DNA from: an uncultured Bacillales bacterium | GTDB lineage: Bacteria; Bacillota_I; Bacilli_A; RFN20; CAG-826 | DNA length: 34,927 bases | Reading direction: 5' to 3' | Assembly (NCBI GenBank): GCA_946622925.1 | Contig: CAMOQM010000001.1 | Span: 1 to 34,927 of the forward strand | Shown here: positions 1 to 34,927 of the stretch, in pieces | Position numbering within the stretch: position 1 is the first letter of the stretch | How the letters are laid out: each line of letters starts with the position of its first letter | Position numbers and translations under genes: made by a program | The notes under the pieces: generated by a model | What the model was told of the DNA's origin: nothing | Databases searched by the model: none | What the model saw: only the letters and a program-made list of their open reading frames with translations

Positions 1-371
1 GAGAGGTCACTCCGACCCCAACTCCGACACCGACCGGCGAAACGGTCACCATTACCGTCAATAACGCCCCGGATTGGATCACCAATGACGGCTGCGTGAT
101 ATTCGCTTGGGCGTGGGGTGCTTCCTCTAATGGCGCTTGGTATGCCTGCACCTATGGCGAAGGCACTAAGCCAACCTCATTCACCATCACCGTTCCTAGC
201 GATAGCACCGGCTGCTTGTTGGCTCGTTGCGCTAACGGAACCACAACCCCGGATTGGAAGAAGGCAACCGATGGTGCCGGCCGCGTTTATAACAAGAGCG
301 CCGACATCACGATTACTTCTGGAACCACGACCTATACTTGCCCCGCTTGGAGTAAATATAATCCATCTTAA
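1..371 (+). CDS. 3' end of a secreted/surface protein (5' end outside window): Pro/Thr linker followed by a ~100-aa Trp/Cys-containing, possibly carbohydrate-binding, beta-sandwich-like domain
   Basis: Frame 3 is open from the window edge (EVTPTPTPTPTGETVTITVNNAPDWITNDGCVIFAWAWG...) to TAA at 369-371, so the GTG at 96 in the ORF track is internal. The TPTPTPTPT linker is typical of multidomain extracellular enzymes. The domain call is by resemblance only. Confidence 0.5.
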   Translation, partial: EVTPTPTPTPTGETVTITVNNAPDWITNDGCVIFAWAWGASSNGAWYACTYGEGTKPTSFTITVPSDSTGCLLARCANGTTTPDWKKATDGAGRVYNKSADITITSGTTTYTCPAWSKYNPS

Positions 372-504
372 TCTTTAACCTACCATATAGTTGCTTCAAG
401 CCATATTAGAATCAACGAGGAAGATAAGTAGGCGATCCGAAGTTGAAGGGAGATCCAAAAAGGGATTACCGATTTGAGTCCTGTTGAATTGAAGGTAGGA
501 TATC

Positions 505-532
505 GGGGCAGTCCTCAGGGGCTGCCCTTTTC
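505..532 (+). terminator. Rho-independent terminator-like hairpin
   Basis: GGGCAGTCC (506-514) pairs with GGGCTGCCC (519-527), including one G-U pair. The loop is TCAG and TTTT follows at 528-531. Confidence 0.55.
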
Positions 533-564
533 AGCCCCATTAGAAAGAAGAGCCCCATTAGAAA
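533..564. repeat. 2 x 14-nt direct repeat AGCCCCATTAGAAA separated by GAAG; followed by 2 x GGTGGATT (569-576, 579-586)
   Basis: Exact copies read at 533-546 and 551-564. They lie between the terminator hairpin and the 3' end of the transposase relic. Confidence 0.9.
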
Positions 565-662
565 AAAAGGTGGATTTGGGTGGATTCGAATGAATTTCGC
601 CTAAAAAACGCCTTAGAAAGAAGGTGGAGCCCGACAAGGCGATCCAAAAGGGTCGCCTTTTC

Positions 663-1195
663 TCATCGGTTTCCGTTCTTCGAATAGGTCAGGCAGAGCA
701 GGACCCTCTTTCTGAACCTGTCGAAGTTGGTGCATCCGTTCGCGATCTTCTTCAGGGTCTTTATCTGGTTGTTGAGCCCCTCGGCGACCCCGTTGGAAAG
801 CCTGACGCCCATCTGGTTTTTGGCCAATCCGTTGGCTATCTGGGCCCTCCATTTTCGGCAGCTCCTGCCCACCGATTCGAGCAGCGGGCTCCCCGAGGAC
901 AGCAGCCTCGAGGCGACCCTCCCGATGAGGTCGGAGGCCTCCGTCCAGCTGCGGCACCTCCTGTTGCGGAGCATCTCCTGCATCGATGACCACGCCTCCC
1001 AAAGGGCCGGGGAGGTGCGGAGGCACATGAGGAGGATCTCGTGGAAGGGAAGGCCAGGCCGGTCCCCATGTGCTGGTAGTACCTGGCCGGGATCCTGGAT
1101 TCTCTTATCTGGAAGACCTTCCATTTCGATTTCATGAAGCCGTATTCCGGGGAGTCCCTGGGCAGCCATTTTTCATCGTTTATAAATACGTTCAA
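663..1195 (-). mobile_element. ISL3-family transposase relic: C-terminal ~180 codons only, frameshifted, N-terminal half missing
   Basis: ORF 663..1169(-) ends with SNGVAEGLNNQIKTLKKIANGCTNFDRFRKRVLL, the characteristic ISL3 transposase C-terminal motif. The preceding ISL3-like segment (MKSKWKVFQIRESRIP) is in a different frame (ORF 836..1195), implying a frameshift near 1050-1075. Full ISL3 transposases are roughly 400 aa or more, and nothing upstream of 1195 continues the gene. Confidence 0.7.
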
Positions 1196-1218
1196 ACCTT
1201 ATGCCGCTTGTTATACGC

Positions 1219-1247
1219 TTGAAACCGGTCATGCGCAAATTTACAAT
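1219..1247 (+). promoter_or_regulatory. Sigma-70-type promoter for the lipoprotein gene
   Basis: TTGAAA (1219-1224), 17-nt spacer, TACAAT (1242-1247). AAGGA follows at 1250-1254 and ATG at 1262. Confidence 0.5.
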
Positions 1248-1261
1248 ATAAGGATAAACAT

Positions 1262-3088
1262 ATGAAAAAGACTGTGCTTTGGTTTGTGGCGTTTATATTT
1301 CCGCTTTTATTTGGATGCTCTTCGAATGAATCTTCTGAGCCTGCTACGATAGTTTCTGTGGAAGGAGCGGAATTTAATGAAGAAGCAAAGAGCATCTGGC
1401 TTCTTGTCAATTCTAATCAAGGAGTTTCGTTGAATAATCTCATTAAGGTTTCTATCAATTCATCATGGCGATTATTTAAGGAAAAAACAGAATTATTTGA
1501 CAGGAACGTTTATAGTTCCGAACTCGAAGACGGAAACAACGCTTTTTCTATTGTTGTAGCTTCGCATGATGGACGATTTGAAAATACTTATAGTTTAATT
1601 ATTCATCGGTCTTTTCAAGCTTGGATTTCTTATGAATTTGAAGGCCAAAAGTTAGGGATGCAAAATGTCTTTACTGGCTTTAAGTTTAGCCTTCCGGGCT
1701 CCTATTATATTGAAGGCCATACGTTTTTATATTGGTGTTATGAAGGAAAAAGGGTAAATACCATTGTGCCTTTGGGCGATATCGCCGTGCAAGCTTTTGC
1801 ACCGGCAAATGATTATACTGTTGTGCTTAATCCGAATTTTGAAGGATGCCACGCGGATGCCATAACAATAAAGTATGGAGACAACTATTCATTACCATTT
1901 TTAGAAAGGCGTGGATATGAGTTTTTAGGATGGTTCCGTGACGATTCCTCTATTTCTTTTCCAATTTCCGGGATATGGAATTATGGAAATGGACTGACTT
2001 TAAATGCAAAATGGGAGCCGTTTTCTTATGCCATTTCTTATGCGCTAAATGGCGGGACGAATAATCCCGAAAATCCAAACTCATATACCGTTGAAAACAG
2101 GGCGGTGCTTGCTGAACCTACATGTAAATTTAAAACTTTCGATGGTTGGTATCTGGACGGTAAGAGAATTCGATTCATCCCAGAAGGAACAACTGGCGAA
2201 ATAAAATTAGAGGCGCTTTGGTCGCAAAATGACGTTCAGAAAGCCGAAGAAGAAGCCGCAAAGGTTGACAGAGAAAAACGCTTGGGAATCAGACCGGTTT
2301 TTTCCGACGATGGGAAAACCGTTACGTATGGCCTTTATCCTCAAAAACGCATCTGTGATGAAAAAACCATCGCTTCTTTGGAGGCTTTGCGAACGCCGCA
2401 CGAGCTTTATGAGGGTGAAAATGAATTTGTTTTTTTTGATGGCAATTACTATGTAGTTTTAAATATAAATTTTCGAGGATTGGGCGGAACTGTTTATTGG
2501 GAAGATGGATCGGAGTCTGGGCGATACGATTTCGCTAGCCACAAAGGGAACCTTGAATGGTTTATTTGCGAACCAATAAAGTGGATGGTATTGTCCAACT
2601 TTAATGGCGAGCTCTTTGTTGTATCGGAACGCATTCTAGACGCCTCTGTGTGGAATAATGTTCAAGTGTACAGTGGGGGCTATGAATTGTCTTATCTTAG
2701 ACTGTGGCTCAACGGATTCTATGAATCGGCTTTTAAGCTAGGAGACGATTACTCTTTGATTACTGAAGTAAACAACGGCCGAGGCGGAAGCGTTGACGAT
2801 AGAGTGTTTGTACTAAGTTCAAAGGATTTAAAGGATTATTTTACTGATAAAGAATCTAGGTGCGCCCAGACAACCGACTGGGCCAGAGCCAGAAAAACAA
2901 ACTATCAAAGGGCCAACTTCTTGGGAGATTATTGGGCCAGGTCCATATATAGTTATGAAGGTAGAGCCTATTCTTTGTCTGGGGAAGCGGTCGTTTATTC
3001 TTCGGGGAATATTGGAGAGGGTAATGGATCTCTCAATGACTGGTCTATGGGTGTTAGGCCGGCCATGCGAATTAGAATTGACAAATAG
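1262..3088 (+). CDS. Surface lipoprotein with Listeria-Bacteroides-type (Flg_new-like) repeats and a C-terminal DUF6273-like domain
   Basis: Signal peptide with lipobox MKKTVLWFVAFIFPLLFGC. Repeat signatures: GHTFLYWCYEGKRV, GYEFLGWFRDD, FDGWYLDGKRI. The C-terminal DYWARS...SMGVRPAMRI resembles the YWLRS...GVRPA signature of DUF6273. Confidence 0.65.
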   Translation: MKKTVLWFVAFIFPLLFGCSSNESSEPATIVSVEGAEFNEEAKSIWLLVNSNQGVSLNNLIKVSINSSWRLFKEKTELFDRNVYSSELEDGNNAFSIVVASHDGRFENTYSLIIHRSFQAWISYEFEGQKLGMQNVFTGFKFSLPGSYYIEGHTFLYWCYEGKRVNTIVPLGDIAVQAFAPANDYTVVLNPNFEGCHADAITIKYGDNYSLPFLERRGYEFLGWFRDDSSISFPISGIWNYGNGLTLNAKWEPFSYAISYALNGGTNNPENPNSYTVENRAVLAEPTCKFKTFDGWYLDGKRIRFIPEGTTGEIKLEALWSQNDVQKAEEEAAKVDREKRLGIRPVFSDDGKTVTYGLYPQKRICDEKTIASLEALRTPHELYEGENEFVFFDGNYYVVLNINFRGLGGTVYWEDGSESGRYDFASHKGNLEWFICEPIKWMVLSNFNGELFVVSERILDASVWNNVQVYSGGYELSYLRLWLNGFYESAFKLGDDYSLITEVNNGRGGSVDDRVFVLSSKDLKDYFTDKESRCAQTTDWARARKTNYQRANFLGDYWARSIYSYEGRAYSLSGEAVVYSSGNIGEGNGSLNDWSMGVRPAMRIRIDK

Positions 3089-3164
3089 GATATTCGTTTA
3101 TTTAATTGTGATCAATTCAGGATTCTATGTTTACACGTTATAGAACGAAAGAGAGGGCCGCATT

Positions 3165-4061
3165 GTGACACTTTATTTGATTGGCAATGGCTTCGACAGG
3201 TATCATGGTTTGCCGACCTTATATAAGGATTATGGTAGTTTTCTTTGTGGTGACGATCATGATAGATTCAATTGTTATTCTTTCGTTCGTGACGATGAAA
3301 AGGTTTGTTCTAGGGACCAGTTCATGAATTTTAAAAGTGATACCTGGGAACGCCTTGAAGACGCATTAAACATAGATATCAAAGAGCTTATGATTCAAAC
3401 GTTGGATGGTAGAAACGGGCTTGCCTGCGACGATATCAGTTTATATTTGGATTTCACTGGTAAACACTTGCGAGACTGGATTAATTCCATATCCGTTTCG
3501 GACGTTAAAAAGCAATTAGATTTTCTACCCAATTCTCTATTCATTACATTTAATTACACGCTAGTTTTAGAAGAAGTTTATAAAATAGCTGATGAAAGAA
3601 TCCTCCACGTTCACGGCAAAAAAGGCGACAAAATCCTTCAATTCGGAAATATGGAGTTTATGGCTTATGGAAATGACAAAGCAGAACAAATCATTTTTGA
3701 ATATATGCGGGCTAACCCAAGTATCGAATGCTCCGTTAAAGAAGCCCATGAATATTTATATTATGTCAAGGAGGCGTTTGGAAAAGACCCCAAATCAAAT
3801 TACTCGGCCATAAATCGTTTTCTTTCAAATAAGCAAATAGATTCAATTATTGTTTTAGGGCTTTCTTTGTCAAAACAAGATCAACCATATTTTACCGACA
3901 TTTTTATTCCAAAATTCGGCAATAAAAAATGGGTTGTGTCTTATTATGGGTCAGACGACTTAAAAAAGAAGAAGTCATTTTGTAAAGGAACCGGCCTAAA
4001 GTGCAGCTTTAAGACACTGGAAGAGGCTACGCAATGCCCGGGTACAGGTTGCCTGGAATAG
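3165..4061 (+). CDS. abiH: AbiH-family abortive-infection-like protein
   Basis: GTG start after AGAGAGGG. The N-terminus MTLYLIGNGFDRYHGLPTLYKDYGSFL matches the hallmark IGNGFD..HGL.T.Y.DF N-terminal motif of AbiH (PF14253). Internal ILHVHGKKGDKILQFGN also fits the family. Confidence 0.75.
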   Translation: MTLYLIGNGFDRYHGLPTLYKDYGSFLCGDDHDRFNCYSFVRDDEKVCSRDQFMNFKSDTWERLEDALNIDIKELMIQTLDGRNGLACDDISLYLDFTGKHLRDWINSISVSDVKKQLDFLPNSLFITFNYTLVLEEVYKIADERILHVHGKKGDKILQFGNMEFMAYGNDKAEQIIFEYMRANPSIECSVKEAHEYLYYVKEAFGKDPKSNYSAINRFLSNKQIDSIIVLGLSLSKQDQPYFTDIFIPKFGNKKWVVSYYGSDDLKKKKSFCKGTGLKCSFKTLEEATQCPGTGCLE

Positions 4062-4125
4062 TTGCTTTTTCTGATGCAAACTAGTGGTCTTCATGTTGTG
4101 TCTCCTTGGTCGCCTATTATTGTTG

Positions 4126-4764
4126 TTATTGTAGTAAATCCACTATTGAACAGCCTAAAGCTTTGGATAGTTTTTTAAGAGTATCTACGCTGGCCTTGTT
4201 TATATCTTTATGCCTTTGCTCATACATTTGGATTGAGCGTAGATTGACGCCAGATAAAGCGGCTAATTCAGATTGGGAACAACCATATAATGTTCGGATG
4301 CGTTTTAGATTTGTTTCGCCTTGGTCTTCTTTGATTTTGCTATTGGCGATGTCTACGAATTTGGTAATGTCGGCTTCGTGAAGGGTGTAATAAAGTCTGA
4401 CCAATTCATCATATGGCAGGGCTTTGAAGATCCTAGCAAATCCGCAGTCGGCGATGAATTGGTAATAGGCAACGGCATAGCCGATCCAATATTCCTTTGA
4501 GCGGGAATAGTTTACCTTTGGTTCGACATTTATATCCTTATCGGTAGTTTCTTTGATTATATCGATGGCTAACTCTATTCCACTTTTGCCTTTGATAATG
4601 GCGACATCGGCTAGTTCTAGGCGTTTGCAAAAGCTGCTGACTAGGAAAAGATCAACGAAATCTTTCCCCGGCATGCCTAAAGAATTGACCGCGTAATCAA
4701 AAGCCTCGCCTAGCAGGCGCTGAGCTCTATTTCGATTTATTCCTTGGTAATCTTGGATCGTCAT
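4126..4764 (-). CDS. Partner protein of the DUF3990-like gene: N-terminal DUF3791-like region plus C-terminal XRE-type helix-turn-helix
   Basis: The C-terminal NLKRIRTLYGCSQSELAALSGVNLRSIQMYEQRHKDINKASVDTLKKLSKALGCSIVDLL is a textbook HTH_3/XRE domain. The N-terminal ~150 aa aligns with ORF 11867..12352 (KEYWIGYAVAYYQF vs EAMFWLGYIYRYISY; LPYDELVRLYYTLHEAD vs LPAKTLIKDYYVYHTQD). It overlaps the upstream gene by 38 nt. The DUF3791 name is from memory of the usual DUF3990 neighbour and is unverified. Confidence 0.7.
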   Translation of the reverse strand: MTIQDYQGINRNRAQRLLGEAFDYAVNSLGMPGKDFVDLFLVSSFCKRLELADVAIIKGKSGIELAIDIIKETTDKDINVEPKVNYSRSKEYWIGYAVAYYQFIADCGFARIFKALPYDELVRLYYTLHEADITKFVDIANSKIKEDQGETNLKRIRTLYGCSQSELAALSGVNLRSIQMYEQRHKDINKASVDTLKKLSKALGCSIVDLLQ

Positions 4765-5419
4765 TGGTGATTTTGTTCCCGATTATATTCTGAATATATA
4801 ACCCATCCTCTTCTTGCTCGAGGATATCCATATAAGCTTGATTGGCGGAATCATCCCTTCCTTTCCTAAGGATGTAATAGATGCTTTTATCGGCCGGTTC
4901 GGCCCCTTCGAAATGTATTTTGGAGAATGCGTATTCACTTTTGATTACGATTTGCTCGCCTAATTTCCCTAATTCCATGGCCTTGGAAAGTTGCTCCACC
5001 GTTATCGTGTTGTTTATGAAAGCCTCGGCATAATCGAAATATGAATCGTCGGCTCGATATCCAACGATTATGTCATAGGCATTTACGTTTATTCCGAAAT
5101 GTTCGCTCAGGTAGGCTTTTGCCCTTTTGGCACCTGGGTTATTAATATCGAATAAACGATGGTCGAGCAAAACGGCTATCCAATTGAGAATCGAGTAAGT
5201 GGGGGTGTTTAGATAGAGGATATTCAAACCTTCAGTTTCAAGGGTATAACGATTGGCAAAGCCATTGCTTAAGGATGAGATGGCCCACTCTTTCGCTAGT
5301 TCCTTGTTTTCGGTGCAATAAAAGCCAAGCCCGAAATCATTATGCTTTCGGCCAAGCCCAAAAACGGGCTTTTCGATGATTTTGCTGGAACCATGATAGA
5401 TGGTGATTTGTTTATTCAT
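4727..5419 (-). CDS. DUF3990-like protein (candidate effector/toxin)
   Basis: ITIYHGSSKIIEKPVFGLGRKHNDFGLGFYCTENKELAKEWA fits my recollection of the DUF3990 signature. It is clearly paralogous to aa ~79-284 of ORF 11016..11870 (YHGS/FHGS; GLGFY/GPGFY; IIVGYRADDSYF/IIAPIADNRMF; LGEQIVIKS/LGHQYVLKS). Confidence 0.7.
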   Translation of the reverse strand: MNKQITIYHGSSKIIEKPVFGLGRKHNDFGLGFYCTENKELAKEWAISSLSNGFANRYTLETEGLNILYLNTPTYSILNWIAVLLDHRLFDINNPGAKRAKAYLSEHFGINVNAYDIIVGYRADDSYFDYAEAFINNTITVEQLSKAMELGKLGEQIVIKSEYAFSKIHFEGAEPADKSIYYILRKGRDDSANQAYMDILEQEEDGLYIQNIIGNKITNDDPRLPRNKSK

Positions 5420-5439
5420 TTATACCTTCTTTCAGCAAT

Positions 5440-5467
5440 ACTATATCACTAGAGTGACATAGTTCAA
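5440..5467 (-). promoter_or_regulatory. Promoter with embedded inverted-repeat operator for the DUF3990-like operon
   Basis: On the minus strand: TTGAAC (plus 5462-5467), 16-nt spacer, TATAGT (plus 5440-5445). The imperfect inverted repeat CTATATCAC-taga-GTGACATAG (5441-5462, 1 mismatch) fills the spacer and overlaps the -10. An AAGAAGG RBS lies 5 nt before the ATG at 5419. Confidence 0.5.
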
Positions 5468-5576
5468 TTAGGTGCCTTGGTTTTTGCGTAAACAAAGCTT
5501 TTAGCTTTGCCAAAATTAATTGCCACTTTTGCCTTTTTAATCCGTATAAGTTAGTAGGGAGACCATAACAAAAAGA

Positions 5577-5609
5577 TGTGTACAAAATACACACACTCTA
5601 ACCTATAAT
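5577..5609 (+). promoter_or_regulatory. Promoter/operator of the DUF1778-GNAT TA pair
   Basis: Perfect inverted repeat TGTGTA-caaaa-TACACA (5577-5593) lies over the -35 position. TATAAT is at 5604-5609, GGAGG at 5616-5620 and ATG at 5628. Confidence 0.5.
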
Positions 5610-5627
5610 TGGTTTGGAGGTAGCGTT

Positions 5628-5900
5628 ATGGCAACCAAAAAGAAAGGATGTAGAGTGGATATTAGAATCTCAGAAAGCGACAAAGCCCTTTTGTACAAGG
5701 CCGCTGAAATAAGAAGACAAAGCCTAAGTTCCTATATCATTGGTGCCGCTACCAAGGCCGCGGAGAATGATATAGCCAACGAAAATATCATTTGGGTATC
5801 AGAAGAAGGTATGAAACGGATTGTTTCCATGATGGAAAATCCTCCTGAACCAAATGAAACTCTTAAGGAGTTAATGCGTGGAAATCATCTCGATAAATGA
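5628..5900 (+). CDS. DUF1778 (TacA-like, RHH) type II antitoxin
   Basis: 90 aa, with RVDIRISESDKALLYKAAEIRRQSLSSYIIGAA typical of DUF1778 antitoxins. It overlaps the downstream GNAT gene by 23 nt. Confidence 0.8.
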   Translation: MATKKKGCRVDIRISESDKALLYKAAEIRRQSLSSYIIGAATKAAENDIANENIIWVSEEGMKRIVSMMENPPEPNETLKELMRGNHLDK

Positions 5901-6381
5901 ATTTTCGGACAAAAAACAGTTTTTGGATTTTGACTGTGGCGAGCCGGCCTTGAATACATATTTAAGGAAATATGCCACCCAAAACGAAAGGACTGGGTAC
6001 GGCCGAACTTTTTTGGCTCTAGAAAACGGAAGGCTGATTGGCTTTTATACTCTTGTCGTGAGTTCGATGCAAAGAGATGGGCTCCAAACCAATCTGATCA
6101 AAAGATTGCCAAAATATCCAGTCCCTTGCATTTTAATAGCCAGACTTGCCGTCAATAAATCTGACCAAAAAAGGAAAGTCGGAAAGCAAATGCTATTTGA
6201 TGCTTTGAGAAAAGCCGTGCATATAGCGGATTATTGTGGAGTGGCTATGGTGGCGGTTGAATCTAAACCGGGAGCCGTCGAGTTTTACAAAGCTGCTGGC
6301 TTCGAATCGATAACCGATAACGGTTTGGTTTTCGCAATCCATATTAATGCGATTATCTCCGCCTTAGCAGGACAAAAATAG
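5878..6381 (+). CDS. GNAT-family acetyltransferase toxin (TacT-like)
   Basis: GTG start 7 nt after AAGGAG. FDCGEPALNTYLRKYATQNERTGYGRTFLAL...GFYTL and ILIARLAVNKSDQKRKVGKQMLFDAL match the TacT/GNAT toxin pattern. It is paired with DUF1778. Confidence 0.8.
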   Translation: MEIISINEFSDKKQFLDFDCGEPALNTYLRKYATQNERTGYGRTFLALENGRLIGFYTLVVSSMQRDGLQTNLIKRLPKYPVPCILIARLAVNKSDQKRKVGKQMLFDALRKAVHIADYCGVAMVAVESKPGAVEFYKAAGFESITDNGLVFAIHINAIISALAGQK

Positions 6382-6490
6382 GTTTTTCTTGCGGTATTTT
6401 TGACACGCACGGTGCTGTGGTAAGTATTTCTCCTTATTTCTTAGATATAGTCGGATTATTTTCGATTTTGCAAATTAATGAAAATTTTTG

Positions 6491-6520
6491 TTGACACCCT
6501 ATTCCTTACACGCGTATAGT
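6491..6520 (+). promoter_or_regulatory. str operon promoter
   Basis: TTGACA (6491-6496), 18-nt spacer, TATAGT (6515-6520). An A/T-rich tract (AAAATTTTT) lies immediately upstream. Confidence 0.65.
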
Positions 6521-6611
6521 TACGCTCGGACGTTAGTAAAAGGGATATTCCCTCATTTATTAACCCCGGCCTACGATACGCCGGGAAGTGTGTGAAAAAA
6601 GGAGAAACACC

Positions 6612-7031
6612 ATGCCAACCATTAACCAACTAGTTCGGCAGGGCCGCCAGTCCGCGGTCAAGAAATCCAAATCCCCTGCCTTAGGCAAGAGATGGAACTC
6701 GCTGAACAAAAAGTCGACCAGCCAGGCTTCCGCCCAAAAGCGCGGCGTCTGCACCCGTGTCGGCACCATGACTCCTAAGAAGCCGAACTCCGCCCTTAGG
6801 AAATACGCTCGTGTCCGTTTAAGCAATGGATACGAAGTCACCGCCTATATCGGTGGTGAAGGACACAACTTACAGGAGCACTCCACCGTCATGATCCGTG
6901 GCGGCCGTGTCAAAGACCTCCCTGGTGTCCGTTACCACATCATCCGCGGTACCCTTGACTGCGCCGGTATCGAAAAGCGTCGCCAAGGTCGCTCCCTCTA
7001 CGGCACCAAGAAGCCGAAAGAGAGCAAATAA
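6612..7031 (+). CDS. rpsL: 30S ribosomal protein S12
   Basis: [12 protein letters not shown]...[49 protein letters not shown]...[24 protein letters not shown] lies 6 nt upstream of the ATG at 6612, so the tracked start at 6588 is an upstream in-frame extension. Confidence 0.97.
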
Positions 7032-7049
7032 TGAAAGGAGAATAGAACC

Positions 7050-7520
7050 ATGCCAAGAAAAGGTGCTGTCGCCAAACGCGACGTATTACCAGATCCGGTT
7101 TATAACTCCAAACTCATCACCCGTTTGATCAACAGGGTCATGTTCGATGGCAAGCGCGGAACCGCCCAAACCATCATCTACAAGGCCTTTGCCAAGATCG
7201 AAGAGAAGACCGGCAAACCCGCGATGGACGTCTTCGCCACCGCGATCAAGAACATCATGCCAGAAGTCGAACTTAAGGTCCGTCGTATTGGCGCCGCCAA
7301 CTACCAGGTTCCTGTCGAAGTTTCGCAAGAACGCCGTCAGACCCTCGGCCTCCGCTGGCTCGTCACCTATTCCCGCCTCCGTGGTGAGAAGACCATGGAA
7401 GAAAAGCTCGCCGGTGAAATCATCGATGCCGCCAATGGCACCGGTGCTTCCATCAAGAAGAAGCAGGATGTCCACAAAATGGCCGAAGCTAACAAAGCCT
7501 ACGCCCATTATCGTTGGTAA
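7050..7520 (+). CDS. rpsG: 30S ribosomal protein S7
   Basis: [40 protein letters not shown]... is canonical S7, and it sits in the str operon position. Confidence 0.97.
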
Positions 7521-7532
7521 GGAGAATAAGCC

Positions 7533-9635
7533 ATGGCCGATAACGAAATCGATATCAAGCAGGCTGAGTCCTACGACCTTCCCCATACCCGTAATATCGG
7601 GATTATGGCCCACATCGACGCCGGTAAGACCACAACCACCGAGCGTATCCTCTATTACACTGGACGTTCCCACAAAATCGGTGAAGTCCACGAAGGTACC
7701 GCCACCATGGACTGGATGGCCCAAGAGCAAGAACGTGGTATCACCATCACCTCTTCCGCCACCACCTGTTTCTGGAAGGGCAATCGCTTCAACATCATCG
7801 ACACTCCGGGGCACGTCGACTTCACCGTCGAAGTCGAACGTTCTCTCCGTGTCCTCGACGGCGCGGTCACCGTTCTAGACTCCAAAAACGGCGTTGAGCC
7901 CCAGACCGAAACCGTCTGGCGCCAAGGCACTAAGTACAATGTCCCCAGAATCGTCTTCTGCAACAAGATGGACGCCACCGGGGCCGACTTCGATATGTGC
8001 GTCGCCTCCCTCCACGATAGGCTAGCCGCCAATGCCGCCGCCATCCAATACCCGATCGGCAAGGAATCCTATTTGAAGGGTTGCTGCGATATCATCGAAC
8101 GTAAAGCCTATGTTTATGGCGATGATAAGAAAGACGCTCCGACCGTCACCGAAATCCCCGCCGAACTCAAAGACAAGTGCGAAGAACTCCGTCTTATCCT
8201 TCTCGAAAAGCTCGCCGCCTTCGACGATGACCTCATGATGATGGTCCTCGAAGGTGAAGAACCCCCCGTCGAGATGATCAAGGCCACCATCCGTAAAGCC
8301 GTCTTGACCGGCACCTTCTTCCCGGTCCTCTGCGGATCCGCCTATAAGAATAAGTGCATTCAGCCCCTCCTCGACGCCGTCGTCGATTACCTCCCCAGCC
8401 CCTTAGACATCGCTGGTGAAAAAGGTACCCTCGATGGCAAGGAATACACCTGCGAAGCCACCGATGACAAACCCTTCGTTGGCTTAGCCTTCAAGATCGC
8501 CACCGACCCCTTCATCGGCCGTTTGGCTTATGTCCGTGTCTACCAAGGCGTCTTGAAATCCGGCTCCTACGTTTATAACTCCTCCAAGGGTGTTAAGGAA
8601 CGTATCGCCCGTTTGGTGTTAATGCACGCCAACCACCGTCAGGAAGTGGAGGCCCTCCACGCCGGTGAAATCGGCGCCGTCGTCGGCTTAAAGGCCTCGA
8701 CCACCGGTGACACCCTCGCCGATGAGAACCATCCAGTAATCCTAGAATCCCTCACCTTCCCCGAACCCGTTTTGGAGGAAGCGGTGGAACCCAAGACCAA
8801 AGCCGACCAGGAAAAGATGACCGCCGCTTTGATCAAATTAGCCGAAGAAGACCCGACCTTCCGCGTCCATACCGACGCTGACTCCGGACAGACCATCATC
8901 GCCGGTGTCGGTGAATTACAGCTCGACATCTTAGTCGACCGTATGCGCCGCGAATTCAAAGTCGACGTCAATGTCGGCGCCCCCCAAGTCAACTACCGCG
9001 AAACCATTCGCAAGACCGCCGAAGCCCAAGGCCGCTATGTCAAGCAGTCTGGTGGTCACGGCCAATATGGTGACGTTTGGATCCGCTTTGAACCCAACCC
9101 CGGCAAAGGCTTCGAATTCGTCGATGCCATCGTCGGTGGTGCCGTTCCTAAGGAATTCATCAAACCGACCCAGCAAGGTCTTGAGGATGCCTTAACCCGC
9201 GGCTTAGTCGCCGGCTATCCCGCCATCGACATCAAGGCCACCTTATATGATGGTTCTTACCACGATGTCGACTCCTCGGAAGCCGCCTATAAAGTCGCTG
9301 CCTCCTTGGCCCTTAAAGAAGCCGCCAAGAAGTGCGACCCCGTCATCCTCGAACCGATCATGAAAGTCGAGATCACCGTCCCCGAACAATATTACGGTGA
9401 CGTCATCGGCGACGTAGCCCGTCGTCGTGGTATCATGACCGGCGAAACCCAGCGTGGCAACGCCAAGCAAATCGACTGCGAAATCCCGCTTTCCGAAATG
9501 TTTGGTTACGTAACCGACCTACGCTCCCTCACCCAAGGCCGTGGCAACTTCACCATGCAATTCGATCATTATGGTGAAACCCCGCGCTTCATCCAGGACG
9601 AAATCATCAAAAAGTCGTCCCTGAGCAACCGCTAA
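7533..9635 (+). CDS. fusA: Elongation factor G
   Basis: 700 aa with [36 protein letters not shown]. Confidence 0.97.
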
Positions 9636-9720
9636 TTTCCAATACTTTGTATTGCTAATCGCGGCTAAAGGCTCTATCATTTAAAAGCCAATTTGCACAA
9701 CCTATTGGAGGAAAATCACA

Positions 9721-10914
9721 ATGGCAAAAGAAAAATTCAATCGTGATCGCGTCCACGTTAACGTCGGCACCATCGGCCACGTCGACCACGGCAAGACCAC
9801 CCTCACCTCTGGCATCACCCACGTCCTCGCGATGAAGGGTCTAGCCAAAGATATGGCTTACGCCAACATAGACGCCACCCCTGAAGAAAGGGCTCGTGGT
9901 ATCACCATCAACTCCGCCCACGTCGAGTATGCGACCGAAAAGCGTCACTACGCCCACGTCGACTGCCCGGGCCACGCCGACTACATCAAGAACATGATCA
10001 CCGGCGCTGCTCAAATGGATGCCGCTATCCTCGTCGTCGCTGCCACTGATGGTGTTATGCCCCAGACCCGTGAGCACGTCTTGCTCGCCCGTCAGGTCGG
10101 CGTTCCTCAGATCATCGTCTTCCTCAACAAGTGCGACATGGTCGATGACCCCGAACTCATTGATCTCGTCGAAATGGACGTCCGTGATCTACTCAACTCC
10201 TACGAATTCCCTGGCGATGACACCCCCGTCATCCGCGGTTCTGCCTTAAAGGCCTGCGAAGCCAAGGACCTCAATGACCCCGCTTGCAAGTGCATCGAAG
10301 AGCTCATGGAAGCCCTCGATACCTACATCCCCGACCCCGTCCGTGACGATGCCAAGCCCTTCCTTCTCCCGATCGAAGACGTCATGACCATCTCTGGTCG
10401 TGGCACCGTTGTCACCGGCCGTGTCGAACGTGGTGTCATCAAAATCAACGACGAAGCTGAAATCGTCGGTATCCGTCCCACCCAAAAGACTGTCGTCACT
10501 GGTCTTGAAATGTTCCGTAAGACCCTTGACTTCGCTCAAGGCGGCGACAACATCGGTGCCCTTCTCCGTGGTATCACCCATGACCAGGTCGAACGTGGCC
10601 AAGTCCTCGCCAAACCCGGCTCCATCGTCCCCCACGACAAGTTCACCGCTACCACCTATATCTTGAAGAAAGAAGAAGGTGGACGTCATACCCACTTCTT
10701 AAACGGCTATCGTCCTCAATTCTTCTTCCGTACCACCGACATCACCGGTACCATCACCCTACCTGCTGGCACCGACATGGTCATGCCTGGTGACAACGTT
10801 ACCTTCACCGTCGAGCTCATCCACCCGATCGCCATGGAAAAGGGAACCAAGTTCTCCATCCGTGAAGGTGGCCGCACCGTTGGCGCTGGCACCGTTGCCG
10901 ACATTCTTCACTAA
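9721..10914 (+). CDS. tuf: Elongation factor Tu
   Basis: 397 aa with [26 protein letters not shown]. Confidence 0.98.
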
Positions 10915-10934
10915 TATCCTTAGTTAAGATGATT

Positions 10935-10960
10935 AGCCTCGCTATATGCGGGGCTTTTTC
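10935..10960 (+). terminator. Rho-independent terminator of the str operon
   Basis: AGCCTCGC (10935-10942) / GCGGGGCT (10948-10955) with one G-U pair, loop TATAT, then TTTTT (10956-10960). Confidence 0.7.
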
Positions 10961-10974
10961 GTTGCCTGCAAAAC

Positions 10975-11009
10975 TTGGTATACCAAATTTGGTATGGTAA
11001 GTTTATAAT
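10975..11009 (+). promoter_or_regulatory. 12-bp perfect palindrome plus extra half-site and -10 box upstream of the HTH-DUF3990 gene
   Basis: TTGGTATACCAA (10975-10986) is self-complementary. A third TTGGTAT half-site is at 10989-10995 and TATAAT at 11004-11009. The ATG at 11016 lies only 7 nt after the -10. Confidence 0.5.
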
Positions 11010-11015
11010 TGAGGC

Positions 11016-11870
11016 ATGGAACTAAAAAACTTCGATTTAAAAAGTGATCTACTGATTTTCATGGATTCCAATCAATATTCCATTGAAGATGTCTCCTTGG
11101 ATACCGGATTGCCCGTTTCCACAATCGAGAACATTTTGCTTGGTAAAGGCGGTGCATCGCCTTTGATTTTGGAATGCTGTTACCAATGTTTCCATAAAAG
11201 GGGCCTGGCCTTAAATTCTGCCAAAGAGGAAATTTGGTTGGAAAATTATGGGAAGACCTTGCTTTTTCATGGTTCGAAGGACGGCTTGACTTCTATCACC
11301 CCAAATGGATCTAGATCGGATTGCGATTTAGGCCCAGGGTTTTACCTTGGGGAATCTTATCAAACGGTCGGTTTGTTCGTATATCAATACCCCAGTAGTT
11401 CAGTTTATCCGTTTTTGTTAGATGAAAGCGAGCTAAAAATAGAAAAATTAGATTGTGACCTTTCTTGGATGATTGCCGTGGCTTATTATCGAAGCAAAAT
11501 CAAAGAATTTGGCAATCACAATATGGTTAAAAAGGTTTTGGACCGCTTTGTGGGGGCCGATGTTATCATTGCTCCCATCGCCGATAATCGAATGTTCTAC
11601 GTCATGCGCCAATTCACGGAGGGCGAAATCACCGATTTAGAAGCTTTGCATTGTTTGTCCGCTTCGGGGCTAGGCCATCAATATGTTCTAAAAAGCCAAA
11701 AAGCCATCGACCACTTAACTAGTTTGGACCGCCTCTATATCTGTAGCGCCGAACGGGAACTATTTGATAGGAATGCCATGGAAAGAAGCAAGGTTATCGA
11801 TGCCAAACTTAAATTGGCAAAACGAGAATTCCGGGGCCAAGGCAACTATATTGAGGATATTTTTGGATGA
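11016..11870 (+). CDS. Fusion protein: N-terminal HTH-like domain plus DUF3990-like domain
   Basis: aa ~10-60 (LLIFMDSNQYSIEDVSLDTGLPVSTIENILLGK) looks like an XRE-type HTH. aa ~79-284 are paralogous to ORF 4727..5419 (LLFHGSKDG...DLGPGFYLGES...VIIAPIADNRMFY...LGHQYVLKS). Confidence 0.7.
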   Translation: MELKNFDLKSDLLIFMDSNQYSIEDVSLDTGLPVSTIENILLGKGGASPLILECCYQCFHKRGLALNSAKEEIWLENYGKTLLFHGSKDGLTSITPNGSRSDCDLGPGFYLGESYQTVGLFVYQYPSSSVYPFLLDESELKIEKLDCDLSWMIAVAYYRSKIKEFGNHNMVKKVLDRFVGADVIIAPIADNRMFYVMRQFTEGEITDLEALHCLSASGLGHQYVLKSQKAIDHLTSLDRLYICSAERELFDRNAMERSKVIDAKLKLAKREFRGQGNYIEDIFG

Positions 11871-12352
11871 AAGAGTTAGACGGCAACGGTTTGCACCTAT
11901 GCAAATATCAAGGTGAAATATTCGGAGAATCGACGGAACGATTAAAATGCTCCAGTTTGGTTTTTTGCCGAAGATTCCAAAAATCCAAGCTAGCCAGATT
12001 ACTAGATTATGGCTGATATAGCCTTTCCCTGGATGTCGATGAGGCTTTTCAAATGCTTTCTTCCCAATTCGGGGAATCGGATTATGGCAAAGACAAATAC
12101 CCATCCGAAGCCATGTTTTGGCTTGGCTATATTTATCGCTATATCTCCTATACCAGGGAGTGTCCCACTAAGTTGGTGCTTAAATTGCTTCCGGCCAAAA
12201 CCTTGATTAAGGATTACTATGTTTACCACACCCAGGATGAGGAGTGGTGCCTTAGGTCGTGGTGCGAAAGGTTTGGGCTTAGCAACGACGACTTCGACAA
12301 AAAAGCCCGTTTAAAGAGATTGCTGCTAGCCCGTTATGCGTCATTTCTTTAA
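11867..12352 (+). pseudogene. Partner (DUF3791-like) gene interrupted by a single in-frame TGA at 12014-12016
   Basis: The ATG at 11867 overlaps the upstream stop (ATGA). The frame reads MKELDGNGLHLCKYQGEIFGESTERLKCSSLVFCRRFQKSKLARLLDYG-TGA-YSLSLDVDEAFQMLSSQFGESDYGKDKYPSEAMFWLGYIYRYISY... to TAA at 12350-12352. Both halves align along the N-terminal region of ORF 4126..4764. Confidence 0.65.
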
Positions 12353-12456
12353 GTTTTTGACGATATTTAGAAATATGTTGAAGAGAGTAAATGATTCAGG
12401 GATAATCTTTTTGCGCGCGTTTATGCGTTATCACCAAGGATTAAAGGAGCAAAAAG

Positions 12457-13659
12457 ATGGCCAAAGCAATGGTATATCTCCAATCCGGCGGACCTACCGC
12501 CGTCATCAACTCTTCCCTTTATGGGGCGATCACCGAAGCCAAGAAACACGAGGAAATCTCGGGAATCTATGGTTCGTTAAACGGTATTGAAGGCCTCATT
12601 CAGGACGATTTGATCGATCTTCGCGAAGAAGAAGACGATACGATCGAACTTCTCAAACAAACCCCGGGCGCCATTTTGGGTACCGCCCGTTACAAGATGC
12701 CTTCCGATCTCGGCGATCTCCGTTATGAAGCCATCTGCCAAACCATCGTTAACCATAATATCGGTTATGTCTTCGTTAACGGCGGCAACGACTCCATGGA
12801 TACCTGTGCGAAATTAGCTAAGCTTTTCTCTCAACAAAAGATCGATTGCAAAGTCATAGGCGTCCCCAAAACCGTCGATAACGACTTAGCCGTCACCGAT
12901 CACTGCAATGGCTATGGTTCCGCGGCCAAATACGTCATCAATATCACCAAAGATATCTGTATGGACGCCAAGTGCTATAAGAAAGGTAAGGTCTTCATCA
13001 TCGAGATCATGGGCCGTAATGCCGGGTGGTTAACCGCGGCCGTCGACCTCCTTCCCTATGCCAATCGTCCGGACCTTATCTATTTACCCGAAGATTCCTT
13101 TGAAATGGATAACTTCCTTAAGGACCTTAAGTCCATCTATGACCTTAAAGGGCACGTTATCATCGCCATTTCCGAAGGTATCGTCTTCGAACGTGATACC
13201 TCGACCGCGAGGATTGACGCCTTCGGTCATATCCAATTAGGTGGGGCCGCCGATGCCTTGGCTACCATCGTTGAGAAGAAGTTAGGACTTCCGACCCGTT
13301 CGGTCGAACTCTCTTTGCCTCAGCGTGCCGACCCAATCCTTATTTCGAAGGTCGACCAAGACGAAGCCATCGCTTGTGGCGCCTATGCCGTTGAGTCCGC
13401 GCTCAAGGGCGAAACCGCTAAGATGGTCATCATCAAGAGAATCTCCAGCAAGCCCTATAAATCTCAGCTTGCCCTTGTCAGCGTCGACCAAGTCGCTAAC
13501 GCTGAAAAGAAGGTTCCTTCCTCCATGATCGTCGGTAAGACCCACATGGATCCTTCCTTCCGCGAATACCTCGAACCCTTAATCCAAGGCGAAGTCTATC
13601 CGCGCTTCAAAAACGGCATCTACGAGACCGCCGTCTTGAAGAAAGTCAAAGCCCGCTAA
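12457..13659 (+). CDS. pfp: 6-phosphofructokinase, probably pyrophosphate-dependent
   Basis: YLQSGGPTAVINSSLYG, GGNDSMDT (Asp where ATP-PFKs have the second Gly of GGDGS) and PKTVDNDL (Lys where ATP-PFKs have Gly) are the residues classically associated with PPi use. AAAGGAG RBS. Confidence 0.7.
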   Translation: MAKAMVYLQSGGPTAVINSSLYGAITEAKKHEEISGIYGSLNGIEGLIQDDLIDLREEEDDTIELLKQTPGAILGTARYKMPSDLGDLRYEAICQTIVNHNIGYVFVNGGNDSMDTCAKLAKLFSQQKIDCKVIGVPKTVDNDLAVTDHCNGYGSAAKYVINITKDICMDAKCYKKGKVFIIEIMGRNAGWLTAAVDLLPYANRPDLIYLPEDSFEMDNFLKDLKSIYDLKGHVIIAISEGIVFERDTSTARIDAFGHIQLGGAADALATIVEKKLGLPTRSVELSLPQRADPILISKVDQDEAIACGAYAVESALKGETAKMVIIKRISSKPYKSQLALVSVDQVANAEKKVPSSMIVGKTHMDPSFREYLEPLIQGEVYPRFKNGIYETAVLKKVKAR

Positions 13660-13672
13660 AGAATTGATTATT

Positions 13673-13697
13673 GGCCCATCGAAAGGTGGGCCTTTTA
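13673..13697 (+). terminator. Rho-independent terminator after pfp
   Basis: GGCCCA (13673-13678) / TGGGCC (13687-13692), then TTTT. Confidence 0.7.
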
Positions 13698-13767
13698 TAT
13701 TGGAATTATCCCTAAATTATTGATAATAAAAGATAAGCCAATATCATTGATATGAGAGGAAACGATA

Positions 13768-14016
13768 ATGCTTCAGATAACCGTAACCGAATTAAGAAAA
13801 AAACTCTCTTATTATCTAAAGCTTTCTCAAACGGAAGATATTTTAGTCACGAAGAATAATAGGGCCATATCTCTTCTTTCCTTCCAAAGGAAAAGCAATT
13901 GGGAACGGTTTATTCATTTTGGTGAAGACTTTCCTGAAAAGATTCCTAATGATAAGTCTTGGAAAGAATTGGTAGGGGATGCTATTTGGGATCATGAAAC
14001 CGTCAATAGATCCTAA
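13768..14016 (+). CDS. Phd/YefM-family type II antitoxin (orphan)
   Basis: MLQITVTELRKKLSYYLKLSQTEDILVTKNNRAISLLS matches the Phd/YefM N-terminal pattern. There is no full-length toxin downstream. Confidence 0.7.
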   Translation: MLQITVTELRKKLSYYLKLSQTEDILVTKNNRAISLLSFQRKSNWERFIHFGEDFPEKIPNDKSWKELVGDAIWDHETVNRS

Positions 14017-14051
14017 TTTATTGGTCAAAAAGGAGATTTAATCAGCATTTG

Positions 14052-14079
14052 GATAGCCTTGATTTGGGGCTATCTTTTC
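14052..14079 (+). terminator. Rho-independent terminator
   Basis: GATAGCC (14052-14058) / GGCTATC (14068-14074), then TTTT. Confidence 0.65.
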
Positions 14080-14108
14080 TTAATTGGCGCTTCTATTTTT
14101 CGTCCCTT

Positions 14109-14117
14109 TGATATAAT
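14109..14117 (+). promoter_or_regulatory. Extended -10 promoter element
   Basis: TGaTATAAT at 14109-14117, 30 nt upstream of the ATG at 14147. Confidence 0.5.
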
Positions 14118-14146
14118 AGGCAAAAGACCACATTTGGGAGAAATAT

Positions 14147-14809
14147 ATGGAAATCATCAAATCCGAAAAAGGTAAACTAACCATCCTTACCGGCAAAACC
14201 GATATGGGAAAGTCGACTTTGACCGTTTATGACGCGACCGAATATCTTAAACAAGGTTCCAGCGTCATCTTCTTTTCCTATGAATATTGCCAGTCCATCA
14301 TCGTCAATAAGATGGTCTCCCATTTCGGGGTCAATTGGTCGACCTTATTACGCATGAACATCGTCGATGCCTCTAACTTAGGTTTATCTATGTTAGAAGA
14401 TATGGTCAGGGCCAAAAAAGGCAGCGTCGATGTCGTTTATATCGATTACCTCGACTTATTAAAGAAGGCCACCTATGGCGAAAACGAGGATGAAGAAGCT
14501 GAACTCAAGCATATTCAATCCATCGTCTCTGATTTGGCCGCTTTAGCCGATGAGATGGGCATTGCCATCGTCTTATTATCCCAAGTCGGGTCTTCTAGTG
14601 ACTTCGAACGCAGCATCGCTAGGCTCAATGATTTCTCCGCCAAAGTCAAAGGCGGCAATGTCATTAAGATGTTTATCGGCAAAGGCAACGTCATCGATGC
14701 CCGTATCCAATATGATGACATCGTCCACGTTATCTTGGTCGATGGCTATGACCTCCGCCATTTCTCCTCCATCAACATCAAAGAAGTCTATAAGGCCGAT
14801 AATAAATAA
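14147..14809 (+). CDS. RecA-fold ATPase resembling the C-terminal domain of DnaB helicase, lacking the DnaB N-terminal domain
   Basis: Walker A LTGKTDMGKST, Walker B-like VDVVYIDYLDLL, and IQSIVSDLAALADEMGIAIVLLSQV parallel the DnaB C-domain motifs. Only 220 aa. Confidence 0.55.
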   Translation: MEIIKSEKGKLTILTGKTDMGKSTLTVYDATEYLKQGSSVIFFSYEYCQSIIVNKMVSHFGVNWSTLLRMNIVDASNLGLSMLEDMVRAKKGSVDVVYIDYLDLLKKATYGENEDEEAELKHIQSIVSDLAALADEMGIAIVLLSQVGSSSDFERSIARLNDFSAKVKGGNVIKMFIGKGNVIDARIQYDDIVHVILVDGYDLRHFSSINIKEVYKADNK

Positions 14810-14814
14810 AGTTT

Positions 14815-15810
14815 ATGAAAATCACTTTCCTAGGATCAGGGGCCTGGGCTACGGCCTTAGCCTTTGATTTAAGCCAAAATAGCCATGATATTACCCTTTA
14901 TGGGGTAAACGAGGCTGAGGTTAACGATATAAACCTTAACCATCGTAATTCCAAATATTTCGATGATGTGGTTTTGCCTTCCTCCATCAAAGCCAGCAGC
15001 GACCCTTCATTAGCCTTAAAAGATCCCGATTACCTAGTTTTGGCCGTTCCTAGCCAAGCCATTCGGGATGTGGTGGGGCTAGTGGCCAAACATTGTAAGA
15101 GCAATCCAACCCTCGTTAATGTCATTAAGGGTTTTGACCCTAATACTGGCGAAGGCATCAGCCATCTGATTAAGAAAGAGTTAGGCAATGGACTAGTAAA
15201 AGGACTGGTGTCCTTGGTGGGTCCTTCCTTTGCCTTCGACGTCATCCATAAAGACCTCACCGCCGTCTGCGCGGTAAGCGAAGATAAAGGACTAGCCAAA
15301 GACGTCCAAAAGTTATTTTCTACCGCTTTCTTCAGGGTTTATGTTCAATCCGATGTTTCCGGGGCCGAAATCGGCGCGGGTATGAAAAATATCATCGCCA
15401 TCGCTTCGGGTATCATGGAAGGGCTAGGTTATAAAGATAATACCAGGGCCGCCTTAATCACTAGAGGTCTAGCCGAGATGACTAGATACGGGGTTAATAA
15501 TGGGGCTAAGGCCGATACTTTCCTAGGTTTAACCGGGGTAGGTGATTTGACTTTAACCGCTTCTAGCCACCGTTCTAGGAATTATGAACTAGGCTATGAA
15601 ATCGGTAAGGCTAACGAAGCCAAAGGCCCTTTATCTAGATGCGTCAAAACCGTCGAAGGGGTCATTGCCGCCAAAACCATCCATAGAAGCGCTTTGGAAA
15701 AGGGCATTTCCGTACCAATCGTCGATGCCGTCTATTCGGTTTTATATGAAGATGCCATCCCCTCGGAAATGGTTATCTCCTTGATGAAGCGCGATCTAAA
15801 GGAAGAATAA
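14815..15810 (+). CDS. gpsA: NAD(P)H-dependent glycerol-3-phosphate dehydrogenase
   Basis: MKITFLGSGAWATALA Rossmann N-terminus. GPSFA, NIIAIASG, GLTGVGDLTLT motifs. Confidence 0.9.
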   Translation: MKITFLGSGAWATALAFDLSQNSHDITLYGVNEAEVNDINLNHRNSKYFDDVVLPSSIKASSDPSLALKDPDYLVLAVPSQAIRDVVGLVAKHCKSNPTLVNVIKGFDPNTGEGISHLIKKELGNGLVKGLVSLVGPSFAFDVIHKDLTAVCAVSEDKGLAKDVQKLFSTAFFRVYVQSDVSGAEIGAGMKNIIAIASGIMEGLGYKDNTRAALITRGLAEMTRYGVNNGAKADTFLGLTGVGDLTLTASSHRSRNYELGYEIGKANEAKGPLSRCVKTVEGVIAAKTIHRSALEKGISVPIVDAVYSVLYEDAIPSEMVISLMKRDLKEE

Positions 15811-15856
15811 GCCATAATATTTTACTTTCACATAGTGAAGGTGGATAATTTGGGTC

Positions 15857-16378
15857 ATGGATAAAGCATTAATCGTAATCGATATGCAAGTCGACTTTCT
15901 AACCGGAAGCCTTGCTAATAAAGAAGGGGTGGAAGCCATCCCTAACGTCATTAAGGAAATAGAATCCTTTGATGGTGATGTCTACGCGACTTTAGATACC
16001 CATAGTGAGAACTATCTGGAATCTAACGAAGGCCATTATTTACCCGTGGTCCATTGCGTTAAAGGTACCCCTGGCCACCAAGAAGAAAAAGCGGTGGATG
16101 CCGCCTTAAAGGCCCATCCTAACTTCAAAGGTTATATTGAAAAGCCAACTTTTGGTTATCTAGGTTGGAAAGAGGTATTGACAGCCTCAACCAAAGAGAT
16201 CGAACTCATTGGGGTTTGCACCGATATCTGCGTCCTTTCTAACGCCGCGATATTAAAGGCCGCCTTCCCGAATGCCAAAATTTCCTGCAAAGCCTCTTGC
16301 TGCGCCGGCGTTACTCCCGAATTACATGAATCCGCCTTAAAGGTGCTTTCCTCTATCCAAGTGGAGGTAGTCAAATGA
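15857..16378 (+). CDS. pncA: Nicotinamidase / isochorismatase-family hydrolase
   Basis: ALIVIDMQVDFLTGSL and catalytic-Cys motif GVCTDICV. Its stop overlaps the pncB start (ATGA). Confidence 0.75.
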   Translation: MDKALIVIDMQVDFLTGSLANKEGVEAIPNVIKEIESFDGDVYATLDTHSENYLESNEGHYLPVVHCVKGTPGHQEEKAVDAALKAHPNFKGYIEKPTFGYLGWKEVLTASTKEIELIGVCTDICVLSNAAILKAAFPNAKISCKASCCAGVTPELHESALKVLSSIQVEVVK

Positions 16379-17565
16379 AATTCCACCAAATCGTTACTTC
16401 TTTATTAGACACCGACCTCTATAAGTTCAATATGAACCAGGTTATTTTCCATAAGCATAATAACCTGCTTGGGGAATATATCTTCAAATGTCGTAACAAA
16501 GGCGTGAGTTTTGACGAAGAGATGGTTAAGGAAATAAACGAGCAAATCGACGCTTTATGCAAACTTCGCTTTAAAAAGGAGGAGCTAGATTATCTCCGTT
16601 CCATCCGTTTCCTTAAACCCGACTATATCGAATTCCTGCGTTTATGGCATCCGATGCGCGACTATGTTAGCTGCGCCCTCCTGCCTAATGGCGATTTGGA
16701 TATCCGGGTTAGGGGACCCCTTTTCTCGGCCATGCAATTTGAGATCTACCTATTAGAGATAGTCAACGAAGTCTATTTCCGTTCCCGTTATGATTACGAT
16801 GAGCTAATCAAAGGGGCAAGGGAAAGGCTTAACGAGAAGGTTAAGAAGTTCAATGACGGAACCTATACCTTTAAGTTCGCCGAATTCGGCTGTCGGAGGA
16901 GATTGTCCCTAGAATGGGAAGACGAGATGATCGCCACCTTGCTTAAGAATTGCAAGTGTTTAGTGGGTACCTCCAATGTCTTATTGGCTAAGAAATACGG
17001 CATTACCCCGATTGGTACCTATGCCCATGAATTCGTGCAGATGTACCAAGGCATCCATGAGATTCCTTTGGCCTATACCAATGCCCACGCATTGCACGAC
17101 TGGTATGACGAATATAAAGGCGATAACGGCACGGCTTTGACCGATACCTTAACCACCGATTTGTTCTTATTAGATTTCGACCGCTCGATGTGCAACAACT
17201 TCACCGGGGTCCGTCATGACTCGGGCGATCCCTATGAGTGGGGCGAGAAGATAATCTCCCATTATCTAAGCTATGGCATCGATCCTAGCACCAAGACTTT
17301 ACTATTCTCCGATTCTTTAAATTGCGATAAGGCCGAGGCGTTATATCGTTATTTTAAAGGCCGGACCAAAGTCGCCTTTGGCATCGGCACCCATTTTAGT
17401 AACGATACCGGGGTAGAAGCCCTTAATATCGTCATTAAACTCCAATATGTAAACGGGGTGCCCGTGGCGAAATTATCCGACGCCGAAGGCAAAACCATGT
17501 GCCAAGACCCCGATTATGCCAAATATCTCCATGACTCCGTGGAGTGGAGATTAAAGAACTCCTAA
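16375..17565 (+). CDS. pncB: Nicotinate phosphoribosyltransferase
   Basis: LLDTDLYKFNMNQ N-terminal signature, GTYAHEFVQ, 396 aa. Confidence 0.85.
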   Translation: MKFHQIVTSLLDTDLYKFNMNQVIFHKHNNLLGEYIFKCRNKGVSFDEEMVKEINEQIDALCKLRFKKEELDYLRSIRFLKPDYIEFLRLWHPMRDYVSCALLPNGDLDIRVRGPLFSAMQFEIYLLEIVNEVYFRSRYDYDELIKGARERLNEKVKKFNDGTYTFKFAEFGCRRRLSLEWEDEMIATLLKNCKCLVGTSNVLLAKKYGITPIGTYAHEFVQMYQGIHEIPLAYTNAHALHDWYDEYKGDNGTALTDTLTTDLFLLDFDRSMCNNFTGVRHDSGDPYEWGEKIISHYLSYGIDPSTKTLLFSDSLNCDKAEALYRYFKGRTKVAFGIGTHFSNDTGVEALNIVIKLQYVNGVPVAKLSDAEGKTMCQDPDYAKYLHDSVEWRLKNS

Positions 17566-17736
17566 TCCCTCCAATTACGTATTTTGGAAACTAGAAAACC
17601 CAAAAAGATTACCAAAATGAAATGCGGTAGTCTTTTCTTTATAGTCTCAACGGAAAAAACTCGATGACATCGAAAGTGGGCTAAGAAACTGACCATGTAA
17701 CCCCCTCTTTACATAGTAAATAAAACTTCTAAATCG

Positions 17737-17764
17737 TTTACAAAGCCCCGTTCATCCCTATAAT
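17737..17764 (+). promoter_or_regulatory. Promoter of the 13-kb surface/ABC/nuclease operon
   Basis: TTTACA (17737-17742), 16-nt spacer, TATAAT (17759-17764). The first ATG is at 17774 with no Shine-Dalgarno. Confidence 0.55.
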
Positions 17765-17773
17765 ATTTAGGAT

Positions 17774-19852
17774 ATGGAAAAAGCATATCTCTCCATGGCC
17801 TCTAACGGGGCTTCTAAAAAGAAGGGAATCAAGAAGCTGTTTGGTTTGGGTCTTTTGGCCGGCTTGACCGCCCTTTCTCTTTCTTTGATTTCCGGATTTA
17901 CTACCAGCACTAAGGCGAGCGAGGTTTTGGCTGGAAATGATGAAAGTGAGCAACTAGTTAGTAACGATGTGCTCACTTTTTCGGTTTCGACTTCGGCCGC
18001 GACCTCAAATTCGCATTCCTTCCAGTGTCAAGCTTCGGCTACTAAGATCGAAGCATTGTCCAACTCTTCAAGGCTAAACAACGTCTTCGTAATCGCTAAC
18101 GATTCCTCCTTCCCCGCCTCCATTACCGAGGCCGTCGATGCCGCTAAGGAAGCCCAAAAAGCCGCCGAGGATGCCGGAGAAGAATATGTCGCTCCGCACT
18201 ATAACGCCTCCGTCTATTGCGTCTATAATGCCACGGAAGCCAATTCCGATATCGTTATCCCTTCCACCGTCAATTACGCCGGCTATTTCGTCTTTGATGT
18301 CACTTCGATTGGCCCCGAAGCTTGCTACGACCACGAAAACCTCAAGGAAATCAGCTATAACAATATCGATTCGATAACCATCCCATCGACCATTAAGACC
18401 ATCGTTCCCAACGCCTTCATCGGCGCCAAGGAAGCCGGCATTAAGTTCTATGTCCAAGCCGCTGATTCAACCGGATTTGAACCTGGTTGGACCGATGCCG
18501 AAGACATCACCTATAGCGCCGATATGTCCTCGGCTAGAAGCAAACTCAACGTTTCCGCCGCCGCCGGCATCCGTCTATTTGGCGAAAGTAAGGACTTCCT
18601 AATCGGCATCAAGCGCGAAGGCTATGATTATCCTTTAATCGCCCAATATCGTTTGCTCGACTCCGCCAATAAGCAAGTTGGCGATCTCCGTAGAATCGAG
18701 CTCCCCATAACCTCCACCAATGCCGACTATGACGCCGTCGGTTCTAGCATGGGAAGTTCCACCAAAACCTTCGTCGTCGATATTCCCGTCCCCGATGGAC
18801 TCCATGTCGATGATAAGTCATTAACCTTTCATAACGTCTACGCCGCCAAGCGTGTCGAAGAACCCGGCAAAGGCTATGTTACCGTCCCCGACCTCGAAGA
18901 AGGCGAGTATTATGCGGTTCCCCGTTTCGCCTTTGAGCAGACCGCGACCTTCGAAACCCTCTTTACCAACCGTCCCGGCTCCTTGAACTCCTTCGGCGAT
19001 TTCACCAAGGTCGGTTTAATCGTCAAACGCGAATTAAGCGCTTATGAAGCTTTGCTTCCTAGGGCCTATGCCAACTATAAGAAAGAAATCCTTTCCGGAG
19101 CCTATTCCATCCGTCACCAATTCACCTCTTTGGCTCAGTCGACTTACCATATCACCTATGAAGTCAATGGTGGCCTCGTGACCAAAGACGTTAAGGTTTC
19201 TACTCCGATTACCAACGCCATCATCAATTCCACCGGTGAATACGAAGTCGGCTTCCTTATCAATAACGCCGACGTCGGTCCTGGATTCTCCGCCGATTCG
19301 CTAAAGGATATCGACATCTGCGGATTCTCAATTAAGATCGACCTTCTTAACAACGAAAAGAATTCCCGTGTCAATAAGTCTGACCTTACCATCCGTTTCT
19401 CTTCATTAACTTTAATTAAGTCCGGATCGGTCGAACCCGCGGCCAAAATCAACGTCACCTTGACCACTGTCTTGGTATTCGTTATCTACGCCGCTATCTA
19501 CGCCGCCGTGGTAACCGCCTATTACTTCTACGCCAAGAATAAATATAAGAACGATGAATTCCGCCGCGTCGACGGCAAGAAGTTCCTTAAGTCCGCCATC
19601 AAAAACGGCATCGGACTTGGCATTTTGGTGGGAGCCATCTTCTTCATCTATGCCCGTTGGGGACTATTTGAATCGACCGTCGTCGTCTATAACCCGATCG
19701 ACGTCTTCGTCATCATCTTCTCCATCGCTGGCTTGATCTACGCTGGCTTTGCCATCAAGAACATCGTTACCTCTATTAAGAATAACCGCAAACGTAAAGA
19801 AGCCGCCCGTCTCCACCTCGATGAGGACAAAGACGAAGACGGTACCAACTAA
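17774..19852 (+). CDS. Large membrane-anchored surface protein with BspA-type LRR-like segment and three C-terminal TM helices
   Basis: N-terminal hydrophobic segment LFGLGLLAGLTALSLSLISGF. IVIPSTVNYAGYFVFDVTSIGPEAC...ITIPSTIKTIVPNAFIG resembles BspA-like leucine-rich repeats. C-terminal TM segments: LTTVLVFVIYAAIYAAVVTAYYFY, GIGLGILVGAIFFIY, VFVIIFSIAGLIYAGFAI. The start could instead be the ATG at 17795. Confidence 0.6.
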   Translation: MEKAYLSMASNGASKKKGIKKLFGLGLLAGLTALSLSLISGFTTSTKASEVLAGNDESEQLVSNDVLTFSVSTSAATSNSHSFQCQASATKIEALSNSSRLNNVFVIANDSSFPASITEAVDAAKEAQKAAEDAGEEYVAPHYNASVYCVYNATEANSDIVIPSTVNYAGYFVFDVTSIGPEACYDHENLKEISYNNIDSITIPSTIKTIVPNAFIGAKEAGIKFYVQAADSTGFEPGWTDAEDITYSADMSSARSKLNVSAAAGIRLFGESKDFLIGIKREGYDYPLIAQYRLLDSANKQVGDLRRIELPITSTNADYDAVGSSMGSSTKTFVVDIPVPDGLHVDDKSLTFHNVYAAKRVEEPGKGYVTVPDLEEGEYYAVPRFAFEQTATFETLFTNRPGSLNSFGDFTKVGLIVKRELSAYEALLPRAYANYKKEILSGAYSIRHQFTSLAQSTYHITYEVNGGLVTKDVKVSTPITNAIINSTGEYEVGFLINNADVGPGFSADSLKDIDICGFSIKIDLLNNEKNSRVNKSDLTIRFSSLTLIKSGSVEPAAKINVTLTTVLVFVIYAAIYAAVVTAYYFYAKNKYKNDEFRRVDGKKFLKSAIKNGIGLGILVGAIFFIYARWGLFESTVVVYNPIDVFVIIFSIAGLIYAGFAIKNIVTSIKNNRKRKEAARLHLDEDKDEDGTN

Positions 19853-19873
19853 AGGAAATAAAGGAGAGATAAT

Positions 19874-21841
19874 ATGGAAATCCGCATTAAGGACCTTACC
19901 AAAATCTTCCCCGGTGACGCGAAGAAGAATATCCGCGACACCATCGCCGTTAAGGATATGGACTTCACCGTCCCCGATGGCAAACTAGTCGGTTTACTCG
20001 GCCCCTCGGGCTGCGGCAAATCCACGACCCTTTATATGATTTCCGGCCTTCAAGTCCCAACTTCCGGCGAAGTTTGGTTCGGCGACCAGGAAGTCACCAA
20101 CCTCTCTCCTGAAAAGCGTGGTATCGGCTTAGTCTTCCAGAACTATGCCCTTTATCCGCATATGACCATCTATAAGAACATCGAATTCCCCTTAACTAAC
20201 CTTAAGGTCGAGGTTCCTTTGGTCACTTTCTACGATTTCACCTTAGAATTTGGCTACACCATGAAAGCCGATGACGAAGTCCAAGGTATCGTCAGATCTT
20301 TAGGTACCTTAGTCAGGAAAATCGGCTTAAAGAACAAGCAAGCCAGCATCGATCCTAAACTTGAAGGCAATAAACTCCATGTTACCGTCGTTCTCCATAA
20401 CGTCTCTCCCGAAGTCGCCAAATTGTTCAAGGAAAACGCCCCCAAGGTCGTTCCCTTTGAACTAATTAAAGAAAGCCAAGTCCAGACCAGCGAAGCTCTT
20501 TATGATTCTACCGTCAGGGCTACCATCAATAAGATCGGCGAAAACGAAAAGCTCCGTATTGCCATTAAAGGCAAATTAGGAACTAAGTTCGATACCCATA
20601 CCATCGACGAAACCATCAATTCCTTCGTCGGCGCCGCCAAAAATTTTGGTGTCATCGAATCTAAGCTCATCACCAAGACCTCGACCGGCTATGAATTAAT
20701 GGCTAACGTCCATGGCGTCCTCCATAAACAGCTCGATGAATTCATTAAGGCCATTAGCAACGCCCATAATTATCCCGGTGGAGTTGGATATACCATCCTC
20801 GCCGTCGATAACCGCGAATTCGAAAAGGCCGTCCGTGAATACCTAACCGGCGAAAAAGTCGGCTATAGCGATTTCAAACTCTATTTCGACAAGACCCACA
20901 CCAAAGTCTATTTCCGTCTTAAGAGGGTCAATAAGGATAAGGCCGCCGAACTCGTTAAGGAATTAACCCAAAGGCTCGACCTCTCCGATATCGAAATGGA
21001 TACCACCCAGGCCGTTACCCACCGTAAATTAACCAAAGAAGAACGCCGCGATATCGTTTACGATACCGCTAAGCTCGTCCAGGTTGACGAATACCTCGAA
21101 CGTAAGCCGAGTCAACTCTCCGGTGGTCAGCAGCAGCGTGTCGCTATCGCCCGTGCCTTAGTTAAGAAGCCTAGAGTTCTCTTGTTGGATGAACCTTTGT
21201 CTAACTTAGACGCCCGTTTACGTTTACAAACCCGTGAGGAAATCCGCCGTATCCAGCAAGAAACCGGCATCACCACCGTCTTCGTTACCCACGACCAGGA
21301 AGAAGCGATGTCGATTTCCGACCAAATCGTCGTTATGAAGCTCGGCGTCATGCAACAAATCGACGCCCCACAGGAAGTTTATAACAATCCCGCCAACCTC
21401 TTCGTTGCCCAATTCTTAGGCACCCCGCCGATCAACGTATTCCGTGGCCGCCTAGAAGGCAAGAAAGTCATGATTGGTCAAGATTGCGTCTATGAATCCA
21501 AGGAAGACTATGGCGATAAAGACGTCTACGTCGCCATCCGTCCCGAAGGTTTCATCATCGCCAAAGAAGGCGATAAGAACGTCCTCCATGCCGATATGGA
21601 AATGGTTCAGGTCTTAGGCCGTGATATCTCCATCGTTGCCATCAAGCCCAAAGGAACCGAACTCCTCACCAAGAAAGAGGACAAGAAGAAAGACGAGGAA
21701 GAAGAGAAGGCCCAGACCTTCAAGATCATCGTCGCCGCCGAAGATGCCGAAAAGGTCTCCGGCAAAGTTGCCGTCAAGGTCAAACCCAACAAACTATTCG
21801 TCTTCGATGGCGAAACCGAGGAAAGGATTGCCTTGAAGTAG
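19874..21841 (+). CDS. ABC transporter ATP-binding protein, MalK/UgpC type, with ~270-aa insertion in the helical subdomain
   Basis: Walker A GPSGCGKST, Q-loop VFQNYALYPH, signature LSGGQQQR, Walker B LLLDEPLSNLD, H-loop VTHDQ. 655 aa, versus roughly 360-370 aa for typical family members. Confidence 0.9.
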   Translation: MEIRIKDLTKIFPGDAKKNIRDTIAVKDMDFTVPDGKLVGLLGPSGCGKSTTLYMISGLQVPTSGEVWFGDQEVTNLSPEKRGIGLVFQNYALYPHMTIYKNIEFPLTNLKVEVPLVTFYDFTLEFGYTMKADDEVQGIVRSLGTLVRKIGLKNKQASIDPKLEGNKLHVTVVLHNVSPEVAKLFKENAPKVVPFELIKESQVQTSEALYDSTVRATINKIGENEKLRIAIKGKLGTKFDTHTIDETINSFVGAAKNFGVIESKLITKTSTGYELMANVHGVLHKQLDEFIKAISNAHNYPGGVGYTILAVDNREFEKAVREYLTGEKVGYSDFKLYFDKTHTKVYFRLKRVNKDKAAELVKELTQRLDLSDIEMDTTQAVTHRKLTKEERRDIVYDTAKLVQVDEYLERKPSQLSGGQQQRVAIARALVKKPRVLLLDEPLSNLDARLRLQTREEIRRIQQETGITTVFVTHDQEEAMSISDQIVVMKLGVMQQIDAPQEVYNNPANLFVAQFLGTPPINVFRGRLEGKKVMIGQDCVYESKEDYGDKDVYVAIRPEGFIIAKEGDKNVLHADMEMVQVLGRDISIVAIKPKGTELLTKKEDKKKDEEEEKAQTFKIIVAAEDAEKVSGKVAVKVKPNKLFVFDGETEERIALK

Positions 21842-21852
21842 GGGAGTAAGCT

Positions 21853-22947
21853 ATGGGAATTTCTTCGTTATTTAAAAAGAAATCCTTAACCGAACAACCG
21901 CCCACCCTTGGGGTTAACGAGCTTTTCGCCGAAGAGCGGCCCCAATACGAAGAAGGTTATGACAAAGAAAAAGACGTCATAATCCGCATGGTTGGCAAAA
22001 AGTCGGATAAGGCTTATCAAACCCGCGGCATCGAAGATGTCGGCGCAAAGAACAACTGGAAAGGTTGGCTCTATCTCGCCCCGGTCATCATTTTAGTCGC
22101 CGTCTTCTTAATCTATCCTTTGGTCAACACCATCTTCATCGCTTTCACTAGCAATTACAAGTACGCTTCCGGCGAATTCGATGGATTGACCCTTACCAAC
22201 TTCACCTATATCTTGGGCTTAACCGCCTCATCGACGGGCGCGGTTGAAAAAGACTTTGTCAATTACGCCTTGCCCAATACCTTCCTAGTCGTCATCATCA
22301 CCGTTCCGGTATCAACGATGTTATCGTTACTTATCGCGGTCGCCCTTAACTCCATTAAGTGGTTCCAGAAGATTCTCCAAACCATCTTCTTCCTGCCTTA
22401 TGTAACTAACACCATCGCCGTCGGTATGGTCTTCTCGGTTATCTTTGATAAATCCGGTGTTATTAACTTTCTATTCGGAACCGAAACCACTTGGATTTAT
22501 GGGGCCGATAGATGGACCGCCATGGTGCCTTTGATGCTCTACATCGTTTGGGGCTCTATCCCATTTAAGATCTTGGTCTTACTATCTGGCTTACAAGGTA
22601 TCGATAAGCAGTATTATCAAGCCGCTCAAATCGACGCCGCCCCGAAGTCTAAAGTCCTCTTTAAGATCACCGTTCCTCTCTTATCGCCGCAGATCCTATA
22701 TCTCCTTATCACCTCCTTCATCGGGGCGTGGAAGGAATATACGGCCGTCGTCGGCTTGTTCAATGGTCCGGGTACCCTGGGTAAGTCCTCAACCGATAAG
22801 AACATGCTAACCGTCGTCTACTACGTTTACGATAACTTGCAGACCAATACCTCGTCCGCCGCCGCGGCCGCCGTATTGCTATTTGTCATCATCTTAGTCT
22901 TCACCGCCTTGCAATTCTGGGCGTCGAAGAAGAGGGTCCATTATTAA
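21853..22947 (+). CDS. ABC transporter permease (MalF/UgpA-like)
   Basis: Multiple TM segments and an EAA-type loop, IDKQYYQAAQIDAAPKSKVLFKITVPLLSP. Confidence 0.85.
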   Translation: MGISSLFKKKSLTEQPPTLGVNELFAEERPQYEEGYDKEKDVIIRMVGKKSDKAYQTRGIEDVGAKNNWKGWLYLAPVIILVAVFLIYPLVNTIFIAFTSNYKYASGEFDGLTLTNFTYILGLTASSTGAVEKDFVNYALPNTFLVVIITVPVSTMLSLLIAVALNSIKWFQKILQTIFFLPYVTNTIAVGMVFSVIFDKSGVINFLFGTETTWIYGADRWTAMVPLMLYIVWGSIPFKILVLLSGLQGIDKQYYQAAQIDAAPKSKVLFKITVPLLSPQILYLLITSFIGAWKEYTAVVGLFNGPGTLGKSSTDKNMLTVVYYVYDNLQTNTSSAAAAAVLLFVIILVFTALQFWASKKRVHY

Positions 22948-22959
22948 GGAGGTATCGAC

Positions 22960-23952
22960 ATGGAAAATCAAAATACTGCCCCAGTAATGGCCAAACAAAC
23001 TTACATCGACTTCAAAAACGTCAAGGTCAATGACGATATCGTCTTATCCTTGGAAGAAGCCGGCAAAACCGTCGACGCGATTAAGCGTGCAGAGAAGGTC
23101 AGCCATATCATCATGACGATATTCACCTATATCTTCATCTTGGCTCTAGCTTTAGTGGTGGTCTTCCCCTTCTACTGGATGATCATCACCTCCTTAAAGC
23201 AAAACGACGAAATCCGGGCGGCCCAACAGACCTTCTTCCCGACCATCGTCATGTGGAGCAACTACACCCACGTCTTCCAGGTCTTCGACTTCGTGACCTA
23301 TATGAAGAACACCGTCGTCGTCGCCATATTCTCGACGATCGGTACCTTGCTTACCACCATCTTAGCGGCCTTCGCCTTCGCAAGGCTTCGCTTCAAAGGC
23401 AAGGAATCCGTCTTCGCTATCTTCCTAATGACGATGATGATTCCAGGCGAAATGATGGTTATTACCAACTACATCACCGTCGCTTCATTTGGCTGGGTTG
23501 GTGAGAACCAAACCTTGATGGATGCCTATCTTGCCATGATCGTTCCGTTCTGGATCTCGGTCTTCTACATTTATTTGCTAAGACAGAATTTCAAACAGAT
23601 TCCAAATGAATTATACTTAGCAGCTAAAGTGGACGGGAAATCCGACTGGTCCTACCTCTGGAAAGTCATGGTCCCGCTTGCCTCCCCAACCTTAATTTCC
23701 ATCACCATCTTGAAGTTCATGGGTACCTGGAACTCCTATGTCTGGCCTAACTTAGTCACTTCTAAGTCCGAGTATAGGTTAATCTCCAATGGTCTTCGTG
23801 GTTCGGCCTTCGTCGATATCGACATGGGTATCACCTTCTATGGTTATCAAACCGCCGCGACCATGTTAGTCACCGTGCCTTTGTTCCTCCTCTTCATCTT
23901 CTTCAGGAAGTACATCATGAAAGGCGTCGGGCGCGCCGGCATCAAAGGCTAA
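22960..23952 (+). CDS. ABC transporter permease (MalG/UgpE-like)
   Basis: EAA-type loop ELYLAAKVDGKSDWSYLWKVMVPLASP. AAGGAGG RBS. Confidence 0.85.
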   Translation: MENQNTAPVMAKQTYIDFKNVKVNDDIVLSLEEAGKTVDAIKRAEKVSHIIMTIFTYIFILALALVVVFPFYWMIITSLKQNDEIRAAQQTFFPTIVMWSNYTHVFQVFDFVTYMKNTVVVAIFSTIGTLLTTILAAFAFARLRFKGKESVFAIFLMTMMIPGEMMVITNYITVASFGWVGENQTLMDAYLAMIVPFWISVFYIYLLRQNFKQIPNELYLAAKVDGKSDWSYLWKVMVPLASPTLISITILKFMGTWNSYVWPNLVTSKSEYRLISNGLRGSAFVDIDMGITFYGYQTAATMLVTVPLFLLFIFFRKYIMKGVGRAGIKG

Positions 23953-24026
23953 TCGCCCCTTAATCACATTGGTTTATCCTGCGTCGTGCAGATAAATAGA
24001 AATCTTTATTGAAAAGGAGAATGAAA

Positions 24027-25487
24027 ATGTCATTCAAAAAAATCGTCCTACCGGTTGCGGCTGCGATGCTAATGGCCTCTTGTGGCACTCCGGCTTCCAG
24101 CTCTTCCGCCGCTGCCACCGGTATCATCAAAGAAGCGACCACCATCACCTTCTGGTCCACCTTCAACGACGAGTATCAAGGCACCATCAATTCCATCATC
24201 GAAGCCTTCAAGAAAGTCGAACCCAACGTTACCGTCAATAACGTCAAGGAATCCGGTTCCTACACCGACTTAAAGGACAAAGTCGTCGACAACCTCGCCG
24301 CCGGCAGCCATCCCGATATGTTCGTTGGTTATCCTGACTCCGTCCAGGAACTCATGCAATATAATGCTGTCGTCAACCTCGATCCTTATATGAATAACAA
24401 GGACTATGGTTGGACCGAAGCCGACAAGGCCGACATCATCGAAGCCTACTTAGCTGAAGGCCGCGCCTATCCGGTCGAAGGCACCTGGTCTGTTCCTGTT
24501 GCCAAGTCCACCGAGGCCATGTATTACAACCGCGATGCCTTAATCAACCTCGATCTCTCTGCTGAAGATGCCACCATCAACGAAGGCAAACCTTTAACCG
24601 AAGCCTATCTCAACAACCTCACTTGGGAAGAACTATTCGGTAAGCTTTGCCCGGCTATCGTCAAGCATAACGAAAAGCTCCCCGCCGATAAGAAGATCCT
24701 TGGAACCAACGCCGACTATACGACCACCGTCTTCGGCTATGACTCCGACGATAACCTCTTTATCACCCTTGCCGAACAATATGGCTATGGCTATACCTCC
24801 GTCGACACTGCGACCGGCAAAGGCTCCGTTGACTTCGTTAACGATGGTATGAAGGGTCTAGTTAAGAACTTTGCTAGCAAGCATAACATGGAAGGCCTCC
24901 CGTATTTCTTCACCAAAGGCTCCAACAACAATAACTACACCAACTACACCTTCACCGCGGGTTGCTCCCTCTTCTCCGTCGGTTCCACCGGTGGATCTGG
25001 CTACCAAGTCTCGCAACTCTTCGATACCGGCGTCGCCAAAATCCCCCATGCCCAAGGCAAAGCCGCCAAGGTCATCAACCAGGGTCCGTCCATTGCCGTT
25101 TTGAACCACAACGACAATAACCGTGCCTTGGCTTCCTGGCTCTTCTATAAGTTCTTCACCAACGAAAAGAACGCCGCCGCTTGGGCCATCAACTCCGGTT
25201 ACAACCCGATCCGTTACTCCACCTTAGACTCCCCCGAGTATGCCGAATACTCCACCTTAGAAGGCAAGCCCGCCAGCTCCAAGGAAATCGTTAAGGCTCG
25301 TGTCGCCCAATACGTTACCACCGTTTCCAAAGACCTCTTCGCGAGCCCCGTCTTCAAAGGTTCCGCCGAAGCCCGTACCCAGGTTGGTTCGCTTATGATT
25401 CAAGCCCTAACCACCAAAGGACTCGACGACACCAAGCTCAACAAGCTCTTCGACGACGCCAAGAACAACGTCTTGAAGAAGATGTAA
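24027..25487 (+). CDS. Extracellular solute-binding lipoprotein 1 (family 1 SBP)
   Basis: MSFKKIVLPVAAAMLMASCG lipobox. The ATG at 24027 is 6 nt after AAAGGAGA, so the tracked TTG at 24009 is unlikely. Paralogous to the next gene. Confidence 0.8.
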   Translation: MSFKKIVLPVAAAMLMASCGTPASSSSAAATGIIKEATTITFWSTFNDEYQGTINSIIEAFKKVEPNVTVNNVKESGSYTDLKDKVVDNLAAGSHPDMFVGYPDSVQELMQYNAVVNLDPYMNNKDYGWTEADKADIIEAYLAEGRAYPVEGTWSVPVAKSTEAMYYNRDALINLDLSAEDATINEGKPLTEAYLNNLTWEELFGKLCPAIVKHNEKLPADKKILGTNADYTTTVFGYDSDDNLFITLAEQYGYGYTSVDTATGKGSVDFVNDGMKGLVKNFASKHNMEGLPYFFTKGSNNNNYTNYTFTAGCSLFSVGSTGGSGYQVSQLFDTGVAKIPHAQGKAAKVINQGPSIAVLNHNDNNRALASWLFYKFFTNEKNAAAWAINSGYNPIRYSTLDSPEYAEYSTLEGKPASSKEIVKARVAQYVTTVSKDLFASPVFKGSAEARTQVGSLMIQALTTKGLDDTKLNKLFDDAKNNVLKKM

Positions 25488-25556
25488 TCTAACTACTTAA
25501 GTAGTTTGAATTAAATCTCAATTACCCCCGCCCTTCTGGGCAAAAGGAGAAAGACC

Positions 25557-27023
25557 ATGAGCAAAAAACCATTCGCATTGATCTTGCCGCTATTAGGTGC
25601 TTCTTTAGCCAGCTGTGGCGGGGGTAGTACAACTCCTGTTTCCGATAATATCGAGGTTCCCTTCTGGACCACTTTCGGCCAAAAGAACCTTGAGGCTTTG
25701 AAAAAGAAAGCCGCCGATTTCTCGACCCTTATCGAAAAAAACACCGGGAAAAAGGTCACCATCAACGTGACTTACGAAGGTGGTTATGACGAAGTCAGGG
25801 ACAAAGTTACCAACGGTTTCTCCGCCGGCAACGTCCCGACTATGGCCATCGCTTATCCCGACCACGTCGCTAACTATTTGGCTAACGAGCCCAAAGCCGG
25901 CGACTACGTTTACAATATCGAGAGTTACATGAACGACGCCGAAATTGGTTTCGGTAAGCAAAAATTCCTTGGCGACACCGCCGGCATCGACGATTTCGTC
26001 GAAGCTTTCATCGACGAAGGAACCCACTATATCCAAAAAGGCACCTATTCGTTGCCGTTCATGAAATCCTCCGAGGTTATGTTCTATAACTTCGATGCCG
26101 TCAAAGCCGGTATGACTACCTACAAAGTAGGGGATGAAAAATACGACCAAATCCGGGCTTCCGACGACAAGATCAAGAAATATCTTTCGACCATGACTTG
26201 GGATGAGCTCCTTGATTTCTCCAAGCATTGCCTTGCCAATAAGTCCACGGTCCTAGATACCATGAAGCAGCCGATTTGGTATGACTCCGATTCCAACCTC
26301 TTCATTTCGAAGATGTTCCAAGAAAAGATTCCCTATTGCTCCATCGGCAGCGATAGCAAAGGCATCATCGGATTCGAGTCCGGCGAAAATAGGACCAAGG
26401 CCGAAGCCTTCGTCACTTCGCTTGTTACCGCTAGGAGAGAAGGATTAATCACCACCAAAGGCGTGGAAAACACCTATGGCTCCGATTCCTTCACCCATGG
26501 CGAATCCATCTTCGAAATCGGTTCGAGCGGTGGAACCGGCTATACCATGCCAGAAGGTGGTTCCTTCGAAGTCGGCGTTACCCGCGTTCCCGCTTCCAAT
26601 AACAATCCTTTATATGTTTCCCAAGGTCCGACCATCACTTTCTTAAAGAACCCGGCTAAGAGCAAAGAAGAAAACGATCAGAGGATGAAATATGCTTGGC
26701 AATTCGCCAAATATATCACCAACCCCGATTCCAACGTCTATCTTTGCATCTATGGTTCGGAAGGATATCTCCCCGTTAGATACAGTTCCTACGAAACCCC
26801 GGAATTCTTTGAATTCTTGGATGGTGGCGAAATCTATGCCGATACCGCCCGCGTCTTAATTGATGACATCAACGGCCGTTACTTCAACGCTCCGGTTTTC
26901 AAAGGCTCGGCTGGCTTACGCGACCAGTGCGGTGGCATCATCACCGGCGCTTTGCTTGGCGATAAAGGCACCGTCACCCAATTATTCGACGCCGCCATCA
27001 CTAATGCGAAGAAAGGATTCTAA
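25557..27023 (+). CDS. Extracellular solute-binding lipoprotein 2 (family 1 SBP)
   Basis: MSKKPFALILPLLGASLASCGG lipobox. Collinear similarity to SBP1 (FWTTFGQ.. vs FWSTFND..; YPDHVANYL vs YPDSVQELM; FEIGSSGGTGY vs FSVGSTGGSGY). Confidence 0.8.
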   Translation: MSKKPFALILPLLGASLASCGGGSTTPVSDNIEVPFWTTFGQKNLEALKKKAADFSTLIEKNTGKKVTINVTYEGGYDEVRDKVTNGFSAGNVPTMAIAYPDHVANYLANEPKAGDYVYNIESYMNDAEIGFGKQKFLGDTAGIDDFVEAFIDEGTHYIQKGTYSLPFMKSSEVMFYNFDAVKAGMTTYKVGDEKYDQIRASDDKIKKYLSTMTWDELLDFSKHCLANKSTVLDTMKQPIWYDSDSNLFISKMFQEKIPYCSIGSDSKGIIGFESGENRTKAEAFVTSLVTARREGLITTKGVENTYGSDSFTHGESIFEIGSSGGTGYTMPEGGSFEVGVTRVPASNNNPLYVSQGPTITFLKNPAKSKEENDQRMKYAWQFAKYITNPDSNVYLCIYGSEGYLPVRYSSYETPEFFEFLDGGEIYADTARVLIDDINGRYFNAPVFKGSAGLRDQCGGIITGALLGDKGTVTQLFDAAITNAKKGF

Positions 27024-27025
27024 CC

Positions 27026-28459
27026 ATGAAAGCCCGTCTCCCATTAATCTTTGTTTTATCGATTTCGATGCTTGCCGCTTGCGGTGGGAATACCCCTTCC
27101 TCCGCGGCCACTAAGTCGCAATCTGATGCCAATTGGGTCGATTATGCCCATAATGGCTCCATCAAATTGTCCTTAGACTATAAGAACCGTTCCTTTGCCA
27201 AAGATGGCATCGAGCAGGTTACCTTGTTTAACGCCATCGATGGAGATACCGCCCATTTCTCGCCGACCGTCAATAAGAACGACGATTTGATCAAATCCCG
27301 TTTCTATGGCGTCGATACCCCCGAATCCACCGGTAAGGTTCAACCTTATGGCAAAGAAGCTTCCCATTACACCGCGGAAGTTCTAGATAAAGCCAACAAG
27401 AACGGCACCATCGTCGTTTCTAGCGCCCAAACCACCTATGGTTTGCCTCAGCCTGATAGCACCGGATCTCGTTATCTCTCCCTTATTTGGGTCAATACCG
27501 AGAAGAAGAATGCCTCGATTGATGAGCTTTATCTTCTCAACCTCATGATCGTCCAAGAAGGTTACTCCTGGGTTAAGAACCTTTCCGATATGCCTTCTTA
27601 TAGTTCCACCTTCCTCGCCGCCGAAAGCCAGGCCAAGGAATATAAATTGAATTTACATTCCGGTCAGCCCGCCCCCTTATTCAACTATGGCGATTACGAA
27701 GACGCTTCTTTACTCGACATCAAGAAAGAAGTCGTGGCCCAACTTAACGATCCTAACCACAAAAACGCCTTCGACAACAAGAAGGTCCGTGTCCAAGGCA
27801 CCGTCGCTGGTTTTGCTAACCACATCATCTATATTCAGGACTTCTATCCCGAATATGATGAAAACGGTAACGAAAAGGTCGATGCCCAAGGCAAAGTCAT
27901 CGGCGAATATGCCGGTATCAACATCTTCTGCGGCATGGGTTCGGTTTATTCCAAATTCACCACCCCCAATGCTTACATTCAGGTTTGCGGCTTGGCCTTA
28001 GATAGTGATTTCGGCTTCCAAATCACCGACGTCACCCTACCCGCCGTCAGCTATGACGAAAACGATGGCAAGGTCATCATCCCAGCCGCCTCTAACATCG
28101 AAGAACATGCCTTGCATACCTTCGAATACACTTCGGCCGAGCTGGACCAAGTCGTCGCCGATAAGACTTATGAATCCCTTTATTGCGCCGTTAAGGTGAC
28201 CACTCCTTTGAAGGTTAGGTCCGCTAACTACACCAATAAGGCGATGTACTTATACTTCGAAGATGCTAACTTCGATGCCTATTACACTTTCAACTATCAG
28301 CCCGAAAAAGGCACGACCTGGCAAAATGCCGAGGACATGGAAGGCAAAACCTTCTATGTTTCCGGTGTCTTAGCCACCCATACCACGACTAGCGGCAAGC
28401 TTAGGATCCAAATCTATCCTAGAAGCAGCGCCGACCTAGTCTACGTTCCCGAAGCATAA
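27026..28459 (+). CDS. Membrane lipoprotein nuclease: staphylococcal (thermo)nuclease domain plus C-terminal OB-fold-like domains
   Basis: Lipobox LSISMLAACGG. NAIDGDTAHF, SRFYGVDTPES, YGKEASHYT, LMIVQEGYSWV, AESQAKEYKLNLHS align motif-for-motif with staphylococcal nuclease (AIDGDT, R..LVDTPE, YGPEAS, EALVRQGLAKV, SEAQAKKEKLNIWS). Confidence 0.85.
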   Translation: MKARLPLIFVLSISMLAACGGNTPSSAATKSQSDANWVDYAHNGSIKLSLDYKNRSFAKDGIEQVTLFNAIDGDTAHFSPTVNKNDDLIKSRFYGVDTPESTGKVQPYGKEASHYTAEVLDKANKNGTIVVSSAQTTYGLPQPDSTGSRYLSLIWVNTEKKNASIDELYLLNLMIVQEGYSWVKNLSDMPSYSSTFLAAESQAKEYKLNLHSGQPAPLFNYGDYEDASLLDIKKEVVAQLNDPNHKNAFDNKKVRVQGTVAGFANHIIYIQDFYPEYDENGNEKVDAQGKVIGEYAGINIFCGMGSVYSKFTTPNAYIQVCGLALDSDFGFQITDVTLPAVSYDENDGKVIIPAASNIEEHALHTFEYTSAELDQVVADKTYESLYCAVKVTTPLKVRSANYTNKAMYLYFEDANFDAYYTFNYQPEKGTTWQNAEDMEGKTFYVSGVLATHTTTSGKLRIQIYPRSSADLVYVPEA

Positions 28460-28468
28460 GGAGGAAAC

Positions 28469-28942
28469 ATGTACTGCACCCATTGCGCTAAGAAAATCGA
28501 CGAAGCCAAAGTGGAAGCCAAGTCTTCTTCCTATTTGTTATCCGAAGAAGTGGGGGATGCCACCCAAATCAATTATGTCTGCCCCCGTTGCGGACATTTG
28601 ATCCATGCTGACATTTCCGAAGCCGAGACCAAATCTTTGGCTCAGGCCGCCCACGCCCAAATCCAAAGGGCCCGTAACTTCTTCGCCTCCGGCATGGGCA
28701 TGGTTTCCGTTGGAGCCATCGCCATTGTCATCGCCATCTTGTTCTTCTTCCTCGCGAAGAAGCCATCCAACCAATACAGGTTGGTCGTCAACTGCCCCGA
28801 ATTCTATGTATTCGTGGTGTTGGCCACTATTGCGGTTATTCTCCTAGGCTTAGGAATCGGATTCGTTATTGAAGGCTACCGCCGTAAAAAAGCGAACTCC
28901 ACCTTGCTAAAGGACATTAACAATCCGACCTTCGTACAGTAA
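28469..28942 (+). CDS. Zinc-ribbon membrane protein (2 TM)
   Basis: CTHC...(34 aa)...CPRC at the N-terminus. Two hydrophobic helices: MGMVSVGAIAIVIAILFFFL and FYVFVVLATIAVILLGLGIGFVI. Confidence 0.6.
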   Translation: MYCTHCAKKIDEAKVEAKSSSYLLSEEVGDATQINYVCPRCGHLIHADISEAETKSLAQAAHAQIQRARNFFASGMGMVSVGAIAIVIAILFFFLAKKPSNQYRLVVNCPEFYVFVVLATIAVILLGLGIGFVIEGYRRKKANSTLLKDINNPTFVQ

Positions 28943-28992
28943 GTTCGATTCATAAAACAGCTTTTCATTGATCCAGAATAAGGAGGAATTTC

Positions 28993-30807
28993 ATGAAAAA
29001 AGCATTCATCATCCCGATGCTCGCCATTGCTGCCTTCGGCTTAGTCGCTTGCAACAACGGCCAACCCAGCAGCTCCGAGAGCTCTACCAGCACCAAAGCT
29101 CCCTTCGTCGCCGAGACTGTTACCATTGATAACAAGGACGGCCTCAAAGCTTTGTGGCGCGTCGGTTTCGACAACCGTGCCGTTGACATCACCGTCAAAG
29201 ACGCTTCCGGCAATCCTGGTAACCCCTCGGCTCTCGTCACCAGTGGCGAAATGACCGTTACTTCCAGCAACACCGCCGCCGTTAAGGCCTTAGGTTTATC
29301 CCTAATCCCCGTCGCCCCCGGTAAATCCACCATCACCGTTGCTATCAACGGCAAGACCGACACCGTCGAAGTCGAAGTCAAGGAAAAGAGAGCCGAAGCT
29401 GGCGTCGATGCCATCCTTCAAGAATTCGCTAACCTCGCCAAAGGCTCCTACACTGAAGAAAGCGTTCCCTGCGTCGGCGTCGTTTCCCGTTACGAAACCT
29501 TCTACAATGCCAAAGACAAGAACGTCACCGTTTGGATCAAGGATGCCGAAGGAACCAAGGAAATCGAACTTTATAAGGTTCCTGGCGCCAAGGGCGTCGA
29601 TCTCTCTGATTTGATCCCTGGCGATACCGTCCACGTTGAAGGTAAGATCCAAAACTACAACGGAACCTTCGAATATACCGCCGCTGGTTCCATCACCAAA
29701 GTCGACAAGATCGCTCGTCCGACCCCGGCCACCCGTCCGGAACCCACCGAAACCACTATCGATGCCATCATCGAGAAGCAGGCCAAGGAAATGGGTGTTG
29801 AATACAAGGTCGAAGGTATCTGGGAAAATGGCAAGGGCGATGACTATGGCAATGGTTATCTCACCAACCCCGAAACCGGTAAGTCCATCCAAGTCTATGG
29901 TTCTACCGCTACCGAAACCGCCATTGAATTCAATGGTTTAACCGGATCTCCGTTATATGTCTTCACCAACCCCAAGGATGCCAAGACCACCCTTAAGGAC
30001 CTCAAGAACGGCATGAAGGTTACTGCCAACGCCCTCAACATCACCTATGTTAGCAGCGACGGCAAGAAGATTACCCCTGAAGTCGCCTTAGTCGTTAAGA
30101 AGACCGAAGCCGTCGAGACCAAATATGCCGCTTCTGCTGCCGCTGTCGAGAATGGCACCGTCGAACTCAGTAAGACCGCTGACCTTGCTTATGGCGAAGA
30201 AGTCACCGTTACTGCTACGCCGAATGAAGGCTTTAAAGTAACCAAGATTGAAGTTGATCATGGCTATGGTAAGGAAGACATCACCGAAGCCAAAAAGTTC
30301 AAAGCCACAGTTAGCAACAAGGTTATTGTCACAATCAAGACCGAATCTGGCGATGATATGTCGACGTTGAAATATCCCGGCGGCACAACTACAAATATGA
30401 CCGAGCACGATAATGCCACGGCCGTTGGACTAAATGCCTCCGTCTTCACTGTTGATGCTGCTATGGGCGAACGTGGCGACATCTATCCTGGTCTCAATAA
30501 AGCAGGTTATATCGCTCTCTATTCCAAGAAGTCCGCCGAAGCTACTGGTGAAGGATCGAGCTTCACTGTCACCGTCAAAGAAGGCCTCGTTATCAAGAGC
30601 ATCACTGTTGACTATAAGCAGAATGCTGAATATGCCAAAGTTTTCGTCGGCGATCAAACTGTCACCGGAACTGAAGGCGTATATACTATTAATGCCAGGT
30701 CTTTCACCGTTATGAACGGTTACAAATCCGACGGAACTGCTAGCCAGCAAGTTCACGTCAGGGGTATCGACATTATCTATGGCGAACCTGCCACTCCCAA
30801 TAATTAA
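28993..30807 (+). CDS. Surface lipoprotein with Ig-like (Big_2-like) domain, OB-fold-like modules and an InlB-B-repeat-like segment
   Basis: Lipobox LAIAAFGLVACNNG. VTSSNTAAVKALGLSLIPVAPGKSTITVAINGKTDTVEVEV is Big_2-like. CVGVVSRYETFY...VTVWIKD...GDTVHVEGKIQNYNGTFEY is OB-like. VENGTVELSKTADLAYGEEVTVTATPNEGFKVTKIEV resembles a divergent InlB B-repeat. Confidence 0.6.
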   Translation: MKKAFIIPMLAIAAFGLVACNNGQPSSSESSTSTKAPFVAETVTIDNKDGLKALWRVGFDNRAVDITVKDASGNPGNPSALVTSGEMTVTSSNTAAVKALGLSLIPVAPGKSTITVAINGKTDTVEVEVKEKRAEAGVDAILQEFANLAKGSYTEESVPCVGVVSRYETFYNAKDKNVTVWIKDAEGTKEIELYKVPGAKGVDLSDLIPGDTVHVEGKIQNYNGTFEYTAAGSITKVDKIARPTPATRPEPTETTIDAIIEKQAKEMGVEYKVEGIWENGKGDDYGNGYLTNPETGKSIQVYGSTATETAIEFNGLTGSPLYVFTNPKDAKTTLKDLKNGMKVTANALNITYVSSDGKKITPEVALVVKKTEAVETKYAASAAAVENGTVELSKTADLAYGEEVTVTATPNEGFKVTKIEVDHGYGKEDITEAKKFKATVSNKVIVTIKTESGDDMSTLKYPGGTTTNMTEHDNATAVGLNASVFTVDAAMGERGDIYPGLNKAGYIALYSKKSAEATGEGSSFTVTVKEGLVIKSITVDYKQNAEYAKVFVGDQTVTGTEGVYTINARSFTVMNGYKSDGTASQQVHVRGIDIIYGEPATPNN

Positions 30808-30822
30808 TAGTTTATAAAATCT

Positions 30823-30854
30823 AAAGCGTCTAGGTTCGCCTAGGCGCTTTTCTT
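30823..30854 (+). terminator. Strong rho-independent terminator ending the 13-kb operon
   Basis: AAAGCGTCTAGG (30823-30834), loop TTCG, CCTAGGCGCTTT (30839-50), running into TTTTCTT. Confidence 0.8.
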
Positions 30855-30866
30855 ATAGGCACAGCT

Positions 30867-30906
30867 ATGTTGTAAATTGTTGTAAAATGTTGTAAATTGT
30901 TGTAAA
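30867..30906 (+). repeat. 4 x 10-bp tandem repeat (A/T)TGTTGTAAA, equivalent to 2 x 20 bp ATGTTGTAAATTGTTGTAAA
   Basis: Read directly: atgttgtaaa ttgttgtaaa atgttgtaaa ttgttgtaaa. It ends 12 nt before the ATG at 30919 and contains a possible promoter: TTGTAA (30870-75), 17 nt, TAAATT (30893-98). Confidence 0.9.
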
Positions 30907-30918
30907 CAGGAGTTAATC

Positions 30919-32613
30919 ATGGAGATTAAAGGCAACGTTTACGAAAAGGTGATTAAGGGAAGAACCTATTATTCCCATCAATACAGAGAGGACGGGAAGA
31001 TGGTGGTTTCTAATCTTGATAAACCCAGCGCTTATGAATTGGCGTTTCAGATTTACCATGGCAAGAATGGCGGTTATGAAGAGCTAGTTAACCATATTTT
31101 TAACACCGATGTTGCCTTTGGTTCGTCTTTGCTGCCTTTAACTGAATCTGTATCTACTTATAAGGAAAGATATTCAAGAAAAGAAATAGATGAGTATCTA
31201 GATAATCCATATATGAACGGTCGAGTATTAGTTTTGTATGGATTAAGAAGAAGTGGTAAGTCCACGATGATCCTCCAAACTGTTTTGAGGATGCCATTAA
31301 AGAAGTTCGTTAAAGCTGCCTTTATTAGAATTGCCAAAGGCGATACGACTAGAGGCCTAGAAACGGATTTGGATTTCTTATTTAAACATGGATTTGAATA
31401 TATCTTCATAGATGAAGTGACGTTGCTAGAGGATTTTATCGAAACTTCCAGCGTCTATGCCGATATCTATGCTTCCATGGGGAAAGTGGTTTTATCGGGC
31501 ACTGACTCGTTAGGTTTTATGCTTGCTTCCCATAATGAGCTTTATGATAGGGTTAAGTTTATCCATACTTCTTATATCCCATATTACGAATGGAGCGATG
31601 TTCTTGGCAAAAAAGGAATCGACGAATATATCGAATATGGCGGTTCCATGTCTTTATCTGGATTAGATTACAACAAAGTAATCACGGGCAAGGATAACGA
31701 AGTAAACGAATACGTCGACACGGCAATTGCCCATAATATCGTCCATTCTCTTAATAACTATAAAGACGGAAGTAGATTCTCTTTGCTTTATGAACTAAAC
31801 CAAAAAGGTGAGGCCGTCAATGCGATTAACCGCATGGTGGAAGACGTTAACCGCCGCTTTGTCATCGAAACCATCGAAAAAGATTTCAAATCCCATGATT
31901 ACGGTTCGTTAAAACAGCTTATAAGCAAAGACAAAGACGAGTTGGTAAGGGCTAGTTTAGATGAGGTAAATGAAGACGCTATTAATAACGCTTTGATGAA
32001 AGCTTTGGAAATCATCAATAAGCCAGATCAAACCTATCCCATCTCTGAAGCTTTGATGAAAGAACTTGAAGAGTATTTGGATTTATTAGATGTAACTAAA
32101 CCAATGCAAATAGTCCGTTATCCTTCCTATGCGACTTCCATCAAAAAGGCTTTCTTGCCTTTGGGGTTACGTTATTCTCAGGCAAAGGCCTTATTAGAAA
32201 CCATCATAGTTCAGCCTTCGATATTGGCTTTGCCGATTAAAGTCCAGCAAGCCGTCAAAGACAAGCTCCTTAGCGATGTCAAAGGAAGGATGATGGAAGA
32301 GATCGTATTGTGCCAGACTTCTTTAACGAAAAAAGAAGGCGATTGTTTCCAACTCCTATTTACTAAGGGCGAATACGATATGGTCACTTTGGATAGGGGT
32401 GATTGGACGGCCGAGATTTATGAAATCAAATATAACGAACATCCTTATCCTGGACAGGCCAGGTTCTTAATAGACCCAGAATTGGCCAGCATATTCGAGG
32501 GACATTATGCAAAGATTGATAAGCGGGCGGTTATTTATCGTGGCCCTAATCAAAACGAAAACGGAATCGACTATATAAACGTCCACGATTATTTGGTGGG
32601 ATTAAATAATTAG
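30919..32613 (+). CDS. AAA+ ATPase (COG1373/AAA_14-like) with C-terminal PD-(D/E)xK (DUF4143-like) nuclease-fold domain and extra N-terminal/middle regions
   Basis: Walker A LYGLRRSGKST, Walker B EYIFIDEVTLLEDF. KVVLSGTDSLGFMLASHNELYDRVKFIHTSYIPYYEW parallels the GS..LL...SL.GR....L.PLSF.E region of COG1373 proteins. C-terminal GRMMEEIV...GEYDMVTLD...AEIYEIKYN gives a D...E-x-K motif. Confidence 0.7.
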   Translation: MEIKGNVYEKVIKGRTYYSHQYREDGKMVVSNLDKPSAYELAFQIYHGKNGGYEELVNHIFNTDVAFGSSLLPLTESVSTYKERYSRKEIDEYLDNPYMNGRVLVLYGLRRSGKSTMILQTVLRMPLKKFVKAAFIRIAKGDTTRGLETDLDFLFKHGFEYIFIDEVTLLEDFIETSSVYADIYASMGKVVLSGTDSLGFMLASHNELYDRVKFIHTSYIPYYEWSDVLGKKGIDEYIEYGGSMSLSGLDYNKVITGKDNEVNEYVDTAIAHNIVHSLNNYKDGSRFSLLYELNQKGEAVNAINRMVEDVNRRFVIETIEKDFKSHDYGSLKQLISKDKDELVRASLDEVNEDAINNALMKALEIINKPDQTYPISEALMKELEEYLDLLDVTKPMQIVRYPSYATSIKKAFLPLGLRYSQAKALLETIIVQPSILALPIKVQQAVKDKLLSDVKGRMMEEIVLCQTSLTKKEGDCFQLLFTKGEYDMVTLDRGDWTAEIYEIKYNEHPYPGQARFLIDPELASIFEGHYAKIDKRAVIYRGPNQNENGIDYINVHDYLVGLNN

Positions 32614-32641
32614 AACTATACGCCCCTAGGAGTATAGTTTT
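32614..32641 (+). terminator. Terminator-like hairpin after the ATPase gene
   Basis: AACTATAC (32614-32621) / GTATAGTT (32632-32639), 10-nt loop. The stem's terminal TT runs into further Ts, giving TTTT at 32638-32641. Confidence 0.55.
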
Positions 32642-32709
32642 GGCTTGAAGTAAACCAGCTAACTTTGGATTACTTCCTAAAACATGTCTTTTGGCGGATA
32701 ATATCGCGG

Positions 32710-33837
32710 ATGGAAGAAAGAAACGAAAACGGACAACCCGAAGTGGTGGAGATATCCCCACTCGGAAAATGGAAAAGGGTCCTCGCCTTCTTAGCCGATT
32801 TCTTTTTGATTTTCATTTTGTCTTTGGGCCTATTTCATCTAGGCATCCATCCGCTTGGCAAAGCCATGACTTCCTATCAAGGAAGGGTGGATGAAACTAA
32901 ACTAGTCCAAAAGGACCGTGATGGCGTTCTTTATTACAATAAGCTTCTTTTCCCTGTCTCTTCTACTTTGGTGGAGTCTGGGGATTTCGCTTCTAACTTG
33001 GAGCATACCTTTAAAACCTATTTATATTTCTATTTGGATGGGGCGGTAACCATCGAGAAATACGAAGTCAATAAGTCAGACGTCTTCTCTACCTATTACG
33101 TAAGTATCAGAAACGATAAGGCTTCCTACCAAGCCTTATACAATGACTTAGATAACGGCGGCTTCTTCGAAGTAGGGGAGACCGTTAAGCTAAAACCCAC
33201 CTACATTGAGGAATTCAAACACGCCTATCTTGCTGGTGACGAATTATCCGAGCAGGGCAAGAAGGATTATGATGCCTTGCAAAGCAAAGTCTTCCTAAAA
33301 GGCTTTAATAGGATGCTTGATGATATAAACGCGAAGGATCTAACTTACCAAGGGGTGTCTTATAGACAAAAGCAAGAACTAGTCACCGCGTTTATCAATT
33401 ACGAGAAGATACTTACCATAACCTGCGCTTTAATCGCCTATTTATTAGGTTGCTTCATCGTGACCATGATGGTTCCTTTGCTTAGTAAGAACCGGAAGAC
33501 CTTAGGCATGCTTTTCCTAAGGGAAGTCAGATTAGATTCCGAACGTCTCATTTTGCTTAAGAAGAAACGGGTTCTTCTTTTCTTCGTCTACCAGATAATC
33601 ATGAATATGGGTTCCATCTTCTTTATCCCGATGGGGGCCTATGATTTCGTAAGTCTATTTTCCTTGCCGGCTTTGCTACCTATCTCATTAATTGGGTTAC
33701 TTTATCTAGTGTTTTCCTTAATCTATATGTTATTTGAGCCTTTTAACCGCACCATATCAGATAAACTAAGCGGAACGGTGATGGTAACTGACGATACTTT
33801 AGATCAAATCTACCGTGCGAAAGGATATAACGTCTAA
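32710..33837 (+). CDS. RDD-like polytopic membrane protein with large soluble insert
   Basis: KRVLAFLADFFLIFILSLGLF is an RDD-type N-terminal TM motif. C-terminal TMs are present. I prefer the ATG at 32710 over the tracked TTG at 32665, but the start is uncertain. Confidence 0.5.
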   Translation: MEERNENGQPEVVEISPLGKWKRVLAFLADFFLIFILSLGLFHLGIHPLGKAMTSYQGRVDETKLVQKDRDGVLYYNKLLFPVSSTLVESGDFASNLEHTFKTYLYFYLDGAVTIEKYEVNKSDVFSTYYVSIRNDKASYQALYNDLDNGGFFEVGETVKLKPTYIEEFKHAYLAGDELSEQGKKDYDALQSKVFLKGFNRMLDDINAKDLTYQGVSYRQKQELVTAFINYEKILTITCALIAYLLGCFIVTMMVPLLSKNRKTLGMLFLREVRLDSERLILLKKKRVLLFFVYQIIMNMGSIFFIPMGAYDFVSLFSLPALLPISLIGLLYLVFSLIYMLFEPFNRTISDKLSGTVMVTDDTLDQIYRAKGYNV

Positions 33838-34835
33838 TGGCCCTCAACATCGCTTATACCAAAGCTAGATTCCATAGACGGTGTTTCGCTTGTCTATTAG
33901 ATTTCTTTATCCTCCTTTTGGTGTTTTTTGCTTCCTTTATCGGGGCTAGGGCCATCGTTCAAGCCACGCCTAGTTACCAAGAAAAGGATAATGCCTTATT
34001 GACTATCCGCGCTGAAAGCGGGCTTTACCATAATTACGTCGATTCCAAACGGAGCATCGATATCGTTTCCTACATCAACGAAGAAGGCTTCGATGGCTAT
34101 AACAAGTGGAAACGGGCTAATGACGCGATCAATACCTTCATCGCCTACACCAAAGACCACGGTATGCCCGATTCCTATGCCAAGGTATCTAAGTCCTATG
34201 ACGATTATCGCCTTGATCCCAAACGGACCTATAAGGATGTGGCCATGTTTATCAAAAACGAGCAAGGGGAGATCGTCGAAAATCCCGCTTTTATCGAGAA
34301 GTCGACCTTAACTATTCGTTATGAACAGGCTTATGCCCCTTTCATCGATTTCTATCTCCAAGCCTATTTAGTCACTGAAATACCTAATTACAACGAATTA
34401 GTCCATTATCAGTCCAATATGCTTTTCTTTGCCGAGATAATCCCGGCTTATGCATTTTCTGGAATCATCGTTTATTTAGTGCCCGTCTTTATCTTTAGAC
34501 GGGGCAGGATGACTTTTGGTAAGCGCCTTTATAACATCGCTACTTTAGATAGCCGCTTATTGGTGCCTAAGGTGGGAAGAACTCTAGCGAGGTTTGCCAT
34601 CTTCTACTTTGCTGAGTTCTTGCTTACTCCCTTTACCTTCGGTGTTCCCTTAATCGTATCCTTCTCCATGATGGCCTTTACCAAGAGTAAGCAAAGCTTC
34701 CCCGATTATATGCTTAAGTTAGTCGAAGTCGACTGCGTCGGAACTAAGGTTTATTTCGATAAGGCCGAGATTTCGGTAAATGATATCCCCGGCATGGGTA
34801 AGCCCCTGGATTTCAAAATGGAACAAGAACCCTGA
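33837..34835 (+). CDS. RDD-like polytopic membrane protein (paralogue-like neighbour)
   Basis: RRCFACLLDFFILLLVFFASFIG motif, same architecture as the upstream gene. Its start overlaps the upstream stop (TAATG). Confidence 0.5.
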   Translation: MALNIAYTKARFHRRCFACLLDFFILLLVFFASFIGARAIVQATPSYQEKDNALLTIRAESGLYHNYVDSKRSIDIVSYINEEGFDGYNKWKRANDAINTFIAYTKDHGMPDSYAKVSKSYDDYRLDPKRTYKDVAMFIKNEQGEIVENPAFIEKSTLTIRYEQAYAPFIDFYLQAYLVTEIPNYNELVHYQSNMLFFAEIIPAYAFSGIIVYLVPVFIFRRGRMTFGKRLYNIATLDSRLLVPKVGRTLARFAIFYFAEFLLTPFTFGVPLIVSFSMMAFTKSKQSFPDYMLKLVEVDCVGTKVYFDKAEISVNDIPGMGKPLDFKMEQEP

Positions 34836-34843
34836 GTTAGATT

Positions 34844-34927
34844 ATGGAAGATTTAGAAACATTACTAAAGCAGTATAAACATTATCAGGACATGCACCTG
34901 GATTTGAACATGGCGCGCAGCAAACCC
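34844..34927 (+). CDS. 5' end of a gene (runs off the window), possibly a class I/II aminotransferase of the Asp-aminotransferase-like family
   Basis: MEDLETLLKQYKHYQDMHLDLNMARSKP. The L-D-L/M-x-R-G/S-K-P motif after a short N-terminal helix is what I remember from that family. Only 28 codons are visible. Confidence 0.3.
   Translation, partial: MEDLETLLKQYKHYQDMHLDLNMARSKP

Follow-up and report, generated by a model that had tools for sequence, protein, structure and literature searches.

PADLOC's PDC-M42 is one of 145 phage-defense candidates that were identified by "guilt by embedding", and by definition it is a cassette of three families, FAM_00403>>FAM_03189>>FAM_00360 (Payne et al. 2024, bioRxiv 10.1101/2024.01.29.577857). 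DUF3990, the family that is central to this study, is already assigned to the ADP-ribosyltransferase (ART) clan in Pfam (PMC7955679). It also forms the C-terminal domain, in the toxin position, of those T6SS Rhs effectors that have a downstream immunity gene (PMC4524185; PMC10763514). In a literature search on DUF3990, PF13151, and DUF3791, no functional study turned up. Neither the ART inference for DUF3990 nor the pair described below as a defense candidate is new, as Pfam and PADLOC already contain them.

We analyzed a 34,927-nt stretch of DNA (the window) from an uncultured Bacillales bacterium. On its minus strand, gene A (4727..5419) encodes a DUF3990 protein of 230 amino acids, and gene B (4126..4764) encodes a partner protein of 212 amino acids. 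By their ORF coordinates, the two genes overlap out of frame by exactly 38 nt (4727..4764, minus strand), so both ORFs and the overlap are as given in a preliminary description of this two-gene operon. We will call the pair module 1. Protein A matches the full length of the Pfam model for DUF3990 (PF13151; positions 1-152 of 152, E = 1.4e-43, 148.6 bits with a cut-off of 32.2). Module 1 resembles PDC-M42 in that the adjacent genes A and B match the models PDC-M42A (E = 1.1e-40) and PDC-M42B (residues 19-135 of B, E = 2.4e-6). For comparison, the pair on pTS1 of Treponema saccharophilum is a near-perfect archetype of PDC-M42 (3e-109 for A and 3e-51 for B). Module 1 differs in that there are only two genes, with a helix-turn-helix (HTH) fused to B: the operon has no third gene and no match to the PDC-M42C model. 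Possibly, the fused HTH takes the place of the third family, FAM_00360. Also, PDC-M42 is the name of a gene set, not of a mechanism.

The preliminary description had proposed to check the gene pairing across genomes. Our search, with each species represented by a single genome, yielded 143 related stretches, and we retained loci of 80 species. Gene A is paired with B in all 79 of the informative loci, which have room downstream, and in every one of these the start of B overlaps the end of A. The sole exception, the 80th locus, stops at a contig edge. One promoter precedes A and then B. As in type II toxin-antitoxin systems, the two genes are adjacent within a single operon (79/79 informative loci), and they always overlap. 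The 38-nt overlap suggests that their translation is coupled, insofar as this can be read from the sequence. Among orthologs from different phyla, A is better conserved than B (62-74% versus 51-61% identity). The flanks of these loci are unrelated (172 Pfam families among 137 neighbors, none of them in more than 5), and there is no fixed third gene or conserved neighbor among the loci compared. Because the flanks are unrelated, the conserved unit is the A-B pair itself.

Upstream of A, a consensus scan found a putative sigma-70-like promoter on the minus strand (5440..5467), with TTGAAC, a 16-nt spacer, TATAGT, and an extended -10 TG. The orthologs in the 80 species have a like arrangement upstream (TTGAC...TATAAT). 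The inverted repeat in this promoter is indeed at 5441..5462, but its arms (CTATATCAC versus the reverse complement CTATGTCAC) match at 8 of 9 positions, instead of at all 9 as first described. Nor does it lie wholly between the -35 and -10 boxes: its right arm extends into the -10 hexamer. One imperfect repeat, taken alone, could arise by chance.

The core of this repeat is a putative palindromic operator of 16 bp (TATCAC-N4-GTGACA, 5444..5459, not assigned to a strand), which overlaps the -10 box and is one mismatch from the family consensus, TATCAC-N4-GTGATA. The consensus is present exactly in 72 of the 80 orthologous upstream regions, and with at most one mismatch in 77 of 80. Elsewhere in the same loci (745 kb), there are only 2 exact copies, so the conservation of the operator is far beyond chance. 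A second operator-like site lies about 50 nt farther upstream in 26 loci. The overlap of the operator with the -10 box in 77/80 loci strongly supports autoregulation of module 1, judging from sequence conservation. Thus, the preliminary description's reading of the promoter palindrome as part of a canonical autoregulated layout holds up. As in type II systems, a predicted DNA-binding antitoxin (HTH_3) is combined with a palindrome in its own promoter (77/80 loci).

Protein B is bipartite, with a helical domain of about 145 amino acids followed by an XRE-type HTH. The HTH (residues 153-210; 4135..4308, minus strand) had been recognized in the preliminary description, and it matches HTH_3 (E = 8.7e-11). 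Its structural model superposes on known HTH proteins: the Foldseek matches are C.AhdI, C.BclI, CapH, HigA2, SinR, and 434 Cro, with TM-scores to the target of 0.6-0.86. The HTH region also has a sub-threshold match to TIGR03830, which is the model for the MqsA family (E = 5.6e-6). The N-terminal domain (residues 1-147; 4324..4764, minus strand) belongs to the PDC-M42B family and is all-alpha in the AlphaFold model. It is a putative A-binding neutralizer. Apart from noise (DUF2682 and Imm53), it matched no Pfam family at E <= 1. It has no relative among PDB sequences, and a Foldseek search with the whole model of B matched HTH proteins only.

Homologs of the N-terminal domain form 881 representative clusters and are either standalone (about 145-160 amino acids) or fused to an HTH, to a PHD_like antitoxin domain, or to an HTH and an MNT-type nucleotidyltransferase. 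This large family, which lacks a Pfam entry and is found alone or on different DNA-binding domains, is new here. The helical domain accompanies DUF3990 with or without an HTH, and in one Treponema locus (L108), the partner of DUF3990 has no DNA-binding domain. Two proteins with part of DUF3990 fused to the partner domain (P0419 and P0522) were set aside as evidence of fusion because a frameshift within the 38-nt overlap would give the same product.

The antitoxins that counteract known ART toxins like DarT are hydrolases. By analogy, A might modify a target, and B might combine an autoregulatory HTH with a type IV-like antitoxin, its N-terminal domain being an enzyme that takes the modification off again. 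The standalone homologs of the domain (~31-50% identity) have invariant polar residues, E64 and H129-E130 (in a Y-x3-H-E motif), along with invariant G62, W93, and Y125, a pattern that would suit an interface and an active site equally well. However, the domain is small and all-helical, and neither Pfam nor the PDB sequences showed any resemblance of it to macrodomains, NADAR, or ARH hydrolases. Furthermore, the partners in a second module (see below) have H-T-Q in place of H-E-A, which implies that the wider family as a whole does not retain the glutamate of the motif. We consider it unlikely that B reverses a modification, and we prefer the view that its N-terminal domain would neutralize A by binding it.

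The N-terminal domain may have relatives in other PADLOC candidates. PDC-M13 (DUF3791-DUF3990-small protein) and PDC-M10 share with module 1 the DUF3990 core, including its invariant residues, as well as small helical partners that overlap the DUF3990 gene. The difference is that their partners are 75-amino-acid proteins that are encoded before and after DUF3990. DUF3791 and the partner domain share a Y-x2-L-H-T-Q motif. Comparison of the N-terminal domain with DUF3791 using hhalign gave E = 0.14-0.42 for single sequences and E = 6e-4 (28% probability) for small alignments. Homology between the two is only hinted at by these sequence comparisons, and we view it as a lead.

Turning to protein A, the AlphaFold model (pLDDT 90, pTM 0.85) has an ART-fold domain (residues 5-170) followed by a helical C-terminal extension. 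An ART-like fold had been suggested by motifs alone. With the model of A as the query, all of the Foldseek matches listed were to ART folds, including PARP, tankyrase, diphtheria toxin, and phage ART-PolyVal. The best 50 PDB matches were all to ARTs of the H-Y-E clade (E from 3e-3, probability up to 0.99). The absolute similarity to the solved ARTs is weak (TM-scores of 0.27-0.36, best E = 3e-3). Among viral structures (BFVD), four matches had E < 1e-3; the best of the unnamed matches had E = 1e-7, and the named ones include ART-PolyVal (best E = 2.3e-4) and viral PARP domains. The sequence of A had no match to PDB chains at E <= 10, and the family profile had weak matches to tankyrase (E = 0.2-0.5). 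In the profile alignment, HGS and GxGFY of A align with LFHGS and FGAGIYFAE of tankyrase, as expected if these are the first two ART motifs.

The predicted structure has the split beta-sheet of ARTs. It also has motif 1 (a histidine after strand 1, in H-G-S/T) and motif 2 (a tyrosine in strand 2): H9-G10-S11 is at the end of the strand formed by residues 4-11, and Y34 is inside the strand formed by residues 33-36. The preliminary description had the histidine right, but the tyrosine is Y34 instead of Y33, and the glutamine that it proposed for the third position is Q156 instead of Q165. H9, Y34, and Q156 are invariant in all of the DUF3990 types that we compared, as are D28, R88, and D116. Motif 3 of ARTs is a Glu or Asp that starts the penultimate strand. 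Here, the invariant residue is Q156, as identified from the family alignment rather than by superposition on E988 of PARP. The neighboring residue is glutamate in A's subfamily (E155), and across the family it varies (E/H/N/D/I/Y/K). In its predicted structure, then, A shows a divergent fold like those of PARP, diphtheria toxin, and ART-PolyVal, with an invariant H-Y-Q triad. In ART transferases, a change of Glu to Gln is normally crippling. With glutamine invariant where the catalytic glutamate is usual, we think that the acceptor is more probably a strong nucleophile, for example a phosphate or base of a nucleic acid (as in the chemistry of Tpt1 or DarT), than the side chain of a protein.

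The window contains a second, rearranged copy, module 2 (11016..12352), which combines an HTH-DUF3990 protein with a standalone partner and is new here. Gene A2 (11016..11870, plus strand; 284 amino acids) encodes a diverged N-terminal HTH fused to DUF3990 (residues 83-235, E = 4.4e-23, 82.1 bits). A2 retains all of the family's invariant residues, and the three motifs that were said to be common to both copies are all present (as FHGS, GFYLG, and GHQYVLKS). The HTH was identified from a homolog (P0243, 50% identity), which has HTH_3 at residues 11-54, and from the family profile, which matches the HTH of CylR2. The palindrome TTGGTATACCAA (10975..10986, no strand assigned), just upstream of the -10 box TATAAT (11004..11009), is a putative operator for this HTH. 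Three related loci (L087, L090, and L091) likewise carry a palindrome there, near -45 relative to the ATG, but its sequence differs.

The partner gene of module 2 (11867..12352, plus strand; 161 codons) encodes a homolog of the N-terminal domain of B. In hhalign, the families of the two partners match with 96.3% probability (E = 1.7e-9), and an intact ortholog of the module 2 partner matches PDC-M42B (E = 8e-5). The gene has a premature in-frame TGA at 12014..12016. We rejected translation of this TGA as tryptophan (genetic code 4) because TGA ends 4 of the 28 genes in the window and because the relatives (L093, L094, and L095) encode glycine at this codon. So, in module 2, the DUF3990 gene is intact and the partner gene is not, which would be unexpected if unneutralized DUF3990 were lethal. 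This argues against DUF3990 being a strictly lethal toxin.

An intact A2 beside a broken partner would be harmless if DUF3990 were a regulated ART for small molecules, inactivating for instance an antibiotic or a xenobiotic as the rifampin ART Arr does, with B as a ligand-sensing repressor (a helical sensor with an HTH). The minimal DUF3990 core is just ~150-160 amino acids, and Arr is of comparable size. It is spread horizontally and is located on plasmids, and a repressor gene with a promoter operator is also the usual arrangement for inducible resistance. However, the partner domain travels with DUF3990 even without a DNA-binding domain (as in the Treponema locus and the standalone forms), and in module 2 the HTH is on the enzyme; a sensor-repressor is not expected to lose its DNA-binding part. 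The occurrence of DUF3990 at the toxin position of Rhs effectors and the fusion of the partner to antitoxin-type domains also argue against this explanation, which we judge to be very unlikely.

Similarly, module 2 could be taken as evidence that DUF3990 is a housekeeping or regulatory NAD+-dependent enzyme that acts on nucleic acids (a Tpt1-like activity in RNA repair or modification), whose level is set by the attached repressor and which has no role in conflict. In two lineages, module 2 occupies the syntenic place between tuf and pfk, beside the str operon (with 78% protein identity), so it resembles a domesticated gene more than a selfish cassette. The tolerance of a truncated partner gene and a Gln-type triad without the glutamate of transferases would also fit. 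But module 1 is accessory, as it is missing from the syntenic site of a related species. Its orthologs are found in unrelated contexts in 80 species, with 62-74% identity across phyla, and it also occurs on plasmids. Mobile conflict genes, rather than housekeeping genes, typically show such a distribution, and we think a housekeeping role for module 1 is improbable.

The distribution of the family is broad. There are over 8,000 clusters of A and 4,591 of B (at 90% identity), and DUF3990 pairs are very common in gut and rumen microbiomes. Within the window, the neighbors of module 1 include AbiH, TacAT, and a fragment of ISL3. Some orthologs adjoin type I or type IV restriction genes, SoFic, PbeA, or PDC-S01, although defense genes are a minority of the orthologs' neighbors. 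Carriage by phages is rare: 7 of 50,697 phage records, all of them unannotated fecal contigs, and one IMG/VR contig. We therefore rejected the idea of a mainly phage-borne cassette.

We propose that module 1 is a self-contained, horizontally mobile, and autoregulated module of the toxin-antitoxin or abortive-infection type, and we give this a probability of roughly 55%. A dimer of B would bind the operator via its HTH and repress the operon, and the N-terminal domain of B would bind and block A. Translational coupling would balance the levels of A and B. If B were degraded or its synthesis stopped, for instance upon phage infection or loss of the element, A would be freed and could use NAD+ to ADP-ribosylate an essential macromolecule, which would lead to growth arrest. 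In favor of this proposal, we count the A-B pairing, the operator, the fold, the precedent of the Rhs toxins, and the modular, antitoxin-like partner, as well as the shuffling of domains in module 2 (again with a promoter palindrome), the greater conservation of A, the defense-type setting, and the matches to PADLOC. The points against it are the weak TM-scores, the missing glutamate, the stop codon and synteny of module 2, the scarcity of defense neighbors, and the rarity of phage carriage.

More tentatively, DUF3990 proteins in general might be Gln-based, NAD+-dependent enzymes that ADP-ribosylate the phosphate ends or bases of nucleic acids instead of proteins. Together with a DUF3791-like helical neutralizer, they would comprise one very large superfamily of ART toxin-antitoxin or defense systems (PDC-M10, PDC-M13, PDC-M42, and the Rhs-CT toxins), with the autoregulatory HTH on the antitoxin (as in module 1), on the toxin (as in module 2), or in a separate gene. 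We consider this broader proposal possible but doubtful. If A is an active NAD+-dependent toxin, then it would represent a new, Gln-type family among the few ART toxins of bacterial conflict, beside DarT, RES, and CmdT, and the toxin-position domain of several T6SS Rhs effectors would be given a function. Experiments could start from the conserved operator of 16 bp and from the modular partner domain, which are ready handles. For annotation, the partner family, which is missing from Pfam, now has a domain definition, and three PADLOC candidate systems are linked via one shared core.

How does module 1 compare to well-described toxin-antitoxin systems? Its layout is like that of MqsR-MqsA and HigB-HigA, in which the toxin gene is first and the antitoxin uses its N-terminal part to bind the toxin and a C-terminal XRE HTH to bind a promoter palindrome. 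But those toxins are RNases with the RelE fold, in contrast to the ART fold of A, and the zinc domain of MqsA is unrelated to the N-terminal domain of B.

In DarTG, ParST/MbcTA (Xre-RES), and CmdTAC, an NAD+-utilizing toxin of the ART superfamily is combined with a dedicated neutralizer, and some of these systems serve in phage defense. Module 1 does not belong to DarTG or to Xre-RES, because the defining domains are absent: there is no Pfam match to DarT (DUF4433) or Macro, and B is all-alpha; nor is there a match to RES or DUF2384, and B's match to Xre-like-HTH is below the threshold (E = 0.009, 16.7 bits with a cut-off of 25.8). The antitoxin of Xre-RES also has an XRE HTH, but there it is N-terminal, with DUF2384 at the C-terminus, whereas the HTH of B is C-terminal; the order of the genes is reversed as well. 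The H-Y-Q triad of A distinguishes it from the toxins of all three systems. Finally, the ART-PolyVal domains in polyvalent proteins of phages and conjugative elements are among the better-scoring named matches of A to viral structures, and DUF3990 itself is in the toxin position of Rhs effectors. Those are giant proteins that are secreted or injected, whereas A is small and cytoplasmic and has its own repressor-partner.

The two genes of module 1, the DUF3990 gene A (4727..5419, minus strand; 230 amino acids) and, downstream of it, gene B (4126..4764, minus strand; 212 amino acids), overlap by 38 nt, just as the preliminary description had it, and are out of frame with each other. We searched one genome per species and found 80 loci (L007-L086) from 80 species, including representatives of the Lachnospiraceae, Oscillospiraceae, Ruminococcus, Erysipelotrichaceae, Negativicutes, Enterococcus, and Succinivibrionaceae. 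These loci encode A at 62-74% identity. A full-length homolog of B (51-61% identity) is encoded directly downstream, overlapping A, in 79 of them; the remaining locus stops at a contig edge. DUF3990 and its neighbor had been suggested for a co-occurrence check, and they do occur together. The flanking genes vary: 137 neighboring ORFs gave 172 Pfam families, each seen five times at most. Since the immediate neighbors differ between loci, the conserved unit is the A-B pair itself.

Upstream of A, there is a sigma-70-like promoter (5467..5440, minus strand; TTGAAC-16-TATAGT, with an extended -10 TG) and an inverted repeat (5441..5462) whose arms match at 8 of 9 positions. The repeat had been correctly located, but it had been placed between the -35 and -10 boxes, and its right arm in fact overlaps the -10 box. 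The putative operator (5444..5459) is a 16-bp site with the half-site TATCAC and a spacing of N4. Within 150 nt upstream of A, TATCAC-N4-GTGATA is present exactly in 72/80 loci, and in 77/80 if one mismatch is allowed; elsewhere in the same loci (745 kb), there are just 2 exact copies. Across loci, a TTGAC -35 box comes before the main site, which itself overlaps the -10 box (GTGATATAAT); in 26 of the 80 loci, another site occurs some 50 nt farther upstream. Judging from the sequences, the palindrome is a conserved putative operator, and its obvious candidate binder is the HTH of B. (The hexamer TATCAC is also the consensus half-site in the OR/OL operators of phage lambda.)

Pfam's DUF3990 matches protein A from end to end (E = 1.4e-43), and DUF3990 already belongs to the Pfam clan of ADP-ribosyltransferases (ARTs; PMC7955679). 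An AlphaFold model of A, built from an alignment of 60 sequences from two subfamilies, was confident (pLDDT 90, pTM 0.85). When this model was compared to solved structures, the top 50 matches were all ART domains of the PARP/diphtheria-toxin clade (among them PARP1, PARP2, PARP4, tankyrases, diphtheria toxin, Chelona toxin, and SAIP), with weak scores (best E = 3e-3, TM 0.27-0.36, probability up to 0.99). This agrees with the ART-like character first proposed from the motifs. In a library of viral structures, the scores were better than against solved structures: the best match was an unnamed 202-residue protein (E = 1e-7, TM 0.52-0.59), and after it came several ART-PolyVal domains and viral PARP-like proteins. 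Also, the family profile aligns l-f-H-G-S and f-G-x-G-f-Y with LFHGS and FGAGIYFAE of tankyrase (E = 0.2-0.5).

Across the types of DUF3990 that we compared, which included 160-residue plasmid forms from Clostridium and Phocaeicola, the invariant residues are H9, G10, D28, G30, F33, Y34, W80, R88, D116, A123, L153, and Q156. Position 155, which is Glu in A, differs in other DUF3990 proteins. Since H9, Y34, and Q156 do not change and position 155 does, the triad is H-Y-Q. A Gln at the third position had been anticipated, although the residue numbers given for the Tyr and the Gln were slightly off. Because this invariant Gln replaces the Glu of transferases, we would favor a nucleic acid over a protein side chain as the putative acceptor. 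Our literature search on DUF3990 found no paper that gives a function. In some T6SS Rhs effectors with a downstream immunity gene, DUF3990 is the only recognizable domain at the C-terminal toxin position (PMC4524185; PMC10763514; PMC12165300).

Protein B ends in an XRE-type HTH, as had been noted (HTH_3, residues 153-210, E = 8.7e-11). Its model is all-helical (pLDDT 86), and its structural matches are limited to the C-terminal 60 residues and are all XRE repressors or antitoxins (C.AhdI, C.BclI, CapH, HigA2, SinR, and 434 Cro). A might alternatively be a regulated ART for small molecules, like Arr, with B as its sensor-repressor, which we consider improbable. Residues 1-147 of B match no family in Pfam, and we found no Pfam or PDB relative of this N-terminal domain. 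Its family comprises 881 representative clusters (E <= 1e-3), mainly in two forms: standalone proteins of about 145-160 amino acids, in which G62, E64, W93, Y125, H129, and E130 are invariant, and proteins of about 210 amino acids with the HTH. In rarer fusions, the domain is joined to a PHD_like antitoxin DNA-binding domain (protein P0497) or to an HTH and an MNT-type nucleotidyltransferase (protein P0509, similar to PADLOC's PDC-S09). A modular toxin-partner domain with exchangeable DNA-binding domains is how type II antitoxins are typically built. The N-terminal domain could instead be an enzyme that reverses the modification, as in DarG, but this seems unlikely.

Relatives of the pair are already among PADLOC's phage-defense candidates. 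PDC-M42A matches A (1e-40), as do the DUF3990 models of PDC-M10 and PDC-M13, and PDC-M42B matches the N-terminal domain of B (2.4e-6). PDC-M42, defined as the cassette FAM_00403>>FAM_03189>>FAM_00360, is one of 145 candidates drawn from genes found inside BREX, DISARM, or type I restriction systems (Payne et al. 2024, bioRxiv 10.1101/2024.01.29.577857). A plasmid pair from Treponema saccharophilum is a near-perfect archetype (A, 3e-109; B, 3e-51). Module 1 is a relative that has diverged and whose HTH is fused to B. DUF3990 genes are scarce in phage collections and were found in 70 plasmid records, chiefly from Bacteroides and Clostridium, often with DUF3791 and another small protein as flanking genes (the PDC-M13 arrangement). 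On a 7.6-kb mobilizable plasmid of Phocaeicola vulgatus (locus L097, 2061..2510), a 149-residue protein annotated as DUF3791 is encoded directly upstream of DUF3990. It combines the two small PDC-M13 partner families in a single fused chain, with an M13C-like N-terminal half and a DUF3791 C-terminal half, and its C-terminal motif L-H-T-Q-D-x-E-Y resembles the Y-H-T-Q-x-E-E-W of module 2 partners. That DUF3791 and the partner domain are related is no more than a hint.

The window is a whole contig, whose EF-Tu and EF-G share protein clusters with close relatives named Candidatus Enteromonas sp. and Bacilli bacterium. Module 1 lies in a low-GC stretch (37-42%, versus 46.6% for the window) directly upstream of rpsL, the start of the str operon (rpsL-rpsG-fusA-tuf, 6588..10914, 55% GC). 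This stretch also encodes a TacA antitoxin (5628..5900, plus strand, divergent from module 1) and, overlapping it by 23 nt, a TacT-like GNAT acetyltransferase toxin (5878..6381, plus strand). Also in this stretch, and convergent with module 1, is an AbiH-family abortive-infection gene (3165..4061, plus strand; Pfam 2e-36, PADLOC AbiH 8e-22). The stretch further holds a fragment of an ISL3-family transposase, its C-terminal part only (663..1169, minus strand), close to the end of the contig, where the accessory region has its outer edge. A 608-residue predicted surface protein with Listeria-Bacteroides repeats and a DUF6273 domain is also encoded in the low-GC stretch (1262..3088, plus strand). 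Contigs from the same species share the order module 1-TacAT-rpsL. At this site, a related species (L099) has nothing but a TacA remnant and genes that are unrelated, yet it retains module 2 between tuf and pfk. Module 1 is thus accessory, and module 2 is a conserved feature of the lineage.

In module 2, A2 (11016..11870, plus strand; 284 amino acids) belongs to a subfamily with a diverged XRE HTH at the N-terminus of DUF3990 (the homolog P0243 has HTH_3 at residues 11-54, and the family profile matches CylR2). In all of the relatives that we examined, the next gene overlaps by 4 nt and encodes 157-164 amino acids with no Pfam match. The partner of A2 is homologous to the N-terminal domain of B (hhalign probability 96.3%, E = 1.7e-9; PDC-M42B, 8e-5). 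A palindrome (TTGGTATACCAA, 10975..10986) lies just upstream of the -10 box; the relatives have a palindrome of different sequence at the same position. A terminator-like hairpin directly after tuf (10936..10959, GCCTCGC-TATAT-GCGGGGC then TTTTT) divides the str operon from module 2. The same three blocks (HTH, DUF3990, and helical partner) are thus joined in two ways, an argument for viewing the DUF3990-partner pairing as the functional core, with the HTH as a regulatory add-on.

The partner gene of module 2 (11867..12352, plus strand) is broken by an in-frame TGA (12014..12016), where contigs whose partner proteins are 98% identical have GGA (Gly), as does a related species. We rejected a sense reading of this codon, as this organism uses TGA as an ordinary stop. 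Of our observations, the one that chiefly misfits a lethal toxin is this intact DUF3990 next to a broken partner. Another reading, improbable in our view, makes A a housekeeping enzyme that acts on nucleic acids.

Our preferred mechanism, to which we give a probability of roughly 55%, is that B both represses the operon and neutralizes A. B would shut down its own operon through the TATCAC-N4-GTGATA operator, and its N-terminal domain would bind and block A; if the level of B fell, free A would use NAD+ to modify an essential macromolecule. The original observation holds, and the analysis shows the conserved pair and operator, the ART-like fold and triad, and the modular build of the partner. 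The DUF3990/HTH module is supported as a candidate toxin-antitoxin or abortive-infection system.

The ART relationship is already recorded in Pfam, and candidacy for defense or toxin-antitoxin function in PADLOC. We add numbers for the conservation of the pair and operator, a family-wide Gln-type triad, a defined partner domain with its fusions, and a second module, which is rearranged and has a truncated partner. A specialist is unlikely to be surprised, and the DUF3990 family is abundant and readily testable. Compared to characterized systems, module 1 is a variation on the theme of an ART toxin with a neutralizer.

Follow-up and report, generated by a model that had tools for sequence, protein, structure and literature searches.

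Two loci of the window, by which we mean the whole stretch of 34,927 nt that was analyzed, each pair a gene for a DUF3990 protein with a gene for a second, partner protein. The helix-turn-helix (HTH) domain lies on the partner in one locus (module 1) and on the DUF3990 protein in the other (module 2), which raises the question of what such a pair does and how the two arrangements are related.

Locus Organization

Module 2 followed directly on the intrinsic terminator of tuf, where the preliminary description had placed it; the stem-loop and T-run were recovered by the terminator scan, and their sequence was identical in the relatives L001-L003 (Table 1). The overlap of its two genes by ATGA was confirmed, with gene 2 beginning at 11867, and no known RNA element was found in the module 2 region. 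Module 1 also had the layout earlier attributed to it, a DUF3990 protein devoid of an HTH and a partner ending in an HTH_3 domain (Pfam E 8.7e-11, residues 153-210). Its two genes overlapped by 38 nt, and both the architecture and the overlap were kept in L089-L092. An AbiH gene flanked module 1 on one side and a TacA/GNAT pair on the other. Overall, the earlier account of module 2 was right about the domains, the gene overlap and the location of a palindrome, but it overlooked an in-frame TGA in the partner gene.

Table 1. Features of modules 1 and 2, with positions in the window.
Feature	Position	Strand	Basis or remark
Module 1 partner gene, 212 aa	4126-4764	-	Partner domain at residues 1 to ~145, C-terminal HTH_3 at 153-210
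Module 1 DUF3990 gene, 230 aa, no HTH	4727-5419	-	Pfam E 1.4e-43; PADLOC PDC-M42A E 1.1e-40
Module 1 candidate operator TCACTCTAGTGA	5446-5457	-	Abuts and overlaps the extended -10
tuf intrinsic terminator	10935-10955	+	8-bp stem with 6 G-C pairs, then T-run; terminator scan
Imperfect 34-bp dyad AAACTTGGTATACCAAA/TTTGGTATGGTAAGTTT, proposed HTH operator	10971-11004		17-nt arms, 82% complementary
12-bp perfect palindrome TTGGTATACCAA of the preliminary description	10975-10986		Conserved in L001-L003
Second perfect palindrome ACCAAATTTGGT	10982-10993		Overlaps TTGGTATACCAA
Third half-site TTGGTAT	10989-10995	+	In right arm of the 34-bp dyad
-10 box TATAAT	11004-11009	+	6 nt upstream of ATG
Module 2 gene 1 (HTH-DUF3990), 284 aa, intact	11016-11870	+	ORF call, Pfam, AF2 model
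XRE-type HTH domain, residues ~1-78	11016-11249	+	Recognition helix ~34-41; AF2, Foldseek, family-level Pfam, CylR2 match
DUF3990 domain, residues 83-235, ART-like fold	11262-11720	+	Pfam, Foldseek
Module 2 gene 2 (partner), 161 codons, all-alpha domain, no HTH	11867-12352	+	Homology; in-frame stop in this copy
In-frame TGA, partner codon 50	12014-12016	+	Single G>T at 12014, GGA to TGA
Residual 99-aa ORF with the partner's conserved C-terminal core	12053-12352	+	GAGG at 12041-12044, 8 nt upstream of ATG

The HTH-DUF3990 Protein

The N-terminus of the gene 1 product, proposed earlier to be HTH-like, did model as an HTH. In the AF2 model of the protein (pLDDT 95, pTM 0.90) its helices spanned residues 8-19, 23-30, 34-41 and 49-61, and Foldseek against the PDB returned the XRE regulators SinR, HigA, C.Esp1396I, DdrO and C.AhdI at probabilities of 0.97-1.00, with an rmsd of 1.5-3.7 Å across 53-75 residues. 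The matched fold was the five-helix XRE fold with its helix 2-turn-helix 3; likeness to GraA was also found, and a Foldseek search of BFVD added to the evidence for this domain. Pfam HTH_3 was matched by 17 of the 102 family members (best E 1.7e-6), and the family profile reached CylR2 at E 0.02. The window copy itself gave no match to the Pfam models HTH_3, HTH_19 and HTH_26, even at E <= 10.

The domain that follows was DUF3990, in line with the first reading of the gene. The Pfam model (PF13151) matched it at E 4.4e-23 with 82.1 bits (cutoff 32.2), and matched all 102 relatives as well. DUF3990 belongs to the Pfam ART clan, along with DarT and RES (PMC7955679), and T6SS Rhs effectors with predicted immunity genes downstream are known to carry it at their C-terminus (PMC4524185; PMC10763514). 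The AF2 model and Foldseek together revealed the split β-sheet fold of the ART type. Against the PDB, tankyrase-2 was matched at a probability of 0.90 but an E of only 0.055; against BFVD, the best viral match had an E of 1.1e-8 and phage PolyVal ARTs followed at 1.3e-3 to 4e-3. Pfam ART-PolyVal was matched by 6 of the 102 relatives.

Three residues, H85 (FHGS), Y110 (GFYLG) and D182 (ADVII), were invariant in 102 sequences and lie on the model strands 82-87, 109-112 and 183-187. The shape of these motifs and their strand positions suggest a candidate catalytic triad that would be equivalent to the H-Y-E of PARPs. The window copy of gene 1 keeps every family-invariant residue. ADP-ribosyl transfer is the predicted activity of the putative effector, and we infer that it would be toxic and act on a cellular target.

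The Partner Gene and Its In-Frame Stop

Gene 2 had been described as a partner lacking an HTH. The domain assignment stood, but the reading frame is broken by the TGA at codon 50. In relatives this codon is GGA or GGC (Gly) and the 161-aa protein is intact, whereas under table 11 the partner frame of the window holds only ORFs of 49 aa (11867-12016) and 99 aa, and the public gene calls for the contig give the 99-aa fragment only. Over its 2,460 bp, a contig of a second metagenome (L088) was identical to the window except at 12014, where it has G and the window T. This single difference leaves two explanations for the TGA: either the nonsense mutation is real and recent, with any decay only just begun, or the base was introduced in assembly or consensus calling. 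A second, independent in-frame stop was found in the partner of L009, again beside an intact gene 1; because the window and L009 are both MAG contigs, sequence errors may account for either stop codon.

Recoding of the TGA was ruled out, given the Gly codon of the relatives and the housekeeping ORFs, all of which are intact under table 11. Recurrence of the nonsense allele in other samples, suggested by two further 99-aa calls (P0169, P0173), was not supported either: in L087 the contig ends within the gene and the codon is GGA, and L086 has an unrelated 5' junction.

As a single nonsense substitution accounts for the interruption, this copy of the cassette is either freshly damaged, mis-assembled or running with a split partner. 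It is unlikely that the operon is a decaying remnant, its partner a pseudogene and nothing functional readable from the window copy. Such decay would explain a stop where relatives have Gly and a public annotation reduced to a fragment, yet neither gene 1 nor the operator nor the -10 box has changed, the single-base difference from L088 leaves almost no time for decay if the base is real, and the ATG at 12053, with its well-spaced GAGG, could restart translation of the conserved partner core.

An intact orthologue of the partner was modeled by AF2 as an all-alpha protein (pLDDT 90), for which Foldseek found no match in the PDB (all E > 2.9). Nor did the partner match any Pfam or NCBIfam model, and its best PDB sequence match had an E of 0.9. 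One homologue is labelled 'antitoxin' in NCBI, an annotation name of untraceable origin. Among the 44 long-form partner homologues closest to module 2, six carried a GNAT fusion and two an ASCH fusion, and none was fused to an HTH.

Promoter and Candidate Operator

A 12-bp perfect palindrome and a third half-site just upstream of the -10 box had been put forward as an operator for the HTH. The palindrome, the half-site and the -10 box are all in place, but perfect 12-bp palindromes number 15 in the window and simulations gave 10.2 ± 3.0, so the palindrome alone is unexceptional and was ruled out as significant in itself; the third half-site was not kept in L001, a relative with a 78%-identical protein. 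The unit is instead an imperfect 34-bp dyad that encloses both. Its arms match at 14 of 17 positions, and it was the sole dyad in the window with at least 14/17, the simulated mean being 0.09 per window.

The dyad occupies the position of a AAACTTGTTTGTnCA-N4-TGnACAAACAAGTTT element upstream of most family members, and an upstream dyad was found in 62 of the 82 family loci. In these dyads the outer arms AAACTT/AAGTTT were retained, and the inner arms co-varied with the recognition helix of the HTH. Both the conservation and the co-variation support the 34-bp dyad as the candidate operator of the module's own HTH, from which the HTH protein would be expected to repress the operon.

Judged by the spacing of the TATAAT box, the transcript may be leaderless, with its start at A11016. 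The same 6 nt between the -10 box and the ATG were found in 12 family loci, and 7 nt in 3 more. There was no good -35 box upstream of 11016, and the promoter scan made no sigma-70 call there. In module 1, the extended -10 beside the candidate operator reads TGATATAGT, with TATAGT at 5440-5445, and the operator is kept as ATCACTCT[AG]GTGATA[TC]AAT in the type-A loci L089-L091.

Relationship Between the Two Modules

Significant similarity between the two loci, on which the idea of divergent paralogous modules depended, was found for both components. The partner profile aligned with the module 1 partner at an hhalign probability of 94.8% (E 4.8e-8, 109 columns), BLASTP gave an E of 8e-8 for the partners, the one of module 2 being homologous to the N-domain of the other, and the DUF3990 family profile aligned with the module 1 DUF3990 at 97.4% (E 9.6e-12, 195 columns). 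The components are thus homologous, but at an identity of 22-23% between modules they are, on sequence comparison, separate families and not recent paralogues.

Relocation of the HTH from one partner to the other is no more than one candidate history: the two HTHs are ~8% identical (hhalign probability 87%, E 4e-6), and independent capture of XRE domains is as likely as relocation of one HTH. The argument that the three components form one functional unit, on the other hand, gained strength. The survey of architectures revealed a large, stable family for the HTH fusion on either partner, and because both families keep the same gene order the case for one unit is stronger than that made from two loci.

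Distribution and Genomic Context

The pair of 283-aa and 159-aa proteins was found in at least 486 species genomes, across Firmicutes, Treponema and Bacteroidales MAGs, with no match to the window protein above 47% identity among the GTDB species genomes. A partner of ~159 aa lay downstream in 79 of 84 loci, and the ATGA overlap was present in 71 of these 79. The surroundings were highly variable, 128 flanking ORFs yielding 157 Pfam families of which none occurred in more than 4 loci. The adjacent, co-oriented and overlapping genes thus have the layout of an autonomous type II toxin-antitoxin (TA) cassette. Searches for phage carriage gave no matches, and those for plasmids two weak matches only. 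The order tuf-module-pfk was shared with a 78%-identical relative, an arrangement equally compatible with stable vertical inheritance and with an addiction module.

Proposed Function and Alternatives

The domains, the homology of the components, the family-wide order, overlap and operator, and the co-variation of operator and HTH are established by the sequence comparisons above. On this basis we favor, with slightly better than even confidence, an autonomous cassette of two genes that represses itself and is of the TA, abortive-infection or defense-candidate kind, with the HTH carried by the ART effector. Further points in its favor are the Rhs precedent for DUF3990, the origin of PDC-M42 within defense loci, the AbiH and TacA/GNAT genes beside module 1 and the 'antitoxin' label of one partner homologue. 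Gene 1 would supply an ART-fold DUF3990 effector with its own XRE-type HTH, and gene 2, translationally coupled through ATGA, a small all-alpha protein that we infer to bind the effector and keep it inactive. The HTH, probably as a dimer, would sit on the 34-bp dyad abutting the -10 box and repress the operon. If the partner were lost or titrated, for example during phage infection or stress, the effector would be freed and could use NAD+ to modify a target in the cell. Module 1 would represent the sister arrangement, in which the partner bears the HTH in the manner of MqsRA- or HigBA-type systems. One observation runs against a TA interpretation: the putative antitoxin is interrupted while the putative toxin keeps its invariant residues, which is unexpected if the partner is indispensable, unless assembly errors are responsible or the C-terminal fragment suffices. 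The lack of phage matches, the weakness of the module 2 matches to PADLOC models and the missing -35 box also count against it.

It is doubtful that the pair is instead a non-toxic regulator with a physiological role, in which NAD+, ADP-ribose or another ligand would be sensed by the ART-like domain, or the domain would be its own target, with the partner as co-regulator or anti-repressor. The HTH and its conserved operator are indeed the best-supported functional elements, the HTH and ART domains seem from the pTM of 0.90 to form a rigid unit, the partner can be lost to a nonsense codon with gene 1 kept whole, as in the window and L009, and the tuf/pfk synteny is stable in the 78%-identical relative. 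Against this, a single operator was seen per locus, at the cassette's own promoter, and no target gene was conserved among the 128 neighbors and their 157 Pfam families; in addition, DUF3990 also serves as an Rhs effector tip, related cassettes sit inside defense loci, and the patchy cross-phylum distribution points to horizontal spread.

A variant of the toxin reading, which we regard as distinctly improbable, makes the type-B toxin itself the DNA-bound autorepressor on the 34-bp operator. It would be released, or activated in place, when the partner senses a trigger, and its ART domain would act on DNA or the transcription machinery at or near the tether. Partner alleles that tolerate nonsense codons would then mean that neutralization is due to tethering or autorepression, and not to the partner. 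Highly improbable, finally, is a reversal of roles, with a toxic all-alpha partner modified by DUF3990 as an enzymatic antitoxin in the style of type VII systems: partner loss with DUF3990 kept would then be harmless, and the partner domain is elsewhere fused to enzymatic or RNA-binding domains (the GNAT and ASCH fusions above), but in Rhs effectors DUF3990 forms the toxin tip, the partner has no recognizable catalytic fold or PDB match, and the module 1 partner bears an HTH, as antitoxins usually do.

At least 486 species genomes from gut and rumen bacteria carry DUF3990 in the type-B cassette alone, and the domain is found at T6SS Rhs tips as well. If the effector is an ART toxin, it adds a widespread new ART family to TA or defense systems and offers a clear example of a DNA-binding module on either TA partner. 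The two architectures on one contig are a ready-made experimental design, with the same domains, a swapped HTH and conserved operators of their own. The nonsense alleles, if real, bear on whether neutralization requires the partner.

Comparison With Known Systems

Module 1 resembles MqsRA and HigBA in that the effector gene comes first and is followed by a partner with a C-terminal HTH_3, and in the palindromic operator at its promoter; it also gave weak matches to the MqsA and HipB-type models. In contrast to these systems, its predicted effector is of the ART fold rather than an RNase, and the partner domain is an unrelated all-alpha fold without a solved relative. The type II combination of an HTH on the antitoxin with an operator at the promoter is present in module 1, whereas in module 2 the operator is present but the HTH lies on the putative toxin.

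DarTG, ParST (Xre/RES) and CmdTAC are TA systems with ART toxins. Both modules would share with them a predicted NAD+-using effector of the ART superfamily paired with a proposed neutralizing partner, but the partner is not a macrodomain as DarG is, and that of module 2 is not an Xre protein as ParS is; models for DarT, RES and macrodomains found no matches in the window modules. A shuffled placement of the HTH is known from the HipA family, where in HipBST and the HTH-fused HipH/YjjJ it lies on the antitoxin in some lineages and on the N-terminus of the toxin in others. The likeness is one of analogy only, the HipA toxin being a kinase of unrelated fold. Serratia Rhs5 and Enterobacter RhsA likewise combine a DUF3990 domain with a small, downstream, predicted immunity gene, but these are secreted polymorphic toxins of Gram-negative bacteria, with an activity that is itself predicted.

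The closest catalogued relative is PDC-M42, a phage-defense candidate of PADLOC with the related DUF3990 candidates PDC-M10 and PDC-M13 (Payne et al. 2024, bioRxiv 10.1101/2024.01.29.577857). PDC-M42 was derived from genes inside BREX, DISARM or type I RM loci (bioRxiv 10.1101/2024.01.29.577857); it is a defense candidate by gene context, with no stated mechanism, and our literature search found no mention of PDC-M42 or PF13151. It differs from the window modules in being a three-gene cassette (FAM_00403>>FAM_03189>>FAM_00360); the type-B module has no conserved third gene, and PDC-M42C had no match in the four proteins scanned. PADLOC matched module 1 to PDC-M42A at 1.1e-40 and to PDC-M42B at 2.4e-6, and module 2, weakly, at 9.8e-11 and 8.2e-5; for module 2, PDC-M13B scored better than M42A. 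The A-then-B gene order of PDC-M42 is that of both window modules, and adjacent genes matching M42A and M42B were found in each of them, weakly in module 2.

Genomic Context and Gene Organization

Module 2, on the forward strand, belongs to a widespread and so far uncharacterised family of gene pairs in which a helix-turn-helix (HTH) domain and DUF3990 form one protein (the predicted effector), followed by a small partner. In module 1, the sister form on the reverse strand, the partner carries the HTH instead. The preliminary description of module 2 was right in substance, and the module is best interpreted, by its predicted function, as an autoregulated ADP-ribosyltransferase (ART) toxin cassette of the toxin–antitoxin or abortive-infection type. 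It occupies the interval from tuf to pfk, a placement shared with a 78%-identical relative, and directly follows the tuf terminator as described earlier, with a 34-bp dyad beginning 16 bases past the stem-loop. The reported ATGA overlap of the two genes was also found. Going by the names of EF-Tu clusters, the contig seems to come from a MAG of a Candidatus Enteromonas sp. The G+C content of both modules was ~0.40–0.44, compared to 0.51–0.57 in the ribosomal-protein/elongation-factor operon. Downstream of pfk, a 220-aa ORF (14147–14809) matched DnaB_C, AAA_25 and RecA-like P-loop domains; its length falls short of a replicative helicase, and the related locus L001 has it in the corresponding position.

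Features of the two modules and their surroundings
Feature	Position	Remarks
AbiH-family gene	3165–4061	E 2.1e-36
Module 1 partner-HTH gene	4126–4764	reverse strand; 212 aa
Module 1 DUF3990 gene	4727–5419	reverse strand
TacA-like antitoxin gene	5628–5900	divergent
GNAT toxin-like gene	5878–6381	
tuf	9721–10914	ends in stem-loop terminator
tuf stem-loop terminator	10935–10955	terminator scan
Imperfect dyad, 34 bp	10971–11004	17-nt arms, 82% complementary
Perfect palindrome TTGGTATACCAA	10975–10986	inside 34-bp dyad
Second perfect palindrome ACCAAATTTGGT	10982–10993	overlaps TTGGTATACCAA, inside 34-bp dyad
Third TTGGTAT half-site	10989–10995	inside 34-bp dyad
TATAAT	11004–11009	adjoins dyad; 6 nt upstream of ATG at 11016
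HTH-DUF3990 ORF, 284 aa	11016–11870	Pfam DUF3990 at residues 83–235, E 4.4e-23
Partner reading frame	11867–12352	start within ATGA overlap

Homology and Distribution of the Modules

Both components of the two modules were homologous. A 47-sequence partner profile matched the module 1 partner with an hhalign probability of 94.8% (E 4.8e-8, 109 columns), and the DUF3990 profile matched the module 1 DUF3990 protein at 97.4% (E 9.6e-12, 195 columns). The read-through module 2 partner also matched the module 1 partner by BLASTP (E 8e-8), in an alignment that crosses a stop codon. The modules had been called divergent paralogues; the homology stands, but identities of only 21–24% place them in two separate families and speak against recent paralogy. 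Similarly, the HTH does sit on different proteins in the two modules, yet "relocation" of a single ancestral HTH is only one reading. Both domains are XRE-type and could be aligned (probability 87%, E 4e-6) at ~8% identity, and independent capture is equally compatible.

The earlier argument, from the same components in two fusions, that they form one functional unit is strengthened, since both types are large families with conserved gene order. Type B, to which module 2 belongs (HTH-DUF3990 of ~283 aa, partner of ~159 aa), comprised 512 protein clusters (E ≤ 1e-3) in at least 486 species genomes, mostly gut and rumen Firmicutes with some Treponema and Bacteroidales MAGs. The downstream partner was present in 79 of the 84 loci analysed, the exceptions being three contig ends, the rumen locus L009 and the window, and the 4-nt ATGA overlap in 71 of those 79. 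Type A (DUF3990 of ~230 aa, partner-HTH of ~213 aa) gave 4,591 matches, some perhaps through the HTH alone, and the sampled loci had the gene order of module 1. The 38-nt overlap of the type-A genes (4727–4764 in the window; L089, L091 3001–3038) had the same length across distant genomes. The type-B neighbours were mutually unrelated, with 157 Pfam families among 128 flanking ORFs and none in more than four, and thus the pair behaves as an autonomous cassette. A Lactobacillus crispatus plasmid (NZ_CP047143.1; L093:2486–3249) carried a minimal 162-aa DUF3990 gene followed, with a 1-nt overlap, by a 91-aa hypothetical gene, neither with an annotated HTH; this pair may represent a third arrangement within the family.

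The N-Terminal Domain and the Candidate Operator

Pfam gave no HTH match for the window copy of the 284-aa protein alone. The AlphaFold2 model, built on 102 homologues (pLDDT 95.1, pTM 0.90), had helices at residues 8–19, 23–30, 34–41 and 49–61, then a linker helix and a mixed alpha/beta domain. Against the PDB, Foldseek matched the N-domain to the XRE regulators and antitoxins SinR, C.AhdI, C.Esp1396I, DdrO, HigA and GraA (probability 0.97–1.00, rmsd 1.5–3.7 Å over 53–75 residues), with modest E-values (0.03–0.3), as expected for a small domain within a 284-aa query. HTH_3 matched 17 of the 102 relatives (best E 1.7e-6), HTH_19 matched 11, and the family profile matched CylR2 (E 0.02). All of these agree with the proposed N-terminal HTH, and a failure of this region to model as one was therefore not seen.

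The palindrome and third TTGGTAT half-site previously put forward as its operator are present. The 12-bp palindrome is not unusual by itself (15 such palindromes in the window against 10.2 ± 3.0 simulated), but the enclosing 34-bp dyad is unique there (simulated mean 0.09). The comparative evidence for the candidate operator is stronger than these statistics. The arms CTTGTTTG/CAAACAAG of a ~33-bp palindrome, canonically AAACTTGTTTGTnCA-N4-TGnACAAACAAGTTT, occurred just upstream of TATAAT in 62 of 82 family loci, and the canonical element accompanied a recognition helix [IV]SR[TS]TL. Loci with a divergent helix, such as the window (LPVSTIENIL), L004, L006, L012 and L023, kept the outer AAACTT...AAGTTT arms with different inner dyads. 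Such co-variation of protein and site would be expected of an HTH–operator pair. Type-A loci had their own conserved dyad, ATCACTCTAGTGAT, over an extended -10 (5446–5457 in the window).

TATAAT preceded the ATG by exactly 6 nt in 12 type-B loci (window, L001–L004, L007, L012, L017, L023, L024, L066, and L073) and by 7 nt in three Treponema loci. No conserved Shine-Dalgarno was found at a usable distance in loci with this spacing, which points to leaderless mRNAs. In most of the remaining family, a -10 box 20–30 nt upstream was accompanied by AGGAG.

Effector, Partner and the Interrupted Reading Frame

Pfam places DUF3990 in its ART clan (PMC7955679), and weak ART-PolyVal matches were obtained for six relatives and the module 1 DUF3990 protein. 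Against viral models, Foldseek gave five matches at E ≤ 1e-3 (best 1.1e-8), followed by phage "PolyVal ADP-ribosyltransferase" entries (E 1.3e-3 and 4e-3), and the best non-HTH PDB match was the tankyrase-2 PARP domain (probability 0.90). H85 (FHGS), Y110 (GFYLG) and D182 (ADVII) were invariant in 102 sequences and, judged by motif and strand position, probably correspond to the H-Y-E positions of PARP-like enzymes. The partner was all-alpha (AlphaFold2 pLDDT 90), and structure and sequence searches returned no relative of known function. Clustering at 50% left 728 representatives of its domain. Roughly one in three of the best ones (P0184–P0318) was 250–340 aa long with a C-terminal extension; among 44 long forms scanned, six had GNAT acetyltransferase domains, two had ASCH, and the rest had no Pfam match.

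An in-frame TGA at 12014–12016, overlooked in the preliminary description, leaves only 49-aa and 99-aa ORFs in the partner frame under table 11. Orthologous contigs (97–98% and 78–84% protein identity) had GGA or GGC (Gly) there and an intact 161-aa partner. L088, a contig from another metagenome, agreed with the window at every base of a 2,460-bp stretch save 12014, where it has G for T, and the interruption is thus either a single substitution of very recent date or an error of assembly. Recoding was ruled out, since relatives have glycine and the housekeeping genes are all read normally. Two further 99-aa gene calls in the database did not confirm the stop allele, one being cut by a contig end and having GGA, the other having an unrelated 5′ junction. 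An independent in-frame stop occurred in L009, from a rumen Erysipelotrichaceae MAG (L009:2476–3000, ...GRENE*GPSEYG...), beside an intact HTH-DUF3990 gene. An interrupted partner beside an intact effector is the main misfit with a simple toxin–antitoxin model. GAGG lies 8 nt upstream of an ATG at 12053 (12041–12055), a spacing at which the 99-aa C-terminal fragment could be translated alone. In the short metagenomic contig L086 (1–60), unrelated sequence with a consensus TTGACA-17-TATAAT promoter stood in place of the first ~52 partner codons. It joined the partner only a few bases from where the window has its stop, and may have arisen by insertion, rearrangement or chimeric assembly.

Comparison with Known Systems

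Module 1 lies between the AbiH gene and the TacA/GNAT pair, just upstream of rpsL. This islet of conflict genes (3165–6381) had a G+C content of ~0.37–0.43, compared to 0.51–0.57 in the adjacent str operon. T6SS Rhs effectors, too, can end in a C-terminal DUF3990 tip, and presumed immunity genes follow them (PMC4524185, PMC10763514, PMC12165300). Judged by profile matches, the closest catalogued system is the candidate PDC-M42, which was not discussed in the literature searched. PDC (PADLOC phage-defence) candidates were chosen for their embedding in BREX, DISARM or type I RM loci (bioRxiv 10.1101/2024.01.29.577857). The PADLOC-DB models PDC-M42A and PDC-M42B matched both module 1 (1.1e-40 and 2.4e-6) and module 2 (9.8e-11 and 8.2e-5), and the DUF3990 family recurs in PDC-M10 and PDC-M13. 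PDC-M42 is listed as a three-gene cassette.

What the first reader, a model, noticed from the sequence alone, without database searches (positions are those of the whole stretch)
17774..30854. Nine-gene operon combining a surface nuclease, OB-fold lipoproteins and a sugar-type ABC importer: putative extracellular nucleic-acid scavenging machine
There is one promoter (17737-17764) and one strong terminator (30823-30854). Intergenic gaps are 2-74 nt. The gene order is LRR-like membrane protein, ABC ATPase, 2 permeases, 2 paralogous SBP lipoproteins, SNase-domain lipoprotein, Zn-ribbon membrane protein, Ig/OB-like lipoprotein.

From memory, membrane nuclease genes of Mycoplasma species (the MG186 / MPN133 / mhp379 type) sit beside ugpC/A/E-like ABC transporter genes, and a role in nucleotide-precursor acquisition has been proposed. 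This locus is a much expanded version, with dual SBPs and extra OB-fold and LRR surface proteins. The actual transported substrate is unknown.
Basis: partly seen in the sequence, partly recalled or inferred. Interest (0 to 1): 0.6.

Follow-up and report, generated by a model that had tools for sequence, protein, structure and literature searches.

The report
Surface nuclease coupled to phosphodiester-type importer
An uncultured, small-genome gut bacterium that cannot make its own DNA/RNA building blocks carries a strongly conserved operon joining a surface DNA/RNA-cutting enzyme and nucleic-acid-binding surface proteins to an ABC importer whose binding proteins look like dinucleotide/phosphate-ester binders; it is an expanded relative of the mycoplasma nuclease-transporter operon whose cargo has never been identified.

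Summary
Nine co-directional genes (17774-30807) lie between the best sigma-70-like promoter of the region and a strong hairpin terminator, with gaps of 2-74 nt, Shine-Dalgarno sites from g2 to g9 and no significant internal terminator.

- The nuclease keeps every SNase catalytic and metal residue.
- The family profile of the two binding proteins ranks the Thermus dinucleotide (U3G) binder 7C0F first and G3P-binding UgpBs next. They keep the Tyr/Ser/Ser/Tyr phosphate tetrad but lack UgpB's glycerol Trp clamp.
- 27 of 34 of them hit the mycoplasma 'P68 lipoprotein' model. In mycoplasma genomes I found P68 lipoprotein, SNase lipoprotein, then a homologous ATPase.
- Near-complete relatives lack PurH and OMP decarboxylase.
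- In one sister family an NrnA-type and an IMPase-type gene abut the transporter.

New here: the ATPase's 270-aa insert, gene 1's conserved membrane anchor and the Zn-ribbon protein always occur together. A pair of RDD membrane-protein genes flanks the operon on either side in most fetched loci.

The principle is published for Mycoplasma and Izemoplasma. This scan has noted the same locus type 31 times on other DNA.

The parts
17737..17764 (+). Sigma-70-like promoter TTTACA-16-TATAAT. The -10 box ends 9 nt before the first ATG of g1.
   Evidence: Best match (11 of 12) in the region; sequence read. Function not shown.
17774..19852 (+). g1: 692-aa surface protein. It has an N-terminal signal or anchor helix, a beta-rich ectodomain (a short BspA-type LRR stretch plus Ig-like sandwiches) and a highly conserved C-terminal three-helix membrane module with cytoplasmic motifs KNKYKNDEFRRV and KLKLDxD..DDGTK. 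It is either leaderless or starts at Met8 (17795).
   Evidence: AF2 pLDDT 87, pTM 0.71. Foldseek: 4oju LRR at prob 1.0, otherwise tandem beta-sandwiches with poor superposition. 4gt6 E = 1.6e-5. Alignments: the C-terminal motifs are invariant or nearly so, and Met8 is at least 90% conserved.
19874..21841 (+). g2: UgpC/MalK-type ABC ATPase, 655 aa.
   Evidence: ABC_tran 1.9e-35; UgpC model 5.9e-101, below its equivalog cut-off.
20210..21019 (+). Orphan insert of about 270 aa (aa 113-382) inside the ATPase, between the FPL motif and the LSGGQ signature.
   Evidence: 138 homologues, all ATPases of about 636-657 aa from uncultured gut Bacilli. No Pfam or PDB relative. 40% mean identity against 92% (N-terminal core) and 69% (C-terminal part). 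It co-occurs with g1's anchor and with g8.
21853..22947 (+). g3: UgpA/MalF-type permease.
   Evidence: BPD_transp_1 1.1e-20; UgpA is the best NCBIfam hit.
22960..23952 (+). g4: UgpE/MalG-type permease.
   Evidence: BPD_transp_1 1.9e-15; UgpE is the best NCBIfam hit.
24009..25487 (+). g5: SBP1 lipoprotein of the UgpB/dinucleotide-binder clade. The probable true start is the ATG at 24027. It has the strongest codon bias of the operon.
   Evidence: SBP_bac_8 2.8e-26. Family profile against PDB. Phosphate tetrad Y85, S167, S326/T327, Y398 plus R456. C3 rank 8 of 713. RBS position.
25557..27023 (+). g6: SBP2 lipoprotein, an old paralogue of SBP1 (30% identity) with different group-conserved residues at UgpB pocket-aligned positions.
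   Evidence: SBP_bac_8 1.3e-22. Its PDB hits are only the 7C0F series. SBP1 and SBP2 are separate clades, each with 100/100 support. Column differences.
27026..28459 (+). g7: lipoprotein nuclease. SNase domain (about aa 60-215) plus two C-terminal beta-barrels (252-334 with OB topology; 349-473).
   Evidence: SNase 1.1e-10; family profile against PDB 7e-18. Invariant C19, D72, G73, D74, T75, R92, D97, T98, P99, E100 in 68 sequences, with R149 at least 90% conserved there and invariant in the 18-sequence set. AF2 pLDDT 92.6. Foldseek TM 0.85 to staphylococcal nuclease.
28469..28942 (+). g8: 157-aa membrane protein with an N-terminal CxxC...CxxC Zn ribbon (predicted cytoplasmic) and two TM helices.
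   Evidence: Four Cys invariant in 78 of 78 sequences; TM at about 75-97 and 112-135. Present wherever the ATPase insert is present.
28993..30807 (+). g9: 604-aa modular lipoprotein (Ig-like, OB-fold, InlB B-repeat, variable C-terminus). Candidate nucleic-acid-binding surface protein. Its length varies from 245 to 1223 aa among relatives.
   Evidence: Flg_new_2 1.4e-6; tRNA_anti-codon 3.4e-4 (below the cut-off) in the window's copy. In the family: OB in 7 of 18 (6e-10) and Big_2 in 5 of 18. Lengths.
30823..30854 (+). Intrinsic terminator: 12-bp stem AAAGCGTCTAGG/CCTAGGCGCTTT followed by a T-rich tail.
   Evidence: -25.3 kcal/mol, z = -4.8. Equivalent hairpins follow g9 in relatives.
32665..33837 (+). 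Linked neighbour 1: 390-aa membrane protein, RDD-like (below the Pfam cut-off). Separated from g9 in this window by the terminator and an inserted AAA_14 gene.
   Evidence: RDD 1.2e-4, 22.8 bits against a cut-off of 24.1. Lies next to the operon in relatives.
33837..34835 (+). Linked neighbour 2: 332-aa RDD-family membrane protein. A homologue lies downstream of g9 in the closest relatives and upstream of g1 in most others.
   Evidence: RDD 9.7e-10. Found on the upstream side in 5 + 42 loci, on the downstream side in 7 + 9, and not within the fetched stretch in 8 + 29. RDD genes also abut the ATPase in short-form loci of other families.

Best explanation
This is a nucleic-acid foraging operon. 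The steps below are marked as shown or inferred.

(1) Inferred: extracellular DNA or RNA is held at the cell surface by the OB/Ig lipoprotein g9 and by the nuclease's own C-terminal barrels.

(2) Inferred from intact catalytic residues: the lipid-anchored SNase-type nuclease g7 cuts it. By the established chemistry of staphylococcal nuclease, the products are 3'-phosphorylated mono-, di- and short oligonucleotides.

(3) Inferred from the clade and the binding-site residues: two lipoprotein binding proteins of the UgpB/dinucleotide-binder clade capture these phosphate-bearing products. Each probably takes a different subset.

(4) Family assignment shown, cargo inferred: a UgpA/E-type permease pair, energised by a UgpC-type ATPase, imports them.

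(5) Inferred from gene linkage in a sister family: a cytoplasmic NrnA-type nano-oligonucleotidase and an IMPase/CysQ-type phosphatase trim the imports to salvageable nucleotides or nucleosides. The organism appears unable to make these de novo.

In this sub-clade three extra parts always travel together: g1's conserved membrane anchor, the Zn-ribbon membrane protein g8 and a 270-aa insert in the ATPase. They probably form an accessory module on the transporter. Its role is unknown.
For: Operon anatomy.

Conservation: the core of ATPase, two permeases, one or two SBPs and an SNase lipoprotein is kept in 19 of the 20 loci from 8 families of the order; the 20th (L030) is a short contig that begins at the SBP. 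The motif search matched at least 585 relatives in the species-representative genomes, and the 80 best loci all carry the long-form nuclease.

Nuclease: catalytic and metal residues are invariant or nearly so. The model is confident and superposes on SNase.

SBPs:
- The family profile hits the 7C0F series (U3G dinucleotide binder; identity confirmed in PMC12718374 Table S5) at 5e-37, UgpB at about 1e-34, and true sugar binders at 1e-18 or weaker, over the N-lobe only.
- The phosphate tetrad is kept in 33-34 of 34 sequences and the Arg is invariant. UgpB's Trp clamp and Glu are replaced.

Homology to the mycoplasma operon. Published model for that operon: PMC3585158 and PMC4045577 (MslA binds ssDNA and dsDNA).

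Auxotrophy: no PurH, OMP decarboxylase or dNK in G000 or in four relatives that are 92-95% complete, while the controls are positive.

Processing enzymes: NrnA and IMPase genes are fused to the locus in family f5. They form an adjacent pair in all 5 genomes searched, and overlap by 4 nt in G000.

Expression proxy: all nine genes fall in the top 1-21% for the C-ending codon bias that peaks at tuf and fusA.
Against: Nothing is shown biochemically.

Nucleobase permeases exist in all four near-complete relatives, so the operon is not the only salvage entry. G000 also has a Bmp-type protein.

All NCBIfam matches to Ugp components fall below the equivalog cut-offs. A glycerophosphodiester or other phosphoester cargo cannot be excluded from sequence.

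The NrnA/IMPase linkage is physical only in one family (two genera). NrnA is a housekeeping enzyme in Bacilli.

The absence of de novo pathways rests on one marker each.

Codon bias is an indirect proxy for expression.
Confidence: 0.65

Rival explanations
1. It is a Ugp-type importer for glycerol-3-phosphate or glycerophosphodiesters (lipid head groups or teichoic-acid fragments). The nuclease is a co-located phosphodiesterase or phosphate-scavenging enzyme, not a supplier of the cargo.
For: The best NCBIfam names for all four transporter components are UgpC, UgpA, UgpE and UgpB. The phosphate tetrad is shared with G3P and GPC binders. UgpB is hit by 31 of 34 SBPs. gpsA lies 2 kb upstream.
Against: UgpB's glycerol-holding Trp clamp and Glu are replaced in the whole family. 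The top structural relative is the dinucleotide binder, not UgpB. All scores are far below the Ugp equivalog cut-offs. This reading does not explain the order-wide linkage to an SNase, to OB-fold proteins and, in family f5, to NrnA and IMPase.
Confidence: 0.12
2. The cargo is dephosphorylated nucleosides. The nuclease and an unidentified surface phosphatase produce nucleosides, and the SBPs bind those.
For: The Izemoplasma work argues that nucleotides must be dephosphorylated before uptake (PMC8289736). Bmp-type nucleoside SBPs were not found in four near-complete relatives, which leaves a gap that this system could fill.
Against: No nucleotidase or phosphatase with a signal peptide is encoded in the operon. 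The phosphate-coordinating tetrad is kept under strong conservation, which would be unnecessary for nucleosides. The linked phosphatase-type genes in family f5 have Pfam matches (DHH/DHHA1, Inositol_P) that cover nearly the whole proteins, leaving little room for a signal peptide. Export signals were not tested directly.
Confidence: 0.12
3. It is an ordinary CUT1 oligosaccharide importer, and the nuclease and OB lipoprotein genes happen to lie downstream.
For: The Pfam family SBP_bac_8 and the permease family are those of sugar importers. Some SBP family members weakly hit carbohydrate-SBP models. Public annotations call the ATPase a sugar-transport subunit.
Against: Sugar binders rank about 20 orders of magnitude below phosphodiester binders and align only over the N-lobe. 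The nuclease linkage is conserved in 19 of the 20 relatives' loci, across 8 families, and in mycoplasmas. There are no glycoside hydrolases in the locus.
Confidence: 0.04
4. The nuclease's main role is not nutrition. It serves to degrade biofilm matrix DNA, competitors' DNA or host DNA traps, and the transporter linkage is secondary.
For: Mycoplasma homologues degrade neutrophil extracellular traps and are cytotoxic (PMC9740415).
Against: These are gut and rumen commensal MAGs. The linkage to an importer, and in one family to cytoplasmic oligonucleotide-processing enzymes, points to uptake. The two roles are not mutually exclusive.
Confidence: 0.05

Closest known systems
Mycoplasma 'putative nucleotide transporter' operon: P80/MslA/P68-type lipoprotein, SNase lipoprotein (MAG_5040, mhp379, MPN133, MG186, MGA_0676) and UgpC/A/E-like ABC genes (PMC3585158, PMC4045577, PMC9740415)
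   Same: It has a lipid-anchored SNase-type nuclease, an SBP-like lipoprotein and a Ugp-like ATPase with two permeases in one gene string. Homology is shown here at three positions. The organism is a nucleotide auxotroph with a small genome, and in this genus probably has no wall. A large insert sits at the same site of the ATPase.
   Different: The gene order differs: ATPase, permease, permease, SBP, SBP, SNase here, against SBP, SNase, ATPase, permease, permease in mycoplasmas. The genetic code is the standard one, with no in-frame TGA. There are two SBPs of about 490 aa rather than one of about 700 aa. The nuclease carries two extra C-terminal barrels. Added genes are g1, g8 and g9, plus the linked RDD pair. 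The ATPase insert is unrelated in sequence. The SBPs score far below the P68 equivalog cut-off (best E = 7e-15, against a cut-off of 200 bits).
Thermus thermophilus dinucleotide (U3G)-binding protein of an ABC transporter, PDB 7C0F series (Chandravanshi et al. 2021, FEBS J 288:4614; cited in PMC12718374)
   Same: It is the best solved-structure relative of the SBP family (5e-37, near full length). It shares the Tyr/Ser/Ser/Tyr phosphate tetrad and also lacks UgpB's Trp clamp.
   Different: The similarity is distant, and the window's SBPs are about 80 aa longer with extra loops. At UgpB Glu66 the Thermus protein keeps Glu, whereas this family has Pro. Whether the Thermus gene has a nuclease neighbour was not examined. 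The ligand of the window's SBPs is untested.
E. coli / marine UgpBAEC sn-glycerol-3-phosphate importer (4AQ4, 6X84, 9LFF)
   Same: All four transporter components are closest to Ugp in NCBIfam. The phosphate tetrad and the conserved Arg are shared.
   Different: The Trp clamp and the Glu that hold glycerol are absent. Scores are far below the equivalog cut-offs. There is no ugpQ-like gene in the locus. Nuclease and OB proteins are attached.
Ca. Izemoplasma / Hujiaoplasma nucleic-acid degradation loci (PMC8289736, PMC10470597)
   Same: Extracellular nuclease genes are co-localised with ABC transporter genes in wall-less relatives of Bacilli. The authors read this as coordinated DNA degradation and uptake, and they note that the best hits of the SBP also lie beside nucleases. 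The Hujiaoplasma locus includes NrnA and is induced by DNA/RNA.
   Different: Those loci hold several nucleases, phosphohydrolases and a phosphate transporter. Homology of their components to this operon was not tested here. They come from marine sediment rather than gut, and g1, g8 and the ATPase insert are not described there.
Bacillus subtilis YhcR (from my own knowledge): a wall-anchored sugar-nonspecific nuclease with OB-fold, SNase and 5'-nucleotidase domains
   Same: An SNase domain is combined with OB-fold nucleic-acid-binding domains on the cell surface.
   Different: YhcR carries its own nucleotidase domain and is not encoded with an ABC importer. Not tested here.

Membership tests
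Mollicute SNase-ABC 'nucleotide transporter' operon | Surface lipoprotein with an SNase (thermonuclease) domain and intact active site | tested here: met
   Lipobox Cys19 and D72, G73, D74, T75, R92, D97, T98, P99, E100 are invariant in 68 sequences; R149 is at least 90% conserved there and invariant in the 18-sequence set. Pfam SNase is above the cut-off. Foldseek TM is 0.85.
Mollicute SNase-ABC 'nucleotide transporter' operon | Ugp/CUT1-like ATPase and two permeases in the same gene string as the nuclease | tested here: met
   The mycoplasma ATPase N-terminal part is 50-61% identical to g2.
Mollicute SNase-ABC 'nucleotide transporter' operon | SBP-like lipoprotein of the P80/MslA/P68 type | tested here: inconclusive
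   27 of 34 SBPs hit NF045826 (best E = 7e-15), but far below its 200-bit cut-off. They are homologous, not equivalogs. That MslA or P80 itself belongs to NF045826 was not verified. What was verified is only that true P68 members sit upstream of an SNase-like lipoprotein and the ATPase.
Mollicute SNase-ABC 'nucleotide transporter' operon | Gene order: SBP-like lipoprotein, nuclease, ATPase, permeases | tested here: not met
   Here the order is g1, ATPase, permease, permease, SBP1, SBP2, nuclease, g8, g9. In mycoplasma loci it is P68, nuclease, ATPase.
Mollicute SNase-ABC 'nucleotide transporter' operon | Co-transcription of lipoprotein, nuclease and ABC genes (shown by RT-PCR in M. agalactiae) | not testable with these tools
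Only the anatomy supports it: one promoter, one terminator, short gaps.
Mollicute SNase-ABC 'nucleotide transporter' operon | Polynucleotide binding by the SBP-like lipoprotein (MslA) | not testable with these tools
   Needs EMSA or ITC with purified protein.
UgpB/phosphodiester-binding clade of CUT1 solute-binding proteins (G3P, GPC and U3G binders) | Two Tyr and two Ser that coordinate the phosphate, strictly conserved in the clade and absent from glucose binders (PMC12718374) | tested here: met
   Y85 in 33 of 34, S167 in 33 of 34, S326/T327 with a hydroxyl in 34 of 34, Y398 in 33 of 34. Mapped through real E. coli UgpB and the 7C0F fragment. The residue mapping is by alignment, not by structure.
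UgpB/phosphodiester-binding clade of CUT1 solute-binding proteins (G3P, GPC and U3G binders) | Closest solved relatives are phosphodiester binders rather than sugar binders | tested here: met
   7C0F series 5e-37; UgpB 3e-34 to 2e-33; Mtb UspB/UgpB about 1e-23; best sugar binder 9e-17, partial.
sn-glycerol-3-phosphate-specific UgpB | Double-Trp clamp, plus the Glu that holds the glycerol moiety | tested here: not met
   The Trp columns are D/S/A and F/L/I/M/Y (no Trp). Glu66 is Pro in 31 of 34. NCBIfam UgpB scores 41 bits against a cut-off of 411.
OB-fold nucleic-acid-binding domain (PF01336), for g9 | Match above the Pfam gathering score | tested here: inconclusive
   The window's copy scores 20.9 bits against a cut-off of 27. 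7 of 18 family members match, with the best at 6.4e-10.
OB-fold, for the nuclease C-terminal half | Sequence or structural match to a known OB domain | tested here: inconclusive
   The AF2 topology at 252-334 is beta1-3, helix, beta4-5. hhalign against g9 gives prob 0.5%. There are no PDB or Pfam profile hits. The Foldseek list is filled by SNase variants.
BspA-type LRR (PF13306), for g1 | Several LRR_5 repeats above the Pfam cut-off | tested here: not met
   Only 2 of 10 family members reach E = 0.011. The profile hit to 4gt6 covers about 75 residues, and 4oju aligns over about 130 residues. This is a short LRR-like segment only.
RDD family (PF06271), for the linked neighbours | Match above the Pfam gathering score | tested here: met
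   The 332-aa protein scores 39.3 bits against a cut-off of 24.1. The 390-aa protein scores 22.8 bits, just below. RDD genes lie beside the ATPase in L021, L023, L024, L025, L026 and L029.

The most novel reading that the evidence does not exclude
The importer carries intact 3'-phosphorylated di- or short oligonucleotides, with the two SBPs splitting the substrate range. In this clade it is also built as a larger membrane machine. g1's conserved cytoplasmic loop and tail, the cytoplasmic Zn ribbon of g8 and the orphan 270-aa ATPase insert contact one another, possibly together with the RDD proteins. That would physically or regulatorily couple surface capture and cleavage of nucleic acid to ATP-driven uptake. 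It would be a new kind of accessory module on a type I ABC importer, and a nucleic-acid counterpart of a polysaccharide-utilisation locus.
Probability: 0.2. Interest if true: 0.75.

Novelty: new variant of a known kind. Interest (0 to 1): 0.5.

Why it matters
Mycoplasma researchers proposed in 2007-2013 that a surface nuclease feeds a neighbouring ABC importer. The imported molecule has never been identified, and mycoplasmas are hard to manipulate.

This lineage offers the same core in standard genetic code. Its two compact binding proteins carry a phosphate-binding signature, lack the glycerol-specific residues, and are closest to a known dinucleotide binder. That gives a concrete ligand hypothesis (3'-nucleotides or dinucleotides) that can be tested with proteins made in E. 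coli.

If the hypothesis holds, many 'sugar' or 'glycerol-3-phosphate' transporter annotations in gut Bacilli and mollicutes would need correcting. The motif scan matched at least 585 relatives of the nuclease in species-representative genomes, although transporter linkage was checked only in the 100 fetched loci. It would also show how nucleotide-auxotrophic gut bacteria live on the abundant nucleic acid of the gut.

Two features have no described precedent that I could find and may point to unknown ways of regulating or scaffolding ABC importers:
- the co-inherited trio of g1 anchor, g8 and ATPase insert;
- the persistent RDD neighbours.

Tried and rejected
- Genetic code 4. The ORFs are identical under tables 11 and 4 and there are no in-frame TGA codons, so this is not a TGA=W organism.
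- Looking for named Mycoplasma homologues with the search for homologous proteins (insert region; SNase region). Only close uncultured relatives were listed, so this gave no bridge. The bridge came from NCBIfam and a class-wide genome search instead.
- Reading the primary MslA and mhp379 papers. They are not held, so I used secondary citations.
- Searching the literature for 'P68 family surface lipoprotein': no paper found.
- Relating the nuclease's C-terminal half to g9's OB domain or to any PDB or Pfam family: nothing significant.
- Relating the ATPase insert to any known domain or to the mycoplasma insert: nothing.
- Foldseek on g1: only generic tandem beta-sandwiches (arrestin, VPS26 and Fab, with rmsd of about 20 A). 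I rejected these as functional leads.
- Internal hairpins after g4, SBP1 and g8: not significant.
I used the 5-kb loci already delivered.
- The Bmp-type protein on G000 contig C9 was not examined further.

Full report
WHAT IS THERE. The window holds nine co-directional ORFs from 17774 to 30807. They read identically under tables 11 and 4. Pfam and NCBIfam give the following:
- g1: no family;
- g2: a UgpC/MalK-type ABC ATPase of 655 aa, whose ABC domain is split by about 270 extra residues;
- g3 and g4: UgpA/UgpE-type permeases;
- g5 and g6: two SBP_bac_8 lipoproteins, 30% identical to each other;
- g7: a lipoprotein with an SNase domain;
- g8: a small protein with a CxxC...CxxC motif;
- g9: a lipoprotein with an InlB B-repeat and a sub-threshold OB-fold match.

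The promoter TTTACA-16-TATAAT at 17737-17764 is the best match in 14.5 kb, although such matches as a class are no more frequent than chance. The terminator at 30823-30854 was not listed by the consensus scanner on the + strand. It folds as a 12-bp GC-rich stem with a T-rich tail (-25.3 kcal/mol, z = -4.8). Gaps are 2-69 nt, or 2-74 nt if SBP1 starts at the ATG at 24027; that start is likelier because the AAGGAG site lies inside the TTG-extended ORF. Genes g2-g9 have good Shine-Dalgarno sites. The longer gaps hold no significant hairpin. The -10 box ends 9 nt before g1's first ATG, so g1 is either leaderless or starts at Met8 (17795), the start that aligns across orthologues.

THE ORGANISM. 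The window lies in a MAG of 1.03 Mb that is 60% complete. Named relatives carrying the same nuclease are uncultured gut and rumen Bacilli: 'Clostridium sp. CAG:288', Ca. Enterosoma, Ca. Onthovivens and 'uncultured Mollicutes'. NCBI files them as incertae sedis. The following were not found in the window's genome or in four relatives that are 92-95% complete, while control genomes were positive:
- PurH (de novo purine synthesis);
- OMP decarboxylase (de novo pyrimidine synthesis);
- deoxynucleoside kinase.

No PBP transpeptidase was found in the three congeners. A relative from another family with the same operon has three. The genus therefore looks like a wall-less nucleotide auxotroph with the standard genetic code. 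Each absence rests on one marker. Nucleobase permeases are present, so the operon is not the only salvage entry.

CONSERVATION. I fetched 20 loci from 8 families of the order. In 19 of them the string of ATPase, permease, permease, one or two SBPs and an SNase lipoprotein is kept; the 20th (L030) is a short contig that begins at the SBP. A large variable protein usually follows. The full nine-gene 'long form' occurs in 10 of these loci, and in all 66 of the 80 best loci from species-representative genomes whose contig reaches the ATPase. The motif scan matched at least 585 relatives.

THE NUCLEASE. The lipobox Cys and the SNase residues D72, G73, D74, T75, R92, D97, T98, P99 and E100 are invariant in 68 orthologues. 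They correspond to staphylococcal D19, D21, T22, R35, D40, T41 and E43. R149 (R87) is at least 90% conserved there and invariant in the 18-sequence set. The AlphaFold model is very confident (pLDDT 92.6, pTM 0.87) and superposes on staphylococcal nuclease at TM 0.85. The C-terminal half forms two beta-barrels, the first with the classic OB strand order. Neither profile searches nor hhalign link it to a known OB family, so that label stays provisional.

THE BINDING PROTEINS ARE THE MOST INFORMATIVE PART. Taken singly, both SBPs have the PDB 7C0F series among their best hits. PMC12718374 (Table S5 and text) identifies that entry as the Thermus thermophilus protein that binds the dinucleotide uridylyl-3'-5'-guanosine (U3G). 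With a 34-sequence family profile:
- this series ranks first (5e-37, near full length);
- G3P-binding UgpBs follow (about 1e-34);
- then the M. tuberculosis GPC binder (1e-23);
- real oligosaccharide binders start at 9e-17 and align only over the N-lobe.

The same paper defines the clade by two Tyr and two Ser that coordinate the phosphate. It defines G3P specificity by a double-Trp clamp, with a Glu, a Gly and an Arg that bind the glycerol hydroxyls. I mapped these through the real E. coli ugpB sequence and the 7C0F fragment:
- the tetrad falls on Y85, S167, S326/T327 and Y398, kept in 33-34 of 34 sequences;
- the Arg is invariant;
- the Trp positions are D/S/A and F/L/I/M/Y, with no Trp;
- the Glu is Pro in 31 of 34.

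So the pocket is built for a phosphate ester that is not glycerol phosphate. SBP1 and SBP2 form separate clades, each with 100/100 support, and each includes the copy from another family. Short-form lineages duplicated their SBP independently at least three times. The two groups also differ at group-conserved positions that align with the UgpB pocket. Two specificities are likely.

LINK TO MYCOPLASMA.
- In M. agalactiae the lipoprotein P80, the SNase MAG_5040 and three ABC genes are co-transcribed, and the authors propose nucleotide-precursor import (PMC3585158).
- MslA, the M. gallisepticum homologue of the lipoprotein, binds ss and dsDNA (PMC4045577 citing Masukagami 2013).
- Reviews repeat the model.

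I then tested homology directly. 27 of 34 SBPs hit the NCBIfam model 'P68 family surface lipoprotein' (best 7e-15, below its cut-off). True members of that model occur in 21 of 399 sampled genomes of the class; 19 of the 21 are in one family, and all have 0.6-0.9 Mb genomes with in-frame TGA. In 10 of 12 such loci, the P68 gene is followed by a lipoprotein gene of about 300-340 aa, and then by an ABC ATPase 50-61% identical to g2's N-terminal part. Nine of the ten middle genes carry DGDT, R-IP-x-IDTLEE and YDR motifs. They match this lineage's nuclease family by hhalign (87%, E = 4e-6). The two systems are thus homologous at three positions, but the gene order differs.

OTHER PRECEDENT. Loci joining extracellular nucleases to ABC transporters are also published for Ca. 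Izemoplasma (PMC8289736). A cultured relative up-regulates such a locus, which includes NrnA, on DNA/RNA (PMC10470597).

CYTOPLASMIC PROCESSING. In the two genera of family f5, three genes lie immediately upstream of the ATPase: a DHH/DHHA1 (NrnA-type) gene, an inositol-monophosphatase-family gene and an RDD gene. In the window's genome and four relatives the NrnA-like and IMPase-like genes are adjacent elsewhere. In G000 they overlap by 4 nt. From general knowledge, NrnA degrades 2-5-nt oligonucleotides and pAp, and the IMPase family includes the CysQ 3'-phosphatases. These are the activities needed to trim 3'-phosphorylated nuclease products. This is linkage evidence from one family, not proof.

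EXPRESSION PROXY. All nine genes rank between 8th and 149th of 713 ORFs for C-ending codon use. That bias peaks at tuf (rank 2) and fusA (rank 5). The flanking genes rank from 332nd to 693rd.

NEW FEATURES OF THIS VARIANT.
(a) The ATPase insert has no relative in Pfam or PDB. Its homologues are confined to about 138 ATPases of uncultured gut Bacilli.
(b) g1 is modelled confidently (pLDDT 87). It has an ectodomain with a short BspA-type LRR stretch and Ig-like sandwiches, on three long helices. Its cytoplasmic loop (KNKYKNDEFRRV) and tail (KLKLDxD..DDGTK) are much better conserved than the ectodomain.
(c) g8 has four invariant Cys and two TM helices.
(d) The insert, g1's anchor and g8 co-occur. 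This holds in 10 of 10 and 65 of 66 loci with the insert; the two exceptions are cut by contig ends. None of the nine loci without the insert has g1. Because all long-form loci form one clade, this is a single evolutionary event and not independent replication.
(e) A pair of RDD-family membrane-protein genes (window 32665-34835) lies downstream of g9 in the closest relatives and upstream of g1 in most others: 47 loci on the upstream side and 16 on the downstream side. RDD genes also abut the ATPase in short-form loci of other families. Relatives have a terminator between g9 and the RDD genes, so the pair is a linked but separate unit. In this window an AAA_14 gene has been inserted between them.
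(f) A mycoplasma ATPase carries an insert of about 300 aa at exactly the same site. It is Lys/Glu-rich and unrelated in sequence.

VERDICT. This is a real, probably highly expressed operon. Its most likely job is to cut extracellular nucleic acid at the cell surface and import the phosphorylated fragments (confidence 0.65). The specific cargo, 3'-nucleotides or dinucleotides, is an inference. Rival readings are a glycerophosphodiester importer, a nucleoside importer, a plain sugar importer and a non-nutritional nuclease; each is less well supported. The principle is known from Mycoplasma and Izemoplasma, and this scan has noted the same locus type in at least 31 other genomes, including an eight-to-nine-gene form in gut Bacilli. 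I therefore class it as a new variant of a known kind. Its value is that it makes the long-unknown cargo testable in standard-code proteins, and that it exposes an undescribed accessory trio and the RDD linkage.

LIMITS. There are no transcript data and no biochemistry.

Noticed in passing
window 30919-32613: The AAA_14 ATPase gene (564 aa, AT-rich, C3 rank 693 of 713) sits between the operon terminator and the RDD pair. In relatives such as L013, L014, L016 and L017 the RDD genes follow g9 directly, so this gene looks like an insertion. A 54%-identical copy lies at the same side of the operon in G005 (L011).
   Followed up: partly
window 30867-30906: Four tandem 10-bp repeats (TGTTGTAAA plus A/T) fill the space between the operon terminator and the AAA_14 start codon.
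   Followed up: no
L113:3886-5346 (mycoplasma-type genome G111, code 4): The ABC ATPase next to the mycoplasma SNase gene carries a Lys/Glu-rich insert of about 300 aa at exactly the same point (after FPLKN, before KKPTRLSGGQ) as the window's 270-aa insert. hhalign finds no relationship (prob 0.2%). Short-form relatives of the window's own order have no insert.
   Followed up: partly
G000 contig C92:2619-4354 (- strand): The NrnA-like DHH/DHHA1 gene (317 aa) and the IMPase-family gene (261 aa) overlap by 4 nt. The same adjacency occurs in four relatives. In family f5 the pair is fused to the nuclease-ABC locus.
   Followed up: partly
G000, G007, G008, G016 (whole genomes): No PBP transpeptidase domain was found in three 92-95%-complete genomes of this genus or in G000, whereas G020 from a sister family has three. 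The genus may be wall-less while using the standard genetic code.
   Followed up: partly
window 17759-17776: The TATAAT box ends 9 nt before g1's first ATG and there is no Shine-Dalgarno site. This is either a leaderless mRNA, or the true start is Met8 at 17795, which aligns with the start of most orthologues.
   Followed up: partly
window 24009-24029: The SBP1 ORF as listed starts at a TTG, but the AAGGAG ribosome-binding site lies inside it. The ATG at 24027 (MSFKKIVLP...) is the probable start.
   Followed up: yes
window 7000-11000 and 18000-30000: Two blocks of raised GC (0.47-0.56) and negative GC skew stand out from a background of about 0.38-0.45. They are the rpsG-fusA-tuf region and the operon. 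Both reflect strong C-ending codon bias rather than foreign origin.
   Followed up: yes
L022:17685-19931 (G001): In this short-form relative the genes upstream of the ATPase are a second permease pair and an AAA_33 kinase-like gene rather than RDD genes. An RDD332-like match lies elsewhere in the stretch.
   Followed up: no
L019:8955-10835 and L020:9955-11898 (G015, G016): The nuclease orthologues here are 626-647 aa, with an extra segment of about 150 aa inserted between the SNase domain and the C-terminal barrels. L029 has a different insert of about 140 aa after the SNase domain.
   Followed up: no
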